Below, piece after piece: positions 1 to 64,000 of a stretch of DNA of 64,000 bases; positions within the stretch are counted from its first letter, which is position 1; every line of letters starts with the position of its first letter. The DNA is from Verrucomicrobiia bacterium (GTDB taxonomy: Bacteria > Verrucomicrobiota > Verrucomicrobiia > Limisphaerales > UBA1319), in contig OY760937.1 in the NCBI GenBank assembly GCA_963664225.1, forward strand, positions 5,184,001-5,248,000, in the 5' to 3' direction. The notes under the pieces were generated by a model. The model did no database searches and was not told the origin of the DNA. It was given only the letters and a program-made list of their open reading frames with translations. The position numbers were made by a program, and so were the translations under genes.

Positions 1-483
1 GATTACGCTGAATGTGGGCACTCCGATTTGCAGCGCGCCGCTCGAACGGTCCACCAGCATCGCCACGCCCGCCACGATGCCTTCATGAGAACGGACGATA
101 TCGATGGTTTCCTGCACACGCCCGCCTTTGGTCACCACATCCTCAACCACCAGGAGTTTCTCGCCCGGCGCAATCTTGAACCCACGCCGTAACACGAGCT
201 TGCCATCCTCTTTCTCCGCAAAAATGAACCGGATGCCCAGTTGACGGGCCACTTCCTGGCCCAAAACCAGTCCGCCCATGGCGGGGGAGATGACCGTTTG
301 CGGTTTCAAATGGCGAACCTTGTCCGCCAGCTCCGCGCCAAACCGCTCAACGATGGGCATTTGTTGAAGCGCCAATGCGCATTGAAAATATTGCCGGCTG
401 TGCAAACCACTGCGCAAAACAAAGTGGCCGCTCAGTAACGCTCCGGTCTGCTTAAACAGGTCAAACGCTTCGCTGTTCGTCAT
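1..483 (-). CDS. pyrE: orotate phosphoribosyltransferase (3' end outside window)
   Basis: Not in ORF track (no stop in window). Manual translation from ATG 483: MTNSEAFDLFKQTGALLSGHFVLRSGLHSRQYFQCA...PAMGG...LLVVEDVVTKGG; type I PRTase PRPP-binding motif and the OPRT 'GHFVLRSG' motif. Confidence 0.92.
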   Translation of the reverse strand, partial: MTNSEAFDLFKQTGALLSGHFVLRSGLHSRQYFQCALALQQMPIVERFGAELADKVRHLKPQTVISPAMGGLVLGQEVARQLGIRFIFAEKEDGKLVLRRGFKIAPGEKLLVVEDVVTKGGRVQETIDIVRSHEGIVAGVAMLVDRSSGALQIGVPTFSVI

Positions 484-572
484 GTGCAGATCAAAACATG
501 GATCGCGTTCATGTGGCAATGATGAAACATTCCAAAACCGGGATTCGCCCTCCGCCGCACCGGTTCTGCGGT

Positions 573-1586
573 TCAGGCGCTGGTGGTGGGCGTTTGGATA
601 TCCGCAAAGATGATGACTCCCGCGCCCGTTTGCAGAAGGCTGATCACATGCACCGGAATTTGCTGGCCCACCAGGTTTTGGGCCTGGTTGACAACCACCA
701 TGGTGCCATCCGCCATATAGCCGACTCCCTGACCCTTGTCCTTCCCTTCGCGGACGATCCGCAGATTGAAAGTCTCTCCTGGCAGGATCACAGGCTTGAG
801 CACCTGGGCCAGCTCCGTCATGTTGACGCACTGAACGGATTGCAGTCCCGCGATTTTGGTCAGATTATAGTCGTTGGTGTAGAGCTTGGCGTTGAGTGCC
901 TTGGCCAGACGCACCAGTTTGGCGTCCACCTGGGTTTCCTCTGGAAAATCGCCTTCGTGGATTTTTACCTCGTTTCGGGTATTCTTTCGAATGCGCTCCA
1001 GCATGTCCATACCCCGGCGTCCGCGAGCCCGTTTGATCGCATCGTTGGAATCCGATATCTGGTGTAATTCCACGAGCACGAATCGCGGCACCACAATGAT
1101 TCCCTCCAAAAAACCCGACTCGATAAGGTCGGCAACGCGTCCATCCACGATGGCGCTGGTGTCGAGCAAAAGCAGGTTTTCGGGCTTATTCTGAGAGGCA
1201 AACCGCACAAAGGGAATGATGAGATAGAAATCCTCCTTGTTGCTGCGCATGGCCAGAATCATCCCGATATAGCCGAAGGAGACAAACAGGCTCAGGCGGA
1301 TGATCCAGCGCGTGGATTCATCGACCCAGATGAATAATTGCGAGCGGTCCAGCATCCAGGCAATCAAGGTGCCGAGAAACAAACCGAACGTTGTCGCTGA
1401 GAAGGCGCGCAGGGAGAATCCTTTGATCATCTCGTCGATGGCGATCAGCAGGCCCCCCAATCCGAAACCAATCATGATGCCAACGATCGGTCCGTTGGTG
1501 ATGAGGTCGGGCCGCACCTGCGTAATGGCATAGCCGCTCAGCGTGCAGAGCCCCAAAAAAAACAATCGAATAACCCACAGAGCCAT
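573..1586 (-). CDS. membrane-anchored PIN/TRAM domain protein (YacL-like)
   Basis: Four N-terminal TM helices, PIN motifs LLDTSAIVDGR and TNDYNL, C-terminal TRAM-like GKDKGQGVGYMADGTMVVV. Confidence 0.88.
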   Translation of the reverse strand: MALWVIRLFFLGLCTLSGYAITQVRPDLITNGPIVGIMIGFGLGGLLIAIDEMIKGFSLRAFSATTFGLFLGTLIAWMLDRSQLFIWVDESTRWIIRLSLFVSFGYIGMILAMRSNKEDFYLIIPFVRFASQNKPENLLLLDTSAIVDGRVADLIESGFLEGIIVVPRFVLVELHQISDSNDAIKRARGRRGMDMLERIRKNTRNEVKIHEGDFPEETQVDAKLVRLAKALNAKLYTNDYNLTKIAGLQSVQCVNMTELAQVLKPVILPGETFNLRIVREGKDKGQGVGYMADGTMVVVNQAQNLVGQQIPVHVISLLQTGAGVIIFADIQTPTTSA

Positions 1587-1589
1587 ATT

Positions 1590-2570
1590 TTATTGATCCA
1601 TGCCATTGCCTGATCGCAGGCGGGTCCGATAAACTACCATGGGTTTTACCGGCTTTGGTTTATAGAGCAAGCCGTATTTGGTTAAGTTGCTGCTTAATAC
1701 CGTTAAATTGCTAACCGCGTGATTGAAATTCCCGCTCAGTTCCTCGTTTTTGAATAATTGTCCCGCAAGACCATTCCCGGCTTGGAGATCAGCAAGCAAT
1801 TTGCGGGTATCGCCACTGGCCGACTCAAGGTTGATGACCATGTTATGAATCCCCGATTCGTTGGTTTGAATGATCGTCTGGATTTTTTCCGTCAGGCGGT
1901 TGGCCTCCGTGGAGAAGGCCACCAGGTTGCTCAAGGCGGTTTGCACCTGGAGGCTGTTGGTGTGGATCAATTCATTCATGCCCGCCGCCATGGAGGTGAA
2001 ATTTGTAGACATGCCGTGCAGGTTATCCAGTGTGTTGGTCAATTTAATGAGGGTTTGCTCGCCGAGCAGAACCCGGTCCACCCGCTCCACAGATTTGTTG
2101 ACCAGGTTGACGGTCGATTCGAGCTTTTTCATCAGGTTATCGGCTGAACGCGCCGTGTCCTGGATGTTGAAGGGTTCCCGGCATTGGACCACGGCGCCGT
2201 TCTCAAGCGGGGTGCCATTGTTGGCCCCCGGTGTGATCGATATGAACATGTCGCCAAGGAATCCTGATTGATCGATTTCAAACATCGCATCCGGGTGAAT
2301 GCGGTATCTTTTGAAAATCCGGGCGCGAATGGTGACCGACTTGCCGTCTGGATTCAATTCCGCGCCGATCACCCGCCCGATTTGTATTCCCGACATCAGC
2401 ACGCCCGAATTCGGCTTGATGGCCCCGACGTTCGAGGCGGTAAGCCGGATTTCATAGGAGGGTTTGAAAAAACTGCTTCCCTTGGAGAACTGCAGCAGCA
2501 GCGAGGCCAGCAACACCAGGCCGGTTAATACAAATAACCCAACTTTCCATTCGGATCGCGATGTGTTCAT
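1590..2570 (-). CDS. mlaD: MlaD/MCE family lipid transport protein
   Basis: N-terminal TM (EWKVGLFVL), MCE domain (GIQIGRV...SGFLGDMFISITPG), helical tail; adjacent to mlaF/mlaE. Confidence 0.88.
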   Translation of the reverse strand: MNTSRSEWKVGLFVLTGLVLLASLLLQFSKGSSFFKPSYEIRLTASNVGAIKPNSGVLMSGIQIGRVIGAELNPDGKSVTIRARIFKRYRIHPDAMFEIDQSGFLGDMFISITPGANNGTPLENGAVVQCREPFNIQDTARSADNLMKKLESTVNLVNKSVERVDRVLLGEQTLIKLTNTLDNLHGMSTNFTSMAAGMNELIHTNSLQVQTALSNLVAFSTEANRLTEKIQTIIQTNESGIHNMVINLESASGDTRKLLADLQAGNGLAGQLFKNEELSGNFNHAVSNLTVLSSNLTKYGLLYKPKPVKPMVVYRTRLRSGNGMDQ

Positions 2571-2580
2571 GTGACAGGTT

Positions 2581-3312
2581 TCAAGGTGTGGAAATGCCGT
2601 TGACGAATCGATACAGTATCGGATCGGTGGACTTGAACAACTCCGCCGTGGGCCCGCAGAAATAAATGCGTCCCTCGTGCAGCATCAGGATTTTACGACT
2701 GATCCGCTGCGCGCTGCGCATGTCATGAGTCACCGCAATGCTGGTAACCTTGAGTCGCTCGGAAACACGCACAATAAGCCGGTCTATGCTGTCGGCCACG
2801 ATGGGGTCCAGACCCGTGGTTGGTTCGTCATAAAGAATGATTTGAGGCTGGTAAATGATCGCGCGCGCCAGTCCCACGCGCTTGCGCATGCCGCCGGATA
2901 ATTCCGACGGTTTTTTGGATTCCACCCCGCTTAACTCCACCATCTCCAGTGTTTCGGCCACTTTGCGCGCCATCTCCTCGGCGGTCAGGCGTTTTTCACG
3001 CCGGAGCATGAAATTGACATTGTCAGCCACCGTGAGCGAGTCGAACAGGGCCGCCCCCTGAAAGAGCATGCCAAATTTGCGGCGTATGGGCAGAAGCTCC
3101 CGTTCGGACAAGCAGGCAAGATTTTGGCCATCGACGAGCACCTCCCCGGAGTCAGGCTGGATAAGTCCGATCAAGTGTTTGAGCAAGACACTTTTTCCGC
3201 CGCCGCTGCGTCCGAGGATGACCACAGCCTCGCCGGGTTCAATGGAGAAGCTGACCCCATCCAACACCCGGTTGGTGCCAAAGCGCTTTTCCAGTTGGCG
3301 AACCTCAATCAT
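2581..3312 (-). CDS. mlaF: ABC transporter ATP-binding protein MlaF/Mkl
   Basis: Walker A GRSGGGKS, LFQGAALFDSLTV, signature LSGGMRKRVGLARA, YDEPTTGLDP. Confidence 0.92.
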   Translation of the reverse strand: MIEVRQLEKRFGTNRVLDGVSFSIEPGEAVVILGRSGGGKSVLLKHLIGLIQPDSGEVLVDGQNLACLSERELLPIRRKFGMLFQGAALFDSLTVADNVNFMLRREKRLTAEEMARKVAETLEMVELSGVESKKPSELSGGMRKRVGLARAIIYQPQIILYDEPTTGLDPIVADSIDRLIVRVSERLKVTSIAVTHDMRSAQRISRKILMLHEGRIYFCGPTAELFKSTDPILYRFVNGISTP

Positions 3313-3315
3313 GCT

Positions 3316-4089
3316 TCAATGGAGGAGATGGGTTAGCGTCATGGTCATGAAAAAATTGCTGATCAGCACACTGATGGAAGCATAGACCACCGCTTCGGTC
3401 GTGGCACGGCCCACGCCTTCAGCGCCTTCGCCGCAATACATGCCCTTGTAACAGCCGATGAGCGCGATCAATCCTCCGAAAATGAAACTCTTGGTCAGGC
3501 CCATGATCAGGTCTCCCGGACTGGTGTAGCGAATCATGTTGTAATAGGCGTATGCGGGATCGATTCCCAGCAGGTAGGTGCCCACAATGTAGCTGGCCAG
3601 AATTCCCAGGGCGATCGATTCAGCCGTCAGCAGGGGCATGGCCAGAACGGTTGCCAGAAATCGCGGCGCCACAAGGTAATCGACTGGATGCGCCGCCAGT
3701 GTGCGCAAGGCATCGATTTGCTCGGTCACCTTCATCGTGCCCAGCTCCGCCGCCATGGAAGCCCCAACCCGTCCCGCCACCATCAACGCCGTCAACACCG
3801 GTCCCAGTTCGCTGCACATCGACACGCTGACCACCGCCAGCGTGGCCGTGTCCATTTTGACTTTGTGAAATTGGAAATAGGTCTGCGCGCAAAGGACCAT
3901 CCCTGTAAACGCGCCTGTGATCAGCACCACCGATTGGGATTTGACCCCAATAAAATAAAGCTGATCGAGCAGGCTCAGGCCTTCCCATCTTTTTTTGGCG
4001 ATGGATGATAGGGTCTCAATCCCGAGCAGCACGACCCGCCCAAGTCCCTCGATCCAATCGTTGATCCACTTCTTTGCCAGTCCTTGCAT
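3316..4089 (-). CDS. mlaE: MlaE family ABC permease
   Basis: ELGPVLTALMVAGRVG...ELGTMKVTEQIDAL and GAEGVGRATTEAVV motifs. Confidence 0.93.
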   Translation of the reverse strand: MQGLAKKWINDWIEGLGRVVLLGIETLSSIAKKRWEGLSLLDQLYFIGVKSQSVVLITGAFTGMVLCAQTYFQFHKVKMDTATLAVVSVSMCSELGPVLTALMVAGRVGASMAAELGTMKVTEQIDALRTLAAHPVDYLVAPRFLATVLAMPLLTAESIALGILASYIVGTYLLGIDPAYAYYNMIRYTSPGDLIMGLTKSFIFGGLIALIGCYKGMYCGEGAEGVGRATTEAVVYASISVLISNFFMTMTLTHLLH

Positions 4090-4159
4090 GATTCAACCAA
4101 TACTCCCAAGCACTCCCAAGCATTAACCGGCGGGGGATGGACGGTCAAAAGAAAAGGGT

Positions 4160-4420
4160 CACGATTCCAGATGCGTATCATCCAGCCCCGATTAACCAAC
4201 CGCACCCGAATTTCGCAATCGTCCAATCCGCATAATCCTGTAGGGATTGCAATCTTTCAGCCCCGGGTCGCGAGGAGCGAGCCACCCGGGGTCATCGACC
4301 ACCCTCCATAATTTCCCCAACGCTGTCGGCGTTGCATCAAATTCGCATCCGGCATTACAACACGGTCCGAGTCGGCCCGGGGACGTGCTGATGGTCAATC
4401 TGTATGAAGACGGCAACGGT
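4160..4420 (+). repeat. ~260 bp direct repeat, copy 1 (REP-like palindromes plus a coding-like fragment)
   Basis: Aligns with 5322-5585 at a near-constant offset of 1162, e.g. atgcgtatcatccagccccgat...cagccccgggtcgcgagga.cgagccacccggggtcatcg. Confidence 0.9.
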
Positions 4421-4580
4421 GGCGATGACACCGCCGATGCGCTGCGATACCTGATCGCGAGCAAGGGAAGGACGGTGGCGCTCTGGAAATTGGTGGGGGT
4501 GTGATCAACGACCGGGCTCAACGAAGGATCGCAGAGGGCATTCGATTTCAACTTGGACACGATGGCCGGGTTCCTTGCAG

Positions 4581-5171
4581 TTATACCGCGCCCGGTGCGG
4601 GTTCCCCACGCGCGGCTTTCCGAAACAACCACGCCGACCCGGCAAACAGCATCGCGTCAAACGCATTCCCAACAAACCCGCGCAATACAGCCGCTGACCA
4701 CGGCGTAGCCTGGGGATTTCGAATAATCAGCACAATCACCAGGACCAACGCTTGAACGAGCGCTGTCACGAACAGGACGCGGGCCATGCCATTTGGCTGG
4801 AAGCGCGCCATGGCGGCACCAATGATCCCCACCATGGGCACCACGAAATAGCCGAAGGCCGCAGGATTAACGTCGTCAGCACCCTGGACAAAGTTCCCCC
4901 AGACGAGCAGAAACACCGTCACAAGCGCAACGCCAACGGCGGCTCGGTACACCGGTGTGCCAAGCTTCCTGATTACCATCTGAAACGTCAGACCGATGCT
5001 GAAGAGCAGAGTGCCGACAGCGCCGACAAGAAGAAAGGCGCGGATATCCCAGCCCCATTCACCCGCAAAAAGGCTCCGCAGCAAGGGCACCCCCAGGAGG
5101 AGCGCAGTGATCACTGCCGGGGTCTTCCAGAGGCTCCTGCGCCGTCCACCGTCGTGCGTTTTTGTGTTCAT
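4581..5171 (-). CDS. hypothetical integral membrane protein (~6 TM)
   Basis: 196-aa hydrophobic ORF (YRAAVGVALVTVFLLVWGNFVQG; ARFQPNGMAR) with a palindromic operator-like site upstream. Confidence 0.75.
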   Translation of the reverse strand: MNTKTHDGGRRRSLWKTPAVITALLLGVPLLRSLFAGEWGWDIRAFLLVGAVGTLLFSIGLTFQMVIRKLGTPVYRAAVGVALVTVFLLVWGNFVQGADDVNPAAFGYFVVPMVGIIGAAMARFQPNGMARVLFVTALVQALVLVIVLIIRNPQATPWSAAVLRGFVGNAFDAMLFAGSAWLFRKAARGEPAPGAV

Positions 5172-5192
5172 CTGGCCCTGTCAAGGTTGCTT

Positions 5193-5227
5193 GCTTTGTG
5201 ACACAAAGTTACTTTATGATGCAAAGC
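5193..5227. promoter_or_regulatory. tandem palindromic operator-like site (2 x CTTT-N7-AAAG)
   Basis: gCTTTGTGaCACAAAGttaCTTTatgatgcAAAGc, about 20 bp upstream of the 5171 start codon. Confidence 0.55.
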
Positions 5228-5255
5228 TGCGCAAGCTTGAAACAGCGCGGCGTTG

Positions 5256-5325
5256 CAGGCGAGGCTCCCGCCGAGCCATCCTATTTTGCCGGTTTGTTGA
5301 TGGAAGGCCCGGCGGGAGCGCCACG
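5256..5325. repeat. REP-like inverted repeat (ggctcccgccgagcc / ggcccggcgggagc)
   Basis: Two imperfect inverted copies forming a long hairpin. Confidence 0.55.
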
Positions 5326-5585
5326 ATATCGGATGCGTATCATCCAGCCCCGATCAACCAACCTCACCCGAATTTCGCAATCGTCCCGTCCGCTCAATCC
5401 TGCAGGGATTGCAATCATTCAGCCCCGGGTCGCGAGGAACGAGCCACCCGGGGTCATCGTTCACCCTCCATATTTTTCCCAACGCTGTAGGCGTTGCATC
5501 AATTTCGCATCCGGCATTGCAGCACGATCCCAATCGTCCCGAGGACGTCCTGAAGGTGGATGTGGATGACGTCTGCGGCACCGGT
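5322..5585 (+). repeat. ~260 bp direct repeat, copy 2
   Basis: Diverged copy of 4160-4420. Confidence 0.9.
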
Positions 5586-5865
5586 CCTCTCCCTCGCCTT
5601 CATGCCAATGGAGGGCTGGGATAGGTTCAATAATATTGGGTCCTTTCTCTTTGGCCGTAAGACAAAATTCTTCAGCGCCAGGAAAAAGCCAATAAATGCG
5701 CATGGAAATATATACGTAACGATGATAGCAGGAATTTAACGATGGTTGTTGGCCGGAAACCGGACGCCGCACGAAGGTGCGTGGCATACAACATATTCAG
5801 GCGCATCACCTGTTGGCCCAGTGCCCTCACCGGGCGTCTTTCGCGTTTTCGTCCTTTATGCTTTT

Positions 5866-5894
5866 GCCGCCTACCTGAATTTTGTCATGCACCC
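5866..5894 (+). mobile_element. solo right terminal inverted repeat of an ISKra4-like element
   Basis: gaattttgtcatgcaccc (5877-5894) matches the IS end gaattttgtcctgcaccc (36840-36857) at 17/18 positions and is likewise preceded by gccgcct. Confidence 0.6.
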
Positions 5895-5949
5895 CAGCTT
5901 AGCGACATTAAACCGAACATCGATTCATGGCATGACAACAACGCCGAAC

Positions 5950-6056
5950 CTCAGGCCCGAAGGGCCGCAACATGATAGCCTGGGCTGGAGCGAGTCTTCG
6001 AGCGGAGGCCCAGGTAATCAACACACCAACAAAAACAGCCCTGTATGGGCGTCACA
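5950..6056. repeat. REP-like palindromic element (ggcccgaagggcc...cctgggc...gcccagg...gccctgtatgggc)
   Basis: Three nested short palindromes in non-coding DNA. Confidence 0.5.
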
Positions 6057-6174
6057 CAAATACCAGGCATTGTTCCTTGGACAGCACCCCTCTCAACACA
6101 AACCATCCGTCCTGCATTCATTCTCTTCGCGTCTTCGCGTGAGCATTTTTCCGCTCTCAAACCCCATGTGTCCA

Positions 6175-7254
6175 TTATCCATTCCCCCCGCCAACCCCAC
6201 GCAGTGGCAACTCGCGGGCCGTCCAAACCGTCAGCGGCATCTGGCGGTCATGTGACAAAAACTCTGCACAAAGATCCTGGAACTCGTTTTCCGCTGCCAT
6301 CCGGCGCGCGCGAAAAATGAATTCGCCATTCGGATCGATCGCCGGCCCAATGAAATTCAGGTATTTCTTGAACTTTTCGATATGCGCCCGGGGATGGATA
6401 CGCGCGGGCCCTACGGCTTCAAACAGACCCTTCAAAAAATCTCCCACCTCCCGCCCGGTGGGTTGCGTGGGGATTTCTCCACGCAGGACCTGCCGAATCT
6501 GATTGAATATCCACGGATTGCGCACCGCTCCGCGCCCGATCATGACACCCGCCGCTCCAGTCTGCGCCAGAACCGCAACTGCTTTTTCCGCCGTATCCAG
6601 ATCCCCATTCACCAACACGGGACAGCGTAGTGAAGCGACCGCCTGGCCGATCAGGTCGTAACGGACCTCGCCTCCATACATCTGCCGAACCGTGCGCCCA
6701 TGCACCGTGACGAGATCAAGCTGATGTTTGGAAAAGATATCCAGAAGCGCGGAAAATTCATCCGGCGATTCCCAGCCCAGTCGGCATTTGACCGTGAATC
6801 GAATTTTAATCGCCTCCCGCAATGCTCCCAAAATGGCATCGACCTTGGGCGGATTCCTCAAAAGACCACCTCCCGCATTCTTGCGGCACACGATGGGCGC
6901 GGGACAACCCAGGTTCAAATCGATGGCGGCCACAGGATAAGCCTGAAGGGCTCGGGCGATTCTCACCAGGGAGGGAATGTCCTCTCCGGCGATTTGCGCG
7001 ACGACCGGCTTGCCAGTCGTATTCTCCGTGACTCCGCGCAGGATGTCCTTATCCAGACGCGAAACCGCATGCACTCGGAAATATTCGGTGAAAAACAGAT
7101 CAGGCCCGCCATAAGCCGACTGCAGCTTCCAAAAGGGAAGGTCGGTTACATCCTGCATTGGAGCCAGCGCCAGCCAGGGAGTCGCCTGCGGCCAGGTAAT
7201 TGGATGTTGTGCGTTCAAAAGGCGTTGCAGCACCATTCCATCCAAGGGGAGCAA
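6175..7254 (-). CDS. tRNA-dihydrouridine synthase family protein
   Basis: LAPMQDVTD, IDLNLGCP (catalytic Cys), VTVHGRT, GVMIGRGAVRNPWIF; start uncertain. Confidence 0.88.
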   Translation of the reverse strand: MLPLDGMVLQRLLNAQHPITWPQATPWLALAPMQDVTDLPFWKLQSAYGGPDLFFTEYFRVHAVSRLDKDILRGVTENTTGKPVVAQIAGEDIPSLVRIARALQAYPVAAIDLNLGCPAPIVCRKNAGGGLLRNPPKVDAILGALREAIKIRFTVKCRLGWESPDEFSALLDIFSKHQLDLVTVHGRTVRQMYGGEVRYDLIGQAVASLRCPVLVNGDLDTAEKAVAVLAQTGAAGVMIGRGAVRNPWIFNQIRQVLRGEIPTQPTGREVGDFLKGLFEAVGPARIHPRAHIEKFKKYLNFIGPAIDPNGEFIFRARRMAAENEFQDLCAEFLSHDRQMPLTVWTARELPLRGVGGGNG

Positions 7255-7423
7255 ATCAAATGCCAGCTCGCGCCTTCACCGACTGCGGCGCGGGAGCATG
7301 ATGAGATAAATGTCACCATGCAAACAGGATAGAGGCCGATGGTTTGGGGGTCAATATCTCAACTTTTTTTTGGAGGGAATGGCGTGATTGACAAGGACCG
7401 GGCCATGGGACACTCTCCACGGC

Positions 7424-8356
7424 ATGTCAAAATCAGCCTTGGGACGTGGTTTGGGCGCGTTGCTGGGGGGTGGCCAGCCTTCCAAACCCGCTGCGCCCAA
7501 GCCCATTACAAACGCATCACTAACGCCCACGCCATCGGCGCCGACGGGGCCCGGTGATACGCGCAAGGTTGCCATTACCCGGATTCATCCGAGTGTATTG
7601 CAGCCGCGCAAAGATTTTACTCCAGAGGCATTGCAGGAGCTGGCGGATTCCATTCGTTCCCAAGGTGTTATACAACCGCTGGTGGTGCGGCCGAAGGAAG
7701 GGGATTTTGAGTTGATCGCCGGCGAACGGCGCTGGCGCGCATCGCAAATGGCTGGCCTGACGGAAGTTCCAGTGGTTGTCCGTGAAGCCAACGACGCAGC
7801 CGTTCTCGAAATGATGCTCATCGAGAATCTTCAGCGAGAAAATCTCAATCCCATCGAAGAAGCGCAGGGTTATCAGCAATTGATCGCCCAGTTCGATTTA
7901 AGCCAGGAAGAGGCGGCGGTGAAGGTGGGGCGAAATCGTGCCTCGGTGGCCAACGCATTACGGTTGTTGAAGTTACCGGATGAAGTGCGGGAGCTTATCC
8001 GCAAGGGGGAGATTACCGCCGGGCATGCCAAAGTGATTCTGGGTCTGGAAACGGCTGCTGACCAGGTGCTGGCGGCGCATGAAACCATCAACAATGGATT
8101 GAGTGTCAGGGCGTTGGAAGAATGGTTGGAGCGCCTGAAAAATCTGTCCACAGATGTGTCCAAAGTACCCAAACCTGGCCATTTGAAGGCGCCATTGGAC
8201 GCGAATGCCTCAGACATCCAGGTGCTTCTGCAGCAACGGTTTGGCGCGAGAGTTAAGCTGCGTTACCGCAAGGGCAAGGGAGCCATCACTATCCATTTCA
8301 TGAACAACGACGATTTGGAGCGGATTCTGGAGATTTGCGCTGTGAAGGTGGACTGA
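7424..8356 (+). CDS. parB: ParB/Spo0J chromosome partitioning protein
   Basis: MSKSALGRGLGALL N-terminal ParA-interaction peptide, QPRK, GERRWRA box, ENLQRENLNPIEEA, HTH; ATG 7424 preferred over the track start. Confidence 0.93.
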   Translation: MSKSALGRGLGALLGGGQPSKPAAPKPITNASLTPTPSAPTGPGDTRKVAITRIHPSVLQPRKDFTPEALQELADSIRSQGVIQPLVVRPKEGDFELIAGERRWRASQMAGLTEVPVVVREANDAAVLEMMLIENLQRENLNPIEEAQGYQQLIAQFDLSQEEAAVKVGRNRASVANALRLLKLPDEVRELIRKGEITAGHAKVILGLETAADQVLAAHETINNGLSVRALEEWLERLKNLSTDVSKVPKPGHLKAPLDANASDIQVLLQQRFGARVKLRYRKGKGAITIHFMNNDDLERILEICAVKVD

Positions 8357-8454
8357 AACCGACTTCAAATCAGTATTTTACCTCAATTCTGCGGATTTCG
8401 GGTTGAACTTTCCTCCGGTTCATGCCAGAACCTTGGTCGATTCAAGACAATATT

Positions 8455-9579
8455 ATGATCAATTCACCTGAACTGCGGAAAAAATGTGCTCAAGAGCTTC
8501 TCAGCGCGATTGATCGCGCGGGTAAAATGGCGGCTTTCGTCGGCCTCGATGGATTTGTTGACGAGATCATCCACATGGTGGACAGCCGACAAAGCGCGAA
8601 AGCTTTCACACGGATTCCCACCATTACAAAATTGGCTGAACGGATTGCAGCGGCGGCCAACAAAAGCGCGAATATCGAGATGGTCACCAAAATGACCAAG
8701 CTCGGTGGCAATGGTCCGATCATGGCCAACGCCTTGAGCAGCTTTGGCATCAAGGTCACCTATGTCGGTGCCTTGGGCTTTCCAAACTTGCATCCGGTGT
8801 TCCAGGAGTTTGCGCGCAAGGCGGATGTGCATTCGATTTGCGAGGCGGCGCATACCGACGCCCTTGAATTCGAGGATGGCAAACTGATGCTTGGCAAGAT
8901 GACGCAGTTGAACGACGTCAATTGGGCCAATATCAAAGCGAACTATGGCGAGGCGAAGTTTGCGGATAAATTCAACAAGTGCGCCCTGGTGGGATTCGTG
9001 AACTGGACGATGATTCCCTACATGAGCGAAATATGGGAGGCGATGCAGAAGGAGTTGTGTCCCAAGCTGACCGGTCCGCGCCGGAAGATGTTCTTTGATC
9101 TGGCTGATCCCGAGAAGCGTTCCGCGAAGGAAATCGCGCGCGCGCTCAAATTGATGAAGGGATTTGAGAAGTATTTCGATTGCATCCTGGGTTTGAACGA
9201 GAAGGAAGGGTTTGAAATCGCCGAAGTGCTGGGCCTGGAAATGAAGGATCATTCGGCTGAAGGTATTGCGGCGCTCGCGGCGGAAATTCAGAAACAGGTG
9301 AAGATCAACACGGTTGTGATCCATCCCGTGGCTTTTGCCGCGGCCGCGAGCAAGGACGATGTGCAGGTGGTGAAAGGGCCGTTCTGCGCCAAGCCGTTGA
9401 TCAGCACCGGCGCGGGCGATCATTTTAACTCGGGCTTCTGCCTGGGCAAGATGCTCGGATTCGATAACGCCATGAGCTTGATGACGGGCGTGAGCACCAG
9501 CGGCTATTATGTGCGGACGGCCAAGAGCCCGAACATGAAGGAGTTGAGTGGCATGTTGACGAAATGGCCCAAGGAATAA
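8455..9579 (+). CDS. PfkB family carbohydrate kinase
   Basis: KLGGNGPIMA and C-terminal STGAGDHFNSGF motifs; start approximate. Confidence 0.8.
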   Translation: MINSPELRKKCAQELLSAIDRAGKMAAFVGLDGFVDEIIHMVDSRQSAKAFTRIPTITKLAERIAAAANKSANIEMVTKMTKLGGNGPIMANALSSFGIKVTYVGALGFPNLHPVFQEFARKADVHSICEAAHTDALEFEDGKLMLGKMTQLNDVNWANIKANYGEAKFADKFNKCALVGFVNWTMIPYMSEIWEAMQKELCPKLTGPRRKMFFDLADPEKRSAKEIARALKLMKGFEKYFDCILGLNEKEGFEIAEVLGLEMKDHSAEGIAALAAEIQKQVKINTVVIHPVAFAAAASKDDVQVVKGPFCAKPLISTGAGDHFNSGFCLGKMLGFDNAMSLMTGVSTSGYYVRTAKSPNMKELSGMLTKWPKE

Positions 9580-9605
9580 CGTTATCCAGACGGATGGTCT
9601 AAATG

Positions 9606-9635
9606 ACGGGCCGGAACGTTCTCCGGCCCGTTTTT
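9606..9635 (+). terminator. intrinsic terminator
   Basis: acgggccgga-acgttc-tccggcccgt followed by T run. Confidence 0.75.
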
Positions 9636-9799
9636 AATGTCCCGGGATGGTTTTATCTCGCCTTCAGGACATCAGGACGTTTGGACGTGTCTGTATTTGC
9701 CAGCGCGCTGAGGGTGGCTATATTGGTCTGGATTTGAGCGCGCATCGGCAATCCCATGGGTTGAGATGCGGCATTGGTTTTGTTAGACGGAATAAGAAA

Positions 9800-10369
9800 A
9801 TGATTTTACCGATAGTCAAATATGGACATCCCGTTCTGCGCAAGAAGGGTGCCAGAGTCGAGTCGCTGACACCGGATATTGTTCAGTTGATCACGGATAT
9901 GTACGAGACCATGGAGTCTGCCAAAGGCGTTGGCCTCGCCGCACAACAAGTGGGCCGCGCGCTGCAATTGGCGGTCATCGACGTGCGCGACATGGAGGAT
10001 CGTCCCTCCACGCTAAGCTTCAAAGGGGAGTCGGTGGATGTGGATGCATTCATGCCCATGGCATTGGTGAATCCGGAAATTCGACCATTGGGGGATTGCG
10101 TGGCCGGGCCGGAAGGCTGCCTGAGTTTCCCTGAAATTTATGCGGATGTGGTGCGCCCGGAGCGTATCGCAGTCAAAGCCCTGGATCAAAAGGGAAGGAC
10201 GCAGGAATTTGAATGCGGCGGTTTGCTGGCCCGCGCCATCCAGCACGAGTACGACCATCTACAGGGGATCCTGTTCATCGACCGAATGTCCACCCAGGAA
10301 AAAATGGGGATCAAGCCCGAATTGGACGATTTGCAGAGCGAAACAAAGGCGGAATTGGCCGCAAAATAG
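9800..10369 (+). CDS. def: peptide deformylase
   Basis: GVGLAAQQVG, EGCLS, HEYDHLQG motifs; ATG 9800 (MILPIVKYGHPVLR) preferred. Confidence 0.95.
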   Translation: MILPIVKYGHPVLRKKGARVESLTPDIVQLITDMYETMESAKGVGLAAQQVGRALQLAVIDVRDMEDRPSTLSFKGESVDVDAFMPMALVNPEIRPLGDCVAGPEGCLSFPEIYADVVRPERIAVKALDQKGRTQEFECGGLLARAIQHEYDHLQGILFIDRMSTQEKMGIKPELDDLQSETKAELAAK

Positions 10370-10414
10370 CTTAAAGCCCCAATAAAACGAATTGCGATGG
10401 GGATTCCCGATTTT

Positions 10415-10458
10415 ACGGGATTGTGGTCGTAATGGCCATAATCCCGTTTTGCTTTTTT
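10415..10458. terminator. terminator hairpin between convergent def and guaA
   Basis: acgggattgtggtc-gtaat-ggccataatcccgt then ttttgctttttt. Confidence 0.6.
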
Positions 10459-10566
10459 GACCACTGAGCTAGACAAGCGGCACAGGGGAAATTGGTCAGG
10501 GTACAATTCAGTTACAACCACGTTCCTGCAATGCATCGATAGGCACAGGGCAAAAAGCCCATGGGC

Positions 10567-12108
10567 TTATTCCCACTCGATGGTCGCCGGTGGTTTACTC
10601 GAAATGTCGAGGCAGACACGGTTGACGCCTTTAACCTCGTTGATGATGCGGTTGGAAATTTTTTCAAGCACATCGTAGGGGAGTTTGGCCCAGTCGGCGG
10701 TCATGCCGTCCTGGGATTCCACCGCCCTGACGGCTATGGTGTAATCATAGGTGCGTTCATCGCCCATTACGCCCACGCTGCGGACTGGCAACAAAACCGC
10801 GAAGCTTTGCCAGATCTTGTAATACAAGCCGGCGTTCTTGATTTCTTGCACAACTACAGAATCGGCGTTGCGCAGAATTTCCAGACGTCGGGCGGAGACT
10901 TCGCCCAGTATGCGAACCGCCAGACCGGGGCCGGGGAAAGGCTGGCGAAAAACGATCTCCTTGGGCAATCCCAGTTCCAAACCCAATTGGCGGACTTCAT
11001 CTTTGAAGAGACAGCGCAATGGCTCGACCAACTGCATCCTCATTTTCTTGGGTAGACCGCCCACGTTGTGGTGGCTCTTGATCATCGAGGCGGGATTGCC
11101 GGCAATGGGCACGGATTCGATGACGTCCGGATACAGGGTGCCTTGGGCCAGAAAGCGCGCTTTGCCCACTTTCTGAGTCGATTTCTGAAAAACATCAATG
11201 AAGGTGCCGCCAATGATTTTTCGTTTTCGCTCTGGATCGGTGACTCCTTTAAGTTTTCGCAAAAACAAGGCAGAGGCATTCTCGTACTTGAGGCGGATCT
11301 TGAAATTCCTGCCAAAAACCTCCTGAACCGTATCCGCCTCGTTGGCCCGTAAAAGGCCATTATTGACGAAAATGCAGGTCAATTGATCGCCGATGGCCTT
11401 GTGCAGCAATGCCGCAGCCACACTGGAATCCACACCGCCGCTCAAGCCCAGGATCACATGTTCCTTGCCCACCTGCGCGCGGATTTGTTCCACCGCCTGG
11501 TCCACATAATTGCGCATCGTCCAATCCCTGCCGCAGCCGCAGATGTCATGAACGAAATTGCTGATGATGACCGAGCCTTTCGGGGTATGGACCACTTCCG
11601 GATGGAACTGGAGTCCAAAAATGGATTTTTTCCGCTCTTCAATGGCGGCAAAATCGGAGTTTTCCGTGACGGCCACGGATTTGAAACCTTTGGGCAGCTT
11701 GGTAATCTTGTCGCCATGCGAATTCCAAACCTGAAGTTCACCGGGCAGATTTTGGAAGAGCACGCAGGCTGGATCGGTGATCTTGAGCTGTCCTTTGCCG
11801 TACTCGCGCTTGGTGCCGGACTCGACTTTGCCGCCCATGAATTGGGCGATCAATTGCAGCCCGTAGCAAATCCCCAAAATTGGAACGCCCAACTTGAAAA
11901 TGGCCGGGTCGGGCAGCGGCGCGCTCGCAGCATACACACTGGCTGGACCGCCGGACAGAATGATGCCGCGAGGCTTCAATTCAGCGATTTTTGCCGCCGG
12001 TGTGCTGAAGGGCAGTATGACGCAATACACGTTGCATTCCCGAATGCGACGGGCAATGACCTGCGTGTACTGCGATCCAAAATCCAATATGATTATCTGG
12101 TCGATCAT
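10567..12108 (-). CDS. guaA: GMP synthase (glutamine-hydrolysing)
   Basis: [46 protein letters not shown]. Confidence 0.98.
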
Positions 12109-12287
12109 TCGAAAGATTTACAAACCCTAATGGAGAACACAACAGTTTTGCCAGACCAAAATTCCGGGAGTAACGAATTTTGTCGATAAGCAAGCACCCC
12201 GAGGGAAGATGCTCGCAAAACGAGTCTTCGCCGATACGGCATCGCCTTCAAACGCCAGCCGGAATCATCAATGGACGATGCAAAAGA

Positions 12288-12650
12288 TTACTGCGTCTTC
12301 AGCACCTTTATAGCGCCTGTCTTGGGATCGTAATCATACTCCGTCCCGCGCGGCAGCTTTGGGAGTTCAGGCAGATAATGCTTGGCGATCAATTCGTTCA
12401 AATCCTTGGGGTAACGATCTTCCTGTGCATAAAAAAGATCGATATTCTTTCTGAGTGATGCTGTGTCGATAGTCTTTATGGCGACCTTCTGAGCCCGATT
12501 GATGGCTCCGAGATAATCGGCTGGCAGTGTTAAAGGGTTTCCAACTTCGGAAGTGGTATTTGTGGCGGGTGGTTTGGGGGTTTCCGCTTTTTTCCCGCAA
12601 CCCGTCATCGCCAACCCTGTGGCCACCAAAACGATCGCAAGTCTCTTCAT
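12288..12650 (-). CDS. small lipoprotein with GspG-like C-terminal segment
   Basis: MKRLAIVLVATGLAMTGC lipobox; IDLFYAQEDRYPKDLNELI...YDYDPKTG. Confidence 0.7.
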   Translation of the reverse strand: MKRLAIVLVATGLAMTGCGKKAETPKPPATNTTSEVGNPLTLPADYLGAINRAQKVAIKTIDTASLRKNIDLFYAQEDRYPKDLNELIAKHYLPELPKLPRGTEYDYDPKTGAIKVLKTQ

Positions 12651-12751
12651 GCGACAATCTATAGCAGATTCCATTGAATATCCAAGTCCTATCGGAACGC
12701 GCGGATTTTGCGCTTTTCAAGTCAAGTTCAAGATCGACGCTGATGACGCTT

Positions 12752-14359
12752 CTATTTTTCGCGCGCATCGAAGAGTCTCGAATCCTCCAGGTCCAGACGA
12801 TACATGACCTGGTTATAATCGTAGCGTGGTGTTGCTTCTGGGTTGCCGGAAAATTCCTTGGTGTATGTCCCTTCAAAGTAAATCACGCGGCCTTCCTCCT
12901 GGTCCAGGAAGGCATGGTGAATGGGATTATAGAAGGTGTAACGATCGTGGGTGACGATCTTTCTGGCTTTAAGCCATGGGCCGGTGGGCTGTTTTGCTTC
13001 CGCATACCAAACCTCGCCCAGAAAAGAAGTGCCGTCCTGCTGAACCGCGATGAGAATCCAACGTTGCCTCCATGGATTCCAGCGCACCGAGCCTCCGTGC
13101 ATGCGAATGGTTTTGCCCGAAACGGCATCGATTGGTGAAAAATGGGCCTCCTCGTTTTTCATCAGGCCGCTCTTAATCAATGCTCTTTCCTCGACAGGCC
13201 CGGTGGGTGGCGCGTTGGTGGTCCATCGATAAATCAATTGCCCGTTGGAGTCGCGCTGCAAATGTGCTTTTGCTGCATCTGAGGCGCTGCCCTCCGCAAG
13301 GCAGGTCCACGCTTCGTATGAACAGGGATTGACCATGCATTTGAGTTCGGCACGCACTCGGACATTGGGGAATGGCGTGCAGAAATAATAATAATCGCAG
13401 TCCTTTTCGCGGTGTTTGAAAACAGGTCCACGCGGACATTGCCAGGATTCCTCAATTTTGAATGCGGCATGGCGTTCAAATTCCTCCTTGTCGTCATTGT
13501 ATATGGCCAACCCATGTTCCAGCAAGGCTCCGAGTCCTTTTAATCGGGCAAAATGCGTGATCAGGCGTTCCCGACCCGTATCGTCAGCAACCGTGAGAAG
13601 ACCGTCGATCCAGACCACACCCTCCGGGGGTTCGAACGGGCAAATGCCTTTGGAAAAACCGTCCGCATTGCTGAAGTATTGGAAGTTAATGCCTGATGAG
13701 GGATCGAGACCACCAGACGCCGGCAAAAGAGACGTGGCGCCACTGGTTCGAAAGTTTCCCAAGGGATAACTCAGGCGGGCTGTATCGCCCCAAAACCAAT
13801 AGATCCGACCACGATAGAGTACGGATTGAACGCTATCCTGGCCGACAACCTGGGCGTTGAGCAAAGGTTGAGCCAATGGCGCGGATTCACCGACGAGCAC
13901 GCTATCCCGGTAAATCCCCGCGCCGGTGGTCCGATAGAGGCGTTCCGCAATGTTTACCCGTTTGATTTTTACGATGGTCTTTCCTCCAGGCTTGGTTTCA
14001 ACACGGGTTCCTACAATCCCAAAGCCGTCCGGCGCCAGTTCATAACCATGGCTGCGCACGGAGAAAAAGACCGTTTGATTCATTAAACCCGGTTCCTGAA
14101 ACGCAATGCGTCCGGCACTGTCGGTTACGTAACGAATGCGATCCACCGTATCCAATTCGACCAATGGAACCCCTCTGCCGGTTTGGGAATCCACGACCTG
14201 GATTTGATGGCAACCTTGCGCGGGGGAGGCAGCGTTTAAAAGTGGTTTTGTGCTAAAGAGTGCGACCGCAACGACCAAAGTTGCCAGGGCATGACGAACG
14301 CCCTGAGCGCCGCACAGGTTCATTAGGATTGAGCGTGGTGAAAACAAAAGGATGCGCAT
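12752..14359 (-). CDS. secreted hypothetical protein, probable beta-propeller
   Basis: 535-aa ORF with signal peptide; IYWFWGDT and YFEGTY repeats are typical of propeller blades; function unknown. Confidence 0.7.
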   Translation of the reverse strand: MRILLFSPRSILMNLCGAQGVRHALATLVVAVALFSTKPLLNAASPAQGCHQIQVVDSQTGRGVPLVELDTVDRIRYVTDSAGRIAFQEPGLMNQTVFFSVRSHGYELAPDGFGIVGTRVETKPGGKTIVKIKRVNIAERLYRTTGAGIYRDSVLVGESAPLAQPLLNAQVVGQDSVQSVLYRGRIYWFWGDTARLSYPLGNFRTSGATSLLPASGGLDPSSGINFQYFSNADGFSKGICPFEPPEGVVWIDGLLTVADDTGRERLITHFARLKGLGALLEHGLAIYNDDKEEFERHAAFKIEESWQCPRGPVFKHREKDCDYYYFCTPFPNVRVRAELKCMVNPCSYEAWTCLAEGSASDAAKAHLQRDSNGQLIYRWTTNAPPTGPVEERALIKSGLMKNEEAHFSPIDAVSGKTIRMHGGSVRWNPWRQRWILIAVQQDGTSFLGEVWYAEAKQPTGPWLKARKIVTHDRYTFYNPIHHAFLDQEEGRVIYFEGTYTKEFSGNPEATPRYDYNQVMYRLDLEDSRLFDAREK

Positions 14360-14534
14360 GACCTATTTTCTGCCTTCTTCAGAAAGAATTGTCACGGGAT
14401 AGTTGAAGGGATTTGGGAGGCGTCTTCGAGTGGATGCAATGGTTGTGTGGCTGCAAAATGTCCCTACAACATTATTGACTTTATTCTTGCATAATTCACT
14501 AGAACCAATATATTGGGTTAAACCCAACTGACTT

Positions 14535-16592
14535 ATGTATTTTGGAGTCGATTACTACCCTGAACATTGGACCTTCCCTTACGCAGGAACTCCTGAAGAA
14601 CCCGAGAGCCGTTGGGAAACGGACGCTCTTTTGATGGAGGAAGCGGGGATTAATGTGGTGAGGATGGGCGAATTTGCCTGGGGCATGTATGAGCCAAGCG
14701 AGGGCGATTTTCATTTCGATTGGATGCGGCGGGCCATGGACACGATGGGCAAGCACGGCATCAAGGTTGTTCTGGGCACTCCTACGGCCGCTCCGCCGTT
14801 GTGGCTAACACAACGTCATCCTGAAATTCTTCCGGTGGATTATCGAGGCATTGTGAAGCATGCGGGCAGCCGCCGTGCGTATTGCTTCAATTGTGATGTC
14901 TATTGGGTTTATTGCCAGAGGATTATTCGGGCTATGGCAGGGGAATTGGGAGACCATCCCCAATTGATAGGTTGGCAGATTGACAATGGTCTGGCCGGGC
15001 ATAATACGCATGCCTCATTCAATGAGGAAACCTGCCGTGACTGGCAGTCGTGGCTAAAGTCCAAATATGGAAGCATCGACAAATTGAACGATGCCATGGG
15101 ATTGCGGTTTTGGGGGCAGTTGGTCACCGATTGGTCGCAAGTGCCCATGCCGCGCGAAGCGCCAACCTGGCACAATCCGGCGTTGATGACTGATTGGATG
15201 CGGTTTTCCAGCGATACGATTGTGGCTTTTGTGAAGATGCAGGCGGATTTGTTGCACGAATTAACACCGAAGTGCCCTGTCACAAGCAATTTACGTGCAT
15301 TATCAAGGCCTTTCGATCATTTCGATGTGGCCGAGGTTCTGGATTTCGTTGCGTTGGACAGCAACGCCACCGTCAAATCACGATCTTCCGAGATCGCCTG
15401 TGAAATGGACATGATGCGTTCTTTGAAGAAAACAAATGTGCGTACCCCGGACGGAGAGCCGGGCTTTTGGGTGATTGAACAAAAGGCGGGCAACGTGGAC
15501 TGGCAAGAGGTGAATTCCCTGGTGCGTCCCGGTGTTGTTCGAATGTTTACCTATCAACTGCTGTCACGCGGCGCCAGTGGGGTATTATATTTTTTATGGC
15601 GTCAGCCGCGCATCGGATCGGAAAAATTTTATGGAGGCGTTCTAACCCATGACGGCAGGGGCGATAATCATACTTACAAGGAAATATGCCAGATAGGTGA
15701 GGAAATGAAGCTTCTGGCCCCGGCGATCAAGGGAACCGAAGTGGTGGCTGACGCCTGCATATTGATTTCTCACGAAAACGAGTGGGTGATGGAATATGGC
15801 TGGCAGCCAACCAAGGAGTTCAAGCTGAGAGACCATATTCAGATGTATTATAATGCACTGCACGATCGGAATATCTCGGTGGATTTTGCACGGCCAACGG
15901 AAGATATTTCCAAGTATAAACTGGTGATTGCGCCTTCGCTTCACATGCTGGCGGGCGGTGAAGCCGATTTGCTCAAGCTCTATGTGCAGAATGGAGGAAC
16001 ACTGATCAGCACTTGCAACACGGGCCTGGTCGATGAGCATGTGATGGCACCGGATTCGGGTTATCCTCACGATCTGACGGATGTGTTTGGTCTCGAGGTT
16101 CTGGAATTTGATCTTTTACCTCCAGGGGAGGAGAATAATCTGGCGTTCAAGGGAACTTTTCCCACCAGCCATCTGCATCCCGCCCGGATATGGTGCGATA
16201 TCATTGAGCCGCGTGAATGCCAGGTTTTGGCGACTTATTCGAAGGATTTCTATGCGGGCAAACCGGCCATTACAATCAACACCTTTGGACTGGGGCGCGC
16301 GATTTATGTGGGGACAGTCAGCCATCAAGCGTTCTATTACGATTTGGCGATGTGGTTACGTCAACTATGCGGTCTTTTTCCCCTGCTGAAAGTTCCTGAT
16401 ACGGTCGAAGTCTGCATGCGCCAAAAAGATGACGCGAAAATATATTTCCTCATTAACCATCAGAATTCTCACGTCCGAATCCAGTTTTACAAGCCAATGC
16501 ACGATTTTTTGACCGGAAACACCTTTTCCGGCAATTACGATCTGCCACCCCATGGTGTTCTGGTTCTGGACGAGCGCTATGCCAAAGTATAA
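14535..16592 (+). CDS. GH42 beta-galactosidase-like protein
   Basis: GVDYYPEHW, VRMGEFAW, GTPTAAPPLWL, FWVIEQKAG nucleophile motif, trimerisation domain; acid/base Glu appears replaced (see findings). Confidence 0.88.
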   Translation: MYFGVDYYPEHWTFPYAGTPEEPESRWETDALLMEEAGINVVRMGEFAWGMYEPSEGDFHFDWMRRAMDTMGKHGIKVVLGTPTAAPPLWLTQRHPEILPVDYRGIVKHAGSRRAYCFNCDVYWVYCQRIIRAMAGELGDHPQLIGWQIDNGLAGHNTHASFNEETCRDWQSWLKSKYGSIDKLNDAMGLRFWGQLVTDWSQVPMPREAPTWHNPALMTDWMRFSSDTIVAFVKMQADLLHELTPKCPVTSNLRALSRPFDHFDVAEVLDFVALDSNATVKSRSSEIACEMDMMRSLKKTNVRTPDGEPGFWVIEQKAGNVDWQEVNSLVRPGVVRMFTYQLLSRGASGVLYFLWRQPRIGSEKFYGGVLTHDGRGDNHTYKEICQIGEEMKLLAPAIKGTEVVADACILISHENEWVMEYGWQPTKEFKLRDHIQMYYNALHDRNISVDFARPTEDISKYKLVIAPSLHMLAGGEADLLKLYVQNGGTLISTCNTGLVDEHVMAPDSGYPHDLTDVFGLEVLEFDLLPPGEENNLAFKGTFPTSHLHPARIWCDIIEPRECQVLATYSKDFYAGKPAITINTFGLGRAIYVGTVSHQAFYYDLAMWLRQLCGLFPLLKVPDTVEVCMRQKDDAKIYFLINHQNSHVRIQFYKPMHDFLTGNTFSGNYDLPPHGVLVLDERYAKV

Positions 16593-16604
16593 TTTGAGCC
16601 GGTA

Positions 16605-17012
16605 ATGGCTTGGAAACCGGGATTCGATAGTCAACCGTTTGTGCCAGCCCGCTCACCTCTTCAAAGAGTCATGGCGGAATGGCGGGGTGTGGATTTAAGA
16701 CCGTTGGAAGTCGCGCACCAGGACGCGGCCCAGCCGATCCACCAAACGCTGGCAGGTGTATTGAAAAACCTTAAACTGGACCAGCGTCGCTCCGACGCGG
16801 AAGTGCTCAAGGTTTGGAATCATTCGATGGCGCCCGATGTGGTCTCCCATGCGCAGCCGGCCGGTCTTTTTAAAGGCACACTGTTCATCAATGTGGACAG
16901 CAGCGTCTGGTTGGGCGAAATCGTGCGTTACCGGCGTCGTGAAATCCTCCAGCGTTTGCAACACAGTTTTGGGAAGGACTTGATCGAGCGCATCTCGTTC
17001 CGCATCGGATGA
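16605..17012 (+). CDS. DUF721/DciA family protein
   Basis: W...V..HAQP..L..GTL.I.VDSSVWL.E...IERISFRIG pattern. Confidence 0.8.
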   Translation: MAWKPGFDSQPFVPARSPLQRVMAEWRGVDLRPLEVAHQDAAQPIHQTLAGVLKNLKLDQRRSDAEVLKVWNHSMAPDVVSHAQPAGLFKGTLFINVDSSVWLGEIVRYRRREILQRLQHSFGKDLIERISFRIG

Positions 17013-17031
17013 CCTCAGTTAAGGGATCCTT

Positions 17032-17859
17032 TCAGTCATTTGAACTGTTGCGGCTGATGAGTCCAAATTCGGTTCGTTTGATCCATCCTGCAAAGTCATT
17101 GCCTGCCCTGATATAGAGGTAGTTGCCACGGGCCGTTTCGAGGCGCGCGATTTCGCCGGCTTGAAGTTTGCCAAGAATTTGGGCCTCACGAGTGGGGGTC
17201 AAACGCAGCGGGGTCTGATCTGTGAGAATCACGCCCAACGAGGAGCGGGTATGGATGCCTGCCAGGGCTGGAATGCAGATGAAAAAAACTGCGAAAGCTC
17301 CTGCAGCCACTCCTTGAAGCCAGTCCGTCCGACGTTTGCGCAAATTCCCAGGAAGCATCACCATCGCCAATCCGCCCCAAAAACTGATCATGGCAAGCCA
17401 TGCCCACGCGCGGGATGACAGCCAGGTGGAACAAATCTCATACCAGGACAGATTGGGCGCTTCAAGGTGAGCGGTTTTGCGGGCGAAACGGAGATTGGCT
17501 AGGGTGTTTGCATTGAAGGGTTCCAACCAATTGGCGCGTTCCCAGGCAAGAATGGCAGGACCGTTACGCCCACATTTCCAGTCCGCATTGCCGAGATTAT
17601 GAAGGACGCCTGAAGCCGGGGCATTCGATAAAACGGTCTGAAACGTTCGGGCTGCGGACTCGTAGTCGCCATTGATATAGGCTTGAAGGCCGTCTTGAAA
17701 AAAGGCGTCGGGTGGTTTGGCCCAAAGACAATTTTCAGTATAAACACCAAGAAGGACCAGGAGGATGGCCGAAAACCAAACGTCCCATGAACGGGTTCGG
17801 GAGCACTCCAGATTCTGGGTCTTTAAATCCATCAGTTTTGGTTGGAGTGTGATGGTCAT
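17032..17859 (-). CDS. BatE-like TPR/SH3 membrane protein
   Basis: TPR (HNLGNADWK...AILAWERA...ANLRFAR), two TM, SH3-like tail (GWI); ATG 17859 overlaps the upstream stop. Confidence 0.75.
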   Translation of the reverse strand: MTITLQPKLMDLKTQNLECSRTRSWDVWFSAILLVLLGVYTENCLWAKPPDAFFQDGLQAYINGDYESAARTFQTVLSNAPASGVLHNLGNADWKCGRNGPAILAWERANWLEPFNANTLANLRFARKTAHLEAPNLSWYEICSTWLSSRAWAWLAMISFWGGLAMVMLPGNLRKRRTDWLQGVAAGAFAVFFICIPALAGIHTRSSLGVILTDQTPLRLTPTREAQILGKLQAGEIARLETARGNYLYIRAGNDFAGWIKRTEFGLISRNSSND

Positions 17860-19703
17860 AACAGCTTTCGTTGAAGCATGGAGAGGGTTTTCTCCAATTC
17901 TGGCCACAGCGATAGAGTGGTGGTGGCGGTGGCGGGCTGGAGTGAAAAACGCCCCCCGTCCGCTGCGGCAAACACGCTTTTAATAAGAGTTCCCTGCGTT
18001 CCCGCACGTTCTTCCGGCGTTAACGTATTGAGCACATCCTCGCAGACCAGCGCGTTGGGATTGGCTGCGGATTGGGGCGCGCAAACCACCCGCATGGCGG
18101 CGATGGCGGCGGCGACAAATCCAGGCGCATCCTGGCGTGCCACAGATTTCTTAAGCGCCCTCAAATTTGCTTTGAAGGCCCGCTGCGCCTCGTGCTTTCG
18201 AACCACTTCCGGATGCAGCGCGAAGTATTGTCGGCGGCGGTTCCAAAACCAAAGGGCGCTCAGAATGCTTGTCGGCAGGAGTTGCAGCGCGATAAACCAG
18301 GGGCGCTGCTGCAATGGAGCATAACTCCAAGCCTTCCTGCCAGGTGTTTCCGCCAGGCCAGTCATCACGGATTGAGCGGCTTCTCCATTATTGTTTGAGG
18401 TTTCCGAGTCGGCTAATGAGGGAGCCAATGGAAGGGTTTGCGGCTGCGCGCCACCCGGCGCGGGATTCACTTTAAGCGGAACTGGTGGAATGGTGATATC
18501 GACAAAACTCTTTTGCTGTGGATCAAAAAAAGCAAATGGAATGGCGGGAGTCGCGCGCAAGCGGTCACTTAACGGAATCAAGGTGTAACTAAAACTGCGC
18601 ACTCCAGAAAATGGAGAGGTGTTTGGCGTTAGGGCATCCGTGGTCGGCGGAAACACCTGCCATAACGCAGTGCTGACGGGGCGGGGTAATGGGAATCGTG
18701 AAATGTTACCTTCGCCTTTGACAATAACAGTGAGAGTAACAGGGTCGCCAGCGCGGACTTCATCCGAGGAAAGCTTGGGCGGTTCAAGCTGAAAATGTCC
18801 CATTGCGCCCGTGAATCCAGGTAACTCGCCTGTTTTAGGCAATGGTAGAATGTCCAGAGTCACCGGGGCCGAATCCACCAGAGGCATATAAAGGGCGGGA
18901 TTGGGATTTGGGCCGAATAGTGCCGGATTAATGATCGCGTTGACTTGGGCCAGAAGCTGATTTTTTCCATGGCGGATGGGTGTGACGAGCACCTCCGCAA
19001 CCATTGCGATTGAGGACTTGCCGTTGCGGGTGGTGATATCGCGACGCTGGCGTATCGACGTGGGATCCATCATGAAAGCGTCCCCTTGGATTTGAAGTTG
19101 CGTCATGCCCTGCACACTGTTGTTGCCGGTGTCGAGAAGTAGGATTTTTATCGGAATGGCCTGCCCTGTGTAGAATTGTCCGGGTGGCAACTCCACCACA
19201 ACGGTGGGACTCCCTGGGGTGGCGGCCACGTTGGCAGCAGTGACAGTTAAATGAGCTTGAGGAACGACGATCGACTTGCCATAAGCCGTCAGCGAAAAGG
19301 ATGGTATGACGTAGTTGCCTGGATTATTCGCCGACGCCCTGAAATTAATGGTGGTGCGCGGAATCAGTTTGTTGCCGTTGGGGAGAAAAAGCTGGCCGCG
19401 TCCACCTGCGACCAATTCCAAGCCCGGGGGATTGGGGAGCGCAGATGGAAGTTGCACCGACTCATTCATGGCATTGAGGGTGATTCGAAAGGTGACTATG
19501 GCGCCTGCAGGAATTATCGGAGGATCGAATTGTGCATTGACAACCACTGGGGCATCGACATCGATCGACGGTTGTTGAAGCATCAATGTGCTCAACACGT
19601 CGGGGTTTGTCTGCGCCGGTGCCGCAAGCACCATGCAAAGGCCAAACAGCAGGCATAATAATCTTGCGAAGACCGATAGGTGTATTTTACCAGTTGCGTC
19701 CAT
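17856..19703 (-). CDS. BatD-like protein
   Basis: Signal peptide, Ig-like repeats, FTGAMGHF, GDPVTLTVIVKGEGNI, FAFFDP, C-terminal TM. Confidence 0.8.
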   Translation of the reverse strand: MDATGKIHLSVFARLLCLLFGLCMVLAAPAQTNPDVLSTLMLQQPSIDVDAPVVVNAQFDPPIIPAGAIVTFRITLNAMNESVQLPSALPNPPGLELVAGGRGQLFLPNGNKLIPRTTINFRASANNPGNYVIPSFSLTAYGKSIVVPQAHLTVTAANVAATPGSPTVVVELPPGQFYTGQAIPIKILLLDTGNNSVQGMTQLQIQGDAFMMDPTSIRQRRDITTRNGKSSIAMVAEVLVTPIRHGKNQLLAQVNAIINPALFGPNPNPALYMPLVDSAPVTLDILPLPKTGELPGFTGAMGHFQLEPPKLSSDEVRAGDPVTLTVIVKGEGNISRFPLPRPVSTALWQVFPPTTDALTPNTSPFSGVRSFSYTLIPLSDRLRATPAIPFAFFDPQQKSFVDITIPPVPLKVNPAPGGAQPQTLPLAPSLADSETSNNNGEAAQSVMTGLAETPGRKAWSYAPLQQRPWFIALQLLPTSILSALWFWNRRRQYFALHPEVVRKHEAQRAFKANLRALKKSVARQDAPGFVAAAIAAMRVVCAPQSAANPNALVCEDVLNTLTPEERAGTQGTLIKSVFAAADGGRFSLQPATATTTLSLWPELEKTLSMLQRKLL

Positions 19704-21618
19704 TGTTGTCTTTAGGTGTTCCGGTCTGTTCCAAACCCAGGGGCAGCTTTCGATTGGCATCCAATTTAAGCGATTCCATCAATCGAATGGCTTCGTCGCG
19801 ATCCATTTTTTTCTCTTTGCCCTCTTGCGCCGGGGCCTCCTGATCGCCTTTTCTGGGTTCCTTGGGTTTATCGTTTTCCTCTTCTTCATCACCCCCGTCA
19901 TCCTTGGCATCCTCGCTGTCTTTTGGGAGACGTTTTTTTAATTCCGCCATCATGCGTTTTACTTTTTCGCTATCGCCTTTAAGGAACATGGAGGATTCTT
20001 GCTCGCGCTGCAGCATGTCAATCAGTTGAGCAATGTTGGCATCGACGAAATCGCCGTTGGCTTTTGCTGCGGCGTCGGATGGATTCAGTTCAAAAGCGCT
20101 TTTAAAGTCTCCAGAAGCGCGCTGCCACTTGAGCAAAACGCTGCTGTGCGTGTCCATCGCCCGCTTAACGACTTGTGTGACTGTTTTAAGTTCTTTGCGG
20201 GCTCCCCGGCCTCGCCTGTATGCGGCGGTGATGGCATCGATGTTACTGGATGCCAACGCATTGCTTCCGTCAACCAAGCTGTCAGCCGAGTTGGCCAGGA
20301 TGTTTTTGGCTTGTTGTTGGACCTGACCGCTGGCGATTTCCTTCAAGGCCTCGATGCCTTGACGAAAGCGGGTGTGACCGAGATTAAAAAGGGCGGTGGA
20401 TTGAACACGGGGGTCGTTTGAGGCAACGGCGGTTTGCAAATAAGATTCGGCCTGATTCAAGTTCGTGTTGTTAAGTTGTTGGGTGCCCGCGTTATAAAAC
20501 TCGCGCGGGGTGTGTGGTTCCGGCGGATCGTTGGTCGCGGCAGAAAGGGGTGTATTTGCATATAAAATGCTTATAATAAGCAGGATAAATGCGGTGTGGT
20601 GTATGTGCATTCGGCGACGGGTGCCGAGAAGGGATTCCATAACGAGAAGCAATATAACTAACGCCACAGGGAGATGGAAGCGGTCCACTCCATATTTAAG
20701 CGTAGGCGTATAATGCGCGGAGTTTGAAGGGGTCTGGATATTCAGGAGCACTTTGTTCATGCCTTCACCCATGGCACCCAAGGGTTGATAAGTTGCATGG
20801 GTGATTTGGGCAATGTCGCGGAGGGTTTGTTCATCAAGGCGGCTGAGGACGGGATTGCCAGATGCATCCTTTACGAGTTCAGGGACACCCTGCGGCGTGG
20901 AAATATGAATCTGGGATCCGGCGCTTGTGCCGATGCCAATGGTGAACACCTGGACATCCTTTTCTGTGAGTTTGCGAGCTTGTTCAATGCCTGTTTTTTG
21001 CAGGTCCTCGCCGTCAGTCAGAAGGACCATGATTTTACGCCGGTCGAGCTTTTCCATGGCAAGAAAGGCCTCGTCCAATGCGCGGCCCAGATCGGTTCCC
21101 TGCACGGGTATGGAATGCTCGTCGAGCGAAGATATGGCTTCGCGAAAGGCTTCGTAATCGTAGGTCAGTGGACAGAGGAGGAAGGCTTGTCCGGCGAAGG
21201 CCACGAGACCGACGCGTCCCTGGCCGTGTTTTTGCACGAAATCCATGACGGCAAATTTCGCACGGGTCAGGCGGTTCGGGCGGATATCGCCGGCCATCAT
21301 GCTTTGGGAGCAGTCGATCAGGAAAAGGATATCCTGGCCCATGGTTTCGGTGACCTCGGTTTGCTCGCCCCATTGAGGGCGCGCCAACGCGATGCCGATG
21401 GCGGCAACGGCAAGAACCAGAAGGGTTTCTTTAAATATGCGCTTTCGCGGGCTATGGGAACGGAGCATGTTCTGCAGGATTTCAGGAACCGCAAGGAGTC
21501 CGAGATCCCTGCGGCGCGACCATGCGGCATAGCGATGCAGAAGGATCAGGGTAATGCAGGCAAGAATTGCAAGCCACAGCCAACGGGGTTCCGCGAAATG
21601 GGGGTTGGTGAAGTCCAT
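19687..21618 (-). CDS. BatB-like VWA protein fused to TPR (BatC-like) region
   Basis: ALARPQWG, MIDAS DCSQSM, LLTDGED, TPRs (FYNAGT, LFNLGH), acidic tail ending RNW; ATG 21618 preferred. Confidence 0.82.
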   Translation of the reverse strand: MDFTNPHFAEPRWLWLAILACITLILLHRYAAWSRRRDLGLLAVPEILQNMLRSHSPRKRIFKETLLVLAVAAIGIALARPQWGEQTEVTETMGQDILFLIDCSQSMMAGDIRPNRLTRAKFAVMDFVQKHGQGRVGLVAFAGQAFLLCPLTYDYEAFREAISSLDEHSIPVQGTDLGRALDEAFLAMEKLDRRKIMVLLTDGEDLQKTGIEQARKLTEKDVQVFTIGIGTSAGSQIHISTPQGVPELVKDASGNPVLSRLDEQTLRDIAQITHATYQPLGAMGEGMNKVLLNIQTPSNSAHYTPTLKYGVDRFHLPVALVILLLVMESLLGTRRRMHIHHTAFILLIISILYANTPLSAATNDPPEPHTPREFYNAGTQQLNNTNLNQAESYLQTAVASNDPRVQSTALFNLGHTRFRQGIEALKEIASGQVQQQAKNILANSADSLVDGSNALASSNIDAITAAYRRGRGARKELKTVTQVVKRAMDTHSSVLLKWQRASGDFKSAFELNPSDAAAKANGDFVDANIAQLIDMLQREQESSMFLKGDSEKVKRMMAELKKRLPKDSEDAKDDGGDEEEENDKPKEPRKGDQEAPAQEGKEKKMDRDEAIRLMESLKLDANRKLPLGLEQTGTPKDNNGRNW

Positions 21619-21619
21619 A

Positions 21620-22660
21620 TCAGGGCAGGCGACGGAACCGGGTGTTTGCGAGAATGATTTCCATGGCCAGCAGGGCGGCGGCGGCGAGCAGGGGCCATTG
21701 GAACAACGGGGTGAAAGTGGTGTAACGGCGCAATTTGACTTCGGTTTTTTCGAGTTGGTCAATTTCGCTGTAGATCTCTCCGAGTTCTCGACGATTCGTG
21801 GCGCGGTAGAATCGGCCTTTTGTCGCGCGGGCCATGTCGTCAAGGACTTTGTAATTGGCCGGTTGCAGGGTCATGGTGGGGATGGTTTGGCCTGCGGCAT
21901 CAAGACGCAGTTTCCCGGTCTTTGGATCGAACGCGGGCAGGACGCAGGGTTTTTCCTGGCCGATACCAATGGTGTAGAGCTTTGTTCTTAGGGCTGCCGC
22001 CAATTGGGCTGAGGGCAGGGGATCAATGTCGCCCTTGTTGTTATCCCCATCGGTGAGCAGGATGATGATACGGCTTTTGCTGTCCTTGAGAACCTGGAGG
22101 CGTTTAACTGCGGTGGCCGTGGCATCACCAATGGCCGTGCCCAACTCCTGAATCATCCCGATGTGGAGGCGTTTGAGGTTTTGAGTGAGCCAGTCATGAT
22201 TGAGGGTCAGAGGGCAGACCAGGTATGGAACGGCGCTGAAACCGATGAGCCCGAGGCGATCGTTTTGTCTCTTTTGGATGAAATCTCCCATGACGGATTG
22301 GGCGATGGCGATTCGGGATAGGCGTTCCGAGGGCGCTCCCATGTCAATGGCCATCATGGACCAGGAAAGGTCCAGAACGAGCATGATGTCGACGCCGCTG
22401 GCCTGGGTTTCGGTGCGGTCGTGGGCGAAGCGCGGACCCGCGAGCGCCACGATGCAGAGAGCGATCACGAGGATGCGCAGCGAAAGGATCAGCCGTCCGG
22501 CCGTGGCGCGGGCGGCATTGGCGGCAGCACGGGCAATTTCCGCGCTCGGGAACAGGAGCGAGGATCGCCCGCCGATGCGCCCTTGGAGGAAGGCATAGAG
22601 CGGCAGCAGTGCCAACAGGCCCAGCACCCAGGGGTATTGAAATTGGAAATGCGAATTCAT
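21620..22660 (-). CDS. BatA-like VWA domain protein
   Basis: FQYPWVL, DLSWSM MIDAS, GTAIGDA, LLTDGDNN, IDQLEKT. Confidence 0.88.
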   Translation of the reverse strand: MNSHFQFQYPWVLGLLALLPLYAFLQGRIGGRSSLLFPSAEIARAAANAARATAGRLILSLRILVIALCIVALAGPRFAHDRTETQASGVDIMLVLDLSWSMMAIDMGAPSERLSRIAIAQSVMGDFIQKRQNDRLGLIGFSAVPYLVCPLTLNHDWLTQNLKRLHIGMIQELGTAIGDATATAVKRLQVLKDSKSRIIILLTDGDNNKGDIDPLPSAQLAAALRTKLYTIGIGQEKPCVLPAFDPKTGKLRLDAAGQTIPTMTLQPANYKVLDDMARATKGRFYRATNRRELGEIYSEIDQLEKTEVKLRRYTTFTPLFQWPLLAAAALLAMEIILANTRFRRLP

Positions 22661-23217
22661 GTATTCGCAGGCCCCGCTGTTAATGAGCTTTTTGTTTGCT
22701 CGAGAGCACGCTGCGCCATGATCAATCGTTCGACGAGCGTCTTCGCTTGTTCCGCCAAAGGTGCGGGTGTTGGTATGGATTGGTCGCGATGTGACGTATT
22801 GTCGAATGCGATGTGGTCGCAGTTACGAAGGATGTTTTCGATTTCAGCAAGGAGTTCTGGAGTCAGGCCGCGTTGGCGATGGAGCAGTGGGAGAAGTTCT
22901 TCTGTGGTCATGGCCTCGCACGGGATAAAGAATATTGCGATGAGATATTCGCGCAGGGCGTGGGCGATCATCAAGGCGTCTTCGGGTGTGGCGGGTCTGA
23001 TGGGCAACCCTGCAAGACGCTGGCGAACGATGGATTCAGGAGCCGGGGCGGGGGTGAGGGCGATAACACGTTTTCGGGTCATGAAAACCACAAACAGGGC
23101 GATGGCCAAGATCATTAGAGCACCGAGCCATCCGTAGGCTTCCCATGCCGAGGGCGGCAATTCTCCCTTGGGGGGAACCATTTTCTGCGGCTGAGCGATG
23201 TTGGTGGCTGAGGGCAT
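22657..23217 (-). CDS. hypothetical single-TM protein of the bat cluster
   Basis: TM then LREYL...MTTEEL...CDHIAF; position between DUF58 and BatA. Confidence 0.7.
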   Translation of the reverse strand: MPSATNIAQPQKMVPPKGELPPSAWEAYGWLGALMILAIALFVVFMTRKRVIALTPAPAPESIVRQRLAGLPIRPATPEDALMIAHALREYLIAIFFIPCEAMTTEELLPLLHRQRGLTPELLAEIENILRNCDHIAFDNTSHRDQSIPTPAPLAEQAKTLVERLIMAQRALEQTKSSLTAGPANT

Positions 23218-23241
23218 TTTTTGGGCGTCAGACTGGATCAG

Positions 23242-24159
23242 TTAGCGCCAGGCCTGACCGCGTTGGCGGGTTTCGAAGAAGGTCTGGAGCTTTTGCGCGA
23301 AAGGCTCGCGCGTGTTCAGACGGATGGAAGGGATTCCGGTCTGGCGCAGGGCACGATCCAATGTGTTCAAGCGATCCGCGTTGGATTGGGCGTAACGTTC
23401 ACGAAGCGAGGTGCGATGGGAGTCCAATTCGAGGAGTTCTCCGGTTTCGGCGTCCTCAATGGTGAGCAGGCCGGCTTCGGGCAGTTGGCTTTCAAGTGGA
23501 TCGTGGAGGTGGATGCAGACGAGATCGTGCCGGGCATTGGCGAGGCCGATTTCCTGAAGCGCGCTTCTGGAAGATGTGGACGGTTTCAGAGGATCGAAGC
23601 TGTGCAGAAAATCGGTGATCAGGAATACCAGGCAGGTCCGGTGGAGCATGTGGTTGAGAAAAGCCAGCGCAGAGCCGATCTGAGTGCCTTTGTTGCGGGG
23701 TTGGTGGAATACCATTTCCTGGATCATGCGCAGGATGTGGCGGCGGCTTTTGCGCATGGGCAGGAAAAGTTCAACCTGGTCGGTGAAAAGGCAAAGGGCG
23801 GCTTTATCTCCGTTGCGTGTTGCGGAAAAGGCGAGGGTGGCCCCGACTTCCGCGGCAAATTCTCTTTTGGTCAGGGAGCCGGATGCAAAGGAACTGGAGG
23901 CGGAGATGTCCATGGCCACGACGATGCCCAGTTCCCGTTCTTCACGGTATTCCTTGATGAACGGGCGGCCCATGCGGTTGGTGACGTTCCAGTCGATATC
24001 GCGGACATCGTCGCCGGGCATGTATTCGCGGAGTTCCTCGAAATCGAGACCGCGCCCCTTGAATTGGCTGAGGCAGCCGCCGACCATCATGTCATTGACA
24101 AGGCGGTTGGTGCGAATTTCGACGCGTCGGACCGTTTCAAGCATTTCGCGGACGTTCAT
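23242..24159 (-). CDS. DUF58 family protein
   Basis: FKGRGLDFEELREYMPGDDVRDIDWNVT...EEREL. Confidence 0.92.
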   Translation of the reverse strand: MNVREMLETVRRVEIRTNRLVNDMMVGGCLSQFKGRGLDFEELREYMPGDDVRDIDWNVTNRMGRPFIKEYREERELGIVVAMDISASSSFASGSLTKREFAAEVGATLAFSATRNGDKAALCLFTDQVELFLPMRKSRRHILRMIQEMVFHQPRNKGTQIGSALAFLNHMLHRTCLVFLITDFLHSFDPLKPSTSSRSALQEIGLANARHDLVCIHLHDPLESQLPEAGLLTIEDAETGELLELDSHRTSLRERYAQSNADRLNTLDRALRQTGIPSIRLNTREPFAQKLQTFFETRQRGQAWR

Positions 24160-24162
24160 GCC

Positions 24163-25152
24163 TCAGGGCACCGGGATGGTGTTAAAGATTTTCTTGATGA
24201 GGAAATCGGTGGTGATGCCCTCAGCCTCGGCTTCATATGTGAGGATGATGCGGTGGCGGAGAACGTCCGGTCCAATGGATTTAATATCCTGGGGTGTGAC
24301 GTAGGTGCGGCCCTGCAAAAGCGCCCAAGCCTTGGCGGCGAGGGTGAGCGCAATGGTGGCGCGCGGGGAGGCTCCAAACTGGATGTAGCGTTTGAGGTCG
24401 AGATGGTATTGCTCTGGGGAACGTGTGGCAAAGACGACACGGACGACGTAATCGCGGATTTTGTCATCGACGTGTATGGAGTCCACGAGTTTGCGGGTCT
24501 GATGAATTTGCTCCAGTTCGATGACCGGTTTGACCGTGGTATCGGGAGCAGTAAAAGCCATGGTATCGAGAATCTTGCGCTCCTCTTCGAAAGTGGGATA
24601 GCCGACAATGACCTTGAACATGAAGCGGTCGACCTGAGCTTCGGGCAGTGGATAAGTGCCTTCCTGGTCGATGGGGTTTTCAGTTGCCAGAACGAGAAAC
24701 GGGGAGGGCAGGGGCATTGTTTCGCCACCGAGGGTTACTTGACGCTCCTGCATGGCCTCGAGCAGGGCGGATTGGACTTTGGCCGGGGCGCGATTGATTT
24801 CATCGGCGAGGACAAAGTGGGCGAAGATGGGGCCTTTGGTGGCTCTGTAGGCACCGTCCTGTGGATTATAGATGAGCGTGCCCACAATGTCTGCAGGCAG
24901 CAGGTCGGGGGTGAACTGGATTCGGTGAAATTGTGCGTGGATGGCGGCGGCAAGGGTGCGCACGCACATGGTCTTGGCGAGGCCGGGCACGCCTTCGAGC
25001 AATACATGCCCGTTGGCAAGCAGGCCAACCAATAGGCGGTCCACCAAATATTGCTGGCCGACAATGACCCGTGCGACTTCCTGCCGCAAGGCGTTGACCC
25101 AAGTGGCGGTCCGTGTGACCTGGCCTTCCAATTCGTCCAAATTAACTCTCAT
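24163..25152 (-). CDS. moxR: MoxR family AAA+ ATPase
   Basis: GHVLLEGVPGLAKT, RIQFTPDLLPADI, DEINRAPAKVQSALLEAMQE, GASPRA; ATG 25152 preferred. Confidence 0.95.
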   Translation of the reverse strand: MRVNLDELEGQVTRTATWVNALRQEVARVIVGQQYLVDRLLVGLLANGHVLLEGVPGLAKTMCVRTLAAAIHAQFHRIQFTPDLLPADIVGTLIYNPQDGAYRATKGPIFAHFVLADEINRAPAKVQSALLEAMQERQVTLGGETMPLPSPFLVLATENPIDQEGTYPLPEAQVDRFMFKVIVGYPTFEEERKILDTMAFTAPDTTVKPVIELEQIHQTRKLVDSIHVDDKIRDYVVRVVFATRSPEQYHLDLKRYIQFGASPRATIALTLAAKAWALLQGRTYVTPQDIKSIGPDVLRHRIILTYEAEAEGITTDFLIKKIFNTIPVP

Positions 25153-25394
25153 GCAAGACAGGGATGAATACTCTGGAATGGGGATTGACTCAAGCGCGGA
25201 GACGGAAAATTGTCGGGAGACAGAATGACAAAGATCTGGAGTGAAACGGTTTGGGCTGATAAAAGAAGGGAAATGAACAGGATTGGGAGGTTTATGATCA
25301 AAACACGTAACAGGGGCGATTGGACAGCGGGTGCAATTTTTCGATTGGCGGAAGTGATCGTGTGAATGCATGTTAAATTCAAATGAGATTAACA

Positions 25395-25796
25395 ATGAAA
25401 ATGAAATGGGGTGTCCTGGTTTCAATCACCGTCACTTCGTTGAGTCTGCTTTGCGGCTGTGCATCGACCGATGTGGGTGGAGCCGCCGCCGTGGCGACGG
25501 GAACTGGTTCGGCCACGTACAATGGTGGGGAACTAAGTTCTGAGGAGAGCGTGGGGCTGGAACAGGGTTGGAAGGCGATCCTGGCTCAGGCAAGGGAGAT
25601 GCAGAGTGCCGTGGAGGATCAATGGAAAAATGAAGTCAGCGCGCAGGTCGTTTTTCGGGACCAGGCTAACAACAAAATCGATATTAAATTGACGGTCGCA
25701 AAGGAAGGGTCGACGACATTTCGGATTAAGGTGGGTTCCTTTGGAGATGAGATCTATTCACAAGAAATATTGTCAAAAATCCGCAAACGATTCTGA
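25395..25796 (+). CDS. DUF3568-like lipoprotein
   Basis: Lipobox LCGC, Gly/Ala-rich segment, IKVGSFGDE..S..IL..I tail. Confidence 0.7.
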   Translation: MKMKWGVLVSITVTSLSLLCGCASTDVGGAAAVATGTGSATYNGGELSSEESVGLEQGWKAILAQAREMQSAVEDQWKNEVSAQVVFRDQANNKIDIKLTVAKEGSTTFRIKVGSFGDEIYSQEILSKIRKRF

Positions 25797-25980
25797 AGGA
25801 GACGGTTGCCACAAACTGCAAATTTAATAATTTGCATGATGTTGGCATGAAACTTGTTGCATATTGGGTTGGTGTCCTGCGGTGGACGGCATGGGAAATG
25901 TGAATAATCGCGAAGCTGCCGTTGACACTTTGTTTGCAAGTAGCTAGGGTCTTAACAAAATAAAACGAATTGGTGATACG

Positions 25981-26739
25981 ATGCTTTTACGAATTGCTTT
26001 AATTGTGGCGATTATCGCTGGCTTGGGGGCCACGGCCGTCAGCCATTTCCAGGTGGATCCGAAGATCAAGTTAATCACCGGGGAACGCGATGAGAACGCG
26101 CAACAGCGTGACACAGCGCTGGCGAATGAAAAGACGGCCAAGAAGAAGGCTGACGATACCAAGAAAGAACTTGATAAGACCAACAAGGAGCTAGCGGATA
26201 AGACCACCAGTCTGGAGACAATGACCGCGGAGGCCGCTTCGCAACGTCAACGGGGTAACACCCTGGCGGGCAAGTTGGAGACCACAACCATGGAGCGCAA
26301 TGAGGCTCAGACAAAACTGGCGGCCTGGGATGCCACAGGATTGAACGTCGATCAAGTTTCCAATGTGGTTTACTCATTGAAAGCGGTTACGACGGAGCGG
26401 GATGCGATTCAGGAGGAGAACACGGTTCTTTTGCGTGACAACCGGCAATTGGATGCCCGGCTGAAGAAATATGAGATTCCCGGTGCAAAAATAACCCTGC
26501 CCCCGACCCTCAAGGGCAAAGTGGTGGCTGTGGATGCGAAGTGGGATTTTGTGGTTTTGGATATCGGCACGGATCAAGGAGCTGTGGAGGATGGAGAAAT
26601 GCTGGTGAATCGCGGGGGGAAATTGGTTGCGAAGGTTAAATTAACGAGTGTGCAGCGCTCGCGGAGCATCGCCAATATCATTCCTGAATGGAAGCAGGGG
26701 GAGATCAGCGCGGGCGACCTGGTGATCTCGAGTCTGTAA
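25981..26739 (+). CDS. membrane-anchored coiled-coil protein with C-terminal beta-barrel
   Basis: N-terminal TM, long coiled coil, GKVVAVDAKWDFVVLDIG..QG...IANI (FlgT-C-like). Confidence 0.75.
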   Translation: MLLRIALIVAIIAGLGATAVSHFQVDPKIKLITGERDENAQQRDTALANEKTAKKKADDTKKELDKTNKELADKTTSLETMTAEAASQRQRGNTLAGKLETTTMERNEAQTKLAAWDATGLNVDQVSNVVYSLKAVTTERDAIQEENTVLLRDNRQLDARLKKYEIPGAKITLPPTLKGKVVAVDAKWDFVVLDIGTDQGAVEDGEMLVNRGGKLVAKVKLTSVQRSRSIANIIPEWKQGEISAGDLVISSL

Positions 26740-26767
26740 ACCTGCAGCGTGGAATCTCAATCGTGCA

Positions 26768-26968
26768 ATGCGTCCCAACAGGATCAATGTGATTAAGAAA
26801 TTGAAGGCCGTATTGGCTCGCAGGGCGTTTTTTCTTTTATTGCTCGGGATTGCCAGCCTGATTGTAGGATGCGCAACGACGGAATCCGAAAACGAGTCTT
26901 CGCGGCCGTGGAACACGCCCAAATCTTGGGAAAACGGTTTGCCTGCGGGTTTGTACGAGGGTCGATAG
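26768..26968 (+). CDS. small lipoprotein
   Basis: Hydrophobic segment, IVGC lipobox, SSRPWNTPKSWE; followed by a terminator. Confidence 0.6.
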   Translation: MRPNRINVIKKLKAVLARRAFFLLLLGIASLIVGCATTESENESSRPWNTPKSWENGLPAGLYEGR

Positions 26969-26995
26969 ATTTCTTATCAGCATCCGTTTATTTCA

Positions 26996-27029
26996 GCCGC
27001 GAGTGATTATTGCTCGCGGTGTTTTTTTT
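26996..27029 (+). terminator. intrinsic terminator
   Basis: ccgcgagtga-ttat-tgctcgcgg followed by T8. Confidence 0.7.
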
Positions 27030-27119
27030 GATATTCGGCTGATGGAGGGTCCAAAGACTAGTTTTGGGGGGCGCGAATTCCTCTTGATGGTTTCTTATTT
27101 CTTTTTCTAAAGTACCAAC

Positions 27120-27773
27120 GTGGATTTATTGAGTTATAGTGTTACAGCTCTTTTGGCGTACTTGCTGGGTTCGATACCGACCGGTTATCTGGCGGGGCGT
27201 ATCTTTGGCATCGATATTCGCAAGGAGGGTAGTGGAAACATAGGCGCGACAAACGTTTTGCGTATTCTGGGGAAGGGTGCGGGATCGTTTGTTCTGGCGA
27301 TCGATGCTCTGAAGGGGTTTGCCGCGTGCGCATGGCTGGCGCCGATGGTCCAGCACGCGATTGGGGCTCCGCCGACAGATCGTACGGAATACTTACTTGC
27401 ATTGGCGGGGCTTTGCGCCGTGATGGGTCATAATTACACTTGTTGGCTCGGTTTCAAGGGCGGCAAGGGAATTTCCACTTCAGCGGGGGTGTTCGGAGCG
27501 CTGGTTCCATACGCGGTTTTAATCACTGTAGTGGTGTGGGTGCTGGTCCTGGCGCTGACGCGGTATGTGTCGCTCGCGTCTATTGCAGCGGCATTTACAT
27601 TGCCTGTGATGGTGTGGTGGTGGAGCGGTTCATACTTATATTTGGGGGCGATTTCAATTATCAGCGTCGTTGCGCTCTATAAGCACCGGTCGAATATGCA
27701 GCGGTTGCTCAATGGGACTGAAAACCGCTTTGGAAAGAAGAGCGGGGCAGAAAAGGAGAATGAAAAGGCATGA
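27120..27773 (+). CDS. plsY: glycerol-3-phosphate acyltransferase PlsY
   Basis: YLLGSIP, GSGNIGATNVLR, FKGGKGIST, KHRSNMQRLLNGTE. Confidence 0.96.
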   Translation: MDLLSYSVTALLAYLLGSIPTGYLAGRIFGIDIRKEGSGNIGATNVLRILGKGAGSFVLAIDALKGFAACAWLAPMVQHAIGAPPTDRTEYLLALAGLCAVMGHNYTCWLGFKGGKGISTSAGVFGALVPYAVLITVVVWVLVLALTRYVSLASIAAAFTLPVMVWWWSGSYLYLGAISIISVVALYKHRSNMQRLLNGTENRFGKKSGAEKENEKA

Positions 27774-28750
27774 AAATCACGATCATTGGTTCGGGAGCTT
27801 GGGGCAGCGCATTAGGGCGATTGCTGCATGAGGGAGGGCATTCTGTCACGCTTTGGGGAAACTTGCGCGAGCAGTTGGAGGTGATGCGGCAGACAGGACG
27901 GAACGAGTTGTGTCTGCCAGGAGTGGATTTGCCCCGGGACTGGACGCTTGAGCCGGATTTGGTGAAGGCAATGCAAGGGGCGGAGGTGGTGGTGGTGGCG
28001 GTTCCATCCAAACCCTTTCGAGAGGTGACGCAGTGTTTAAAAAATCATCGCGAAATCGTGGTCAGTGTGACCAAGGGCATTGAGTATGAGACGGGCTTGA
28101 CGATGAGTTCCGTGCTGCGGGAGAATGCACCTCAAGCGCGAATTGTGGCTTTATCCGGACCCACGCTGGCATTGGAGGTGGCGAAAGGCATTCCCACAGC
28201 GATTGTGGCTGCCAGCCAGGATTTGGAGGCGGCAAAAGCGGTTCAAATGCTGTTTCATCGGCCGACGTTCCGAGTCTATACGAGTCAGGATGTTCTTGGG
28301 GTTGAGATGGGAGGGGCGCTTAAAAATGTGATTGCGATTGCCGCAGGAGGGTGCGATGGGTTGGGCTTTGGCGATAATTCCAAGGCAGCGCTCATTACGC
28401 GAGGGATTGGGGAAATCCGCCGTTTGGGGGTCGCATGTGGGGCATTGCCTGAGACTTTTTCAGGGTTGAGTGGCTTGGGTGATCTGACCGTGACCTGTTT
28501 TTCCCGTTTAAGTCGCAACCGTGGATTTGGGGAGCGATTAGGCCGGGGCGAGAACTTGGAGTATATTTTAAAGACTTTAACCGCTGTGGCGGAGGGATAT
28601 CCAACAGCACGCTCGGCTTTTCATCTGGCGCGGCAGCGTGGAGTTGTCACGCCGATCATCGACCAGGTTCATGCGATGTTGTATGAGGGCAAGAATATCG
28701 AGCAGGCGGTGCATGATCTGATTGGCCGCAGCGAAAAGTCTGAAGTTTAA
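27770..28750 (+). CDS. gpsA: NAD(P)H-dependent glycerol-3-phosphate dehydrogenase
   Basis: GSGAWGSAL, KGIE, ALKNVIAIAAG, GLGDLTVTCFS..SRNR. Confidence 0.96.
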   Translation: MKITIIGSGAWGSALGRLLHEGGHSVTLWGNLREQLEVMRQTGRNELCLPGVDLPRDWTLEPDLVKAMQGAEVVVVAVPSKPFREVTQCLKNHREIVVSVTKGIEYETGLTMSSVLRENAPQARIVALSGPTLALEVAKGIPTAIVAASQDLEAAKAVQMLFHRPTFRVYTSQDVLGVEMGGALKNVIAIAAGGCDGLGFGDNSKAALITRGIGEIRRLGVACGALPETFSGLSGLGDLTVTCFSRLSRNRGFGERLGRGENLEYILKTLTAVAEGYPTARSAFHLARQRGVVTPIIDQVHAMLYEGKNIEQAVHDLIGRSEKSEV

Positions 28751-29017
28751 TTGAGGCGGTACGGATGGTGACGATTTGAAGTTGTTCAGAGGGTAGGACA
28801 GGAATGACCTATTTGGACTGCCTTGGAATTTCATAAGCTCCTCGAGCGACACTCTTATTGGAGGGCTGTCCCAACTCTGGCAGGGGATCTTAGCCCATGA
28901 TTCTGCCGTATTATTGGCCAATGTGGAGGCTAAAACGTTCATATCCAGTCATCAAGGTTCGAAACTAATTCGAACTTAGATGTAGAAATGCTCGATTTTT
29001 TCATGCCCAAATGGTGT

Positions 29018-29033
29018 CGGCACGAAATTAGCT
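29018..29033 (+). promoter_or_regulatory. sigma54-type promoter candidate
   Basis: cGGcacgaaattaGCt (GG-N10-GC); perfect inverted repeat GTTCGAA-N5-TTCGAAC at 28957-28975 upstream. Confidence 0.5.
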
Positions 29034-29110
29034 GTGCAGTGTTTCCAAGCGGCACGATGAAGGCAGAAAGTCGAAAAACAAAAGCAAACAAACTATTCAA
29101 TAAGAATAGG

Positions 29111-30484
29111 ATGCGTCAGCTTCCCATGGTGGTAATCGTTCATGACGATCCGGTGCAACTGTCCAAGATTTCGCTATTGGCTGGAATGGAGACGGCAGAG
29201 GTTCATTCGTTCCGTAGTGTCGGGGATGCGCTGCAATTCATGAGCAAATCAGGGCCGCCACAATTGATCATCACCGCATTAAACATGCCAGGTACTGATG
29301 GCATTCGGTTCTGTAAAATGGTGCGTTCGCCGGAGTTTTTCGTTTTGAACGAAGTGCCGATATTGGTGATTTCGGCCAATTGTGGAGGAATGGATGCCCA
29401 CTCCTTTATGGCAGGCTTGGGAGTCATTGACTTTATTGGAATTCCCTATGACGTGAACGATTTTAGGAAAAGAGTGTGTAAACTGTTGAAGGGCGCTTCG
29501 TCTCCATCGGTTCCCGGATTTTTATTATTGAACGAGGACGCGGTGTTTTCCAGGTCCTTGAAAAAAGCGATGCGGGAAGGTGGTTATGCAGTCCACATCG
29601 CCAGACGGCAGGCGGATTTGTGGGCCTTCTTTTACAAGCACAGGCCTCTTGGAGTGGTGCTCGACAGCGCTCTTGCTGCAGAACTCAATGGAACGACGAT
29701 TGACGAGATCAAACGTCACAATCCGCTTTGCGTGGTCGTCGTTGTCAGTGAAAAGACTTCAAGCGATGAGGCGGCTCAATGGATCGAGGCGGGAGCGAAT
29801 GCCTATATTGGGAAGAATTCCACTGCAAAAGAAATTGTTGGTGTTTGCGAATCGGCGAGCCGGGAACGGACGTTTCTTGGGATAAAGGACCGCCAGGAGG
29901 TGGATGAAGAGGCTCATAAATCGAGTGATTCGCTGTATCACGCGTTGTTTGAAGCAGCAGGTGAAGCCATGTTGGTTTTTGAAGAACAATCCGGGAAGAT
30001 CGTGGAGGCAAATGCGGCCGCAACGGTTTTATATCGCAGCACGCGGACCGAACTGCGGGGGATGCGATTCGGGGAATTGGCTGCGGCGGAGATTGGGACA
30101 TGCCAGGAGTCTGACGATGGCGGGAATTTGATGCATGCGTGGCACCGCAGGAAAAGCGGTGGTGGTTTTGCGGCGGAGATCGTGGTGCGGCCTTTTTCAG
30201 CGCACAATTTGCTGTTGAACGTGGCAGTGGTGCGTGATTTGACCGATCGGATGGTTGCGGACAAGACAAAAGAGCAGGCAAGGATCCCATTACATGCCTG
30301 TCGGGCGAGTAGTCCGACCTTGCCAAGATTACTGCATATTTGCGCGAATTGTAAAAAGATCAAGGACGACACGGGGCTTTGGACGGGATTGGAATTATAT
30401 CTAAGCGGTTACGACGGCACGCAGTTTAGCCATAGCATCTGTCCCAATTGTGTGAAGAAACTCTATCCTGATCATAGCAAGTAA
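29111..30484 (+). CDS. REC-REC-PAS protein with C-terminal Cys4 domain
   Basis: REC1 (VHDD...ITALNMPGTDG), REC2 (VVLD...GANAYIGK), PAS (LFEAAGEAM...HRRKSGGGF), CANCKKIKDD...SHSICPNC; start 29111 preferred because the sigma54 site lies inside the track ORF. Confidence 0.75.
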   Translation: MRQLPMVVIVHDDPVQLSKISLLAGMETAEVHSFRSVGDALQFMSKSGPPQLIITALNMPGTDGIRFCKMVRSPEFFVLNEVPILVISANCGGMDAHSFMAGLGVIDFIGIPYDVNDFRKRVCKLLKGASSPSVPGFLLLNEDAVFSRSLKKAMREGGYAVHIARRQADLWAFFYKHRPLGVVLDSALAAELNGTTIDEIKRHNPLCVVVVVSEKTSSDEAAQWIEAGANAYIGKNSTAKEIVGVCESASRERTFLGIKDRQEVDEEAHKSSDSLYHALFEAAGEAMLVFEEQSGKIVEANAAATVLYRSTRTELRGMRFGELAAAEIGTCQESDDGGNLMHAWHRRKSGGGFAAEIVVRPFSAHNLLLNVAVVRDLTDRMVADKTKEQARIPLHACRASSPTLPRLLHICANCKKIKDDTGLWTGLELYLSGYDGTQFSHSICPNCVKKLYPDHSK

Positions 30485-30511
30485 GTTGCGACTCAGGGCT
30501 GGCTGCGGTTT

Positions 30512-32035
30512 TCAGCGAATCGAGAAGGGAAATCGCATTTCCTCCATGTATATTTCCTCGAAGCGCGGATCAGCGTTTAAATTGACATGGCGAATACGTT
30601 TTCGCAAAGGGCCAGTGTGGTCAATTATTTGGCTAACATTGAATAGCGCCATTTTGGCGCCAAGCAGTGCGGTGTTACCTGCTGGTTGGATCTGACTGCC
30701 AGAGAAATGAAACAGTCCAATGCGACGGGCGCTTTCGTGGTTAATGTAGTTGCCAAACGCGCCAGCGAGATAAATTCTTTCGACTTGTTCAGGTTGTGCG
30801 CCCCATTGGGTCAGAAGAATGCGCACGCCCGCCGCGATGGCGCCCTTCGCTAATTGCAGTTCACGGATGTCGGCCTGAATGAGTTTGACGGGGTTTTCCA
30901 AGAGGAAAGGCTCCTCTTTAATGGTAAGTCGGCCCTGCGGTTGAATAGCGCCCATGTCCAATCCGACCGCCACCGCATCGACCAGGCCGCTGCCGCATAT
31001 ACCGCGAGGGGAGACTCCTCCCAGAACGCTGCAGACAAGTTTGTTTTGTTCCATGTGAACTTCTGAGATGGCACCCGTGACCGCTCGCATACCCATGAAA
31101 ATTCGGGAACCTTCGAAAGCAGGACCCGCAGCGGTGGAGGCGCAGAGGAGACGTTCCTTGTTTCCGATGACGATTTCGCCATTGGTGCCCAGATCTATGA
31201 GGCACTGGAGATTTTGGCTCAGGTGAATGCGAGTGGCCAAAATTCCTGCGAGGATGTCGCTGCCCACAAAGCCGCCGAGGCACGGAAGGAATTGGATGGC
31301 AGTGTGTTCTGGAAAATCCCAGTTCAGATCAGAGGGTTGAAAAGTCTGCAATCCATTCGCAGGCGATTCAAATGGATAGTGTGCAAGAGGTTCCACGCTT
31401 AACCCGCAGAATAAATGGTGCATTACAGTGTTTCCAACCAACACGATGGAACGCAAATCCGAGATGGAAGCGGAAGTGTTGACGAATAATGTTTGCACCA
31501 AGAAGGCGATTTGATCACGGACGGAGCGAGTCAATGACTGGCGATTGTCTTTGGTCAGAGTGTATTGGATGCGGGTCATGATATCGGCACCGTGCGTGGC
31601 TTGCGAATTGAGGGCGCTTTGAACGCCAAGGATTTGTCCGGTGCGTCGGTCAATCAATTGAGCGACGATGGTTGTGGTGCCCAGGTCAATGGCGATGCCC
31701 AATCCGGGGGCGGGTTCAAACGTAAAGGGCGTGTCATCCGAGAGTATCGTGGCTTCCCATTGCGCCAGATCAATGGTTAAGTCATTGGTAACCAATACAC
31801 AGCAAGCGAGACGCCAACCCTCCGCAATTTCTTTTGGACTGAGTTTTTGCTGCTGTTCTGGGGTGATGGGGGCTTCACCTTCAAGAACTTTGATGCGGCA
31901 GCCACGACAACGAGCTTTGCCTCCGCAGGGGAATTCGACACCATAGGCGAAAAGGACATGACGTAGAGGAGTGCCTGGGGGGACTTGGATGGTTTTACCA
32001 AGTGGTTGCAGTTGAATACGAATCAGACGGTTCAT
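30512..32035 (-). CDS. ASKHA/DUF4445 ATP-dependent corrinoid reductive activator (RACo-like) with N-terminal 2Fe-2S domain
   Basis: CGGKARCRGC...RLAC, AIDLGTTT, GNTVMHHLF, IDLGTNGEI, STAAGPAFEG, GICGSG, QLAKGAI, LAGAFG. Confidence 0.9.
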   Translation of the reverse strand: MNRLIRIQLQPLGKTIQVPPGTPLRHVLFAYGVEFPCGGKARCRGCRIKVLEGEAPITPEQQQKLSPKEIAEGWRLACCVLVTNDLTIDLAQWEATILSDDTPFTFEPAPGLGIAIDLGTTTIVAQLIDRRTGQILGVQSALNSQATHGADIMTRIQYTLTKDNRQSLTRSVRDQIAFLVQTLFVNTSASISDLRSIVLVGNTVMHHLFCGLSVEPLAHYPFESPANGLQTFQPSDLNWDFPEHTAIQFLPCLGGFVGSDILAGILATRIHLSQNLQCLIDLGTNGEIVIGNKERLLCASTAAGPAFEGSRIFMGMRAVTGAISEVHMEQNKLVCSVLGGVSPRGICGSGLVDAVAVGLDMGAIQPQGRLTIKEEPFLLENPVKLIQADIRELQLAKGAIAAGVRILLTQWGAQPEQVERIYLAGAFGNYINHESARRIGLFHFSGSQIQPAGNTALLGAKMALFNVSQIIDHTGPLRKRIRHVNLNADPRFEEIYMEEMRFPFSIR

Positions 32036-32277
32036 GCTGTAGTGATGAAATTGGGGATCGGTTGTCTTTTTTGCAAGCTGGAAGGTGCTGAGGTGCATGA
32101 AATGAAGGAACATGAGTCACGCTGAGGGACCAGATAGTTCGGATAACGGAGTTGAGGTGTGGAAATCGCGCGTGAAGCGCGGAAAAAACGGGCCAGGAAG
32201 CGTTTAACAAGGGGTAAACAACTGAAAAATAGACCAAAAAGGCGTTTTATTGTTACAAAATGCCCAAATCAAGCGGA

Positions 32278-32293
32278 TGGCATGGTTGTTGCT
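32278..32293 (+). promoter_or_regulatory. sigma54-type promoter candidate
   Basis: TGGCATGGTTGTTGCT, near-consensus TGGCAC-N5-TTGC. Confidence 0.6.
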
Positions 32294-32313
32294 AAATTAA
32301 ACGCGGGAACTTT

Positions 32314-32412
32314 ATGAAAACATCACGTAATACGAGGTGTTTAAATACTTACCGCTTCCGCTTTCAATGGCAGAAGCAAAAAGCCCCTGCTATCCCAAGT
32401 CGGGTTGCATAG
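32314..32412 (+). CDS. possible 32-aa peptide MKTSRNTRCLNTYRFRFQWQKQKAPAIPSRVA
   Basis: Short ORF 20 bp downstream of the sigma54-like site, preceded by ggga; below the ORF-track cut-off. Confidence 0.3.
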   Translation: MKTSRNTRCLNTYRFRFQWQKQKAPAIPSRVA

Positions 32413-32901
32413 CCCGGCTTTCTTCACAAGCTGTAGGTTGGCTGGCGGTTCGCGAAAGCGGGCCGCCAGATTTTTTTCTGGCTAAAGTATCGTTTAGAAT
32501 TCTCAAAGACTCAAGGAAAAAAGGTGTTTGACGCACTGATAATTCTGAGTATTCAAAATTACTTTCAGACTTCGCGCACCCGCATTGTTCCCATTCCGTC
32601 CGGATTACGATTGCTTGCTTGATTGGTTTGGCGTGCCAGTCAAGAGCATGAGTTTTTTTTGGATTGGCAACGATGTGTATTGTTTTTGGAGGGTTTGTTG
32701 GGAACATGCCGAAAAATGGACGAAATGTAGCGTTAAACTTCAACATACATGTAGAAATAAAATAATAAAAAAAACAATAAAAAGAAATAATTCACTACTG
32801 TTGTAACATATTAAAAACAAGCAGTATGTGAATAATATATGAGAAAATATTGTGATCTAAAAAGATGATGATTTCATTAATAACCTCATTATGAATGTGG
32901 C

Positions 32902-32917
32902 AGGCAGTGCTTTTGCT
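32902..32917 (+). promoter_or_regulatory. sigma54-type promoter candidate
   Basis: aGGcagtgcttttGCt, ~40 bp before the FN3/PEP-CTERM operon, preceded by an AT-rich tract. Confidence 0.5.
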
Positions 32918-32954
32918 TGAGGCCAGGCATGTCTAAGTCGTTTGACGAAATTGT

Positions 32955-33794
32955 ATGAAATCGTTTGGCTTGAAGTTAACAGAACTACTGCTGGCGGTTG
33001 GATTATTGGTCGGAGCGGCGAGCGTTTGTTCCGGCGGGCAAAATGTCACCCTGGCATGGGATCCGAACACGGAAACCGGCCTGGCGTGCTACAAGATTCA
33101 TTTTGGGGTGAAAAGCCAGGTTTATACCAACTGCATCACGGTGGGCACAAACGCGACCGCTGTGGTGTCCAATCTAGTGGAGGGAGTCACTTATTACTTT
33201 GTGGCGACGGCGTTCAGCACGACAGAACTCGAAAGCCTGCCTTCCAATGAGGTGAGCTACAGTGTGCCTGTGCTAAACCATGCTCCTGTGGCCAACGATG
33301 ATCATATTTTCGCGGATATGGGTAGTGTTTCGAGGTTTTCGCTGCTGACGTTCTTGCGCAACGACTCGGAACCGGACCACGATGCAATTACGATTAGTGC
33401 AGTCAACGCGAAGAGCGCGATGAATGCCACTGTGGCGCTGTCGGGCAATTATGTATTTTATTCGCCTCCAACGAGTTTTCAAGGGGAGGACAGTTTTGTA
33501 TATACGGTGGCAGATGGCAAGGGAGGATCGGCGCAGGCGACGGTCAAGGTAACGGTTGCTGCCCCCGTGAAACCCGTGCGTAATCCGAGTGGCATCAAGT
33601 CGCTGGCCGATGGATGCAAACGCGTCACGTTCCAGGGATTTCCAGGGTCAAGTTTCGTGGTTGAGGCATCGACGAATCTGGTGAATTGGGCTACAATAGC
33701 CACAGTGCTGGCCGACAGTGTGGGAGGGATTGAGTATTTGGATGCTCAAGCTGGGAAGTACAGCAGCCGATATTATCGGTTAACGGTTCCGTGA
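32955..33794 (+). CDS. secreted FN3 + cadherin-like/Ig protein with Verrucomicrobia-type C-terminal domain
   Basis: Signal peptide, VTLAWDPN...GVTYYFVATA...ES..SNEV (FN3), NHAPVANDD...DSFVYTVADGKGG, EASTNLVNW...YYRL. Confidence 0.85.
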   Translation: MKSFGLKLTELLLAVGLLVGAASVCSGGQNVTLAWDPNTETGLACYKIHFGVKSQVYTNCITVGTNATAVVSNLVEGVTYYFVATAFSTTELESLPSNEVSYSVPVLNHAPVANDDHIFADMGSVSRFSLLTFLRNDSEPDHDAITISAVNAKSAMNATVALSGNYVFYSPPTSFQGEDSFVYTVADGKGGSAQATVKVTVAAPVKPVRNPSGIKSLADGCKRVTFQGFPGSSFVVEASTNLVNWATIATVLADSVGGIEYLDAQAGKYSSRYYRLTVP

Positions 33795-33795
33795 A

Positions 33796-34554
33796 ATGAC
33801 CAATATGAAAAAATATTTGAAGCAATCCCTGTATTTGACCGCCTTGCTCGGGACTTGCGTGGCGGCCAATGCACAGGTGACCATAGAGACCTACACTTTC
33901 GCAGGAATCAACACGCCGATCGATGCGACTTTTGGGACGATAGACTCACACTCGATAGCTTCGTCGATCACCAGCATTACGAGTGTGGAGGTGTTTCTGA
34001 ACATTACGAGCACTGATTTTAACAGCGATTTGAAGGTTGTTTTGTCCCATGGGGCGGATTCGGCGGTGTTGCTCAACCGGGTAGGACGCGACACCAGTTC
34101 GGCGGATCTTAGTTTGAGGAGTTTTGGTTATAACGATAAAGGGTTCAACATCACGTTGTCTGACAGCGCCACGTATAATGATGGCACTGGGGACAAGGCC
34201 AAGGACGTGCATGTTTACCGTGCAATTCTTTATGGAAATAACAGCACCCCGATACCGGCTCCAGGAATTTTGACGGGCACTTTTGCACCTGATGGACGCA
34301 CAACGGATGGGTCATTGGCCACGACTGCGGATCCCCGGACGGCTCTGTTGAGTTCGTTTATAGGGAGCGATGCCAATGGAGCCTGGAATTTGCAGCTCAA
34401 GGATTTCTTTGCGCCATCTGAAACATCGACTTTGGTGAGTTGGGGGATGAACATCTCTGGCGTGCCTGAGCCGCAGACCTACGCGCTCGTGTTTGGGATC
34501 GGATTGATCGGGGTCGCTATGATTCGCAAGAGGTTTATAGGCAATCGTATCTGA
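33796..34554 (+). CDS. PEP-CTERM protein with proprotein-convertase P-like domain
   Basis: Signal peptide, ITSVEVFLNI...SDLKVVLSH...LLNRVG, ANGAWNL, VPEPQTYALVFGIGLIGVAMIRKR. Confidence 0.88.
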   Translation: MTNMKKYLKQSLYLTALLGTCVAANAQVTIETYTFAGINTPIDATFGTIDSHSIASSITSITSVEVFLNITSTDFNSDLKVVLSHGADSAVLLNRVGRDTSSADLSLRSFGYNDKGFNITLSDSATYNDGTGDKAKDVHVYRAILYGNNSTPIPAPGILTGTFAPDGRTTDGSLATTADPRTALLSSFIGSDANGAWNLQLKDFFAPSETSTLVSWGMNISGVPEPQTYALVFGIGLIGVAMIRKRFIGNRI

Positions 34555-34577
34555 ATTATTTTATCCAAATCGAAGTC

Positions 34578-34605
34578 AACGCAGCTCTCCAAAGCTGCGT
34601 TTTTT
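34578..34605 (+). terminator. intrinsic terminator
   Basis: aacgcagct-ctccaa-agctgcgtt plus T run. Confidence 0.7.
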
Positions 34606-34615
34606 ATGAGGTAAG

Positions 34616-34743
34616 TGTCCAGCAATAGGACATGTATTTCGATATAACAGGACACTGTGACAGGTGTTGAAGGGGATAATGATGTTAAAACGAGGAGAAT
34701 TTAAGGGAAACAGGGCTTTTCTTCAGATGGCATACGTGATGCT
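34616..34743 (+). promoter_or_regulatory. enhancer-like palindrome plus sigma54-type promoter candidate
   Basis: TGTCC-N7-GGACA (TGT-N11-ACA) at 34616-34632 and TGGCATACGTGATGCT at 34728-34743. Confidence 0.5.
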
Positions 34744-34756
34744 TTCTTTATTTTCG

Positions 34757-34954
34757 ATGACAACAGTGCTCTTAATCGTAGGTGGTCTGTGGCTGGTGAT
34801 CGCCTCAGTGTTAGGGATTGGGCTATGCCTGGCGGCCAAGAGGTCGATGCCGGCACCGACACAGGACGCGAAGCGGCCGCAATTTGCCCCCCAGGCTGCG
34901 GAATGCACGCATGAGCCTGCCTATGCGGTCAGCGCTGCCCGGCATCACGCGTAA
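34757..34954 (+). CDS. small single-TM protein (65 aa)
   Basis: MTTVLLIVGGLWLVIASVLGIGLCLAAKR...; lies between a sigma54-like promoter and a terminator. Confidence 0.5.
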   Translation: MTTVLLIVGGLWLVIASVLGIGLCLAAKRSMPAPTQDAKRPQFAPQAAECTHEPAYAVSAARHHA

Positions 34955-35007
34955 GTCGTTTCACTAAAAGAATTTACCATTTGTTTGGTGGATTCTGTAA
35001 AATTTAG

Positions 35008-35040
35008 AAGGCTGGAATGAGGTTCATTCCGGCCTTTTTT
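35008..35040 (+). terminator. intrinsic terminator
   Basis: aaggctggaatga-ggt-tcattccggcctt plus T run. Confidence 0.7.
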
Positions 35041-35185
35041 GTGTACGTGTTTTTTTTGCGACGGGGCGCCAAAATCAGCGTTCAACCGGTTGACCGTGGG
35101 TGGGGTGCAGGACAAAAATCTTCTTTTGATCGAATTATTGGTTTTTTTGTTGCCAAAGTATATAGTATGCTATACAGTATGCCGT

Positions 35186-35524
35186 ATGAACTCAATTGTT
35201 ACGCCTGAATCGTTGTTGCAGCAGATCGCCCGGATTGAGCCGCTGGAGCGCGGCAAACTCTGCGTCATGCGCCAGGGGCCCCAAGGTCCCTATTACAACC
35301 ACCAGACCTGGGAAAACGGGCATAATGTCTCGCGCTATGTTCCCCAAAACCAGGTGCCGCTCCTGGAGAAGGCGATTGCCGGTTACGAGCGATTCGAGAG
35401 TCTGGTCGAGCAATATGTCCAGATGATGGAGCAAAAGTCCCGGGATCAACGGGCCGCCGGGGTAAAAAAAAAGAGCCCACCCCGGACCTCCTCCTGGCCC
35501 AGGAGCAGGAAATCACGCAGTTGA
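35186..35524 (+). CDS. IS orfA (N-terminal part of a frameshifted transposase)
   Basis: MNSIVTPESLLQQIARI...ERGKL...GPYYNHQTWENG..VSRYVP; ends just after an A9G slippery run. Confidence 0.7.
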   Translation: MNSIVTPESLLQQIARIEPLERGKLCVMRQGPQGPYYNHQTWENGHNVSRYVPQNQVPLLEKAIAGYERFESLVEQYVQMMEQKSRDQRAAGVKKKSPPRTSSWPRSRKSRS

Positions 35525-36834
35525 TGGCCAGTTTTGGAGCGCAGACTCCCAATGGGCGGGTCGTCCAGCAACTCGAAATCCTGGTCCGCACGGCCATCTT
35601 CAAGCCCGCCAACGCATTGGTGGGCCTTTTGCTCCAGCAGGCCGCCAACCGGATCGATGCCGCCTACCAGCCCAAACCGGGCCAGGTTCGCAAGGGCCGT
35701 GTGACGGTGGAGGTGCAGGGGATTTTTGGCGTCTTCTCGCTAACCCGGGACTACTACCATCACCAAGGCCGCAAACAGGGGCATTATCCGACGGATGCCG
35801 CCCTGGGTCTGGAAACCGGCTACACACCCGCCCTGGCCCGGCTCGTCTGTCTGGAAGGGGCCGATGAAACCGGTTATCAGAAAGCGGAAAACCATTTGCG
35901 GGAAACCGCGGGCATCGAGATTTCGGCCCGCCAGATACAACGGGTCGCCCAGCGGGTGGGTGTCGACGCCCAGAAGTGGCAGGAACGGGATGTGGAGCCG
36001 GGGGCCTGCTCCACCGAGCCGGTTCCCATCCTGTATGTCAGCGCGGATGGCACCGGACTGCCCATGCGCCAGGAGGAGTTGGAGGGGCGCAAGGGAAAAG
36101 GGCCGGATGGAAAAGCCCTGACCCAGCAGTCCTACATGGGCTGTGTGTTCACCCAGCACCAGACCGATGAGGAGGGTCACCCGGTGCGCGATTACCAATC
36201 GACCACCTACGTGTCGAGCATGGCCGGGATCAAGGAGTTTGGCCCCTGCCTGCGGCGGGAGGCCCTACGCCGGGGCATGGGGGTGGCCCGGAAAGTCGTC
36301 CTTCTCGTCGATGGGGCCGCAGGCTTGGAACACATGGGCTGGGATTGCTTCAAGGGCTGCGTGCAGATCGTCGACTTCTACCACGCCATGGAGCACGGGG
36401 GCAAAGTGCTCGCCGCCTTGCTGGGCAACAAGGATCACCCCGAATACAAAAGGCGCCTTCGCGACTGGGCCAAACGCCTGCTCAAAAACGGAGTCGAAAA
36501 ACTCGTCGCCCAGGCCCGCCAGCAATGCGTCGGTAAATCCCAGGCTGTGGAGGTGGAACAGGAACTGACTTATTTCGTGAACAATATCCAACGCATGCAG
36601 TACGGAGCCTTCCGGGCCCAAGGGTTCTTCATTGGTTCAGGCGTCATCGAAGCGGGTTGCAAAACCGTCATCGGTGCCCGCTGCAAACAATCGGGCATGT
36701 TCTGGTCTCAAGACGGCGCTCAAAACATCCTCGCCTTGCGCTGCATTCACGCCAGCCACCGCCTCGACCAGTTCTGGAAATACCGCCTCAACAATCAAGC
36801 CGCCTGCAATGACGCCCTACCTCTGGCCGCCTGA
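35521..36834 (+). CDS. ISKra4-like DDE transposase (orfB)
   Basis: SADGTG, LVDGAAG, DFYHAMEH, IGSGVIEAGCKTVIGARCKQSGMFW. Confidence 0.9.
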   Translation: MMASFGAQTPNGRVVQQLEILVRTAIFKPANALVGLLLQQAANRIDAAYQPKPGQVRKGRVTVEVQGIFGVFSLTRDYYHHQGRKQGHYPTDAALGLETGYTPALARLVCLEGADETGYQKAENHLRETAGIEISARQIQRVAQRVGVDAQKWQERDVEPGACSTEPVPILYVSADGTGLPMRQEELEGRKGKGPDGKALTQQSYMGCVFTQHQTDEEGHPVRDYQSTTYVSSMAGIKEFGPCLRREALRRGMGVARKVVLLVDGAAGLEHMGWDCFKGCVQIVDFYHAMEHGGKVLAALLGNKDHPEYKRRLRDWAKRLLKNGVEKLVAQARQQCVGKSQAVEVEQELTYFVNNIQRMQYGAFRAQGFFIGSGVIEAGCKTVIGARCKQSGMFWSQDGAQNILALRCIHASHRLDQFWKYRLNNQAACNDALPLAA

Positions 36835-36900
36835 CCGAAGAATTTTGTCCTGCACCCAAGGCACAGGCAAGGGCGCTCCTGAGGTTGCGAATATCTTTGA

Positions 36901-37041
36901 TCATGGGGCATGCTCGTTTGTTGATTTCGTTTGTTCGTCACCGACCACGAGCTTTGATTCTTCGGCGAGAAGCCGCTCGGATTGGGTGGCCGCGCTGAGC
37001 AGTGTCGCTCCTGTGGTTGAGATGAATTCGCGTCGGTTCAT
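36901..37041 (-). pseudogene. 46-aa Tat-signal-bearing ORF remnant
   Basis: MNRREFISTTGATLLSAATQSERLLAEE...* has a twin-arginine motif but no mature domain. Confidence 0.45.
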
Positions 37042-37155
37042 ATTGCACCCGCTCTAACGGGTGAGCCTTTCCTGTGGCGTCTGACCTTCAGCAATCACCT
37101 GAAGCGACACCGGGGAGCGTCAAGAGCAAGAGAATACAGACAAGCCATTGTTTAC

Positions 37156-37254
37156 GCATAACGTAGAAACCTGAGCCGTCGCCCACTTGCGACGTGAACC
37201 GCGACAGCGAAACAGACCGCGCCAACGGCGGCTGGCTCCGGCGACTTGTCTGGC
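37156..37254 (-). mobile_element. integron attC site
   Basis: Minus strand: GCCAGAC aagtcgccggagccagccgccgttggcgcg...ggcgacggctcaggtttctac GTTATGC; R''/R' boxes and internal dyad. Confidence 0.8.
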
Positions 37255-37272
37255 AGCATTTTGTGCATCTCA

Positions 37273-37599
37273 CTATAATCTCCGATACCGAAGCACTCTA
37301 GCCAGACAAGCTGCTGACGCAACGACAAACAGCATCCATAACTGAAGCAAATCTGAACCGAGCAAGCAATATGTCTCATCGGGGTCATCAGATGTGGGCA
37401 GAGAAAACGCGCTCCACGGCTGTAACAAAAACCCCGCCAGCAAAACAAGGATGCAAGCGATCACGATTGCAACCAATGAACGCTTCCACCACAACAATGC
37501 GAGCAACCCAGCTGCGACCAAAACAATGCCGCCGATAATCAACAGCCCGTAAAAGATGGCTGCCTCTGCCAAACCCGCAATTGCTAAAAATCCGTCCAT
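37273..37599 (-). CDS. integron cassette-encoded membrane protein (108 aa)
   Basis: Promoterless 3-TM ORF filling the space between two attC sites. Confidence 0.7.
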   Translation of the reverse strand: MDGFLAIAGLAEAAIFYGLLIIGGIVLVAAGLLALLWWKRSLVAIVIACILVLLAGFLLQPWSAFSLPTSDDPDETYCLLGSDLLQLWMLFVVASAACLARVLRYRRL

Positions 37600-37611
37600 A
37601 CGCGTGATGCT

Positions 37612-37713
37612 GCCTAACGACGTAAAAAGCTGAGCCGCCGCCGACTCGTGACGTGAACCGCGACTGCGGAACGGATCGCGCCAACGGCGGTTGGCTCCGG
37701 CGACTCGTCAGGC
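37612..37713 (-). mobile_element. integron attC site
   Basis: Minus strand: GCCTGAC gagtcgccggagccaaccgccgttggcgcg...ggcggcggctcagctttttacgtc GTTAGGC; highly similar to the 37156-37254 site. Confidence 0.8.
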
Positions 37714-37964
37714 TGCTGGTCGTAAATCATCTGTGTATCAAGCCAAAGCCCTGCCTTTACTCGCTCGCCACACAGCCCAGGTCAACATAACGAGATACTG
37801 CGCTATCCAGCCGATCAACAAAGCTGGCACCATGCACCTGAACAATGTCTCTATAAAATGCGATTACATTCCCCAAACAAATTGGACAAAGAGCGGCTAT
37901 GGAGTAGGCTGGCTACTGTAGGATATTAGGCAGGTTATATCTGCTGCGCCGACAGGTTCGATTT

Positions 37965-40900
37965 ATGCAAATAAAAGAACAGGGATGTGTCCGGGGCTTT
38001 CCAGTTGCCGCAATCCTCGCATTGGTTCAGATGACTTGCGCATCTGATTTGGCGTCGAATATATCCGGTGCTGAACCGGCCATTGCGAGTGCCGTTCAGG
38101 TCGATCTCTCTCCATCAATGCGGGTCAGCCAATCGCGTGTGTTCGACGTGCCGCTGGTTCCGACCCACCCACCGACGGATGCAGAGAGCCTGGTGCTGAT
38201 TGACTCACTGGAAAAATTCCGGCAGCGAAAGATCCGGGACGATTTTTCCGGGCTCCGGGAGTTTCTGGACAATCATCCAGATTCGGCGTGGTCCCTCGCG
38301 CTGGAGACCCAACTGGGAGGCGAGTATTACCGTGTGGCACGTTATTCCAGGGCGATTCAGGCCTGGCAGCACGCCTGGCAATCGGGAAAAGCCAATTCCG
38401 GGGAGGCCGCGTCATTACTGACCACGCGGGCGGGGAGCGAGCTTGCGATGATGTACGCTTCACTGGGACGCATTCCGGAACTTCGCGCGATCCTGGCAGA
38501 GATCGACAATGGTCCACCTCACGGGTTGATTTCTCGGAGTTTGCGCGGCGCTCGCGACGGGTTGTGGACGATGGAGAATCGTCCGGAGGTGGCCTTCCGC
38601 TGCGGTCCCATGGCCCTTGATCGCATCTGTGCGGCCACGGATCGCTCCAAAGCCGGTAGTCAGTTAATTCAGGATTCGCGGTCCACAACCAGTGGATTTT
38701 CTGCCCGGCAGGTGGCCAGCTTGTCGCACCAATTGGGGATGGACTATCAGGTGGCGTTTCGCAGTCCCGGGGCTGAAATCATTTTGCCCGCGGTCGTCCA
38801 TTGGAAAGTGGGTCATTTCGCGGCACTGACGGCCCGCGATGGGAGTCTGCTTCGTTCCGAGGATCCGACGTTTCCAAACAAAACCTGGTTTTCCAATGAC
38901 GCACTGGACGAGGAAGGGAGTGGTTACTTTTTGGTTCGCCCAGGGCCTTTGCCGTCCGGCTGGCGCGCGGTTCCCGACGCTGAAGCCGATCAAGTCTGGG
39001 GCAAGGGGCCCACCAATCTGAGTTATCGCGATGCCTCGACACAGTGGGATCTCATGGCACATTCGCCTTGCAGGAGCTCCGGAATGGCCACGTGGAACAT
39101 CCACTTGCTGCTTGCGAGCCAGCATGTTGAAGACACGCCCCTGGGCTATGCGCCGCCGCTCGGACCGCCGATTTATTTCACCGTGTCCTACAATTCAGCC
39201 GACGCCCAGGGCCTGGAGGGAGTTACCTATTCCAATATCGCCCCCGACTGGCGCATCAACTGGCTGGAGTATGTGAGCGATGACCCGATGAATCCGGCGG
39301 GCGACGTGCGATTCGCGGCGAATGGCGGGGGAGCGCTTACGTTTACGGACTTCAATTCGACGAACCGGACTTTTCAAAATCTCTTCCGCAACCGGGCCGA
39401 ACTTGTGCGAACTTCGACCAACAGCTACGAGTTGCGATACCCCGACGGTTCGAAAAAAATATTTGACCTGCCCGACGGTTCGGCCGGCACGTTGAGAAGA
39501 ATCTTTATGACGGCCATGGTGGACCCCACGGGAAACGCGGCGACGATACAATTCGAATATCCGGGCAAGATCACGAGCATCACCGACGCCATCGGACAGA
39601 AGACCAGGCTCTACTACGAATTTGGTTTTACCAATTATACCTACATTCCAAACGGAACAACCCTAACAAACGTATCCACCAACACTTACCTTGTCACACG
39701 GGTTGTGGACCCTTTCGGCAGGACCGCGACATTCCAGGCTTTTGCCGGTGGTGCGAACGCCACTTTTGTGCACCTGACCAATATCATTGATGCGATTGGC
39801 CTCAACTCGAGTTTCATCGAGACTGCAAACCAAAATGTCGGGTGGTGGATCAGCGATCTGACCACTCCCTATGGGACGACACGATTTGCAGCCGACTCCT
39901 ACATCCACGGGACCCGGGCCAACTGGATGGAAATAACGAATCCGGACGGGACGAAGGAGCGGGTCGAATTTAACGACGCTGCAGGCAGCGGCGGGGCAAG
40001 CGGGATTCTGACAAGCGATCCACTGGCCGTCGTGCCTAAGGGAGTTCCCGTGCGCAACCTTTTTCTTATGGCGCGCGACAGCTATTACTGGGATCGAAAG
40101 GCCTACGCCGAGAGTTTCAGCCAGAACTATCAGGGCTATACCCACGCCAGGGTTTATCATTTCACCCATGGCTCGGACTATTCCACCGCGTCCCCCATTT
40201 TGGAAAGTTACAAAGCGCCTTTCGAAAACCGCGTTTGGTTCAACTACGACGGACAGTTGAATCCAACCTTCGTCGGCACCTCCGACCAGCCCACGAAAAT
40301 CTCGCGCGTGCTCGACGATGGGACGACGCAGATTTATCAAACTGAATACAACTCCTTGAACAATCCCACCCGGACCATCGATCCGATGGGGCGAACCCTG
40401 AGCTTCCTATACGATTCGAACCAGATTGATTTGAAAGAAGTCCGGCAGACCCGCGCCTCACAAAATGAACTGCTTTTCGCGGCGACCTACAATTCGCAGC
40501 ATCTACCGCTCAGCGCCACCGACGCCGCCCGACAGACGACCGTTTTCACCTATAACTCGCGTGGCCAAATGCTGACCGTGACCAATCCCCGGGGGGAACA
40601 AGATGTCTTAAAGTACGATGCCACGGGCTATCTGATCGCCATCGACGGGCCGCTGCCCGGCACCAACGACACCACGCGGTTCACTTACGACGCAGTTGGG
40701 CGTTTGCAGACTGCGACTGATCTCGACGGTTACACGCTCAGATTCAACTATGACGATCTGGATCGTCTCACGCAGATCACTTATCCCGATGGGACCCATG
40801 AATCAACAGTCTATAAACTTCTCGACCCGGAACTTCTCACTGACCGCGCGGGCAGGGAAACCCGACTGACGTTTGACAGCCTTCGTCAACTGACCGCGGT

Positions 40901-42896
40901 TCAGGATGCGCTGGGCCGTGTGACCCGGTATGAATGGTGCGGGTGCGGCGGCCTGGAATCCATCATCGACGCGATGGGCCACACGACTACCTGGACCCGC
41001 GACATGCAAGGTCGTGTGGTCGCAAAGATTATTCCGGGCGGGTCACAAGTTCTTTATGATTATGAGCCCGGGAGTGGAAACTTGAAGTCGATTCGAGATG
41101 AGCAGGGCCAGATCAAGGTGTTCCGCTATAATATCGACAACACGCTCCGCGAAAAGAGTTATCTCAACGCGGTCATAAAGACCCCAACAGTCAGTTTTAC
41201 ATACGATGCTGATTACCGGCGCGTGCGGAGCATGCAAGATGGAAATGGTCTGACAACCTATGGTTATTATCCGATTACCAGCGCTGCCTCCCTCGGGGCC
41301 GGGCGCCTCGCAACGATTGATGGACCATGGGCCAACGACACGGTCAGCTTTAGTTACGACGAGGTTGGCCGAGTCTCCAACCGCGCAATTAATGGCGTGG
41401 CTGTCCAGCGGGCTTATGATGTGGCCGGCCGGTTGAAGCAAATGACCAACGCACTCGGTGTTTTCACTTTTGCGTGGGAGGGTGGCAGCAAGCGGCTTTC
41501 TTCCGTGCAATATCCGAATGGCCAGCGCACGGATTACGCATTTTATGGAAACGTTCAAGATCAGCTTCTGCAACGCATTACCCATCGACTTGCGAACGAT
41601 GCCATGCTTTCCGAATTCACTTACGCCTATAACACCGTAGGGCAGATCACCAACTGGACCCAGCTCCAGGGAGGCACACTCAAATCTTGGGCGCCCGCCT
41701 ACGATGCGGCGGACCGTTTGCTCGGCGTGGCGGTATCCGAGGGAGGGATACCGGTCCAGTCGTTCGATTACATATACGATGACGCAGATAACCGAACGAG
41801 TGAGCAGACCAATGGATTTCAGCGCCTTTTCTATCACAATGCCCTTAACCAACTCACTGGTATCACCGACAACGCCCTTCCCACGACGACTTACCAATGG
41901 GATGCGGCACATCGCCTCGTGGCGATCAGCAACGGCACACACCGGACTGAACTCAGCTATGACGGATTGGACCGCCGCACCGGCATCGTCGAGAGAGACA
42001 ACGGCGCCGTGGTCAAGGAACGACGCTATCTGTGGGATGGTCTTCAGTTATGCGAGGAACGAGATGCAATTGGCGGTGCCACCCTGACAAGTTATTCCAG
42101 CTTTGGAGTCGCCAGTTCTGCGGGTTCCGACCTGCCGGTTGGTAATTATTGTTTCACGCGCGACCATTTGGCCTCGGTCAGGGAAATGTGTGACCATTCC
42201 GGGAATGTCCGTGCCCAATTTGAATATAGTCCTTACGGCAACCAGCAGAGGTTGGGCGGCGACCTCGAACCAGGGTTTGGCTTCACCGGGCATCCGCTTC
42301 ACGTGCAAAGTTCATTACACCTGGCGCTATTTCGCGCCTATGATGCCAGGCTCGCACGATGGGTCAGCCGGGATCCTGCTGGGGAAGCGCAAGGCCAGAA
42401 TCTTTATGCCTATGTGAGAAATAACCCCATGAACTTCACTGATCCCACCGGGCTTAAAGGAAGAGGATGGACAATAGACCTGCAAAAAGATTTGGTAAAT
42501 TATTTGCAGGCAAATCTTCCCGGAGATACAGACGGGATTCGTCGGCAGCGAACTATACTAAAGGGAATGCAGGAGGACGCCGCGAGAATAGCCTACATGC
42601 GGAGTCATCCCGATCCGAGAGATGGGCAAGCACTGAGGGACCTTATGGCGAGAGATGACACGAAACCGAATCCAGCCATCAATCCCAACGAGCTCGTTTG
42701 TAGAGAAGGTCCTATTCCCAGTGACCTGAGGCGGGCCGTTACACGCACTCAATGGGAACAAGATTGGCACAACATCTATGAAGGACTTCGCCTTTCGTTT
42801 GGAGCTTCTGAAAGGTGGGAAGTTTCTGAAGAATATTTAAGTGCTGACCAGAGGGGCACTGAAGTTTACCGCTATGCTGATGCCTATTGGTACTGA
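37965..42896 (+). CDS. RHS/YD-repeat protein with N-terminal TPR and C39-like peptidase domain and variable C-terminal tip
   Basis: Signal-like N-terminus, RCGPMAL/VGHF/EDP triad, many YD repeats, RHS core FRAYD..LARWVSRDP...NLYAYV.NNPMNFTDPTGL. Confidence 0.9.
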   Translation: MQIKEQGCVRGFPVAAILALVQMTCASDLASNISGAEPAIASAVQVDLSPSMRVSQSRVFDVPLVPTHPPTDAESLVLIDSLEKFRQRKIRDDFSGLREFLDNHPDSAWSLALETQLGGEYYRVARYSRAIQAWQHAWQSGKANSGEAASLLTTRAGSELAMMYASLGRIPELRAILAEIDNGPPHGLISRSLRGARDGLWTMENRPEVAFRCGPMALDRICAATDRSKAGSQLIQDSRSTTSGFSARQVASLSHQLGMDYQVAFRSPGAEIILPAVVHWKVGHFAALTARDGSLLRSEDPTFPNKTWFSNDALDEEGSGYFLVRPGPLPSGWRAVPDAEADQVWGKGPTNLSYRDASTQWDLMAHSPCRSSGMATWNIHLLLASQHVEDTPLGYAPPLGPPIYFTVSYNSADAQGLEGVTYSNIAPDWRINWLEYVSDDPMNPAGDVRFAANGGGALTFTDFNSTNRTFQNLFRNRAELVRTSTNSYELRYPDGSKKIFDLPDGSAGTLRRIFMTAMVDPTGNAATIQFEYPGKITSITDAIGQKTRLYYEFGFTNYTYIPNGTTLTNVSTNTYLVTRVVDPFGRTATFQAFAGGANATFVHLTNIIDAIGLNSSFIETANQNVGWWISDLTTPYGTTRFAADSYIHGTRANWMEITNPDGTKERVEFNDAAGSGGASGILTSDPLAVVPKGVPVRNLFLMARDSYYWDRKAYAESFSQNYQGYTHARVYHFTHGSDYSTASPILESYKAPFENRVWFNYDGQLNPTFVGTSDQPTKISRVLDDGTTQIYQTEYNSLNNPTRTIDPMGRTLSFLYDSNQIDLKEVRQTRASQNELLFAATYNSQHLPLSATDAARQTTVFTYNSRGQMLTVTNPRGEQDVLKYDATGYLIAIDGPLPGTNDTTRFTYDAVGRLQTATDLDGYTLRFNYDDLDRLTQITYPDGTHESTVYKLLDPELLTDRAGRETRLTFDSLRQLTAVQDALGRVTRYEWCGCGGLESIIDAMGHTTTWTRDMQGRVVAKIIPGGSQVLYDYEPGSGNLKSIRDEQGQIKVFRYNIDNTLREKSYLNAVIKTPTVSFTYDADYRRVRSMQDGNGLTTYGYYPITSAASLGAGRLATIDGPWANDTVSFSYDEVGRVSNRAINGVAVQRAYDVAGRLKQMTNALGVFTFAWEGGSKRLSSVQYPNGQRTDYAFYGNVQDQLLQRITHRLANDAMLSEFTYAYNTVGQITNWTQLQGGTLKSWAPAYDAADRLLGVAVSEGGIPVQSFDYIYDDADNRTSEQTNGFQRLFYHNALNQLTGITDNALPTTTYQWDAAHRLVAISNGTHRTELSYDGLDRRTGIVERDNGAVVKERRYLWDGLQLCEERDAIGGATLTSYSSFGVASSAGSDLPVGNYCFTRDHLASVREMCDHSGNVRAQFEYSPYGNQQRLGGDLEPGFGFTGHPLHVQSSLHLALFRAYDARLARWVSRDPAGEAQGQNLYAYVRNNPMNFTDPTGLKGRGWTIDLQKDLVNYLQANLPGDTDGIRRQRTILKGMQEDAARIAYMRSHPDPRDGQALRDLMARDDTKPNPAINPNELVCREGPIPSDLRRAVTRTQWEQDWHNIYEGLRLSFGASERWEVSEEYLSADQRGTEVYRYADAYWY

Positions 42897-42947
42897 GACG
42901 GTTATCCGAACCGCAGTTACGAAGACACTTTCACCGCCAAACCACCC

Positions 42948-45839
42948 GTGAAGCACGTTCCCACGTCATTGCCCGACATTATTTGTCTTTTGCGCTTGAT
43001 GCTTTTGCTTTGCCAATGCGTTGTGCCGTCGAAGGCTCTATGCCAGCTGACGCAGTTGAAGTACGAGCCGTCTGGAAGCCTTGCATCTATCGCACCAACT
43101 GTTGGGACCGGGCCGATAATGATCGGCCAACCGCAATCCGGAGTCGCTGCCATTGGCGATAAGGTCTCCTGGTCCGTTATCAGCACCGGTTCGCTGCCTC
43201 TCTCCTATCAATGGCAGGTAAACAGCAACAACATTCCAGGCGCGACCGCGGATACGCTGTTGATCCTTGCCGTGGCCCCCGCCGATTTCGGAGCCTATCG
43301 TGTCATCGTCAGCAACGCCTTTGGTTCCGTCACCAGCAGCAACGCACTCTTGCAGTTGGATTCTGACGGCGATAGCCTGGCCGATTCATGGGAGATCACC
43401 TATTTCGGCAATATCACAAACTACACCGGCCTCGACGATTATGATCAGGATCACATCTCCAACCTTGCCGAATTCCACGAAGGAACTGCGCCAAAGTCTT
43501 CTAGTTCGGCAAATCCACGACTAACGATCATCAGCGATCGCGGACAGGTCTTTGTCACCCCGAATCTGCCATTCTATACCAATGGCCAAACCGTTACGCT
43601 CCTGGCCTTACCCGACCCAGGACAGGAATTCCTTGGATATCTCGGGGCGGGGATATTCAGTTCCACCTACAATATTAAAACAAATCCCGCTTCGCTGAAA
43701 ATGACCGACAGCCAGACGGTTCGCGTCATATTCGGACTTTCGATCACGAATTCGCTGGATGTCACCAACGGCTGGCGAATCGATCAGGCCGGCTGGTACG
43801 GCCAGACCAATGTCACGCATGACGGTGTGGCCGCCGTCCAGAGCGCCCGAACCTTTTCTTCAAGTGAGCAAGCGGTACTGGAGTTAACCAACGTCATGAG
43901 CGGCGAAGGAACCATCACCTTTTGGTGGAAAGTAGATGGCACACCAAGAGATAGTCTGTTCTTCTGGCTCAACAACTCCTTGCGATCCGGCCAGATCAGC
44001 TCCAACACGGACTGGCAACTGGCGACCTATTACCTCCCCGCCGGCACAAACAGGATTCGCTGGATATACGCCAAGGGAGGCAACGAAGTCTCGGAATATA
44101 ATGGCCTTCTCTATGCGCCAGTCGATGCCGGATGGGTGGATGAGGTAAAGTTTCAAGTATGGAGCAATCCTTTGCTGGATACCGACCGGGATGGCCTGCC
44201 GGATCTTTGGGAGTTAAAGTACTTTGACAGTCTTGCCGCCAGGCCCGGCGACGATCCCGACGGCGACGGCATTTCCAACCTTGATGAGTATATCGATCAT
44301 ACCGATCCCACGATCAACAGCTCATCGCTGCCCCGCCTGACTGTTACCGCAAGCGGAGGCGCCATCGTGCGCAACCCCGATTTGGCGAAGTATCCTTACA
44401 ATCAGAAAGTCGGTCTAGTTGCCGTACCGGATCCTGACAATTATTTCGTCATATGGGGTGGGGCCGTCACCGGGACGAATATCACAAATAGTTTGAACAT
44501 GTCCCGGAATCAGTCTGTCACGGCAGTCTTTGGCTCGCTACTAGCCGCTGCGCTGGAAACGCCATCGCTGGCCTGGGTGCGCGGAGGAATAATCGGCTGG
44601 TATGGTCAAACGAACGTCACGCACGACAGGGTGGATGCCGCCCAGAGCGGACCGGTCGGTTCCCAGCAGGAAAGCTCGATGCAAACAACGGTCGATGGCC
44701 CGGGAGCACTGACTTTCTGGTGGAAGGTTTCCTCCAGAACAAACTCCGACCTGGCCAGATTCCTGGTCGATGGTGTGGAGCAGCCTGAAAAGATATCCGG
44801 CGAGTTGGATTGGAATCCGCAGGTTTATTATCTCGCGCCCGGAAACCACACGCTGCGCTGGTCGTTCACAAACTCTACCGGAGTCTTCACGTTGACGAAT
44901 GGATGCGCGTGGGTGGATGAGGTTAAATTCACCACCGGGTCGTTCGCGCCGGAGATACTGCAGCAGCCCGGGGATTTGTCCGTGCTTCAAGGCGCCAGCA
45001 TCACGCTCAAAACGGTTGCGGCTGGAAGCCCCGCGCCAACTTATCAATGGTATTTGAACGGGATCAGTCTGGGCGACGCCGGCACTAATGCCACCCTCTC
45101 GCTTGGTAACGCCATCCCTGCACAGTCCGGCATCTACTACGCAGAAGTCCGCAATGCCATCCAAACGAACGCTTCGACGGCCTTCACTTTGACGGTTCTT
45201 CCGGTGCCGCCGGCCAACGACAATTATGAGGATCGAAGCGTTCTCTCCGGTACCACCGAATCGAGTGGCTACGATTTTGGAGCGACCATGGAACCGAATG
45301 AACCCAATCACAACAATCAATACCCCCGCTCCTCGGTATGGTGGAAATGGATGTCCCCGGCAACCGTCCAGTATCGGCTTGTCGCCCGAAGCAGAGGAAT
45401 CATCTCCACGCTTGTCGCCGGTGTTTACACAGGAACCGCCGTTGACAATCTAACGTCGATCGCGAGCTCTTCCCAAAATGCCTCAACGACCAACGGCGAG
45501 TCACTTGCGACGGTCCAACTTCCATTTTCCGCCATCGCCGGAACTGAGTATGCCATCGCACTGGGCCACACTTTTGGGCCTGCGGGTTATTTAAACCTCC
45601 AAATGGAAATCGCATTCCAAGGGCCTTTGCTGGGCAATCCTGGATTTAACTCCAGCGGACAGTTCGCTTTCTCATTTATCGTATCGCCAGACGCCAGCTA
45701 CGCAATCGATACGTCCACGAACTTGATCAACTGGTCCCTTGTCGCCACTGGCACTTCGACTGTGGATGGAACAGTCAACTACGTAGAACCTCCAGTTCAA
45801 CGCGGGACATTGAGAATTTATCGCGTGCGATTGCCGTAA
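42948..45839 (+). CDS. secreted multi-domain Ig / TSP3-like / InlB-B-repeat-like protein
   Basis: Signal peptide, two Ig domains (PLSYQW...GAYRVIVSN), DxDGDxLxDxWE Ca-binding repeats, duplicated WYGQTNVTHD...FWWKV...WVDEVKF domain, TSTNLINW...IYRV tail. Confidence 0.85.
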   Translation: MKHVPTSLPDIICLLRLMLLLCQCVVPSKALCQLTQLKYEPSGSLASIAPTVGTGPIMIGQPQSGVAAIGDKVSWSVISTGSLPLSYQWQVNSNNIPGATADTLLILAVAPADFGAYRVIVSNAFGSVTSSNALLQLDSDGDSLADSWEITYFGNITNYTGLDDYDQDHISNLAEFHEGTAPKSSSSANPRLTIISDRGQVFVTPNLPFYTNGQTVTLLALPDPGQEFLGYLGAGIFSSTYNIKTNPASLKMTDSQTVRVIFGLSITNSLDVTNGWRIDQAGWYGQTNVTHDGVAAVQSARTFSSSEQAVLELTNVMSGEGTITFWWKVDGTPRDSLFFWLNNSLRSGQISSNTDWQLATYYLPAGTNRIRWIYAKGGNEVSEYNGLLYAPVDAGWVDEVKFQVWSNPLLDTDRDGLPDLWELKYFDSLAARPGDDPDGDGISNLDEYIDHTDPTINSSSLPRLTVTASGGAIVRNPDLAKYPYNQKVGLVAVPDPDNYFVIWGGAVTGTNITNSLNMSRNQSVTAVFGSLLAAALETPSLAWVRGGIIGWYGQTNVTHDRVDAAQSGPVGSQQESSMQTTVDGPGALTFWWKVSSRTNSDLARFLVDGVEQPEKISGELDWNPQVYYLAPGNHTLRWSFTNSTGVFTLTNGCAWVDEVKFTTGSFAPEILQQPGDLSVLQGASITLKTVAAGSPAPTYQWYLNGISLGDAGTNATLSLGNAIPAQSGIYYAEVRNAIQTNASTAFTLTVLPVPPANDNYEDRSVLSGTTESSGYDFGATMEPNEPNHNNQYPRSSVWWKWMSPATVQYRLVARSRGIISTLVAGVYTGTAVDNLTSIASSSQNASTTNGESLATVQLPFSAIAGTEYAIALGHTFGPAGYLNLQMEIAFQGPLLGNPGFNSSGQFAFSFIVSPDASYAIDTSTNLINWSLVATGTSTVDGTVNYVEPPVQRGTLRIYRVRLP

Positions 45840-46282
45840 AGATCTGGCACACCAGCAATGTCATGCGCGTTCACCATGTTATCCCATTTCGCAGGAAATC
45901 AAATCCAATGTAACGACCTCAACCCAAACTCCAAGTGAAGACATTTGGTGACACAGACCGGAGAATATTGGCTGCCTTAGTTACTTCAGTAAACTTGAAA
46001 CGCTATGCTGTCAGCTCAAATCGGGCAATACACTTATCGGGTATGTGAACACGGCCTGGTCAATGAATGCTTGCAGCGGTGGTGCACCATTAATTTGTTC
46101 GAATATATACTAACATAGTATTATTTGCATTATTCAGCGGTTGTGCAATTGTTGCTGCGTGAGAGGGTGCTAAATAGCGGACGGAGCCCGTTATGGCTGA
46201 TACACACAAAGACTGGACAAGCGTGCAAGAGTTGCCGGTCATCAAGTGCATGGTGCCCTGCGATTGTGGTCAATGGGGTGTC

Positions 46283-46933
46283 ATGGTTAAGCGAATGCAA
46301 TGTGTGACGCCCATAAGTGCCTGGGTAACGACGCGGTTTGTCATTCCCCTTTATTTAATCGTTGGTCTGAGTCTGGCCACGGCCCAGGGCACGGTGACGG
46401 TGCTCAACACTGGCAAAGGCCAACCCCTTGCTACGCAGGTTCGAACGGTTACGATTGACGCGTTCCAGGTCCAGCCCGAAGTGCGATTCAACTTCGGTTT
46501 TGGCACGGACGAAACCGTCACGCCCGGTACCTTCCTGGATTCCTTCACTGTCACGATCCAGGACGCCAGTCAAGTCTTCACCGCCGTTTATCTGACCGCT
46601 GACGCCAGTGGCACGGTTCTCGCGCCACCGACGCCGGGGACGCTTCCCATCGATTCCGCAACGATCGAATCTCACGCCATCGTGTATTCGAGCCTTGATC
46701 CCGTTTTTGAGTTTGAGAATGCCTTTCAGGTCGTCGCGGCGATCCCGCAGCAATTCGTCGGCGGTCAGATTAACGTTTATTTTGATCTTTTCGATAACCT
46801 CGACTCGAAGGCGTCACAAGCATGGTTCAGTGACCCCGAGGTAATGAGCGTTCCCGAGCCGCAGATATGGACGCTGCTGCTGCTGGGGCTGTGTTTGGGA
46901 TCATTCCGATTCACACATGACATCGCCTCATGA
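46283..46933 (+). CDS. PEP-CTERM-like surface protein
   Basis: Signal peptide, beta-rich domain, SVPEPQIWTLLLLGLCLG; basic tail weak; start uncertain; overlaps the next start codon. Confidence 0.7.
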   Translation: MVKRMQCVTPISAWVTTRFVIPLYLIVGLSLATAQGTVTVLNTGKGQPLATQVRTVTIDAFQVQPEVRFNFGFGTDETVTPGTFLDSFTVTIQDASQVFTAVYLTADASGTVLAPPTPGTLPIDSATIESHAIVYSSLDPVFEFENAFQVVAAIPQQFVGGQINVYFDLFDNLDSKASQAWFSDPEVMSVPEPQIWTLLLLGLCLGSFRFTHDIAS

Positions 46934-49900
46934 AACCCGGTGGCGGTTACGGCGTTATGTCCCACTCTTAGCCCTTGTGGGAATCAGCGCCGTCGCAGAT
47001 TCCGCAGTGGCAGACGTGAGAACGTTTTCGCTGGGTGAGGCGACGCTGAGCCTGGAGGACGTGACACCGGAGGTGGGCGTGGTCTTCACCTCCTTGCGTT
47101 TCAACCGTGCGCTCAACATTTGGAATGTGGAAGTCAGCTTGACGAACCGTTCGCCCCGTACATTCCAAGGTCCGCTGGTGCTTCTGGTGGAAAACTTTAG
47201 CGGGACCAGTGGGGCTTTGCAGCCTGATGGGGTGGATGAAGTTGCAAAGGCGTTCTACGATTTCAGTGGGACCATTCAGGATGGCGTGCTATCGCCGGGT
47301 GAGCAGTCGCTAAATCGCACGTTGTCACTCGGTTTCACCTCTGGCGCGCCCAAACTAACTCCCCGAGTCTTTGTTAAATCACCAGCCGCTCCTGTGGCGC
47401 TGGGCCTCACGCGCACTCTCAACGACGCAGGCCAGCCGCTGCCTGACGTGCAGGTGGTCGAGACCGGTCCGTTGGGGGTTGTAACAAATCGCTCCGATCC
47501 GGGCTTCGGCGTTGTGACACTCGGTCAGGCGATCGGCCGGCACATCTGGCAATTCAGTGCGCCGGGCTATCTGCCGGTGTGGCGCCAACAAACGCTCGCA
47601 ACCAACGAAGTGACAGTGATTCCTGATCCACGCCTGACGCGGAGTGGTTCTAATGCATTTGTGCTGACGCCGATTTCTGGAGGCCAGATTTCAAATGCGA
47701 TCGGGACGATCCAGATCATTTATCCTCCGGGCACTGTCACGCAAAATACAACGGCAGTATTAACCTCATTGACCAGCCAGACCCTGCCGGGTTTCCTGCC
47801 GATCGGATGGAGCCCTCTCCAAGCCTTTTGGCTGGAATTCGCAGGTGAACCCACGTCGGCGGGTACCGCCACGCTGACGCTTTGGGGTCCTGTTGGAAAC
47901 GGCGAAACTGCGGCCCTGGCACGCTGGAACCCAGTGAACCTGAGCTGGGATGTGTTGCAAGTGCTCGCCGGCAATGGCAGCACCGCGCTTACCACGAGCG
48001 TGCCTGGTAGTGGATCTTACAGTCTGGTGGTGCCCGATGCGGCCCCATTCGCCCCGCCAACTCCCCAGTTGGGTCAACCCTTGGTCGCCGCCAAGGCAAG
48101 TCTGCCAGACCTGTCGGCTTTAAAAGCCAGCGGAGTCGTTGAGCCGAACTCCAGTCCGGCCAGCCGGGTTCCCGAACTGGTCACAGGCACGGCCACTGTG
48201 GTCATCACCAATTCGAGTGGGCCGTTGCCGAGCGGACTGCTCCTGCGCGGCGAAATACAAGAGGAATACCGCCTCCGTGAAAGCAGGGCAGGTATCCCGC
48301 CAGCCGCTTTGGGCACCACTCGTCACCCGCCTCAGTATGAGAACTTCATGGTTGGCTATCAACGGCCCGGTGATGGCAACGACTCCACCTTGCATGCGAC
48401 CTTCCCTCTGCGCCCACTGCTGCTGTTTGGTGCGGAAGAACTCGATCAAGCCACAGTGACCGTGGACGTGCTAACACCAACGCCATTTGCCGGCAGTGTG
48501 CTCGACACCAATGGCGGGTTGATCACCAGTGAAGGCATCCGGGTATTGGGTGGGGTGGGGGATCTTAATGGCAACCAGGCTGCGCAACTGCGGCGGCTCG
48601 ATGCGACGAACTTCACCGATTTCTCCACCAACGGGATAAGCATCACGGCCGCGTTTGAACTTGCCATTGGGGGGGTTGCCTCGGGGAGGCATCTCGTGGC
48701 GCAATGCGATGACCTTCCGACCAACGGCGTTTTCGTGCTCGCCCGCGTTCTTTACGACCAGGGGCTCTACGGACTCCGGCCTGTGGAACGATTGCGCTCC
48801 GACAGCAAGGGTCGCCTGGTGGGCGCGGAACCGGTGGTGGGCGAGCGCCTCGGTGGGTTGGTCAGCGCCGGACAATACTTGCTTTTGCGACTCAACGCAC
48901 CGCAAGGTTTGGTAACTGGCATTGCCCATAATTCCAACGGCCAACCGACCGCTGGGCTGCCCGTCCAAATCACCGGCCAGCCCTGGCTGGCATTTTCGGA
49001 AGCGAATGGCGCGTTCCGTCTGCTCGCACCCACCGGAGCGGTCCAAGTCGCCGTGACCGATCTGGCCAGTGGCGATTCAGGTGCGGCCCAGATCACGGTT
49101 TCCAGCCCGCAAGCCGTCACCACGGCCAACCCCGGCACCGCGTCCATCTCGCCGCAGGTGAGCTCGATCAATCCAACCAATGGTGCGGCAGGAATTGCGA
49201 GGGTAACGTCGATTATTGTGAACTTCAGCAAACCCGTGAATCCGGCCACGCTACAGGGGGGCGGCATTCAATTGTTGAGCACAAATGGCGTGGCTGTGAT
49301 CGCCAGTCTGACTTTGAACCTCAAAAACACGATGGCGACATTGTTGCCCAGCGAACAGCTTGCGCCCAGTACTTTGCATACGCTCCTCCTGTCGACCAAC
49401 ATCACCGACCTAACAGGCCTAAAACTCGCTGGCCCAACGAGCTTCACATTCACCACTGAGAGTGACCAACTCAATCGAGTCAGTGCCCAGTTCATCATAT
49501 ATGAACCCACCAACGGTTTTGCGCCGGTCTTCGGCACGCCAGGAGCGGCGGACCCAGAATCCCCGGTCATTCTGATCAATGAGACAAGTGGCGAGACTGC
49601 GACGATCCTTTCGCGGGTGGACGGAAGTTTCACCAATATTATCGCCGCCGATGTGGAGGATTTTATAAGCGCGACGATTGTCAACAGAAACGGCACGCGG
49701 ACTACGATGCCGGCAGTCCGTCAGGTATTCCGCGACGGCAGCGTCGGTTTGTTCAATGGAGGCGGCGTGATCGCCGTCGATGGCGACCAGGGCCCCATTG
49801 AACTCCGAGTGGAGCCAGGATCCATTGCCACACGGACAGTGCTCCGAATGGCTTCGGTCCCGCTGGCGACAGTCAAGCGGGTGCTGACAGATCCGCCCGG

Positions 49901-52900
49901 CGGGGGTGTCAAAGTGCTGGGAGGCGTGACGCTAAGCGAAGCGGGGGATCCACTGACCGTCGGGGCGGACATCTCTTTTCCAATTGATCCGGCGATGCTG
50001 GATTTGCCGCCGGGCACACGGCCCGAGGACGCCACCTTCGCTCTGGCCATCCCGAGGGAACAGGAGGACGGCACGACAGTGTATCAAATCATTGAGCGGA
50101 TGGATTACGACCATGGCAAGCTCGTGACTCGTTCGCCGCCGTTTCTCGGAATTGTGCTCAAGAAGCTATTCGGTCAGCTCAGTTCCACCAAGAAGCTAAA
50201 GCTATCCAACCAGATTCTCAATGCCTTGGGTCTTCCGAGCCTTCAGCAAACGATTGTACACGAATTGTTGCTTCCACTGATGCTGGCTCAGGGAACCAGC
50301 ACGACTGTGCACGGCCACGTTCGCGCGGCTGAGTTCGACGATCAGGGCAACCCGAAGCCCGGCACTGAAAACGTCGTGCCGGGAGCGTTGGTCGTTATTG
50401 ACAAGGGCACCGCCAGTCCGGGCATTCCCGGACGGCTCAAGCCGGGAGACACGTTCGTGACCGCTGATGAAAAAGGTCTCTACGCCTCGATTTTCCCAAT
50501 CAATCTCGTCGATGGGCCAGAAGACTTTCTAGTCACGGCGACGCATCCCGCTTTTTTCGGGCAGCGCGCTGCCGGTGGCCAGGTGATTCAAAACATGGCC
50601 GAGCGCCTGCGCAACGCGATCATCAATCTGAAGTTGGGTGTCGAGGTCGAGCTCTACTTCAACAAAGTCAATGCACAGATCGAAGTGGGCGATGATGTAA
50701 CCCCTCCGACAATAGTTTTCACTCAAACGCCCCGCGATCCACCGCCGGGCACCGGACTGGAGGACGGAGTCACCGTCACCGTCTCGGCGCGTGATGATCG
50801 ATCCATCGATTCGGTCCAAATCCAGATCGTTAATTATCAATCGCTGGTGGTGACAACAAATCCTCCGGCGCCGTCACCCACGTTGTTGACGGAAACCAAC
50901 CTGAGCGCGGCGTTGCGCGAAGTCTCCTTCAGGTTGAACAGCCTGGTGCGCGCCATCGCCACCGTGCGGGCGACGGCCACGGACTTGAGCGGCAATTTCC
51001 GGAGCGCGGACTACCCGGTAGTCTTCGCGGGTGATCGGGTGTACCCGGCACCCACCGGAGGGAAAGGGCCCCGCGTCATCACGTCCTGGCCAACAGATGG
51101 CTCGCTTGGGGTTCGTCCCGGTATGCCATTTTTGCTCGACTTTTCCGTGCCGCTGACCAATACCGCCGGTGCCACGGCTGCGCAATGGCTCCAGGTGACC
51201 GGAGGTGATTTGACGGACGCTGAACTTTCCCCGGACGGTAAAGTCGTCACCGTTCACTTCAATGCCACTCCCGGTTCGGCGGTAACATTCGTCGTCCAGT
51301 CCACCTTGCTCGGTGCCAACAATCGGTCATTTGACCAGGATCCCGCAACGAGTGGCGACCAGAGTTACACCCTGACCCTGACACTGGCGCCATCGCAGGA
51401 AGAGGCATTGACGGGATTGACTTTTGGTGGTGGTGCCGTGGTTAAAGGTCGCTACGTGCTGGCGCTGGATCGTGCGCAGAACGCGGGGGCGGTGGTCGTT
51501 TATGACCTGGCCAGCGGCCAGCCCGTAAAGGTGGCGTCGGCGCCATTGGCGGGGCCGGCACGCGATCTGGCTTTGATCCCGAACTGGACGTTTGCGATGA
51601 AGGACGGCGGTGTTAGCCAAACCCGGGATCTCCTGGCCGTCGTCGGCGGGTCCATCAGCGCCGAGGGCTTCCAAATCCTGCGCGTGTTCGATGTGACCGA
51701 TCCACCGAACATTTCGCGTGTGGCCGGGAGCAGCATTGCGCTGGGTGCGGTCGCCGTCACCAAGTTACGCTGGGCGGCACCATATCTGGCCTTCCTCGAA
51801 AGCGGGGCCGACGTGACATCTGTCGGGTTCATCAATTTACAGTCTTATATCATCGGCATGAATGCCACGCCTGATGAAATCGCGGCGTTTCCGCAGGAAG
51901 GGCGCCCGGGCACGGATGCCAACAACGATGGCGACTTTGGCGACATCGGCGACGTGCTCCCTTTGCCGCAACGCAATCCAATCAGCTTTTTTGGAAAAGA
52001 ATTCGCGCTGACCACCGAAACAGTGCAGCGGATCCTGGATTTCGACATTGATAACGGGACAGGCTTGGTCGGCCTGACCCTTGCCGCTGGATTCAAGCGC
52101 GGATCCAATGGGCTGGCTGACCCTAACTTGCCTCTAACAGGTGCCTATCGCACCGCGATTGATCCCAGTGGTCCGCTCGATCCTCACAAGGCGACCCTGC
52201 CAATGCTGGCAGGCGAACGACCCAAGCGAGTCGCGCTTTTCCCGCAGGTGGCGCTTCAACGCACAAACGGGACGATTACCGTGCTCGATCTTGCGCTGGT
52301 CTCGGTAAACGATGAAGGCGGAGCAACGAACCAATTGGTTCTGGTAGACATCTCGGATCCCCTCGGACCGCGACGGGTCGGGACAGCGGATGTCAGCATT
52401 TTTGGCGTGCCGCAGACTATCAATCGACGCGCCGACGGCCTGTTGGCTCTCGCCACCACCCAGGATGTGCTGCTGCTCGATCCGGCACGATTGCTTTTGC
52501 CGGTTACTCCTTCGGGCCTGCCGGCAGCGCTTGTCGGCACTTTGAGCGGTCTGGGCGGCGGCATGAATTCCTTCGACGCGCCGGATTCGGGAGTGAACGT
52601 GGTGAATGCCGGCGGTAATTCGAAAGTCATCCGCACATCGCCAAGCCTGCGAATCCTCACCTTTCCCGGAGACACTCCACAACCTGCGTCGTTTATTGCC
52701 GGACTGCCGATTGATGCGAAGAAAGCACTCCTGTCCCGTGGCGTTGAACAATCGTTGCTGATAAAGAGCCGACTGTTGACCCAACCGACGAATAGTTCTA
52801 CTCCCGATCTCACATTACCGGATCCGAACCAGCATTACTACGTTCGGGTGGACGCGTTGGCGATGACGAACACCTTGGATCTGGCGATTGAAGTCCTGAA

Positions 52901-55900
52901 TGGCAGTGGGTATCCTCTCGAGGAGCATGGGGGCAACCAGCCGCCGGTGAAGATGGCGTCACCGCTCACGATGACAGGTTTAGGGGTGACGAACGGATCC
53001 CTCTTCCCACGGCGCCTGGTGGCGCAACGGATGGCGGCAGAACCTGGCAATCTATTGTACAATGTCTTCCTTGCGGGTCCTTTCGTCCTGAGTGCGGGTC
53101 CTATTCCAACCAACTTCGCTCAAAAAGTTGTCGATCAGGTTCCCCGCGTCGTCCTTCGGCCCGGACGCGCGTTGTGGGTGGGAATTGATCCCACATCAAC
53201 CGCCGGATTGTCCCCGGGTAGCGCTGCGACCGTTGCAGGACACCGCCTGCTTCCGGGTGCATCCACCTATGCCCGTATTGAACACTCTCAACCGCCCATC
53301 ATCTTCATTCCGGGGATGGCGGGGTCGCATCTGGAGAACGCAGACGCCTTTTTGGCAGATGCCAACCCGCTGCCGTTTGGGCTCACCGAGCGTTGGCCGG
53401 GCTATGTGAGTGCGCTCCAAAAGCAGCTATCACTCGATCCGTCCGATACTCAGCCAGCGATCGTGCCGAGCGACGCGATCCGCAAGATACCGGAGGCGTT
53501 CACGCTTGAGGCGATCATGGGCAATAATTTTGCCGCCAATGCGGCCGGGGCAGCAGCGTCGGCATTGACGGCCATATACGAGCCATTACTGAAGCACCTC
53601 GTCGAGGTTGGTGGCTATGTCGAGTATGACTATACCCACCGCGACGGTAAATTGGTAAAGCCGCATAACATGCCACCACTGCGGGATCCCGCGACGTTTG
53701 ATGGAACCCAGCTTGCCCAGCATCCGAATCTATTTGTGTACCCGTATGACTGGCGGCGCGATAATGGCATCGCGTCCACCAACCTGGAGCGTTACCTTGA
53801 GTTGGTGCGCCTTTTCAATCCAGAAGAGGATCAGGTCGATCTGGTGGCGCACAGCAACGGCGGCCTGGTTGCACGCCGCTTCATTATCGATCACCCGGGT
53901 GTCGTGCGCCGTTGTGTCACGCTGGGGACACCCTTCCTGGGCGCGCCCAAGGCAGTGGCTTCGATGGAGACCGGCGATTTCGACAGCGCGGTCCTCAATT
54001 TCATCATGGAAAAACCGCTCATGCGAAAGCTGGCTGAGTATTTTGGGGGCACGCAACAATTGCTCCCGCAGCTCGCTTTTTTCACGCTGGGCGGGCGTCC
54101 GCTGGTGGAAGCCGGCTGGGATTTGAACGAAAACGGCAATGCCTTCGAGACCTACGACTATGACCATTACAAGCTGGTGATGGACCAGGTGTTTCACAGC
54201 CGCACCAACGTCTTTCCGGTCGCCACGAACGAGCTTTTCCACAGCTATTCGGTTGGGCCAAACCAGCAGGGCGACTGGCGCAACGACACAACGGGCGTTG
54301 AATACTTCCACATCTTTGGAGTGCAGGCCGCCCCCAATACCATCACTCAGGTGCGGGCGACGCGACGCCTGCGCGAACTTGGAACCAACTTCACGGATTT
54401 GTCGCTAACGCTTTATTCGCCCGACGAAACGGTCTTTGGGCGGGAATTGCGCACAACGCCAACCAATACCCTCAGTCAGCGCCGCTTTGTCGTGGAGAAT
54501 CACCTCGAGTATGTCCGGGGCGAGGGCGATGGCACCGTGCCGGTATTGAGCGCGGCCCGGACCAATTCCGTCGACAATTTCAACGCACCGGGCGCGCACC
54601 TTATTCGCGCCGCCAGTCCGTCGCCCGACAAAGACGGAGACTATGAACACAACAGCATGCTCGGCAACCCCGACGTCCTGAAGGCGGTGACCGACGCACT
54701 CGCCGGCCTGGAACCGAGCATCCCGCCGCCGACACCCGTGGCGGCTACGCCCTTGGGCCAGGCCGGCATTCGTGCTGCGGCACCGTTGGGTTCGGACCCG
54801 GGCTACCGGATTGAACTGATCAATGCCGCACCCGGCACGGCGGTGATTCATGATTCGGTCAACCCGAACGACACCACGGAAGGAGCGGTGGAAGAGTTCT
54901 TCGGGATAAGCAATAAGCGCGTCACCTGGCTCCTGGGCGTAGGCCAGGACTCTGAGGGTTTGAACGCGGTGAACTTTCATATCCCGGACGGCCTCCCAGG
55001 CGGACCCTTCGTGGTCGAGTTCACAGCCGGTGAGTTGCCGGTCGTGCTCATCGTTTCTCGGATCGTGGCTGGCCAGGTCGAGCGGCGGGTGATCTACGGT
55101 GGCCGGCTGTTTGGCGACGGCGATGCAGTTAAAGTCACGATCGATTCCAACACCGGCGATGCGACTTTCAATCCCGGCGGTGGGATCCTCGAGCCAACGC
55201 GCGTGCTGGTTGGAGCCGAAGCCCGGGACGAAACCGCGCCTGCGACTCAGCTCAAGCCGGTCAACGGGAACGTCACGATAGCAGAAGTGACAGCGACAGA
55301 CGCGGTGAGTAGCACGAATGGGCTGACTTACTATGTCGCGCCTGACGACTGGAATGATGGTGAAATCACAACCGAAGTGTTCCAGCAGCTCGATCAGCCG
55401 CAGGTAGATATGACGCTGTTGAATTACAACCAGGGCTGGGTGGTCAGCTCGGATGCCGCAGGCAATATCAGTCCGCCGCGTCTGCTCTCGATCAACACCC
55501 CGGCACCCGACTGCACACTCTTCGTGCAACGCCGGCTAGTGCTTAGCGATGTCGTCGTGAAGGGACTGGAGGCGGCATTCGCAAGTGGCTGGCTGCTGAA
55601 CCTCACCAACGCCAAGGCGCTTGAACAAGGCAGCGGCGCCTGTCTTTGGCGGCAGGATGACCAGGGTAATGATATTTCGTGCCAGCAGTGCGCGGGCGTA
55701 TATGACCCAAACCGCAGCGACCACGACATCGAACTATTCCTGCCCTGCTTCATTAGCGGTGCGCCCCCCAACCTGACAGCGGTGGCGCATGACGCCCTCA
55801 CCCTGGCAGGCGACTGGTACTTCCGCCGTCCGGATGACGCTGGACAAAACTGGAGCTACACCAAGCCTCCGGCCTTCGGCGGTGGTGCAGTTCTGATAGC

Positions 55901-57623
55901 CAAATCAAGCCAGACGAACTTCACTCCCGCGGAGATCATTGCCAATGGTTTGAATACGCTGGCGAGGCAACGAAATGACGCGCTGCCTGAGGTCTCCTTC
56001 TTCCCGGTACGTTACGAGTATTTCACCAATGCCGTCCTTGATTTGGAGGCCAATACGGCCTATCTCGGCGGCAGCGACCCGATCGGCGATGCGGGGTTGG
56101 GTCGGCAGCTTCTGCTCCTGAAATGGCTCCTGGAAGGCGAGTATCTGCGAGTCAATCACCCGCCAATCAATCTCGCAGGCGAGGACCTTGACACTGTTTG
56201 GCAACGTCTCACCAATCACGGCATCCCGCGCCTTGAGGGATTCGAATGGGCGGAGTTGCAGCAATTCAACGATTTTTCGAGCGGTTTCATGCTGCGCACT
56301 TTTGACCCCATTCGTGTCCGAGGTGCCAATCCGGCCGCCATGAACTTCCTGCGTGACCGCACCATCAAGCAAGTAAAGACGCTCGGCAAGGCTGCGTTGC
56401 GCGGCGCGGCGGCGTTGCTCGCCGGCGCGGACCAGGGTGACGAATTGTTTCGCCTGAGTCGCAGTGCTTATCGTCAGATGGGGTATCGTTCATTCGAGGA
56501 ATATGTTCGCGACGTGGCGGCCGGCCAGTTCGTATTACTCGGGACATTTGCCAATAATTTGAATACCTGGCTGGAGGCCAAGGAGGGAAGCACTCCATTT
56601 ATCGACAACCTGTTGCAAGATGATTGTGCCGTAAATTCCTACCTCCAACAGTCCATCCAGTTTCTGTTCTTTGTCCGCAGCCAGGTCTTTGTGAATCACG
56701 AAATCGACATCGGAATTCTGCAGATCGGCAACCAATCCGAGCTCTTCTTCCGCACCAATAATCTCCAGCGGCTCCGGGACGGCTTCCCTGCAGTGGGCCG
56801 AAGCGGCTTGGCACAAGTCTCTCAGGAAAGCGTGATCAATCTGGAGTTACTTCTGCGCAATGACGGGCCAAGCCTAATCAACAATGCGGAAATCCGAATG
56901 AAGATTACGGGTCGTTCGGATGTGACCCTGACGACCAACCTGTTGCCCGCCAGCGTAATGATCCTTCGCGGCAACCGGGATAGCGGCGCACCATTCTTCC
57001 TCGTCACTCCGCATACGGACACGGTATTCCGCGAGGTCAGCCTGGAGTTGCCCACACCCGGATCCATCCACGAACTCACCTCTGCCAACAATGTGATCGA
57101 GTTTGCCACCTTTGTCCTCAGCCTGACCGACCCGTGTGATCACGCGGCAGGTTACACGCCACATCCCGACCACACGCTGTTCAAGGATGATCAACTCAGC
57201 TCGCCATATCGGACGCCGCCGGGATTTGATCCGGGCTTCCAGCCGGGTATCTCCGGTCAGTTCCTGGCACTGAAGTTCAAGGATCACTTTGGCAAGCTGC
57301 CGGAAGGCATTTTCATCGTGGGGAGCCGCACCAAGGGTGAGAACACGGGTGATATCGACACGGTGTTTATAACTGATCTTATCATCGACCGCGACGTCAC
57401 CGACCGTCTCGCTGCTTGGACGTTCTTCCGATCGGTCAATCCGCATCTCGTCCCGTTCCTGGATGCCAACGGAATCACGGGTATCGGGCTGGCGACACCC
57501 GACAATCCGAATCCACGCGGTCTCGGCTACGATCCCGACGACATTCCGAAGAAAGGTACCGTAGATACAATGTTCTCAACCTACTGGCAGATGTACCGGC
57601 CCGGTGTTCGTATTTACCCATGA
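46917..57623 (+). CDS. giant secreted protein (3568 aa): Ig-like/carboxypeptidase-regulatory-like domains, LVIVD-like propeller, alpha/beta-hydrolase, C-terminal nucleotidyltransferase-like tip
   Basis: Signal peptide, Big_5-like PQVSSINPTNGA..FSKPVNP, LVLVDISDP repeats, FIPGMAGS/YDWRR/AHSNGG/GDGTVP/EH, VGSRTKGENTGDID. Confidence 0.85.
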   Translation: MTSPHETRWRLRRYVPLLALVGISAVADSAVADVRTFSLGEATLSLEDVTPEVGVVFTSLRFNRALNIWNVEVSLTNRSPRTFQGPLVLLVENFSGTSGALQPDGVDEVAKAFYDFSGTIQDGVLSPGEQSLNRTLSLGFTSGAPKLTPRVFVKSPAAPVALGLTRTLNDAGQPLPDVQVVETGPLGVVTNRSDPGFGVVTLGQAIGRHIWQFSAPGYLPVWRQQTLATNEVTVIPDPRLTRSGSNAFVLTPISGGQISNAIGTIQIIYPPGTVTQNTTAVLTSLTSQTLPGFLPIGWSPLQAFWLEFAGEPTSAGTATLTLWGPVGNGETAALARWNPVNLSWDVLQVLAGNGSTALTTSVPGSGSYSLVVPDAAPFAPPTPQLGQPLVAAKASLPDLSALKASGVVEPNSSPASRVPELVTGTATVVITNSSGPLPSGLLLRGEIQEEYRLRESRAGIPPAALGTTRHPPQYENFMVGYQRPGDGNDSTLHATFPLRPLLLFGAEELDQATVTVDVLTPTPFAGSVLDTNGGLITSEGIRVLGGVGDLNGNQAAQLRRLDATNFTDFSTNGISITAAFELAIGGVASGRHLVAQCDDLPTNGVFVLARVLYDQGLYGLRPVERLRSDSKGRLVGAEPVVGERLGGLVSAGQYLLLRLNAPQGLVTGIAHNSNGQPTAGLPVQITGQPWLAFSEANGAFRLLAPTGAVQVAVTDLASGDSGAAQITVSSPQAVTTANPGTASISPQVSSINPTNGAAGIARVTSIIVNFSKPVNPATLQGGGIQLLSTNGVAVIASLTLNLKNTMATLLPSEQLAPSTLHTLLLSTNITDLTGLKLAGPTSFTFTTESDQLNRVSAQFIIYEPTNGFAPVFGTPGAADPESPVILINETSGETATILSRVDGSFTNIIAADVEDFISATIVNRNGTRTTMPAVRQVFRDGSVGLFNGGGVIAVDGDQGPIELRVEPGSIATRTVLRMASVPLATVKRVLTDPPGGGVKVLGGVTLSEAGDPLTVGADISFPIDPAMLDLPPGTRPEDATFALAIPREQEDGTTVYQIIERMDYDHGKLVTRSPPFLGIVLKKLFGQLSSTKKLKLSNQILNALGLPSLQQTIVHELLLPLMLAQGTSTTVHGHVRAAEFDDQGNPKPGTENVVPGALVVIDKGTASPGIPGRLKPGDTFVTADEKGLYASIFPINLVDGPEDFLVTATHPAFFGQRAAGGQVIQNMAERLRNAIINLKLGVEVELYFNKVNAQIEVGDDVTPPTIVFTQTPRDPPPGTGLEDGVTVTVSARDDRSIDSVQIQIVNYQSLVVTTNPPAPSPTLLTETNLSAALREVSFRLNSLVRAIATVRATATDLSGNFRSADYPVVFAGDRVYPAPTGGKGPRVITSWPTDGSLGVRPGMPFLLDFSVPLTNTAGATAAQWLQVTGGDLTDAELSPDGKVVTVHFNATPGSAVTFVVQSTLLGANNRSFDQDPATSGDQSYTLTLTLAPSQEEALTGLTFGGGAVVKGRYVLALDRAQNAGAVVVYDLASGQPVKVASAPLAGPARDLALIPNWTFAMKDGGVSQTRDLLAVVGGSISAEGFQILRVFDVTDPPNISRVAGSSIALGAVAVTKLRWAAPYLAFLESGADVTSVGFINLQSYIIGMNATPDEIAAFPQEGRPGTDANNDGDFGDIGDVLPLPQRNPISFFGKEFALTTETVQRILDFDIDNGTGLVGLTLAAGFKRGSNGLADPNLPLTGAYRTAIDPSGPLDPHKATLPMLAGERPKRVALFPQVALQRTNGTITVLDLALVSVNDEGGATNQLVLVDISDPLGPRRVGTADVSIFGVPQTINRRADGLLALATTQDVLLLDPARLLLPVTPSGLPAALVGTLSGLGGGMNSFDAPDSGVNVVNAGGNSKVIRTSPSLRILTFPGDTPQPASFIAGLPIDAKKALLSRGVEQSLLIKSRLLTQPTNSSTPDLTLPDPNQHYYVRVDALAMTNTLDLAIEVLNGSGYPLEEHGGNQPPVKMASPLTMTGLGVTNGSLFPRRLVAQRMAAEPGNLLYNVFLAGPFVLSAGPIPTNFAQKVVDQVPRVVLRPGRALWVGIDPTSTAGLSPGSAATVAGHRLLPGASTYARIEHSQPPIIFIPGMAGSHLENADAFLADANPLPFGLTERWPGYVSALQKQLSLDPSDTQPAIVPSDAIRKIPEAFTLEAIMGNNFAANAAGAAASALTAIYEPLLKHLVEVGGYVEYDYTHRDGKLVKPHNMPPLRDPATFDGTQLAQHPNLFVYPYDWRRDNGIASTNLERYLELVRLFNPEEDQVDLVAHSNGGLVARRFIIDHPGVVRRCVTLGTPFLGAPKAVASMETGDFDSAVLNFIMEKPLMRKLAEYFGGTQQLLPQLAFFTLGGRPLVEAGWDLNENGNAFETYDYDHYKLVMDQVFHSRTNVFPVATNELFHSYSVGPNQQGDWRNDTTGVEYFHIFGVQAAPNTITQVRATRRLRELGTNFTDLSLTLYSPDETVFGRELRTTPTNTLSQRRFVVENHLEYVRGEGDGTVPVLSAARTNSVDNFNAPGAHLIRAASPSPDKDGDYEHNSMLGNPDVLKAVTDALAGLEPSIPPPTPVAATPLGQAGIRAAAPLGSDPGYRIELINAAPGTAVIHDSVNPNDTTEGAVEEFFGISNKRVTWLLGVGQDSEGLNAVNFHIPDGLPGGPFVVEFTAGELPVVLIVSRIVAGQVERRVIYGGRLFGDGDAVKVTIDSNTGDATFNPGGGILEPTRVLVGAEARDETAPATQLKPVNGNVTIAEVTATDAVSSTNGLTYYVAPDDWNDGEITTEVFQQLDQPQVDMTLLNYNQGWVVSSDAAGNISPPRLLSINTPAPDCTLFVQRRLVLSDVVVKGLEAAFASGWLLNLTNAKALEQGSGACLWRQDDQGNDISCQQCAGVYDPNRSDHDIELFLPCFISGAPPNLTAVAHDALTLAGDWYFRRPDDAGQNWSYTKPPAFGGGAVLIAKSSQTNFTPAEIIANGLNTLARQRNDALPEVSFFPVRYEYFTNAVLDLEANTAYLGGSDPIGDAGLGRQLLLLKWLLEGEYLRVNHPPINLAGEDLDTVWQRLTNHGIPRLEGFEWAELQQFNDFSSGFMLRTFDPIRVRGANPAAMNFLRDRTIKQVKTLGKAALRGAAALLAGADQGDELFRLSRSAYRQMGYRSFEEYVRDVAAGQFVLLGTFANNLNTWLEAKEGSTPFIDNLLQDDCAVNSYLQQSIQFLFFVRSQVFVNHEIDIGILQIGNQSELFFRTNNLQRLRDGFPAVGRSGLAQVSQESVINLELLLRNDGPSLINNAEIRMKITGRSDVTLTTNLLPASVMILRGNRDSGAPFFLVTPHTDTVFREVSLELPTPGSIHELTSANNVIEFATFVLSLTDPCDHAAGYTPHPDHTLFKDDQLSSPYRTPPGFDPGFQPGISGQFLALKFKDHFGKLPEGIFIVGSRTKGENTGDIDTVFITDLIIDRDVTDRLAAWTFFRSVNPHLVPFLDANGITGIGLATPDNPNPRGLGYDPDDIPKKGTVDTMFSTYWQMYRPGVRIYP

Positions 57624-60600
57624 ACATTAACGCGCCAACCCATGTTATCGGAGGGCTCACTCGGACGAGCAGTACCGCAGGCAGGCTCGTGCGCAGCAGT
57701 TTTGCAATACCATCATTGGCGGCAGCGCTGGGATGGATTTTGGGATGCGGATTCGTTTTTGTTGCCTCGATCGCTCTCGCTGCCGGGCCGCTGACAACGC
57801 TGGAATACAAGATATCCGGCATTGAACTCCAGATTACTCCCACCGCCATTTCCGTCCCCAAAGGCATCGCAGGTTCCGTGCTCGCTACTTTCACGGGGCC
57901 GACAAATTCATTCGATGGCGCGTTTATCGAAGGCACCTTGCGCGGACCCGCCTTCCCCGCGCGCCGGATCGTGGGGCAGGTCAACCAGCCGTTGTTGCTC
58001 CCGGCTATTCCGCTGGTGGGTGATTATCAACTGGATAACATCCGTCTCGTGGACGGGGCGACTGGCCTGACCAAGATGGAGGCCTCGCCCTCCTCCGTGC
58101 CGGTGCATGTGTTTGATGACGTGCTTGTCTCTCGCGTTACGTCAAGGCCACTCACGCTACAGGAGATTCAGGACCGGGGCATCATTATTGACGACGCGAA
58201 TTTCCGGGCGGTCGAGTTCGAGGTCGGTTTCGTGCTCGACGGGAAGACAATCCCGGTCCGATTCCCGGTCGTTGCTCCAACTTTCACCCAATCGACGGAA
58301 ATCATCCCTGCCGCAGAGCTGGAAAAGAAGCTCGCTGAGGCCGCCATTCTCAACCAGCAGATCGCCGGGGCGGTCGAGCTGCCGCCGGAACTGGAGCAGT
58401 CGAAACTTAACATCCAAATCCAGGGCATCAACTTCCAGCCCGTGGAAGTCGGCAGCGCCGATCTCCAGCTCAACATTCCGCCGATACCCGCCCTGATGAT
58501 CATTCCCGGCAACATCGGCTTCCTCAACCAGTTCTTTTCCGTCCAGATCTTCACTGAAAATGGAGCGCCCGCTGGTTCTGGTCTCAGCGTCAACAATGTC
58601 CAGGCCACGCTGACGCTGCCATCCGGCCCCGATCACATCGCCAGCACCAATTACAGTCAGCCCGGCGATGACCCTTTGCGTTTTGCGCGACTTGGCCCGG
58701 ATAAAATCGTGCAACCCACCCAAACCATTACCCGCCCTGGCCCTGATGGCAAACTGGGAACTCCAGACGACATCCTGCGCCTGCAACCGGGTGAATCCGG
58801 CACGGCGGAATTCCTGGTCGAAGGATTGCAGGAAGGGCTCCAGTTAATGGATCTTAACCTGGTGGCTGACCTCGAGGGCCTGGCAGCGGGCATCGTAAAA
58901 GTCAAAGGCAAGGCCGCCGGCTCGGTACTGGTGCGCAACCCGAAGTTTTCCATCGCCTTCACGCATCCGCGCACGGTTCGTACGGGCGAGCCTTATGAGG
59001 CCAGTGTCACCATCCTCAACACCTCGATTTCTCCCGCCAATCTTGTACGGGTTTCCCTGCCATCCACGGCACTCAGCGGCGGAGTGCTCGAAAGCGCCGA
59101 AACAGTGGAACTAGGCACCATTCTCCCCGGCCAATCAGCAACGGCAAGCTTTCGCATTCGCTCGCAGCGCTCTGGCTCGGTCTCGTTCTCAAATCTCACC
59201 ACGTCGGACGAGAGTACGCAAGGCCAGTTTCGCCTGAGCATGGGGATTGATGAGCGTGGGGTCGTCCTGTCACCCGATACGCTGGCAATGCCCGACTTCG
59301 TGAATGCGCTCCCGACCAACCTGGTTGCCGCCGCCAACCGCGTGCTGGGCCAGGCGCTGAGCGTGGCCACTGCGGGACAACTTCCACCCGGCGTGCTTAA
59401 TGTAACCAAGTCTGTCATCACCAAACGCGTCCTTGAACTGGCCGAAGCGGGTCAGCGCTTGCGTTATGGGGATGCGTTAAATCGCGTGCTCGCCGACCTC
59501 CTGTTCGATTGGCAAGGGGGACGCGACTTTAATTCCGGCTTCGACCAGATTATGCGCGTGACGGACGCCGGGCGCGAGTTCCGCGAAGCCTTGATTGCAG
59601 AAATGGAAAAGGCCGACACGCTCGACGGCTCCGCTCGCCTGGCTGAGAGCGCTGCCGATCTGACGGGCCGCGGCGAAAGTTGGATTTTGGCCGCAGTCAA
59701 TATCCCGGACATCGAACTCTCACTGGCGGACGGGACCAATGCGGTCCTCCTCGATCACAGCGACATGGTTCGCGCACTCGGATATCGCGGCGGACGCGGC
59801 CATTGGCTCGGAGCCGGTTCGACGGTGACCAACGGGGTCTTTCGATGGACCTTGACCAACAGCGTGCCTGCCGCCGATTTTGTCGTGCTGATCATCAACA
59901 CCAACGGCAAGGCGCGGCAGTTGCGCTGGACGATTGCGAATCCCCCCGCCGGCTCCTGCTACTCGTTCGCGATCCCGGATGCCACCGGCCAACTCGCCGT
60001 GGACGCGAATTGCGATGGCACGCCGGAAACCTTCCTGCCCGCCACCATTCTGACCGTAAACGAGCGCGCACCGGAAATCGTTTCCGTCCGGCAGGACCTG
60101 AGTGTGCTCGCGGGTCGGCCCGCTCTGCCGTGTTCGACCGTTCCTTATGATCCGCGCAACTACGGCACAGTGCTTGCGGTGCTTTTTTCAAAGCCGATGA
60201 CGCAAAATGGCGTGAACCTCCCATCCGCTTACCAGCTTGAGAATGGCAACCACGCCAATTCGGTGCAAATCCAGCCTGGCGCGCGTGTCGCCCTCCTTAA
60301 TATGGCCCAACCTGTCGGCGCATTACGTCCTCGCACTTTGACGGTCAGTGAGGTGAGCGACCCGCGTGGCAACCCTCTGCTCGGCAACGCCAGGCTGGTT
60401 GAGAGCTCGCTCGCCGCAGGCACAGCCATCCGCGGCCGCGTCGTGCGCGCCGATGGCAGTTTCGCCGCCGCTGTTCCGGTCACGCTGACCTACTACGACC
60501 TCGACGGCAGTGGTTTCGATTGCGTCAGCTTTATCGTGCGTGCGAGCCAGGTTTTCACCGATAACAACGGGTTATTCAATTTCGATTTTGTGATCGCAGG

Positions 60601-63600
60601 AATCCCGTATTCTGTTAGCGCGACAGATACGGCGGGACTGCCACCAGAGGCCGTACAGGTCATCCTCGAGTCGGCCACCGGCGATGCATTCGCCCGCGAG
60701 AAGCTGCTCGCACTACTCAATGCCCGGCAGAATCAGGATACGCTCTTGAACGCCTTCGCCACGGTGAGCCTCCCCCAGGCCATTGCCAAAGCCGAAGGGC
60801 TGGATCGAGCGTTGTTGCGCGACTTGGTGCCACTGGGTTCCGCCCGCGAGGGAACCGAGTCAGTAGTGGCTTTGCGCTTTCGCGGGCGCGGGACGGTGGC
60901 TGGCCAGGTGCTCTCCACCGATGGTGTGACTCCGGCGGACGGAGTGGCAGTGAACCTCTTCCCAGATCCGGATTCGCGCGAATTAGGCCGGGGTCTGTTT
61001 GCAGATTCAAGCGGGCGTTTTGCCTTTTTCGGCGTGCCGCTCGGCTTGTTCACAGTTCAGGCCACCGCGCCAGGTGGCCAACTCCGCACCGTGGCGGGCG
61101 TGCTCGACCAGGTCGGCCAGACGGCCAACCTCACCATCGTCCTTTCCTCGAACACCGCGCCGCTGGCCACACTGCGCGGACTCGTGTTTGAGCCGGATAC
61201 CATCACCCCTCATGGCGGAGCGCGGGTATTTGTCGGGCGCTTTAATGACGAGGGCAAGTTCGTGGATGTGGTCGCAGCGACCAGCGCCAACTCGGACGGC
61301 TTCTGGGTGGCCACCAATTTTCCCGCCGGCAATTATGATGTGGCCGCGGTATCCTTCGATGGCCAGCGCAAGGGGGACAGGCGGCGCATCCAGGCCACCC
61401 TCGCGGTCGATACCGAGGTCTCCATCACACTCAATGGACGCACCACCGTGTCCGGACGAGTCGAGTTTTTTAACGGGGTCCCCGCCGCCAACGCGTTGGT
61501 CGCTGGAGGGGACACGATCGTCCGCACCGATGCCCGTGGTTTGTTTACTCTTTCCGGCGTGCCCACCGGTCAGCGCGCCATCAGCGCGGGCCTCGAACGC
61601 AATCCTGCCGCCGGTATTGATTTTCCACGCCTCGGCAGCGCTCAGATTAACGTGGTGGGTGGGGTGGATAACTTCGTTGTCGTCCGGCTGCGCCCAGCAG
61701 GGCGGATCACCGGGCGCGTGCTGGATGCCCTCGGAGCGCCGGTGCCCAACGCGCGTGTGGTGATCCCCCAGGATAGCGGCTTCCTGTATGTCGATGCTGA
61801 TGCGCAAGGCAGCTACCTTTTCGAAAACCTGAATCTCGGAGATTACACCTTGAGCGCACCTGGTCCGGCCGTGGCAAAGACCGACACCAGTGGGCTGGTG
61901 GACCGCATTCGCAGCGCGGAGAACGAAGACGAAGTGATGGCGGCCATCGGCGAGGCCTTTCGCATCTTCGCTGGCGCCACAGATCCGTTTCTCACCGGCG
62001 AGCCGTTCAACCCCGTTACATGGGGTTTTACTCGCACTCAGCTTACCTTTGATGGCCAGACCGTTGCTGCCGATATCGGGCTGCTGCGGCCCGGCACAGT
62101 CTCGGGCATCGTTCTCAACGGGCAGGGCGTGCCCATTGGCGCGAAGGTTCGACTCACGGGCATCGGCCCGCTCGCCAATGGCGCACCCTCCTTCATCATT
62201 CGGGGGGAGCTGAACAGCGACCCCTCCTTGGGCACCTTCACCTTCCCCAACGGTATTCTCGTCGGTCCTTTCGGCCTGCAAGCCGCCTCACCGTTCTTTC
62301 CCGTCGTGGTCAGCGCGATCGGGCAGACGACTTCAACCGAGCCGAACTCGACCAACAATCTGCTGCAATTCCCCGCAACGCGCGAAATCAATGGGCGCCT
62401 CACGGGTACGGTTTTCAATCCCGATGGTTCCCCGACGGGCAGCAACGTGACCGTCAAAATCAGCTTTGGCACCGATTACTCGATCAAGACCGATACCAAC
62501 GGTTTCTTCGATACGCAAATCGGTCTGCCGGCAATCGACGCGAATGGGAGCCCCGGGCTGGGTTACTCTGTGGAAGCCGACGATCCACTCACCGGCCTGC
62601 GCGGCATGGCCAATGCAATCGTTCTGCCTGGTATCACCAATGTCTGCAATGTACAGCTCATCGGAAAAGGCGCACTGGACATTCTGGTCAGACAGGCCAG
62701 CGGTACGCCGGCCATCAATGCCCTGGTCGAAATCAGGCAGGGGAGTTTTCCAAACGAGAATTCCACGGGCACGACCGATACCAACGGCAATGTGAGTTTT
62801 CAGAACCTCTTCGCCGGCCCTTATGCGGTCCGAGCTGCCTGGATTAGCGGGCCGACAACGATTTTTGGGCGTGGCGGCGTATGGGTGACCGCTGGGCAGA
62901 CTTCTGCCATTACGGTTGCGCTGGGCCCTACCGCGACAATTCGTGGAACCTTCGTGCAGCGCGACCTTGTGACGCCGATCGCGTTTGCCCAGGTCTCCGT
63001 CGGGGACCTTGGCTTCGCCACCACGGACGAGGCTGGTCATTTCGAGGTTGCGGGCATTCCGCTTGGCACCTACCGGCTAGTCAGCCAGGAGCCGGTCAGT
63101 GGCCGCGGGGCACTATTAAGCGTGAACTTGACTTTCGACGGAGAAATCCGTGACGTGCTGCTCATCGAGAGGGCGCAGGGTGAAATCAAAGGCGGCGTAC
63201 TCGATGGTTATGGGACAAGTTTCGTGCCCGGAGCTAATGTGACCCTGATCGAGCTCGACGGCCTCACCCCGCCACGCACCGTCTCCACCGGACCAGACGG
63301 GCAGTTCAGTTTCCCGGGCACTCCCGCGGGCGGCTTCACTCTCAAGGCTGAGGACCCGGTAAATCATTTTCAAGGCATCGCAAGCGACAATTTGACCGAA
63401 ACCACGCCGGTGCTGACTTTCAACATCCAACTCGAGCGCCTCGCGCGCCTCGTCGCCCAGGTATTCGAGCCGGGTGGTCGCGTGCCTGCGACCAACGCAA
63501 CCGTGCAACTCTTGGGGGAAAAGGTATCCCTGACTACAGACACCGACAGCACCGGCCGGGTTGCTTTCCTGAACCTGCCCCTGGGCAGCTACAGACTGCG

Positions 63601-64000
63601 CGCGGATTCTCGCCGGGTCGGCGCCACCCACAGCGCGGTGAGGACGAACATCACCCTCAGTATTATCGGCGACGCGCCGCCAGTCTCCATGAAGCTGCTG
63701 GGGGTCGGGTCGGTTGCCGGGACCGTGTTATTGAGCGATGGCGTGACTCCCGCCACTGGGGCCGAAGTAACCCTCAAGACTCAGTCTCCGCTTTTCAATG
63801 GCGATGAGGAAACTCAATTTGCAGGTAGTTCCGGACAATTCAGTTTCAGCAACGTGGCGGTTGGTCCCTATACTCTCAGTGTAAAATCCGTCGCGCTGGG
63901 TACCTCGGTTGGCGGCAGCATCACCGCTGATGGTGAAAACGACAACCTAAGCCTGGTCCTGAGCGGCAGTGGCGCGGTCGTTGGTCGATTGGTAAGAGTC
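57620..64000 (+). CDS. giant secreted protein with carboxypeptidase-regulatory-like (Cna-B-type) repeats, >2127 aa, truncated by window end
   Basis: ATG 57620 overlaps the upstream TGA. The start (signal peptide, TLEYKISG...VSRVTSRPLTLQEI) and end (...GTVLLSDGVTPATGAEV...GSGAVVGRLVRV) translate in the same frame, and the track lists no ORF in this frame, consistent with no stop; repeated G.V.G.V..DG.TP...F.F..VP.G units. Confidence 0.88.
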   Translation, partial: MNINAPTHVIGGLTRTSSTAGRLVRSSFAIPSLAAALGWILGCGFVFVASIALAAGPLTTLEYKISGIELQITPTAISVPKGIAGSVLATFTGPTNSFDGAFIEGTLRGPAFPARRIVGQVNQPLLLPAIPLVGDYQLDNIRLVDGATGLTKMEASPSSVPVHVFDDVLVSRVTSRPLTLQEIQDRGIIIDDANFRAVEFEVGFVLDGKTIPVRFPVVAPTFTQSTEIIPAAELEKKLAEAAILNQQIAGAVELPPELEQSKLNIQIQGINFQPVEVGSADLQLNIPPIPALMIIPGNIGFLNQFFSVQIFTENGAPAGSGLSVNNVQATLTLPSGPDHIASTNYSQPGDDPLRFARLGPDKIVQPTQTITRPGPDGKLGTPDDILRLQPGESGTAEFLVEGLQEGLQLMDLNLVADLEGLAAGIVKVKGKAAGSVLVRNPKFSIAFTHPRTVRTGEPYEASVTILNTSISPANLVRVSLPSTALSGGVLESAETVELGTILPGQSATASFRIRSQRSGSVSFSNLTTSDESTQGQFRLSMGIDERGVVLSPDTLAMPDFVNALPTNLVAAANRVLGQALSVATAGQLPPGVLNVTKSVITKRVLELAEAGQRLRYGDALNRVLADLLFDWQGGRDFNSGFDQIMRVTDAGREFREALIAEMEKADTLDGSARLAESAADLTGRGESWILAAVNIPDIELSLADGTNAVLLDHSDMVRALGYRGGRGHWLGAGSTVTNGVFRWTLTNSVPAADFVVLIINTNGKARQLRWTIANPPAGSCYSFAIPDATGQLAVDANCDGTPETFLPATILTVNERAPEIVSVRQDLSVLAGRPALPCSTVPYDPRNYGTVLAVLFSKPMTQNGVNLPSAYQLENGNHANSVQIQPGARVALLNMAQPVGALRPRTLTVSEVSDPRGNPLLGNARLVESSLAAGTAIRGRVVRADGSFAAAVPVTLTYYDLDGSGFDCVSFIVRASQVFTDNNGLFNFDFVIAGIPYSVSATDTAGLPPEAVQVILESATGDAFAREKLLALLNARQNQDTLLNAFATVSLPQAIAKAEGLDRALLRDLVPLGSAREGTESVVALRFRGRGTVAGQVLSTDGVTPADGVAVNLFPDPDSRELGRGLFADSSGRFAFFGVPLGLFTVQATAPGGQLRTVAGVLDQVGQTANLTIVLSSNTAPLATLRGLVFEPDTITPHGGARVFVGRFNDEGKFVDVVAATSANSDGFWVATNFPAGNYDVAAVSFDGQRKGDRRRIQATLAVDTEVSITLNGRTTVSGRVEFFNGVPAANALVAGGDTIVRTDARGLFTLSGVPTGQRAISAGLERNPAAGIDFPRLGSAQINVVGGVDNFVVVRLRPAGRITGRVLDALGAPVPNARVVIPQDSGFLYVDADAQGSYLFENLNLGDYTLSAPGPAVAKTDTSGLVDRIRSAENEDEVMAAIGEAFRIFAGATDPFLTGEPFNPVTWGFTRTQLTFDGQTVAADIGLLRPGTVSGIVLNGQGVPIGAKVRLTGIGPLANGAPSFIIRGELNSDPSLGTFTFPNGILVGPFGLQAASPFFPVVVSAIGQTTSTEPNSTNNLLQFPATREINGRLTGTVFNPDGSPTGSNVTVKISFGTDYSIKTDTNGFFDTQIGLPAIDANGSPGLGYSVEADDPLTGLRGMANAIVLPGITNVCNVQLIGKGALDILVRQASGTPAINALVEIRQGSFPNENSTGTTDTNGNVSFQNLFAGPYAVRAAWISGPTTIFGRGGVWVTAGQTSAITVALGPTATIRGTFVQRDLVTPIAFAQVSVGDLGFATTDEAGHFEVAGIPLGTYRLVSQEPVSGRGALLSVNLTFDGEIRDVLLIERAQGEIKGGVLDGYGTSFVPGANVTLIELDGLTPPRTVSTGPDGQFSFPGTPAGGFTLKAEDPVNHFQGIASDNLTETTPVLTFNIQLERLARLVAQVFEPGGRVPATNATVQLLGEKVSLTTDTDSTGRVAFLNLPLGSYRLRADSRRVGATHSAVRTNITLSIIGDAPPVSMKLLGVGSVAGTVLLSDGVTPATGAEVTLKTQSPLFNGDEETQFAGSSGQFSFSNVAVGPYTLSVKSVALGTSVGGSITADGENDNLSLVLSGSGAVVGRLVRV

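Follow-up and report, generated by a model that had tools for sequence, protein, structure and literature searches.

A conserved three-gene set for giant, Sec-signal-bearing surface proteins in Verrucomicrobiota, a candidate toxin-display module

The last part of a 64,000-nt stretch of DNA from a Verrucomicrobiia bacterium, called the window throughout, is occupied by five consecutive + strand open reading frames, here named A to E, which begin at 37965 and include several giant genes. In a preliminary description of this DNA they had been taken for the subunits of a single Sec-exported, surface-anchored machine. The question is which of the five genes belong together, and what the resulting set of proteins might do. 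The features discussed are reported in Table 1.

Table 1. Genes and selected features of the locus, in window numbering.
Feature	Position	Strand	Size or residues	Description
Gene A	37965..42896	+	1643 aa	RHS polymorphic toxin, Sec-type; neighbour outside the module
Gene B	42948..45839	+	963 aa	Ig-repeat surface protein, C-terminal 'FYRV' domain; neighbour outside the module
B-C spacer	45840..46192	+	353 nt	AT-rich
Gene C	46193..46933	+	246 aa (216 aa from Met31, likely start 46283)	Small secreted beta-sandwich, PEP-CTERM-like tail
Gene D	46917..57623	+	3568 aa	Signal-peptide-like N-terminus, beta-sandwich stalk, variable payload
D domain 1	47007..47381	+	aa 31-155	Predicted C-binding face
D payload, part 1	53604..54716	+	aa ~2230-2600	Predicted LCAT/PGAP1-type alpha/beta-hydrolase
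D payload, part 2	54717..57620	+	aa ~2601-3568	Without recognisable family
Gene E	57620..70291 (window ends at 64000)	+	4223 aa from ATG at 57620	

The number and common orientation of the genes were confirmed from the list of open reading frames. Gene E runs past the end of the window and was completed from the downstream contig sequence, where it ends 6.3 kb further on; its ATG start agrees with the public gene call P0001. Direct reading of the sequence also bore out the overlaps described at the last two junctions, which measure 17 nt between C and D (46917-46933) and consist of an ATGA between D and E (57620-57623). A and B are 51 nt apart, and the B-C spacer, the sole long gap in the run, is probably the start of a C-D-E transcription unit; no sigma-70-type site was found on its + strand by a consensus scan. 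The signal-peptide-like N-termini, earlier attributed to all five proteins, are readings by eye and by a count of hydrophobic windows.

Related loci, 31 in all, were gathered with a D profile. In 26 of them D is preceded by a homologue of C, and two of the other five have a non-homologous small PEP-CTERM ORF in its place; C was also found upstream of D in all 10 further loci reached through E. E follows D at 13 of the 31 loci, and in 15 of the other 18 the available DNA stops within D. In a sample of 251 genomes of the host order, E is present in 30 and D in 34, with D found in 29 of the 30 E-carrying genomes; where both occur on the same contig, D lies immediately upstream of E on the same strand (22 of 22). 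Five D-positive genomes gave no E match: the D match is weak in two, and the other three genomes are 62-89% complete. The D/E junction was compared in nine copies (the window and eight relatives), with an ATGA in four, a one-base TAGTG overlap in one and a gap no longer than 22 nt in three. Translational coupling, proposed earlier for the overlapping genes, is supported for D and E by these junctions. Gene order, strand and junctions are kept across families and two classes of the phylum. The exceptions are a locus with no E match in the 4.7 kb past D (L029), one without C (L030) and two broken by frameshifts (L034, L047). Of the 7-10 flanks compared on each side, no more than two have any other gene family in common. 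Judged from these comparisons, C, D and E belong together as a conserved module of three genes in Verrucomicrobiota, extending from 46193 to 70291, and their homologues do not occur singly without synteny.

D is single-copy in the genome, and neither D nor E has a PDB sequence match. The stalk of D (~aa 1-2100) is 45% identical to relatives over aa 1-1064, and about 29-33% identical from there to ~aa 2100-2195. Predicted folds cover the first ~1050 residues of D and of E. The AF2 model of D aa 31-1080 is all-beta (pLDDT 88, pTM 0.71), and Foldseek matched it to generic multi-Ig proteins with a TM of at most 0.13 (0.06-0.13 across D and E); such matches indicate shape, not function. Beyond the stalk, a match to Pfam LCAT at aa 2271-2385 (37.7 bits, cut-off 21), together with PGAP1 at 24.3 bits, agrees with the lipase fold noticed earlier. 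The motifs AHSNG (Ser2311), GDGTV (Asp2538) and EHNSM (His2578) were located by eye, and the Ser-Asp-His triad is apparently intact; the first part of the payload is accordingly classed as a predicted lipase, phospholipase or acyltransferase of LCAT/PGAP1 type. The second part gave nothing by Pfam at E <=1, no usable protein-atlas match and no PDB sequence match, and is 27% identical over 783 aa to a relative with a lipase-type payload (L039). An NTase-like tip, also reported earlier, was not recovered, since Pfam at E <=1 revealed no such domain anywhere.

The payload beyond ~aa 2100 was compared in 14 relatives of D. It consists of DUF6531 and RHS in 11 of them, of LCAT and PKD, as in the window, in two (L038, L039), and of DUF6531 only in L029; at three loci D is reduced to a core of 2119-2182 aa without payload. 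All eight RHS-type payloads scanned contain Rhs_assc_core. Pairwise alignments of RHS payloads mostly end within ~50 residues of a PxxxRDPxG motif, with unrelated tails beyond; that of L022 with L036 extends ~150-190 aa past the motif. The last 250-330 aa of RHS-type D relatives vary between loci, and variable C-terminal tips on RHS cages are a hallmark of polymorphic toxins. No RHS repeats were detected by Pfam in the D of the window; that it is a toxin is therefore argued from the lipase and by analogy with its relatives.

E has a signal-peptide-like N-terminus and a conserved N-terminal module of 1100 aa, followed by transthyretin-like repeats (aa ~1090-2100), three Big_5 domains, TSP3, three identical 226-aa repeats and a C-terminal 'FYRV' domain. 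Its Pfam domains include CarboxypepD_reg, SdrD_B and SpaA, so that the Ig/Cna-B-type repeats of the preliminary description are found in E as well as in B (Ig_3, I-set). Between families of the order, identity in the N-terminal module is 51-77%. The module matched 740 clusters at 50% identity (E <=1e-30), and at least 252 clusters at 90% identity; among the best 150 of the 740, it is N-terminal except in fragments, and the family names are all generic among the best 120 listed. The AF2 model of aa 49-1100 (pLDDT 75.8) shows beta-sandwiches and helical segments.

The tail of C consists of VPEP followed by a hydrophobic helix, with one Arg only. It scores 19.9 bits for PEP-CTERM, slightly below the Pfam cut-off of 20.7, and C weakly matches the FxDxF PEP-CTERM family NF038126; of the anchor claimed earlier, the tail-like sequence stands and the score falls short. 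The ends of 24 C homologues were assigned to canonical PEP-CTERM (15), an RFYRL-type domain (7) or read-through into D (2). We propose that C is an anchor or adaptor for D. The C-D complex, modelled from custom alignments and so outside the calibration of the tool, gave an ipSAE of 0.87 (three runs). Among solved complexes, 116 of 157 attain this mark, as do 2 of 215 mismatched pairs. The best of three controls, the one that kept C and replaced D, reached 0.51, which shows C to be 'sticky' in the model. At least 98% of the contacts are common to the runs, with a partner pLDDT of at least 87. The predicted interface comprises, in D numbering, aa 54-66, 68, 70-72, 76, 78, 96, 135, 137, 142-147 and 149. 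The first domain of D carries the motif FTSLRFNRALNIWN, and the modelled interface overlaps the invariant run F57-V73 of D (alignment A1). It also takes in 9 of the 15 invariant or near-invariant columns of C, together with the most conserved motif of D. D domain 1 and C diverge jointly in the Puniceicoccaceae loci. According to the model, C would bind the first domain of D.

Taken together, these results make C, D and E a conserved and undescribed surface/toxin set of several subunits that bear Sec signals. The reading that we favour, and hold to be slightly more probable than all others combined, is a module of new architecture, anchored at the surface, that combines polymorphic toxin and adhesin and displays swappable toxic payloads; its function, the route of a 400-kDa protein across the outer membrane and immunity are what we infer. 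The three proteins would cross the inner membrane by Sec, as their N-termini, read by eye, suggest. C would be fixed to the envelope by its C-terminal sorting tail, PEP-CTERM in the window and the 'RFYRL' domain in some relatives, and would hold D through the modelled contact. D would then be a beta-sandwich stalk of ~2100 aa with the payload at its far end, an RHS cage in most relatives, and in the window an LCAT-type lipase with ~970 aa of unrecognised fold. E, whose translation is probably tied to that of D by the ATGA overlap, may form a second giant fibre, in which a highly conserved base carries a long transthyretin-like stalk and lectin or adhesion domains that vary across the family, and could supply target binding, a second anchor or both. 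The purpose would be contact-dependent attack on neighbouring cells or prey. No immunity gene was seen at these loci, where D overlaps or abuts E, nothing is conserved past E and the next gene is convergent in several cases; a missing immunity gene is unusual for antibacterial RHS toxins.

The RHS shell and the C39-like protease of the preliminary description are both located in gene A. Its RHS repeats (1.9e-47) and Rhs_assc_core (1421-1497) confirm the shell, and the protein is composed of a TPR-like repeat, a C39-like peptidase, the YD shell and a 146-aa tip past the motif PMNFTDPTG at residue 1488. The C39-like region scores weakly (18.8 bits, Pfam cut-off 22), and is retained as a candidate for the invariance of Cys213 and His284 in 6 of 6 homologues. 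Gene B, which also contains Flg_new_2 by Pfam, has many partial paralogues in the genome.

Four other explanations were weighed. That A to E form one surface-anchored multi-subunit machine, as first described, would fit their adjacency, common orientation and the short A-B gap, as well as the fusion of RHS to D in most relatives, the RHS gene of the window lying 4 kb upstream. None of the 31 D loci, however, has a relative of A or B; A-type genes were found in 71 of the 251 genomes of the order, and in the 18 that hold both, they are always on contigs other than those of D and E. A also shows only weak similarity to the RHS part fused to D in G029 (21-26% identity, E 3e-8 to 2e-6), and the long AT-rich gap separates B from C. 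The higher GC content attributed to the whole locus holds for D (0.591) and E (0.610), not for A, B and C (0.549-0.556), which are at the genome average (0.560, sd 0.022 per 10 kb). The five genes as a conserved unit are refuted by the absence of A and B from the D loci, and we consider the five-gene machine very improbable; the conserved surface/toxin set survives as C, D and E. The RHS shell and C39 protease therefore lie outside this copy of the complex, and A and B are, on their distribution, independent neighbours of the module. A chance grouping of giant genes unrelated to each other, in a genome where such genes abound (50 ORFs of 1500 aa or more), remains the true description for A and B. 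For C, D and E the synteny counts refute it, order, strand and junctions being kept across families and two classes, and as an account of the locus it is hardly credible.

A more serious alternative, to which we give a distinctly smaller though appreciable likelihood, is that C-D-E are adhesion or nutrient-capture fibres, which bind particles or glycans and show hydrolases, such as the lipase of the window, for feeding, with RHS cages as a secondary feature. Precomputed Pfam lists of E relatives contain LamG, PA14, cadherin-like, F5/8-C, pentaxin and C-lectin domains, the D of the window has a lipase but lacks RHS, immunity genes were not seen, and fold matches include S-layer and adhesin domains. 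The 50 very long ORFs, together with the 'FYRV' C-terminal domain of E and B in 136 proteins of the genome, further indicate that giant surface proteins are a general habit of the organism. Against it stand the full RHS module in 11 of 14 relatives, with tips non-homologous past the autoproteolysis motif, which is a polymorphic-toxin signature, and the three loci where D has no payload. A Tc/ABC-toxin-like injector, in which E, as the 'A' component, would bind a eukaryotic or prey membrane and translocate the cargo of an RHS cocoon in D, is improbable. It would explain a cocoon with a giant partner and no immunity gene, as in eukaryote-targeting Tc toxins, and the two helical segments among the beta-sandwiches of E; sequence matches to TcdB2-TccC3 and YenC2 (E 1.8e-7 to 5.7e-4) were obtained with the Rhs core of relatives, but over only the ~60 aa common to all RHS proteins. 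Neither D nor E has a TcA or TcB family by Pfam or a match among PDB sequences, the folded part of E is mostly Ig-like, and the D of the window has no cocoon. In D relatives, moreover, unlike Tc toxins (TcA with TcB-TcC), cocoon and long Ig stalk form a single protein and a PEP-CTERM partner is present.

Among known systems, the outline of RHS-type D relatives is shared with bacterial teneurin-like proteins (TLPs). These are giant, Sec-signal-bearing and surface-exposed, with an N-terminal Ig and transthyretin-like adhesion region followed by a YD/RHS shell enclosing a polymorphic C-terminal toxin, and their delivery machinery is stated as not known (Raoelijaona et al., Nat Commun 2026, PMC13018210). 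In the portions of that paper available to us, they are reported from six phyla, the word Verrucomicrobiota being absent. As defined there, TLPs have FN-plug or NHL domains, neither detected by Pfam in D relatives, and their loci encode immunity proteins, none of which was seen at C-D-E loci; obligate partners such as C and E are no part of TLP loci in the same portions. TLPs have a YD shell, whereas the D of the window has none; teneurins are among its fold matches (prob 0.82-0.96, TM 0.05-0.09).

WapA is an example of a Sec-dependent RHS polymorphic toxin. Toxins of this 'T2SS-type' have a signal peptide, YD repeats, a PxxxxDPxGL motif and a variable toxin tip, and, in the available part of the survey, are encoded by a single gene followed by an immunity gene; the same part does not mention 'PEP-CTERM' (Zhang et al. 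2012, PMC3482391). This plan is exactly that of gene A and of the payload of most D relatives, although D-type RHS, where it occurs, is set on a conserved 2100-aa stalk, with two conserved partner genes and no immunity slot seen. PEP-CTERM/exosortase sorting, reportedly described by Haft and colleagues in 2006, would suit C: VPEP, a hydrophobic helix and basic residues make up the C-terminus of this protein and of the majority of its homologues, and three exosortase genes and 15 PEP-CTERM matches above cut-off were counted in the genome. To our knowledge, no PEP-CTERM protein serves as adaptor of a giant toxin, and a literature search found none. The grappling-hook protein GhpA of Aureispira (PDB 9flp, 9fly), a giant multi-Ig surface fibre of a cell-attacking bacterium, is among the Foldseek matches of D (E 4.1e-9) and of E; with a TM of 0.08-0.13 and an rmsd of 79-111 A, the resemblance is no closer than between any two long chains of Ig domains, and a PDB sequence search showed no similarity to either protein. 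The three-gene set is unstudied in Verrucomicrobiota, and would be a toxin-display module of new architecture if the favoured reading is true.

As remarked earlier, no T6SS, CDI or T1SS genes lie nearby: Pfam gave no secretion-system family, either in the next 27 kb or in the window ORFs scanned, which were those of 150 aa or more with a single representative of each overlapping set. The insertion sequence noted beside the locus is real, with 34-nt inverted repeats at 35090 and 36870 flanking a UPF0236 ORF. The attC cassettes described next to the locus correspond to 97-nt repeats at 37161 and 37620; these have 20 genomic copies, 16 of them in four clusters, and an attC-like identity is plausible.

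The five plus-strand ORFs listed in the table, here called A to E, are present as the preliminary description had them, and the whole window is contained in a single 5.78-Mb contig. The end of C and the start of D overlap by 17 nt, while the stop of D and the start of E share the tetranucleotide ATGA; the public gene call picks the identical ATG, at 57620, for E. In all five N-termini, inspected by eye, a basic stretch is followed by a hydrophobic run. In the DNA past the window end, the genes that come next after the E stop lie on the opposite strand. To the eye, the preliminary description had found the locus GC-richer than the housekeeping part: this holds for D (0.591) and E (0.610), compared with 0.560 for the genome, but not for A, B and C, whose values are not raised. 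Rfam produced no matches within the window, and a promoter/terminator scan of 37000-47500 was uninformative, since promoter-like sites were rarer there than in shuffled sequence.

Coding regions of the locus, in window numbering
Gene	Position	Strand	Feature
A	37965-42896	+	ORF, 1643 aa
B	42948-45839	+	ORF, 963 aa
C	46193-46933	+	ORF, 246 aa
D	46917-57623	+	ORF, 3568 aa
E	57620-70291	+	ORF, 4223 aa, stop beyond window

A profile built from the first 1064 aa of D was used to scan one genome per species, and 31 loci were obtained, 30 of which are labelled as Verrucomicrobiota, as a group within it, or by a generic label. A homologue of C is found upstream of D in 26 loci, and E is found downstream in 13; for 15 of the 18 loci without a downstream E, the fetched sequence ends within D. 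Among single loci, L029 continues for 4.7 kb past D with no E match, L030 is devoid of C, frameshifts interrupt L034 and L047, and L026 features a 561-aa ORF between D and E. In L026 / G029:C12 (12126-24827), C and D share one stop-free frame, the PEP-CTERM tail of C leading into the signal peptide of D; a genuine fusion, the loss of a stop or a fault in the assembly could explain it.

In another sample, made up of 251 genomes from the same order, the N-terminus of E was found in 30 genomes (51-77% identity) and that of D in 34, D being present in 29 of the 30 E-bearing genomes. The two genes share a contig in 22 cases, and in every one of these D immediately precedes E on the same strand. Further flanks, fetched from this sample, feature C upstream of D in 10 out of 10 cases, and no other gene family is common to more than two of them on either side. 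Neither D nor E occurs in the sampled genomes of the window's own family (0 of 9 in one sample, 0 of 5 in the other). A-type genes are far commoner, being present in 71 of the 251 genomes, and in the 18 genomes carrying both A-type and D/E genes, the former are always located on other contigs. C, D and E are each single-copy in this genome.

From these synteny and co-occurrence counts, the conserved unit is C-D-E, and A and B are mere neighbours; we are nearly certain that the three-gene module is real and conserved. It is widespread yet patchy, occurring in about 12-14% of the sampled genomes of the order. The preliminary description had proposed one surface or toxin machine made of all five genes: C, D and E are indeed kept together across relatives, whereas A and B are absent from all 31 D loci. 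Its observation was largely right and its interpretation right in spirit, with the unit wrong, three genes rather than five.

Just upstream of C, five to six related loci (e.g. L018, 4984-9178, and L023, 4466-8981) carry two genes, one of them ECF-sigma-like (about 260 aa), the other coding for a Ser/Thr-kinase-WD40 protein (about 1100-1240 aa). A weak Sigma70_ECF match was found in one of two ECF-sigma-like genes scanned. Together, the ECF-sigma-like and kinase genes might regulate the module; in this genome they do not adjoin it.

Relatives of D are alike over roughly the first 2100 residues, signal peptide included, after which the similarity breaks. Past this point, 11 of 14 relatives carry DUF6531 and RHS, two carry LCAT and PKD, as the window's D does, and L029 carries DUF6531 only. 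Rhs_assc_core was found in all of the eight RHS-type payloads scanned. Alignments between pairs of these payloads mostly stop no more than some 50 residues from the PxxxRDPxG motif, the last 250-330 aa being unrelated; that of L022 with L036 extends about 150-190 aa further. Judged from the alignments, such divergence of the tails is polymorphic-toxin behaviour. In three loci (L041, L045 and L046) D consists of the core only (2119-2182 aa). Between D and E, these loci contain a gene for a conserved signal-bearing protein of about 320 aa (L041, 8117-9085; L045, 8839-9810; L046, 16361-17326), which may be a payload or adaptor with a gene of its own.

The window's D shows no RHS match, either whole or in 400-aa tiles, and no PxxxxDPxG motif. 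It contains one Big_5 domain and an LCAT/PGAP1-type lipase, the remainder being without family match. The lipase scores 37.7 bits with PF02450 (cut-off 21) and 24.3 bits with PF07819 (cut-off 24.3), and includes the motifs AHSNG (Ser2311), GDGTV (Asp2538) and EHNSM (His2578). Residues 2230-2600 form an alpha/beta-hydrolase of this type with an apparently intact Ser-Asp-His triad, assigned by eye. For residues 2601-3568 the protein atlas gave no usable match, and phmmer against PDB only matches with E of 0.6 or higher; neither whole D nor whole E matched any PDB sequence. An NTase-like tip, claimed by the preliminary description, was found neither in Pfam searches of tiles of D, E and A (E <= 0.01) nor at the ends of D and A (E <= 1).

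The first ~1050 residues of D and of E were modelled by AF2. For D (aa 31-1080) the model is confident and all beta-sandwich, with a pLDDT of 88 and a pTM of 0.71. Its top fold matches are alpha-2-macroglobulins, teneurins, S-layer proteins and the GhpA grappling hook, and reveal only a long Ig-like chain, since TM is at most 0.13 throughout. The best single-domain match of the AF2 models is the S-layer protein SbsC (Z 14.3, rmsd 1.6 A over 95 residues, model residues 767-883). Identity of D or E as alpha-2-macroglobulin/thioester proteins was rejected: no CxEQ thioester motif is present in either, and the alpha-2-macroglobulin matches have a TM of only 0.06-0.13.

Protein C ends with the tail VPEPQIWTLLLLGLCLGSFRF, which contains one Arg only, and scores 19.9 bits with the PEP-CTERM family PF07589, compared with a cut-off of 20.7. 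The genome encodes three PF09721 exosortase matches above cut-off (148.8-167.7 bits). Among 24 ends of C homologues in the fetched DNA, 15 are canonical PEP-CTERM tails, seven are RFYRL-type domains and two read through into D. The alternation of PEP-CTERM and RFYRL-type ends suggests that both would serve one purpose, envelope sorting. In two Puniceicoccaceae loci, the position of C is taken by a non-homologous small PEP-CTERM protein, and the first domain of D has diverged as well.

Binding of C to the first domain of D was modelled by a controlled complex prediction, in which C aa 63-225 was combined with D aa 31-405 in three runs and three controls. All three runs reached an ipSAE of 0.87, a mark attained by 116 of 157 solved complexes versus 2 of 215 mismatched pairs, although the prediction was run with custom-made alignments, which lie outside the calibration of the tool. 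The best control, which retained C and swapped D, reached 0.51, so C is somewhat "sticky" in the model. At least 98% of the contacts are common to the runs, and the pLDDT of the partner is at least 87. On the D side, the predicted interface (aa 54-78) corresponds to the invariant FTS.RFNRALN.WNVEV motif, and the predicted C-binding domain (aa 31-155) carries the motif FTSLRFNRALNIWN. On the C side, the interface takes in 9 of the 15 columns that are invariant or nearly so, the DLFDN motif included.

Gene E encodes many transthyretin-like (CarboxypepD_reg) domains, three Big_5 domains, TSP3 repeats and three identical 226-aa repeats. No part of the module is better conserved than the first 1100 aa of E. 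Among 1.84 billion representatives, a profile of the N-terminus matched 740 clusters (50% identity) at E <= 1e-30; in the best 150 matches listed, the region is N-terminal in the protein, unless the latter is a fragment, and full-length proteins measure about 2100-6700 aa. A word-based search found at least 252 clusters at 90% identity, and the names of the best 120 are all generic. According to precomputed lists, the further domains of E relatives vary, and include LamG, PA14, cadherin-like, F5/8-C, pentaxin and C-lectin domains. The AF2 model of the E N-terminus (pLDDT 75.8) consists of beta-sandwiches and two helical segments; its fold matches are single Ig-like or transthyretin-like domains, and one helical segment (model residues 511-634) had no match in the fold-search lists.

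BLAST located the repeats of E at about 9693-12056 of L002, DNA beyond the window end, as three full and two partial units of 678 nt (226 aa) with 99.9-100% DNA identity. They were missed by Tandem Repeats Finder because their period exceeds its 500-nt limit. The public call of the E protein is 3946 aa long and identical over 3930 aa, so the number of repeats differs between assemblies.

E closes with a domain of about 80 aa ending in ...RLFYRV. An HMM was trained on 106 ORFs of this genome that end in this way, and it matched 136 ORFs, a count that is partly circular since the seeds were picked by motif; in 124 of them the domain lies within 15 aa of the stop, and most of the ORFs are large. 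B and E match the HMM, and A, C and D do not. The domain, which ends in ...[FY]YR[VL] and is located at about 45640-45836 in B and at about 13040-13288 of L002 in E, has no name in Pfam or NCBIfam, and may be an unnamed sorting signal of Verrucomicrobiota. Among C homologues it alternates with PEP-CTERM, being the ending of seven against 15 with PEP-CTERM.

Gene A contains RHS repeats (PF05593, 1.9e-47; TIGR01643, 2.1e-30) and matches solved Rhs proteins, such as 7q97 (3.5e-40). Rhs_assc_core TIGR03696 is complete at aa 1421-1497 (profile positions 1-76 of 76), and PMNFTDPTG, at residue 1488, is followed by a 146-aa tip with no family match at E <= 0.01. A therefore has the features of RHS/YD polymorphic toxins, namely YD/RHS shell repeats and a core with the PxxxxDPxGL cleavage motif and a short variable tip. 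No immunity gene is found directly 3' of it; B, a signal-bearing Ig-repeat protein, starts 51 nt on. The N-terminus of A contains a TPR-like repeat and a C39-like region, aa 213-324, scoring 18.8-21.2 bits with PF03412, below the cut-off of 22. Cys213 (FRCGP) and His284 (VGHFAAL) are invariant in six of six homologues, and a PDB profile search of the region matched TPR proteins and no C39 entry. The N-terminal 700 aa of A (37965-40064) represent a widespread Sec-type RHS family, found in 71 of the 251 genomes of the order and often multicopy.

Where the carrier is a T6SS, a Tc complex or a Gram-positive wall, polymorphic RHS toxins have been investigated in depth. Verrucomicrobiota, plentiful in soil and water, have received little study. 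How diderms without such carriers present RHS toxins is put as an open question in the available part of a 2026 paper (PMC13018210). The teneurin-like proteins (TLPs) treated there are the closest described counterpart to C-D-E; in that part they are reported from six phyla, Verrucomicrobiota not among them, and their delivery apparatus is given as not known. Unlike TLPs, the window's D is without a YD shell, and so without the superfold of FN-plug, NHL propeller and YD shell; in the RHS-type relatives of D, Pfam detected DUF6531 and RHS, and neither NHL nor teneurin families at E <= 1e-3. Having no YD repeats, the window's D falls outside both the RHS proteins and the TLPs outright. Next closest, from what is accessible of Zhang et al. 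(PMC3482391), are the Sec-type RHS toxins, to which gene A belongs. Tc toxins are similar in combining a cocoon with a giant partner, but no TcA/TcB Pfam family or PDB sequence match was found in D or E, the models covering the first ~1050 residues of each. In a term search of the literature, main texts only, neither the C-D-E module nor a PEP-CTERM toxin adaptor was found described. The available part of a giant-gene preprint (10.1101/2023.11.21.568195) presents Verrucomicrobiota only as a phylum rich in genes of at least 10,000 aa and as a source of comparison genomes.

Gene order is fixed and the junctions are tight, payloads are swapped on a conserved stalk, the RHS tips of relatives are polymorphic, the window's D has a lipase profile with an apparently intact triad, and C and E bear sorting-type tails. 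All this was observed; C-D-E would be a polymorphic-toxin system on a new conserved scaffold. C, D and E would be exported via Sec; C would be anchored in an exosortase-dependent manner and hold D at the cell surface, and E, produced alongside, would be a fibre that binds the target or adds a second anchor. The targets would be neighbouring cells. We lean slightly towards this anchored-toxin mechanism. The main rival explanation is a non-toxic fibre for adhesion or enzyme display, which would account for the lectin-type domains of E and agrees with the lack of visible immunity genes: when ORFs downstream of E were clustered in seven relatives and listed, none was conserved or consistently placed. 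The RHS cages of D relatives argue against such a fibre.

Cargo of a T6SS, of a CDI/two-partner system or of a T1SS was rejected on the ORFs scanned: Pfam detected no PAAR/VgrG, TpsB-type transporter or ABC-MFP-TolC genes in 37 flanking ORFs (window and the second 20 kb beyond, L003; E <= 1e-6) or in 12 nearer ORFs (1e-3). The preliminary description had likewise noted no such genes in the window. A fuller version of the anchored-toxin mechanism is proposed tentatively, and is rather unlikely to hold in every part: a previously undescribed polymorphic-toxin delivery route, particular to Verrucomicrobiota and using no numbered secretion system, in which an exosortase-sorted PEP-CTERM adaptor would dock a 2100-aa stalk, the warheads would be interchangeable (RHS cage, lipase, or none with a separate small gene), and a translationally coupled, lectin-tipped E fibre would select the target.

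As an answer to how diderms without such carriers present RHS toxins, the locus is a concrete candidate that can be put to the test: it combines an invariable scaffold of three genes, a modelled contact between anchor and stalk and natural payload swaps. If the fuller version is true, PEP-CTERM proteins and the 136-member "FYRV" domain, i.e. the C-terminal domain of B and E, would gain a concrete function in envelope anchoring. The locus would also provide the first specific role for a PEP-CTERM protein, and it points to a C-terminal domain that is very common in Verrucomicrobiota surface proteins as a second sorting signal. The module family is large, as judged from the clusters matched by the E profile, with generic names in those listed.

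Upstream of A, an insertion sequence at 35090-36870 has 34-nt inverted ends (82% complementary) and carries a DUF6788 ORF and a UPF0236-family ORF. Two copies of a 97-nt repeat (37161-37257 and 37620-37716), 86% alike and 459 nt apart, enclose a minus-strand ORF of 108 aa. BLAST found 20 copies of this repeat in the genome, 16 of them in four clusters with spacings of about 300-1600 nt, a pattern that fits attC-like cassette arrays. At 32955-34554, two small plus-strand genes encode a 279-aa Big_9/cadherin-like protein and a 252-aa protein with a P-domain match and a PEP-CTERM tail (20.8 bits, barely above cut-off), a small PEP-CTERM pair near the locus.
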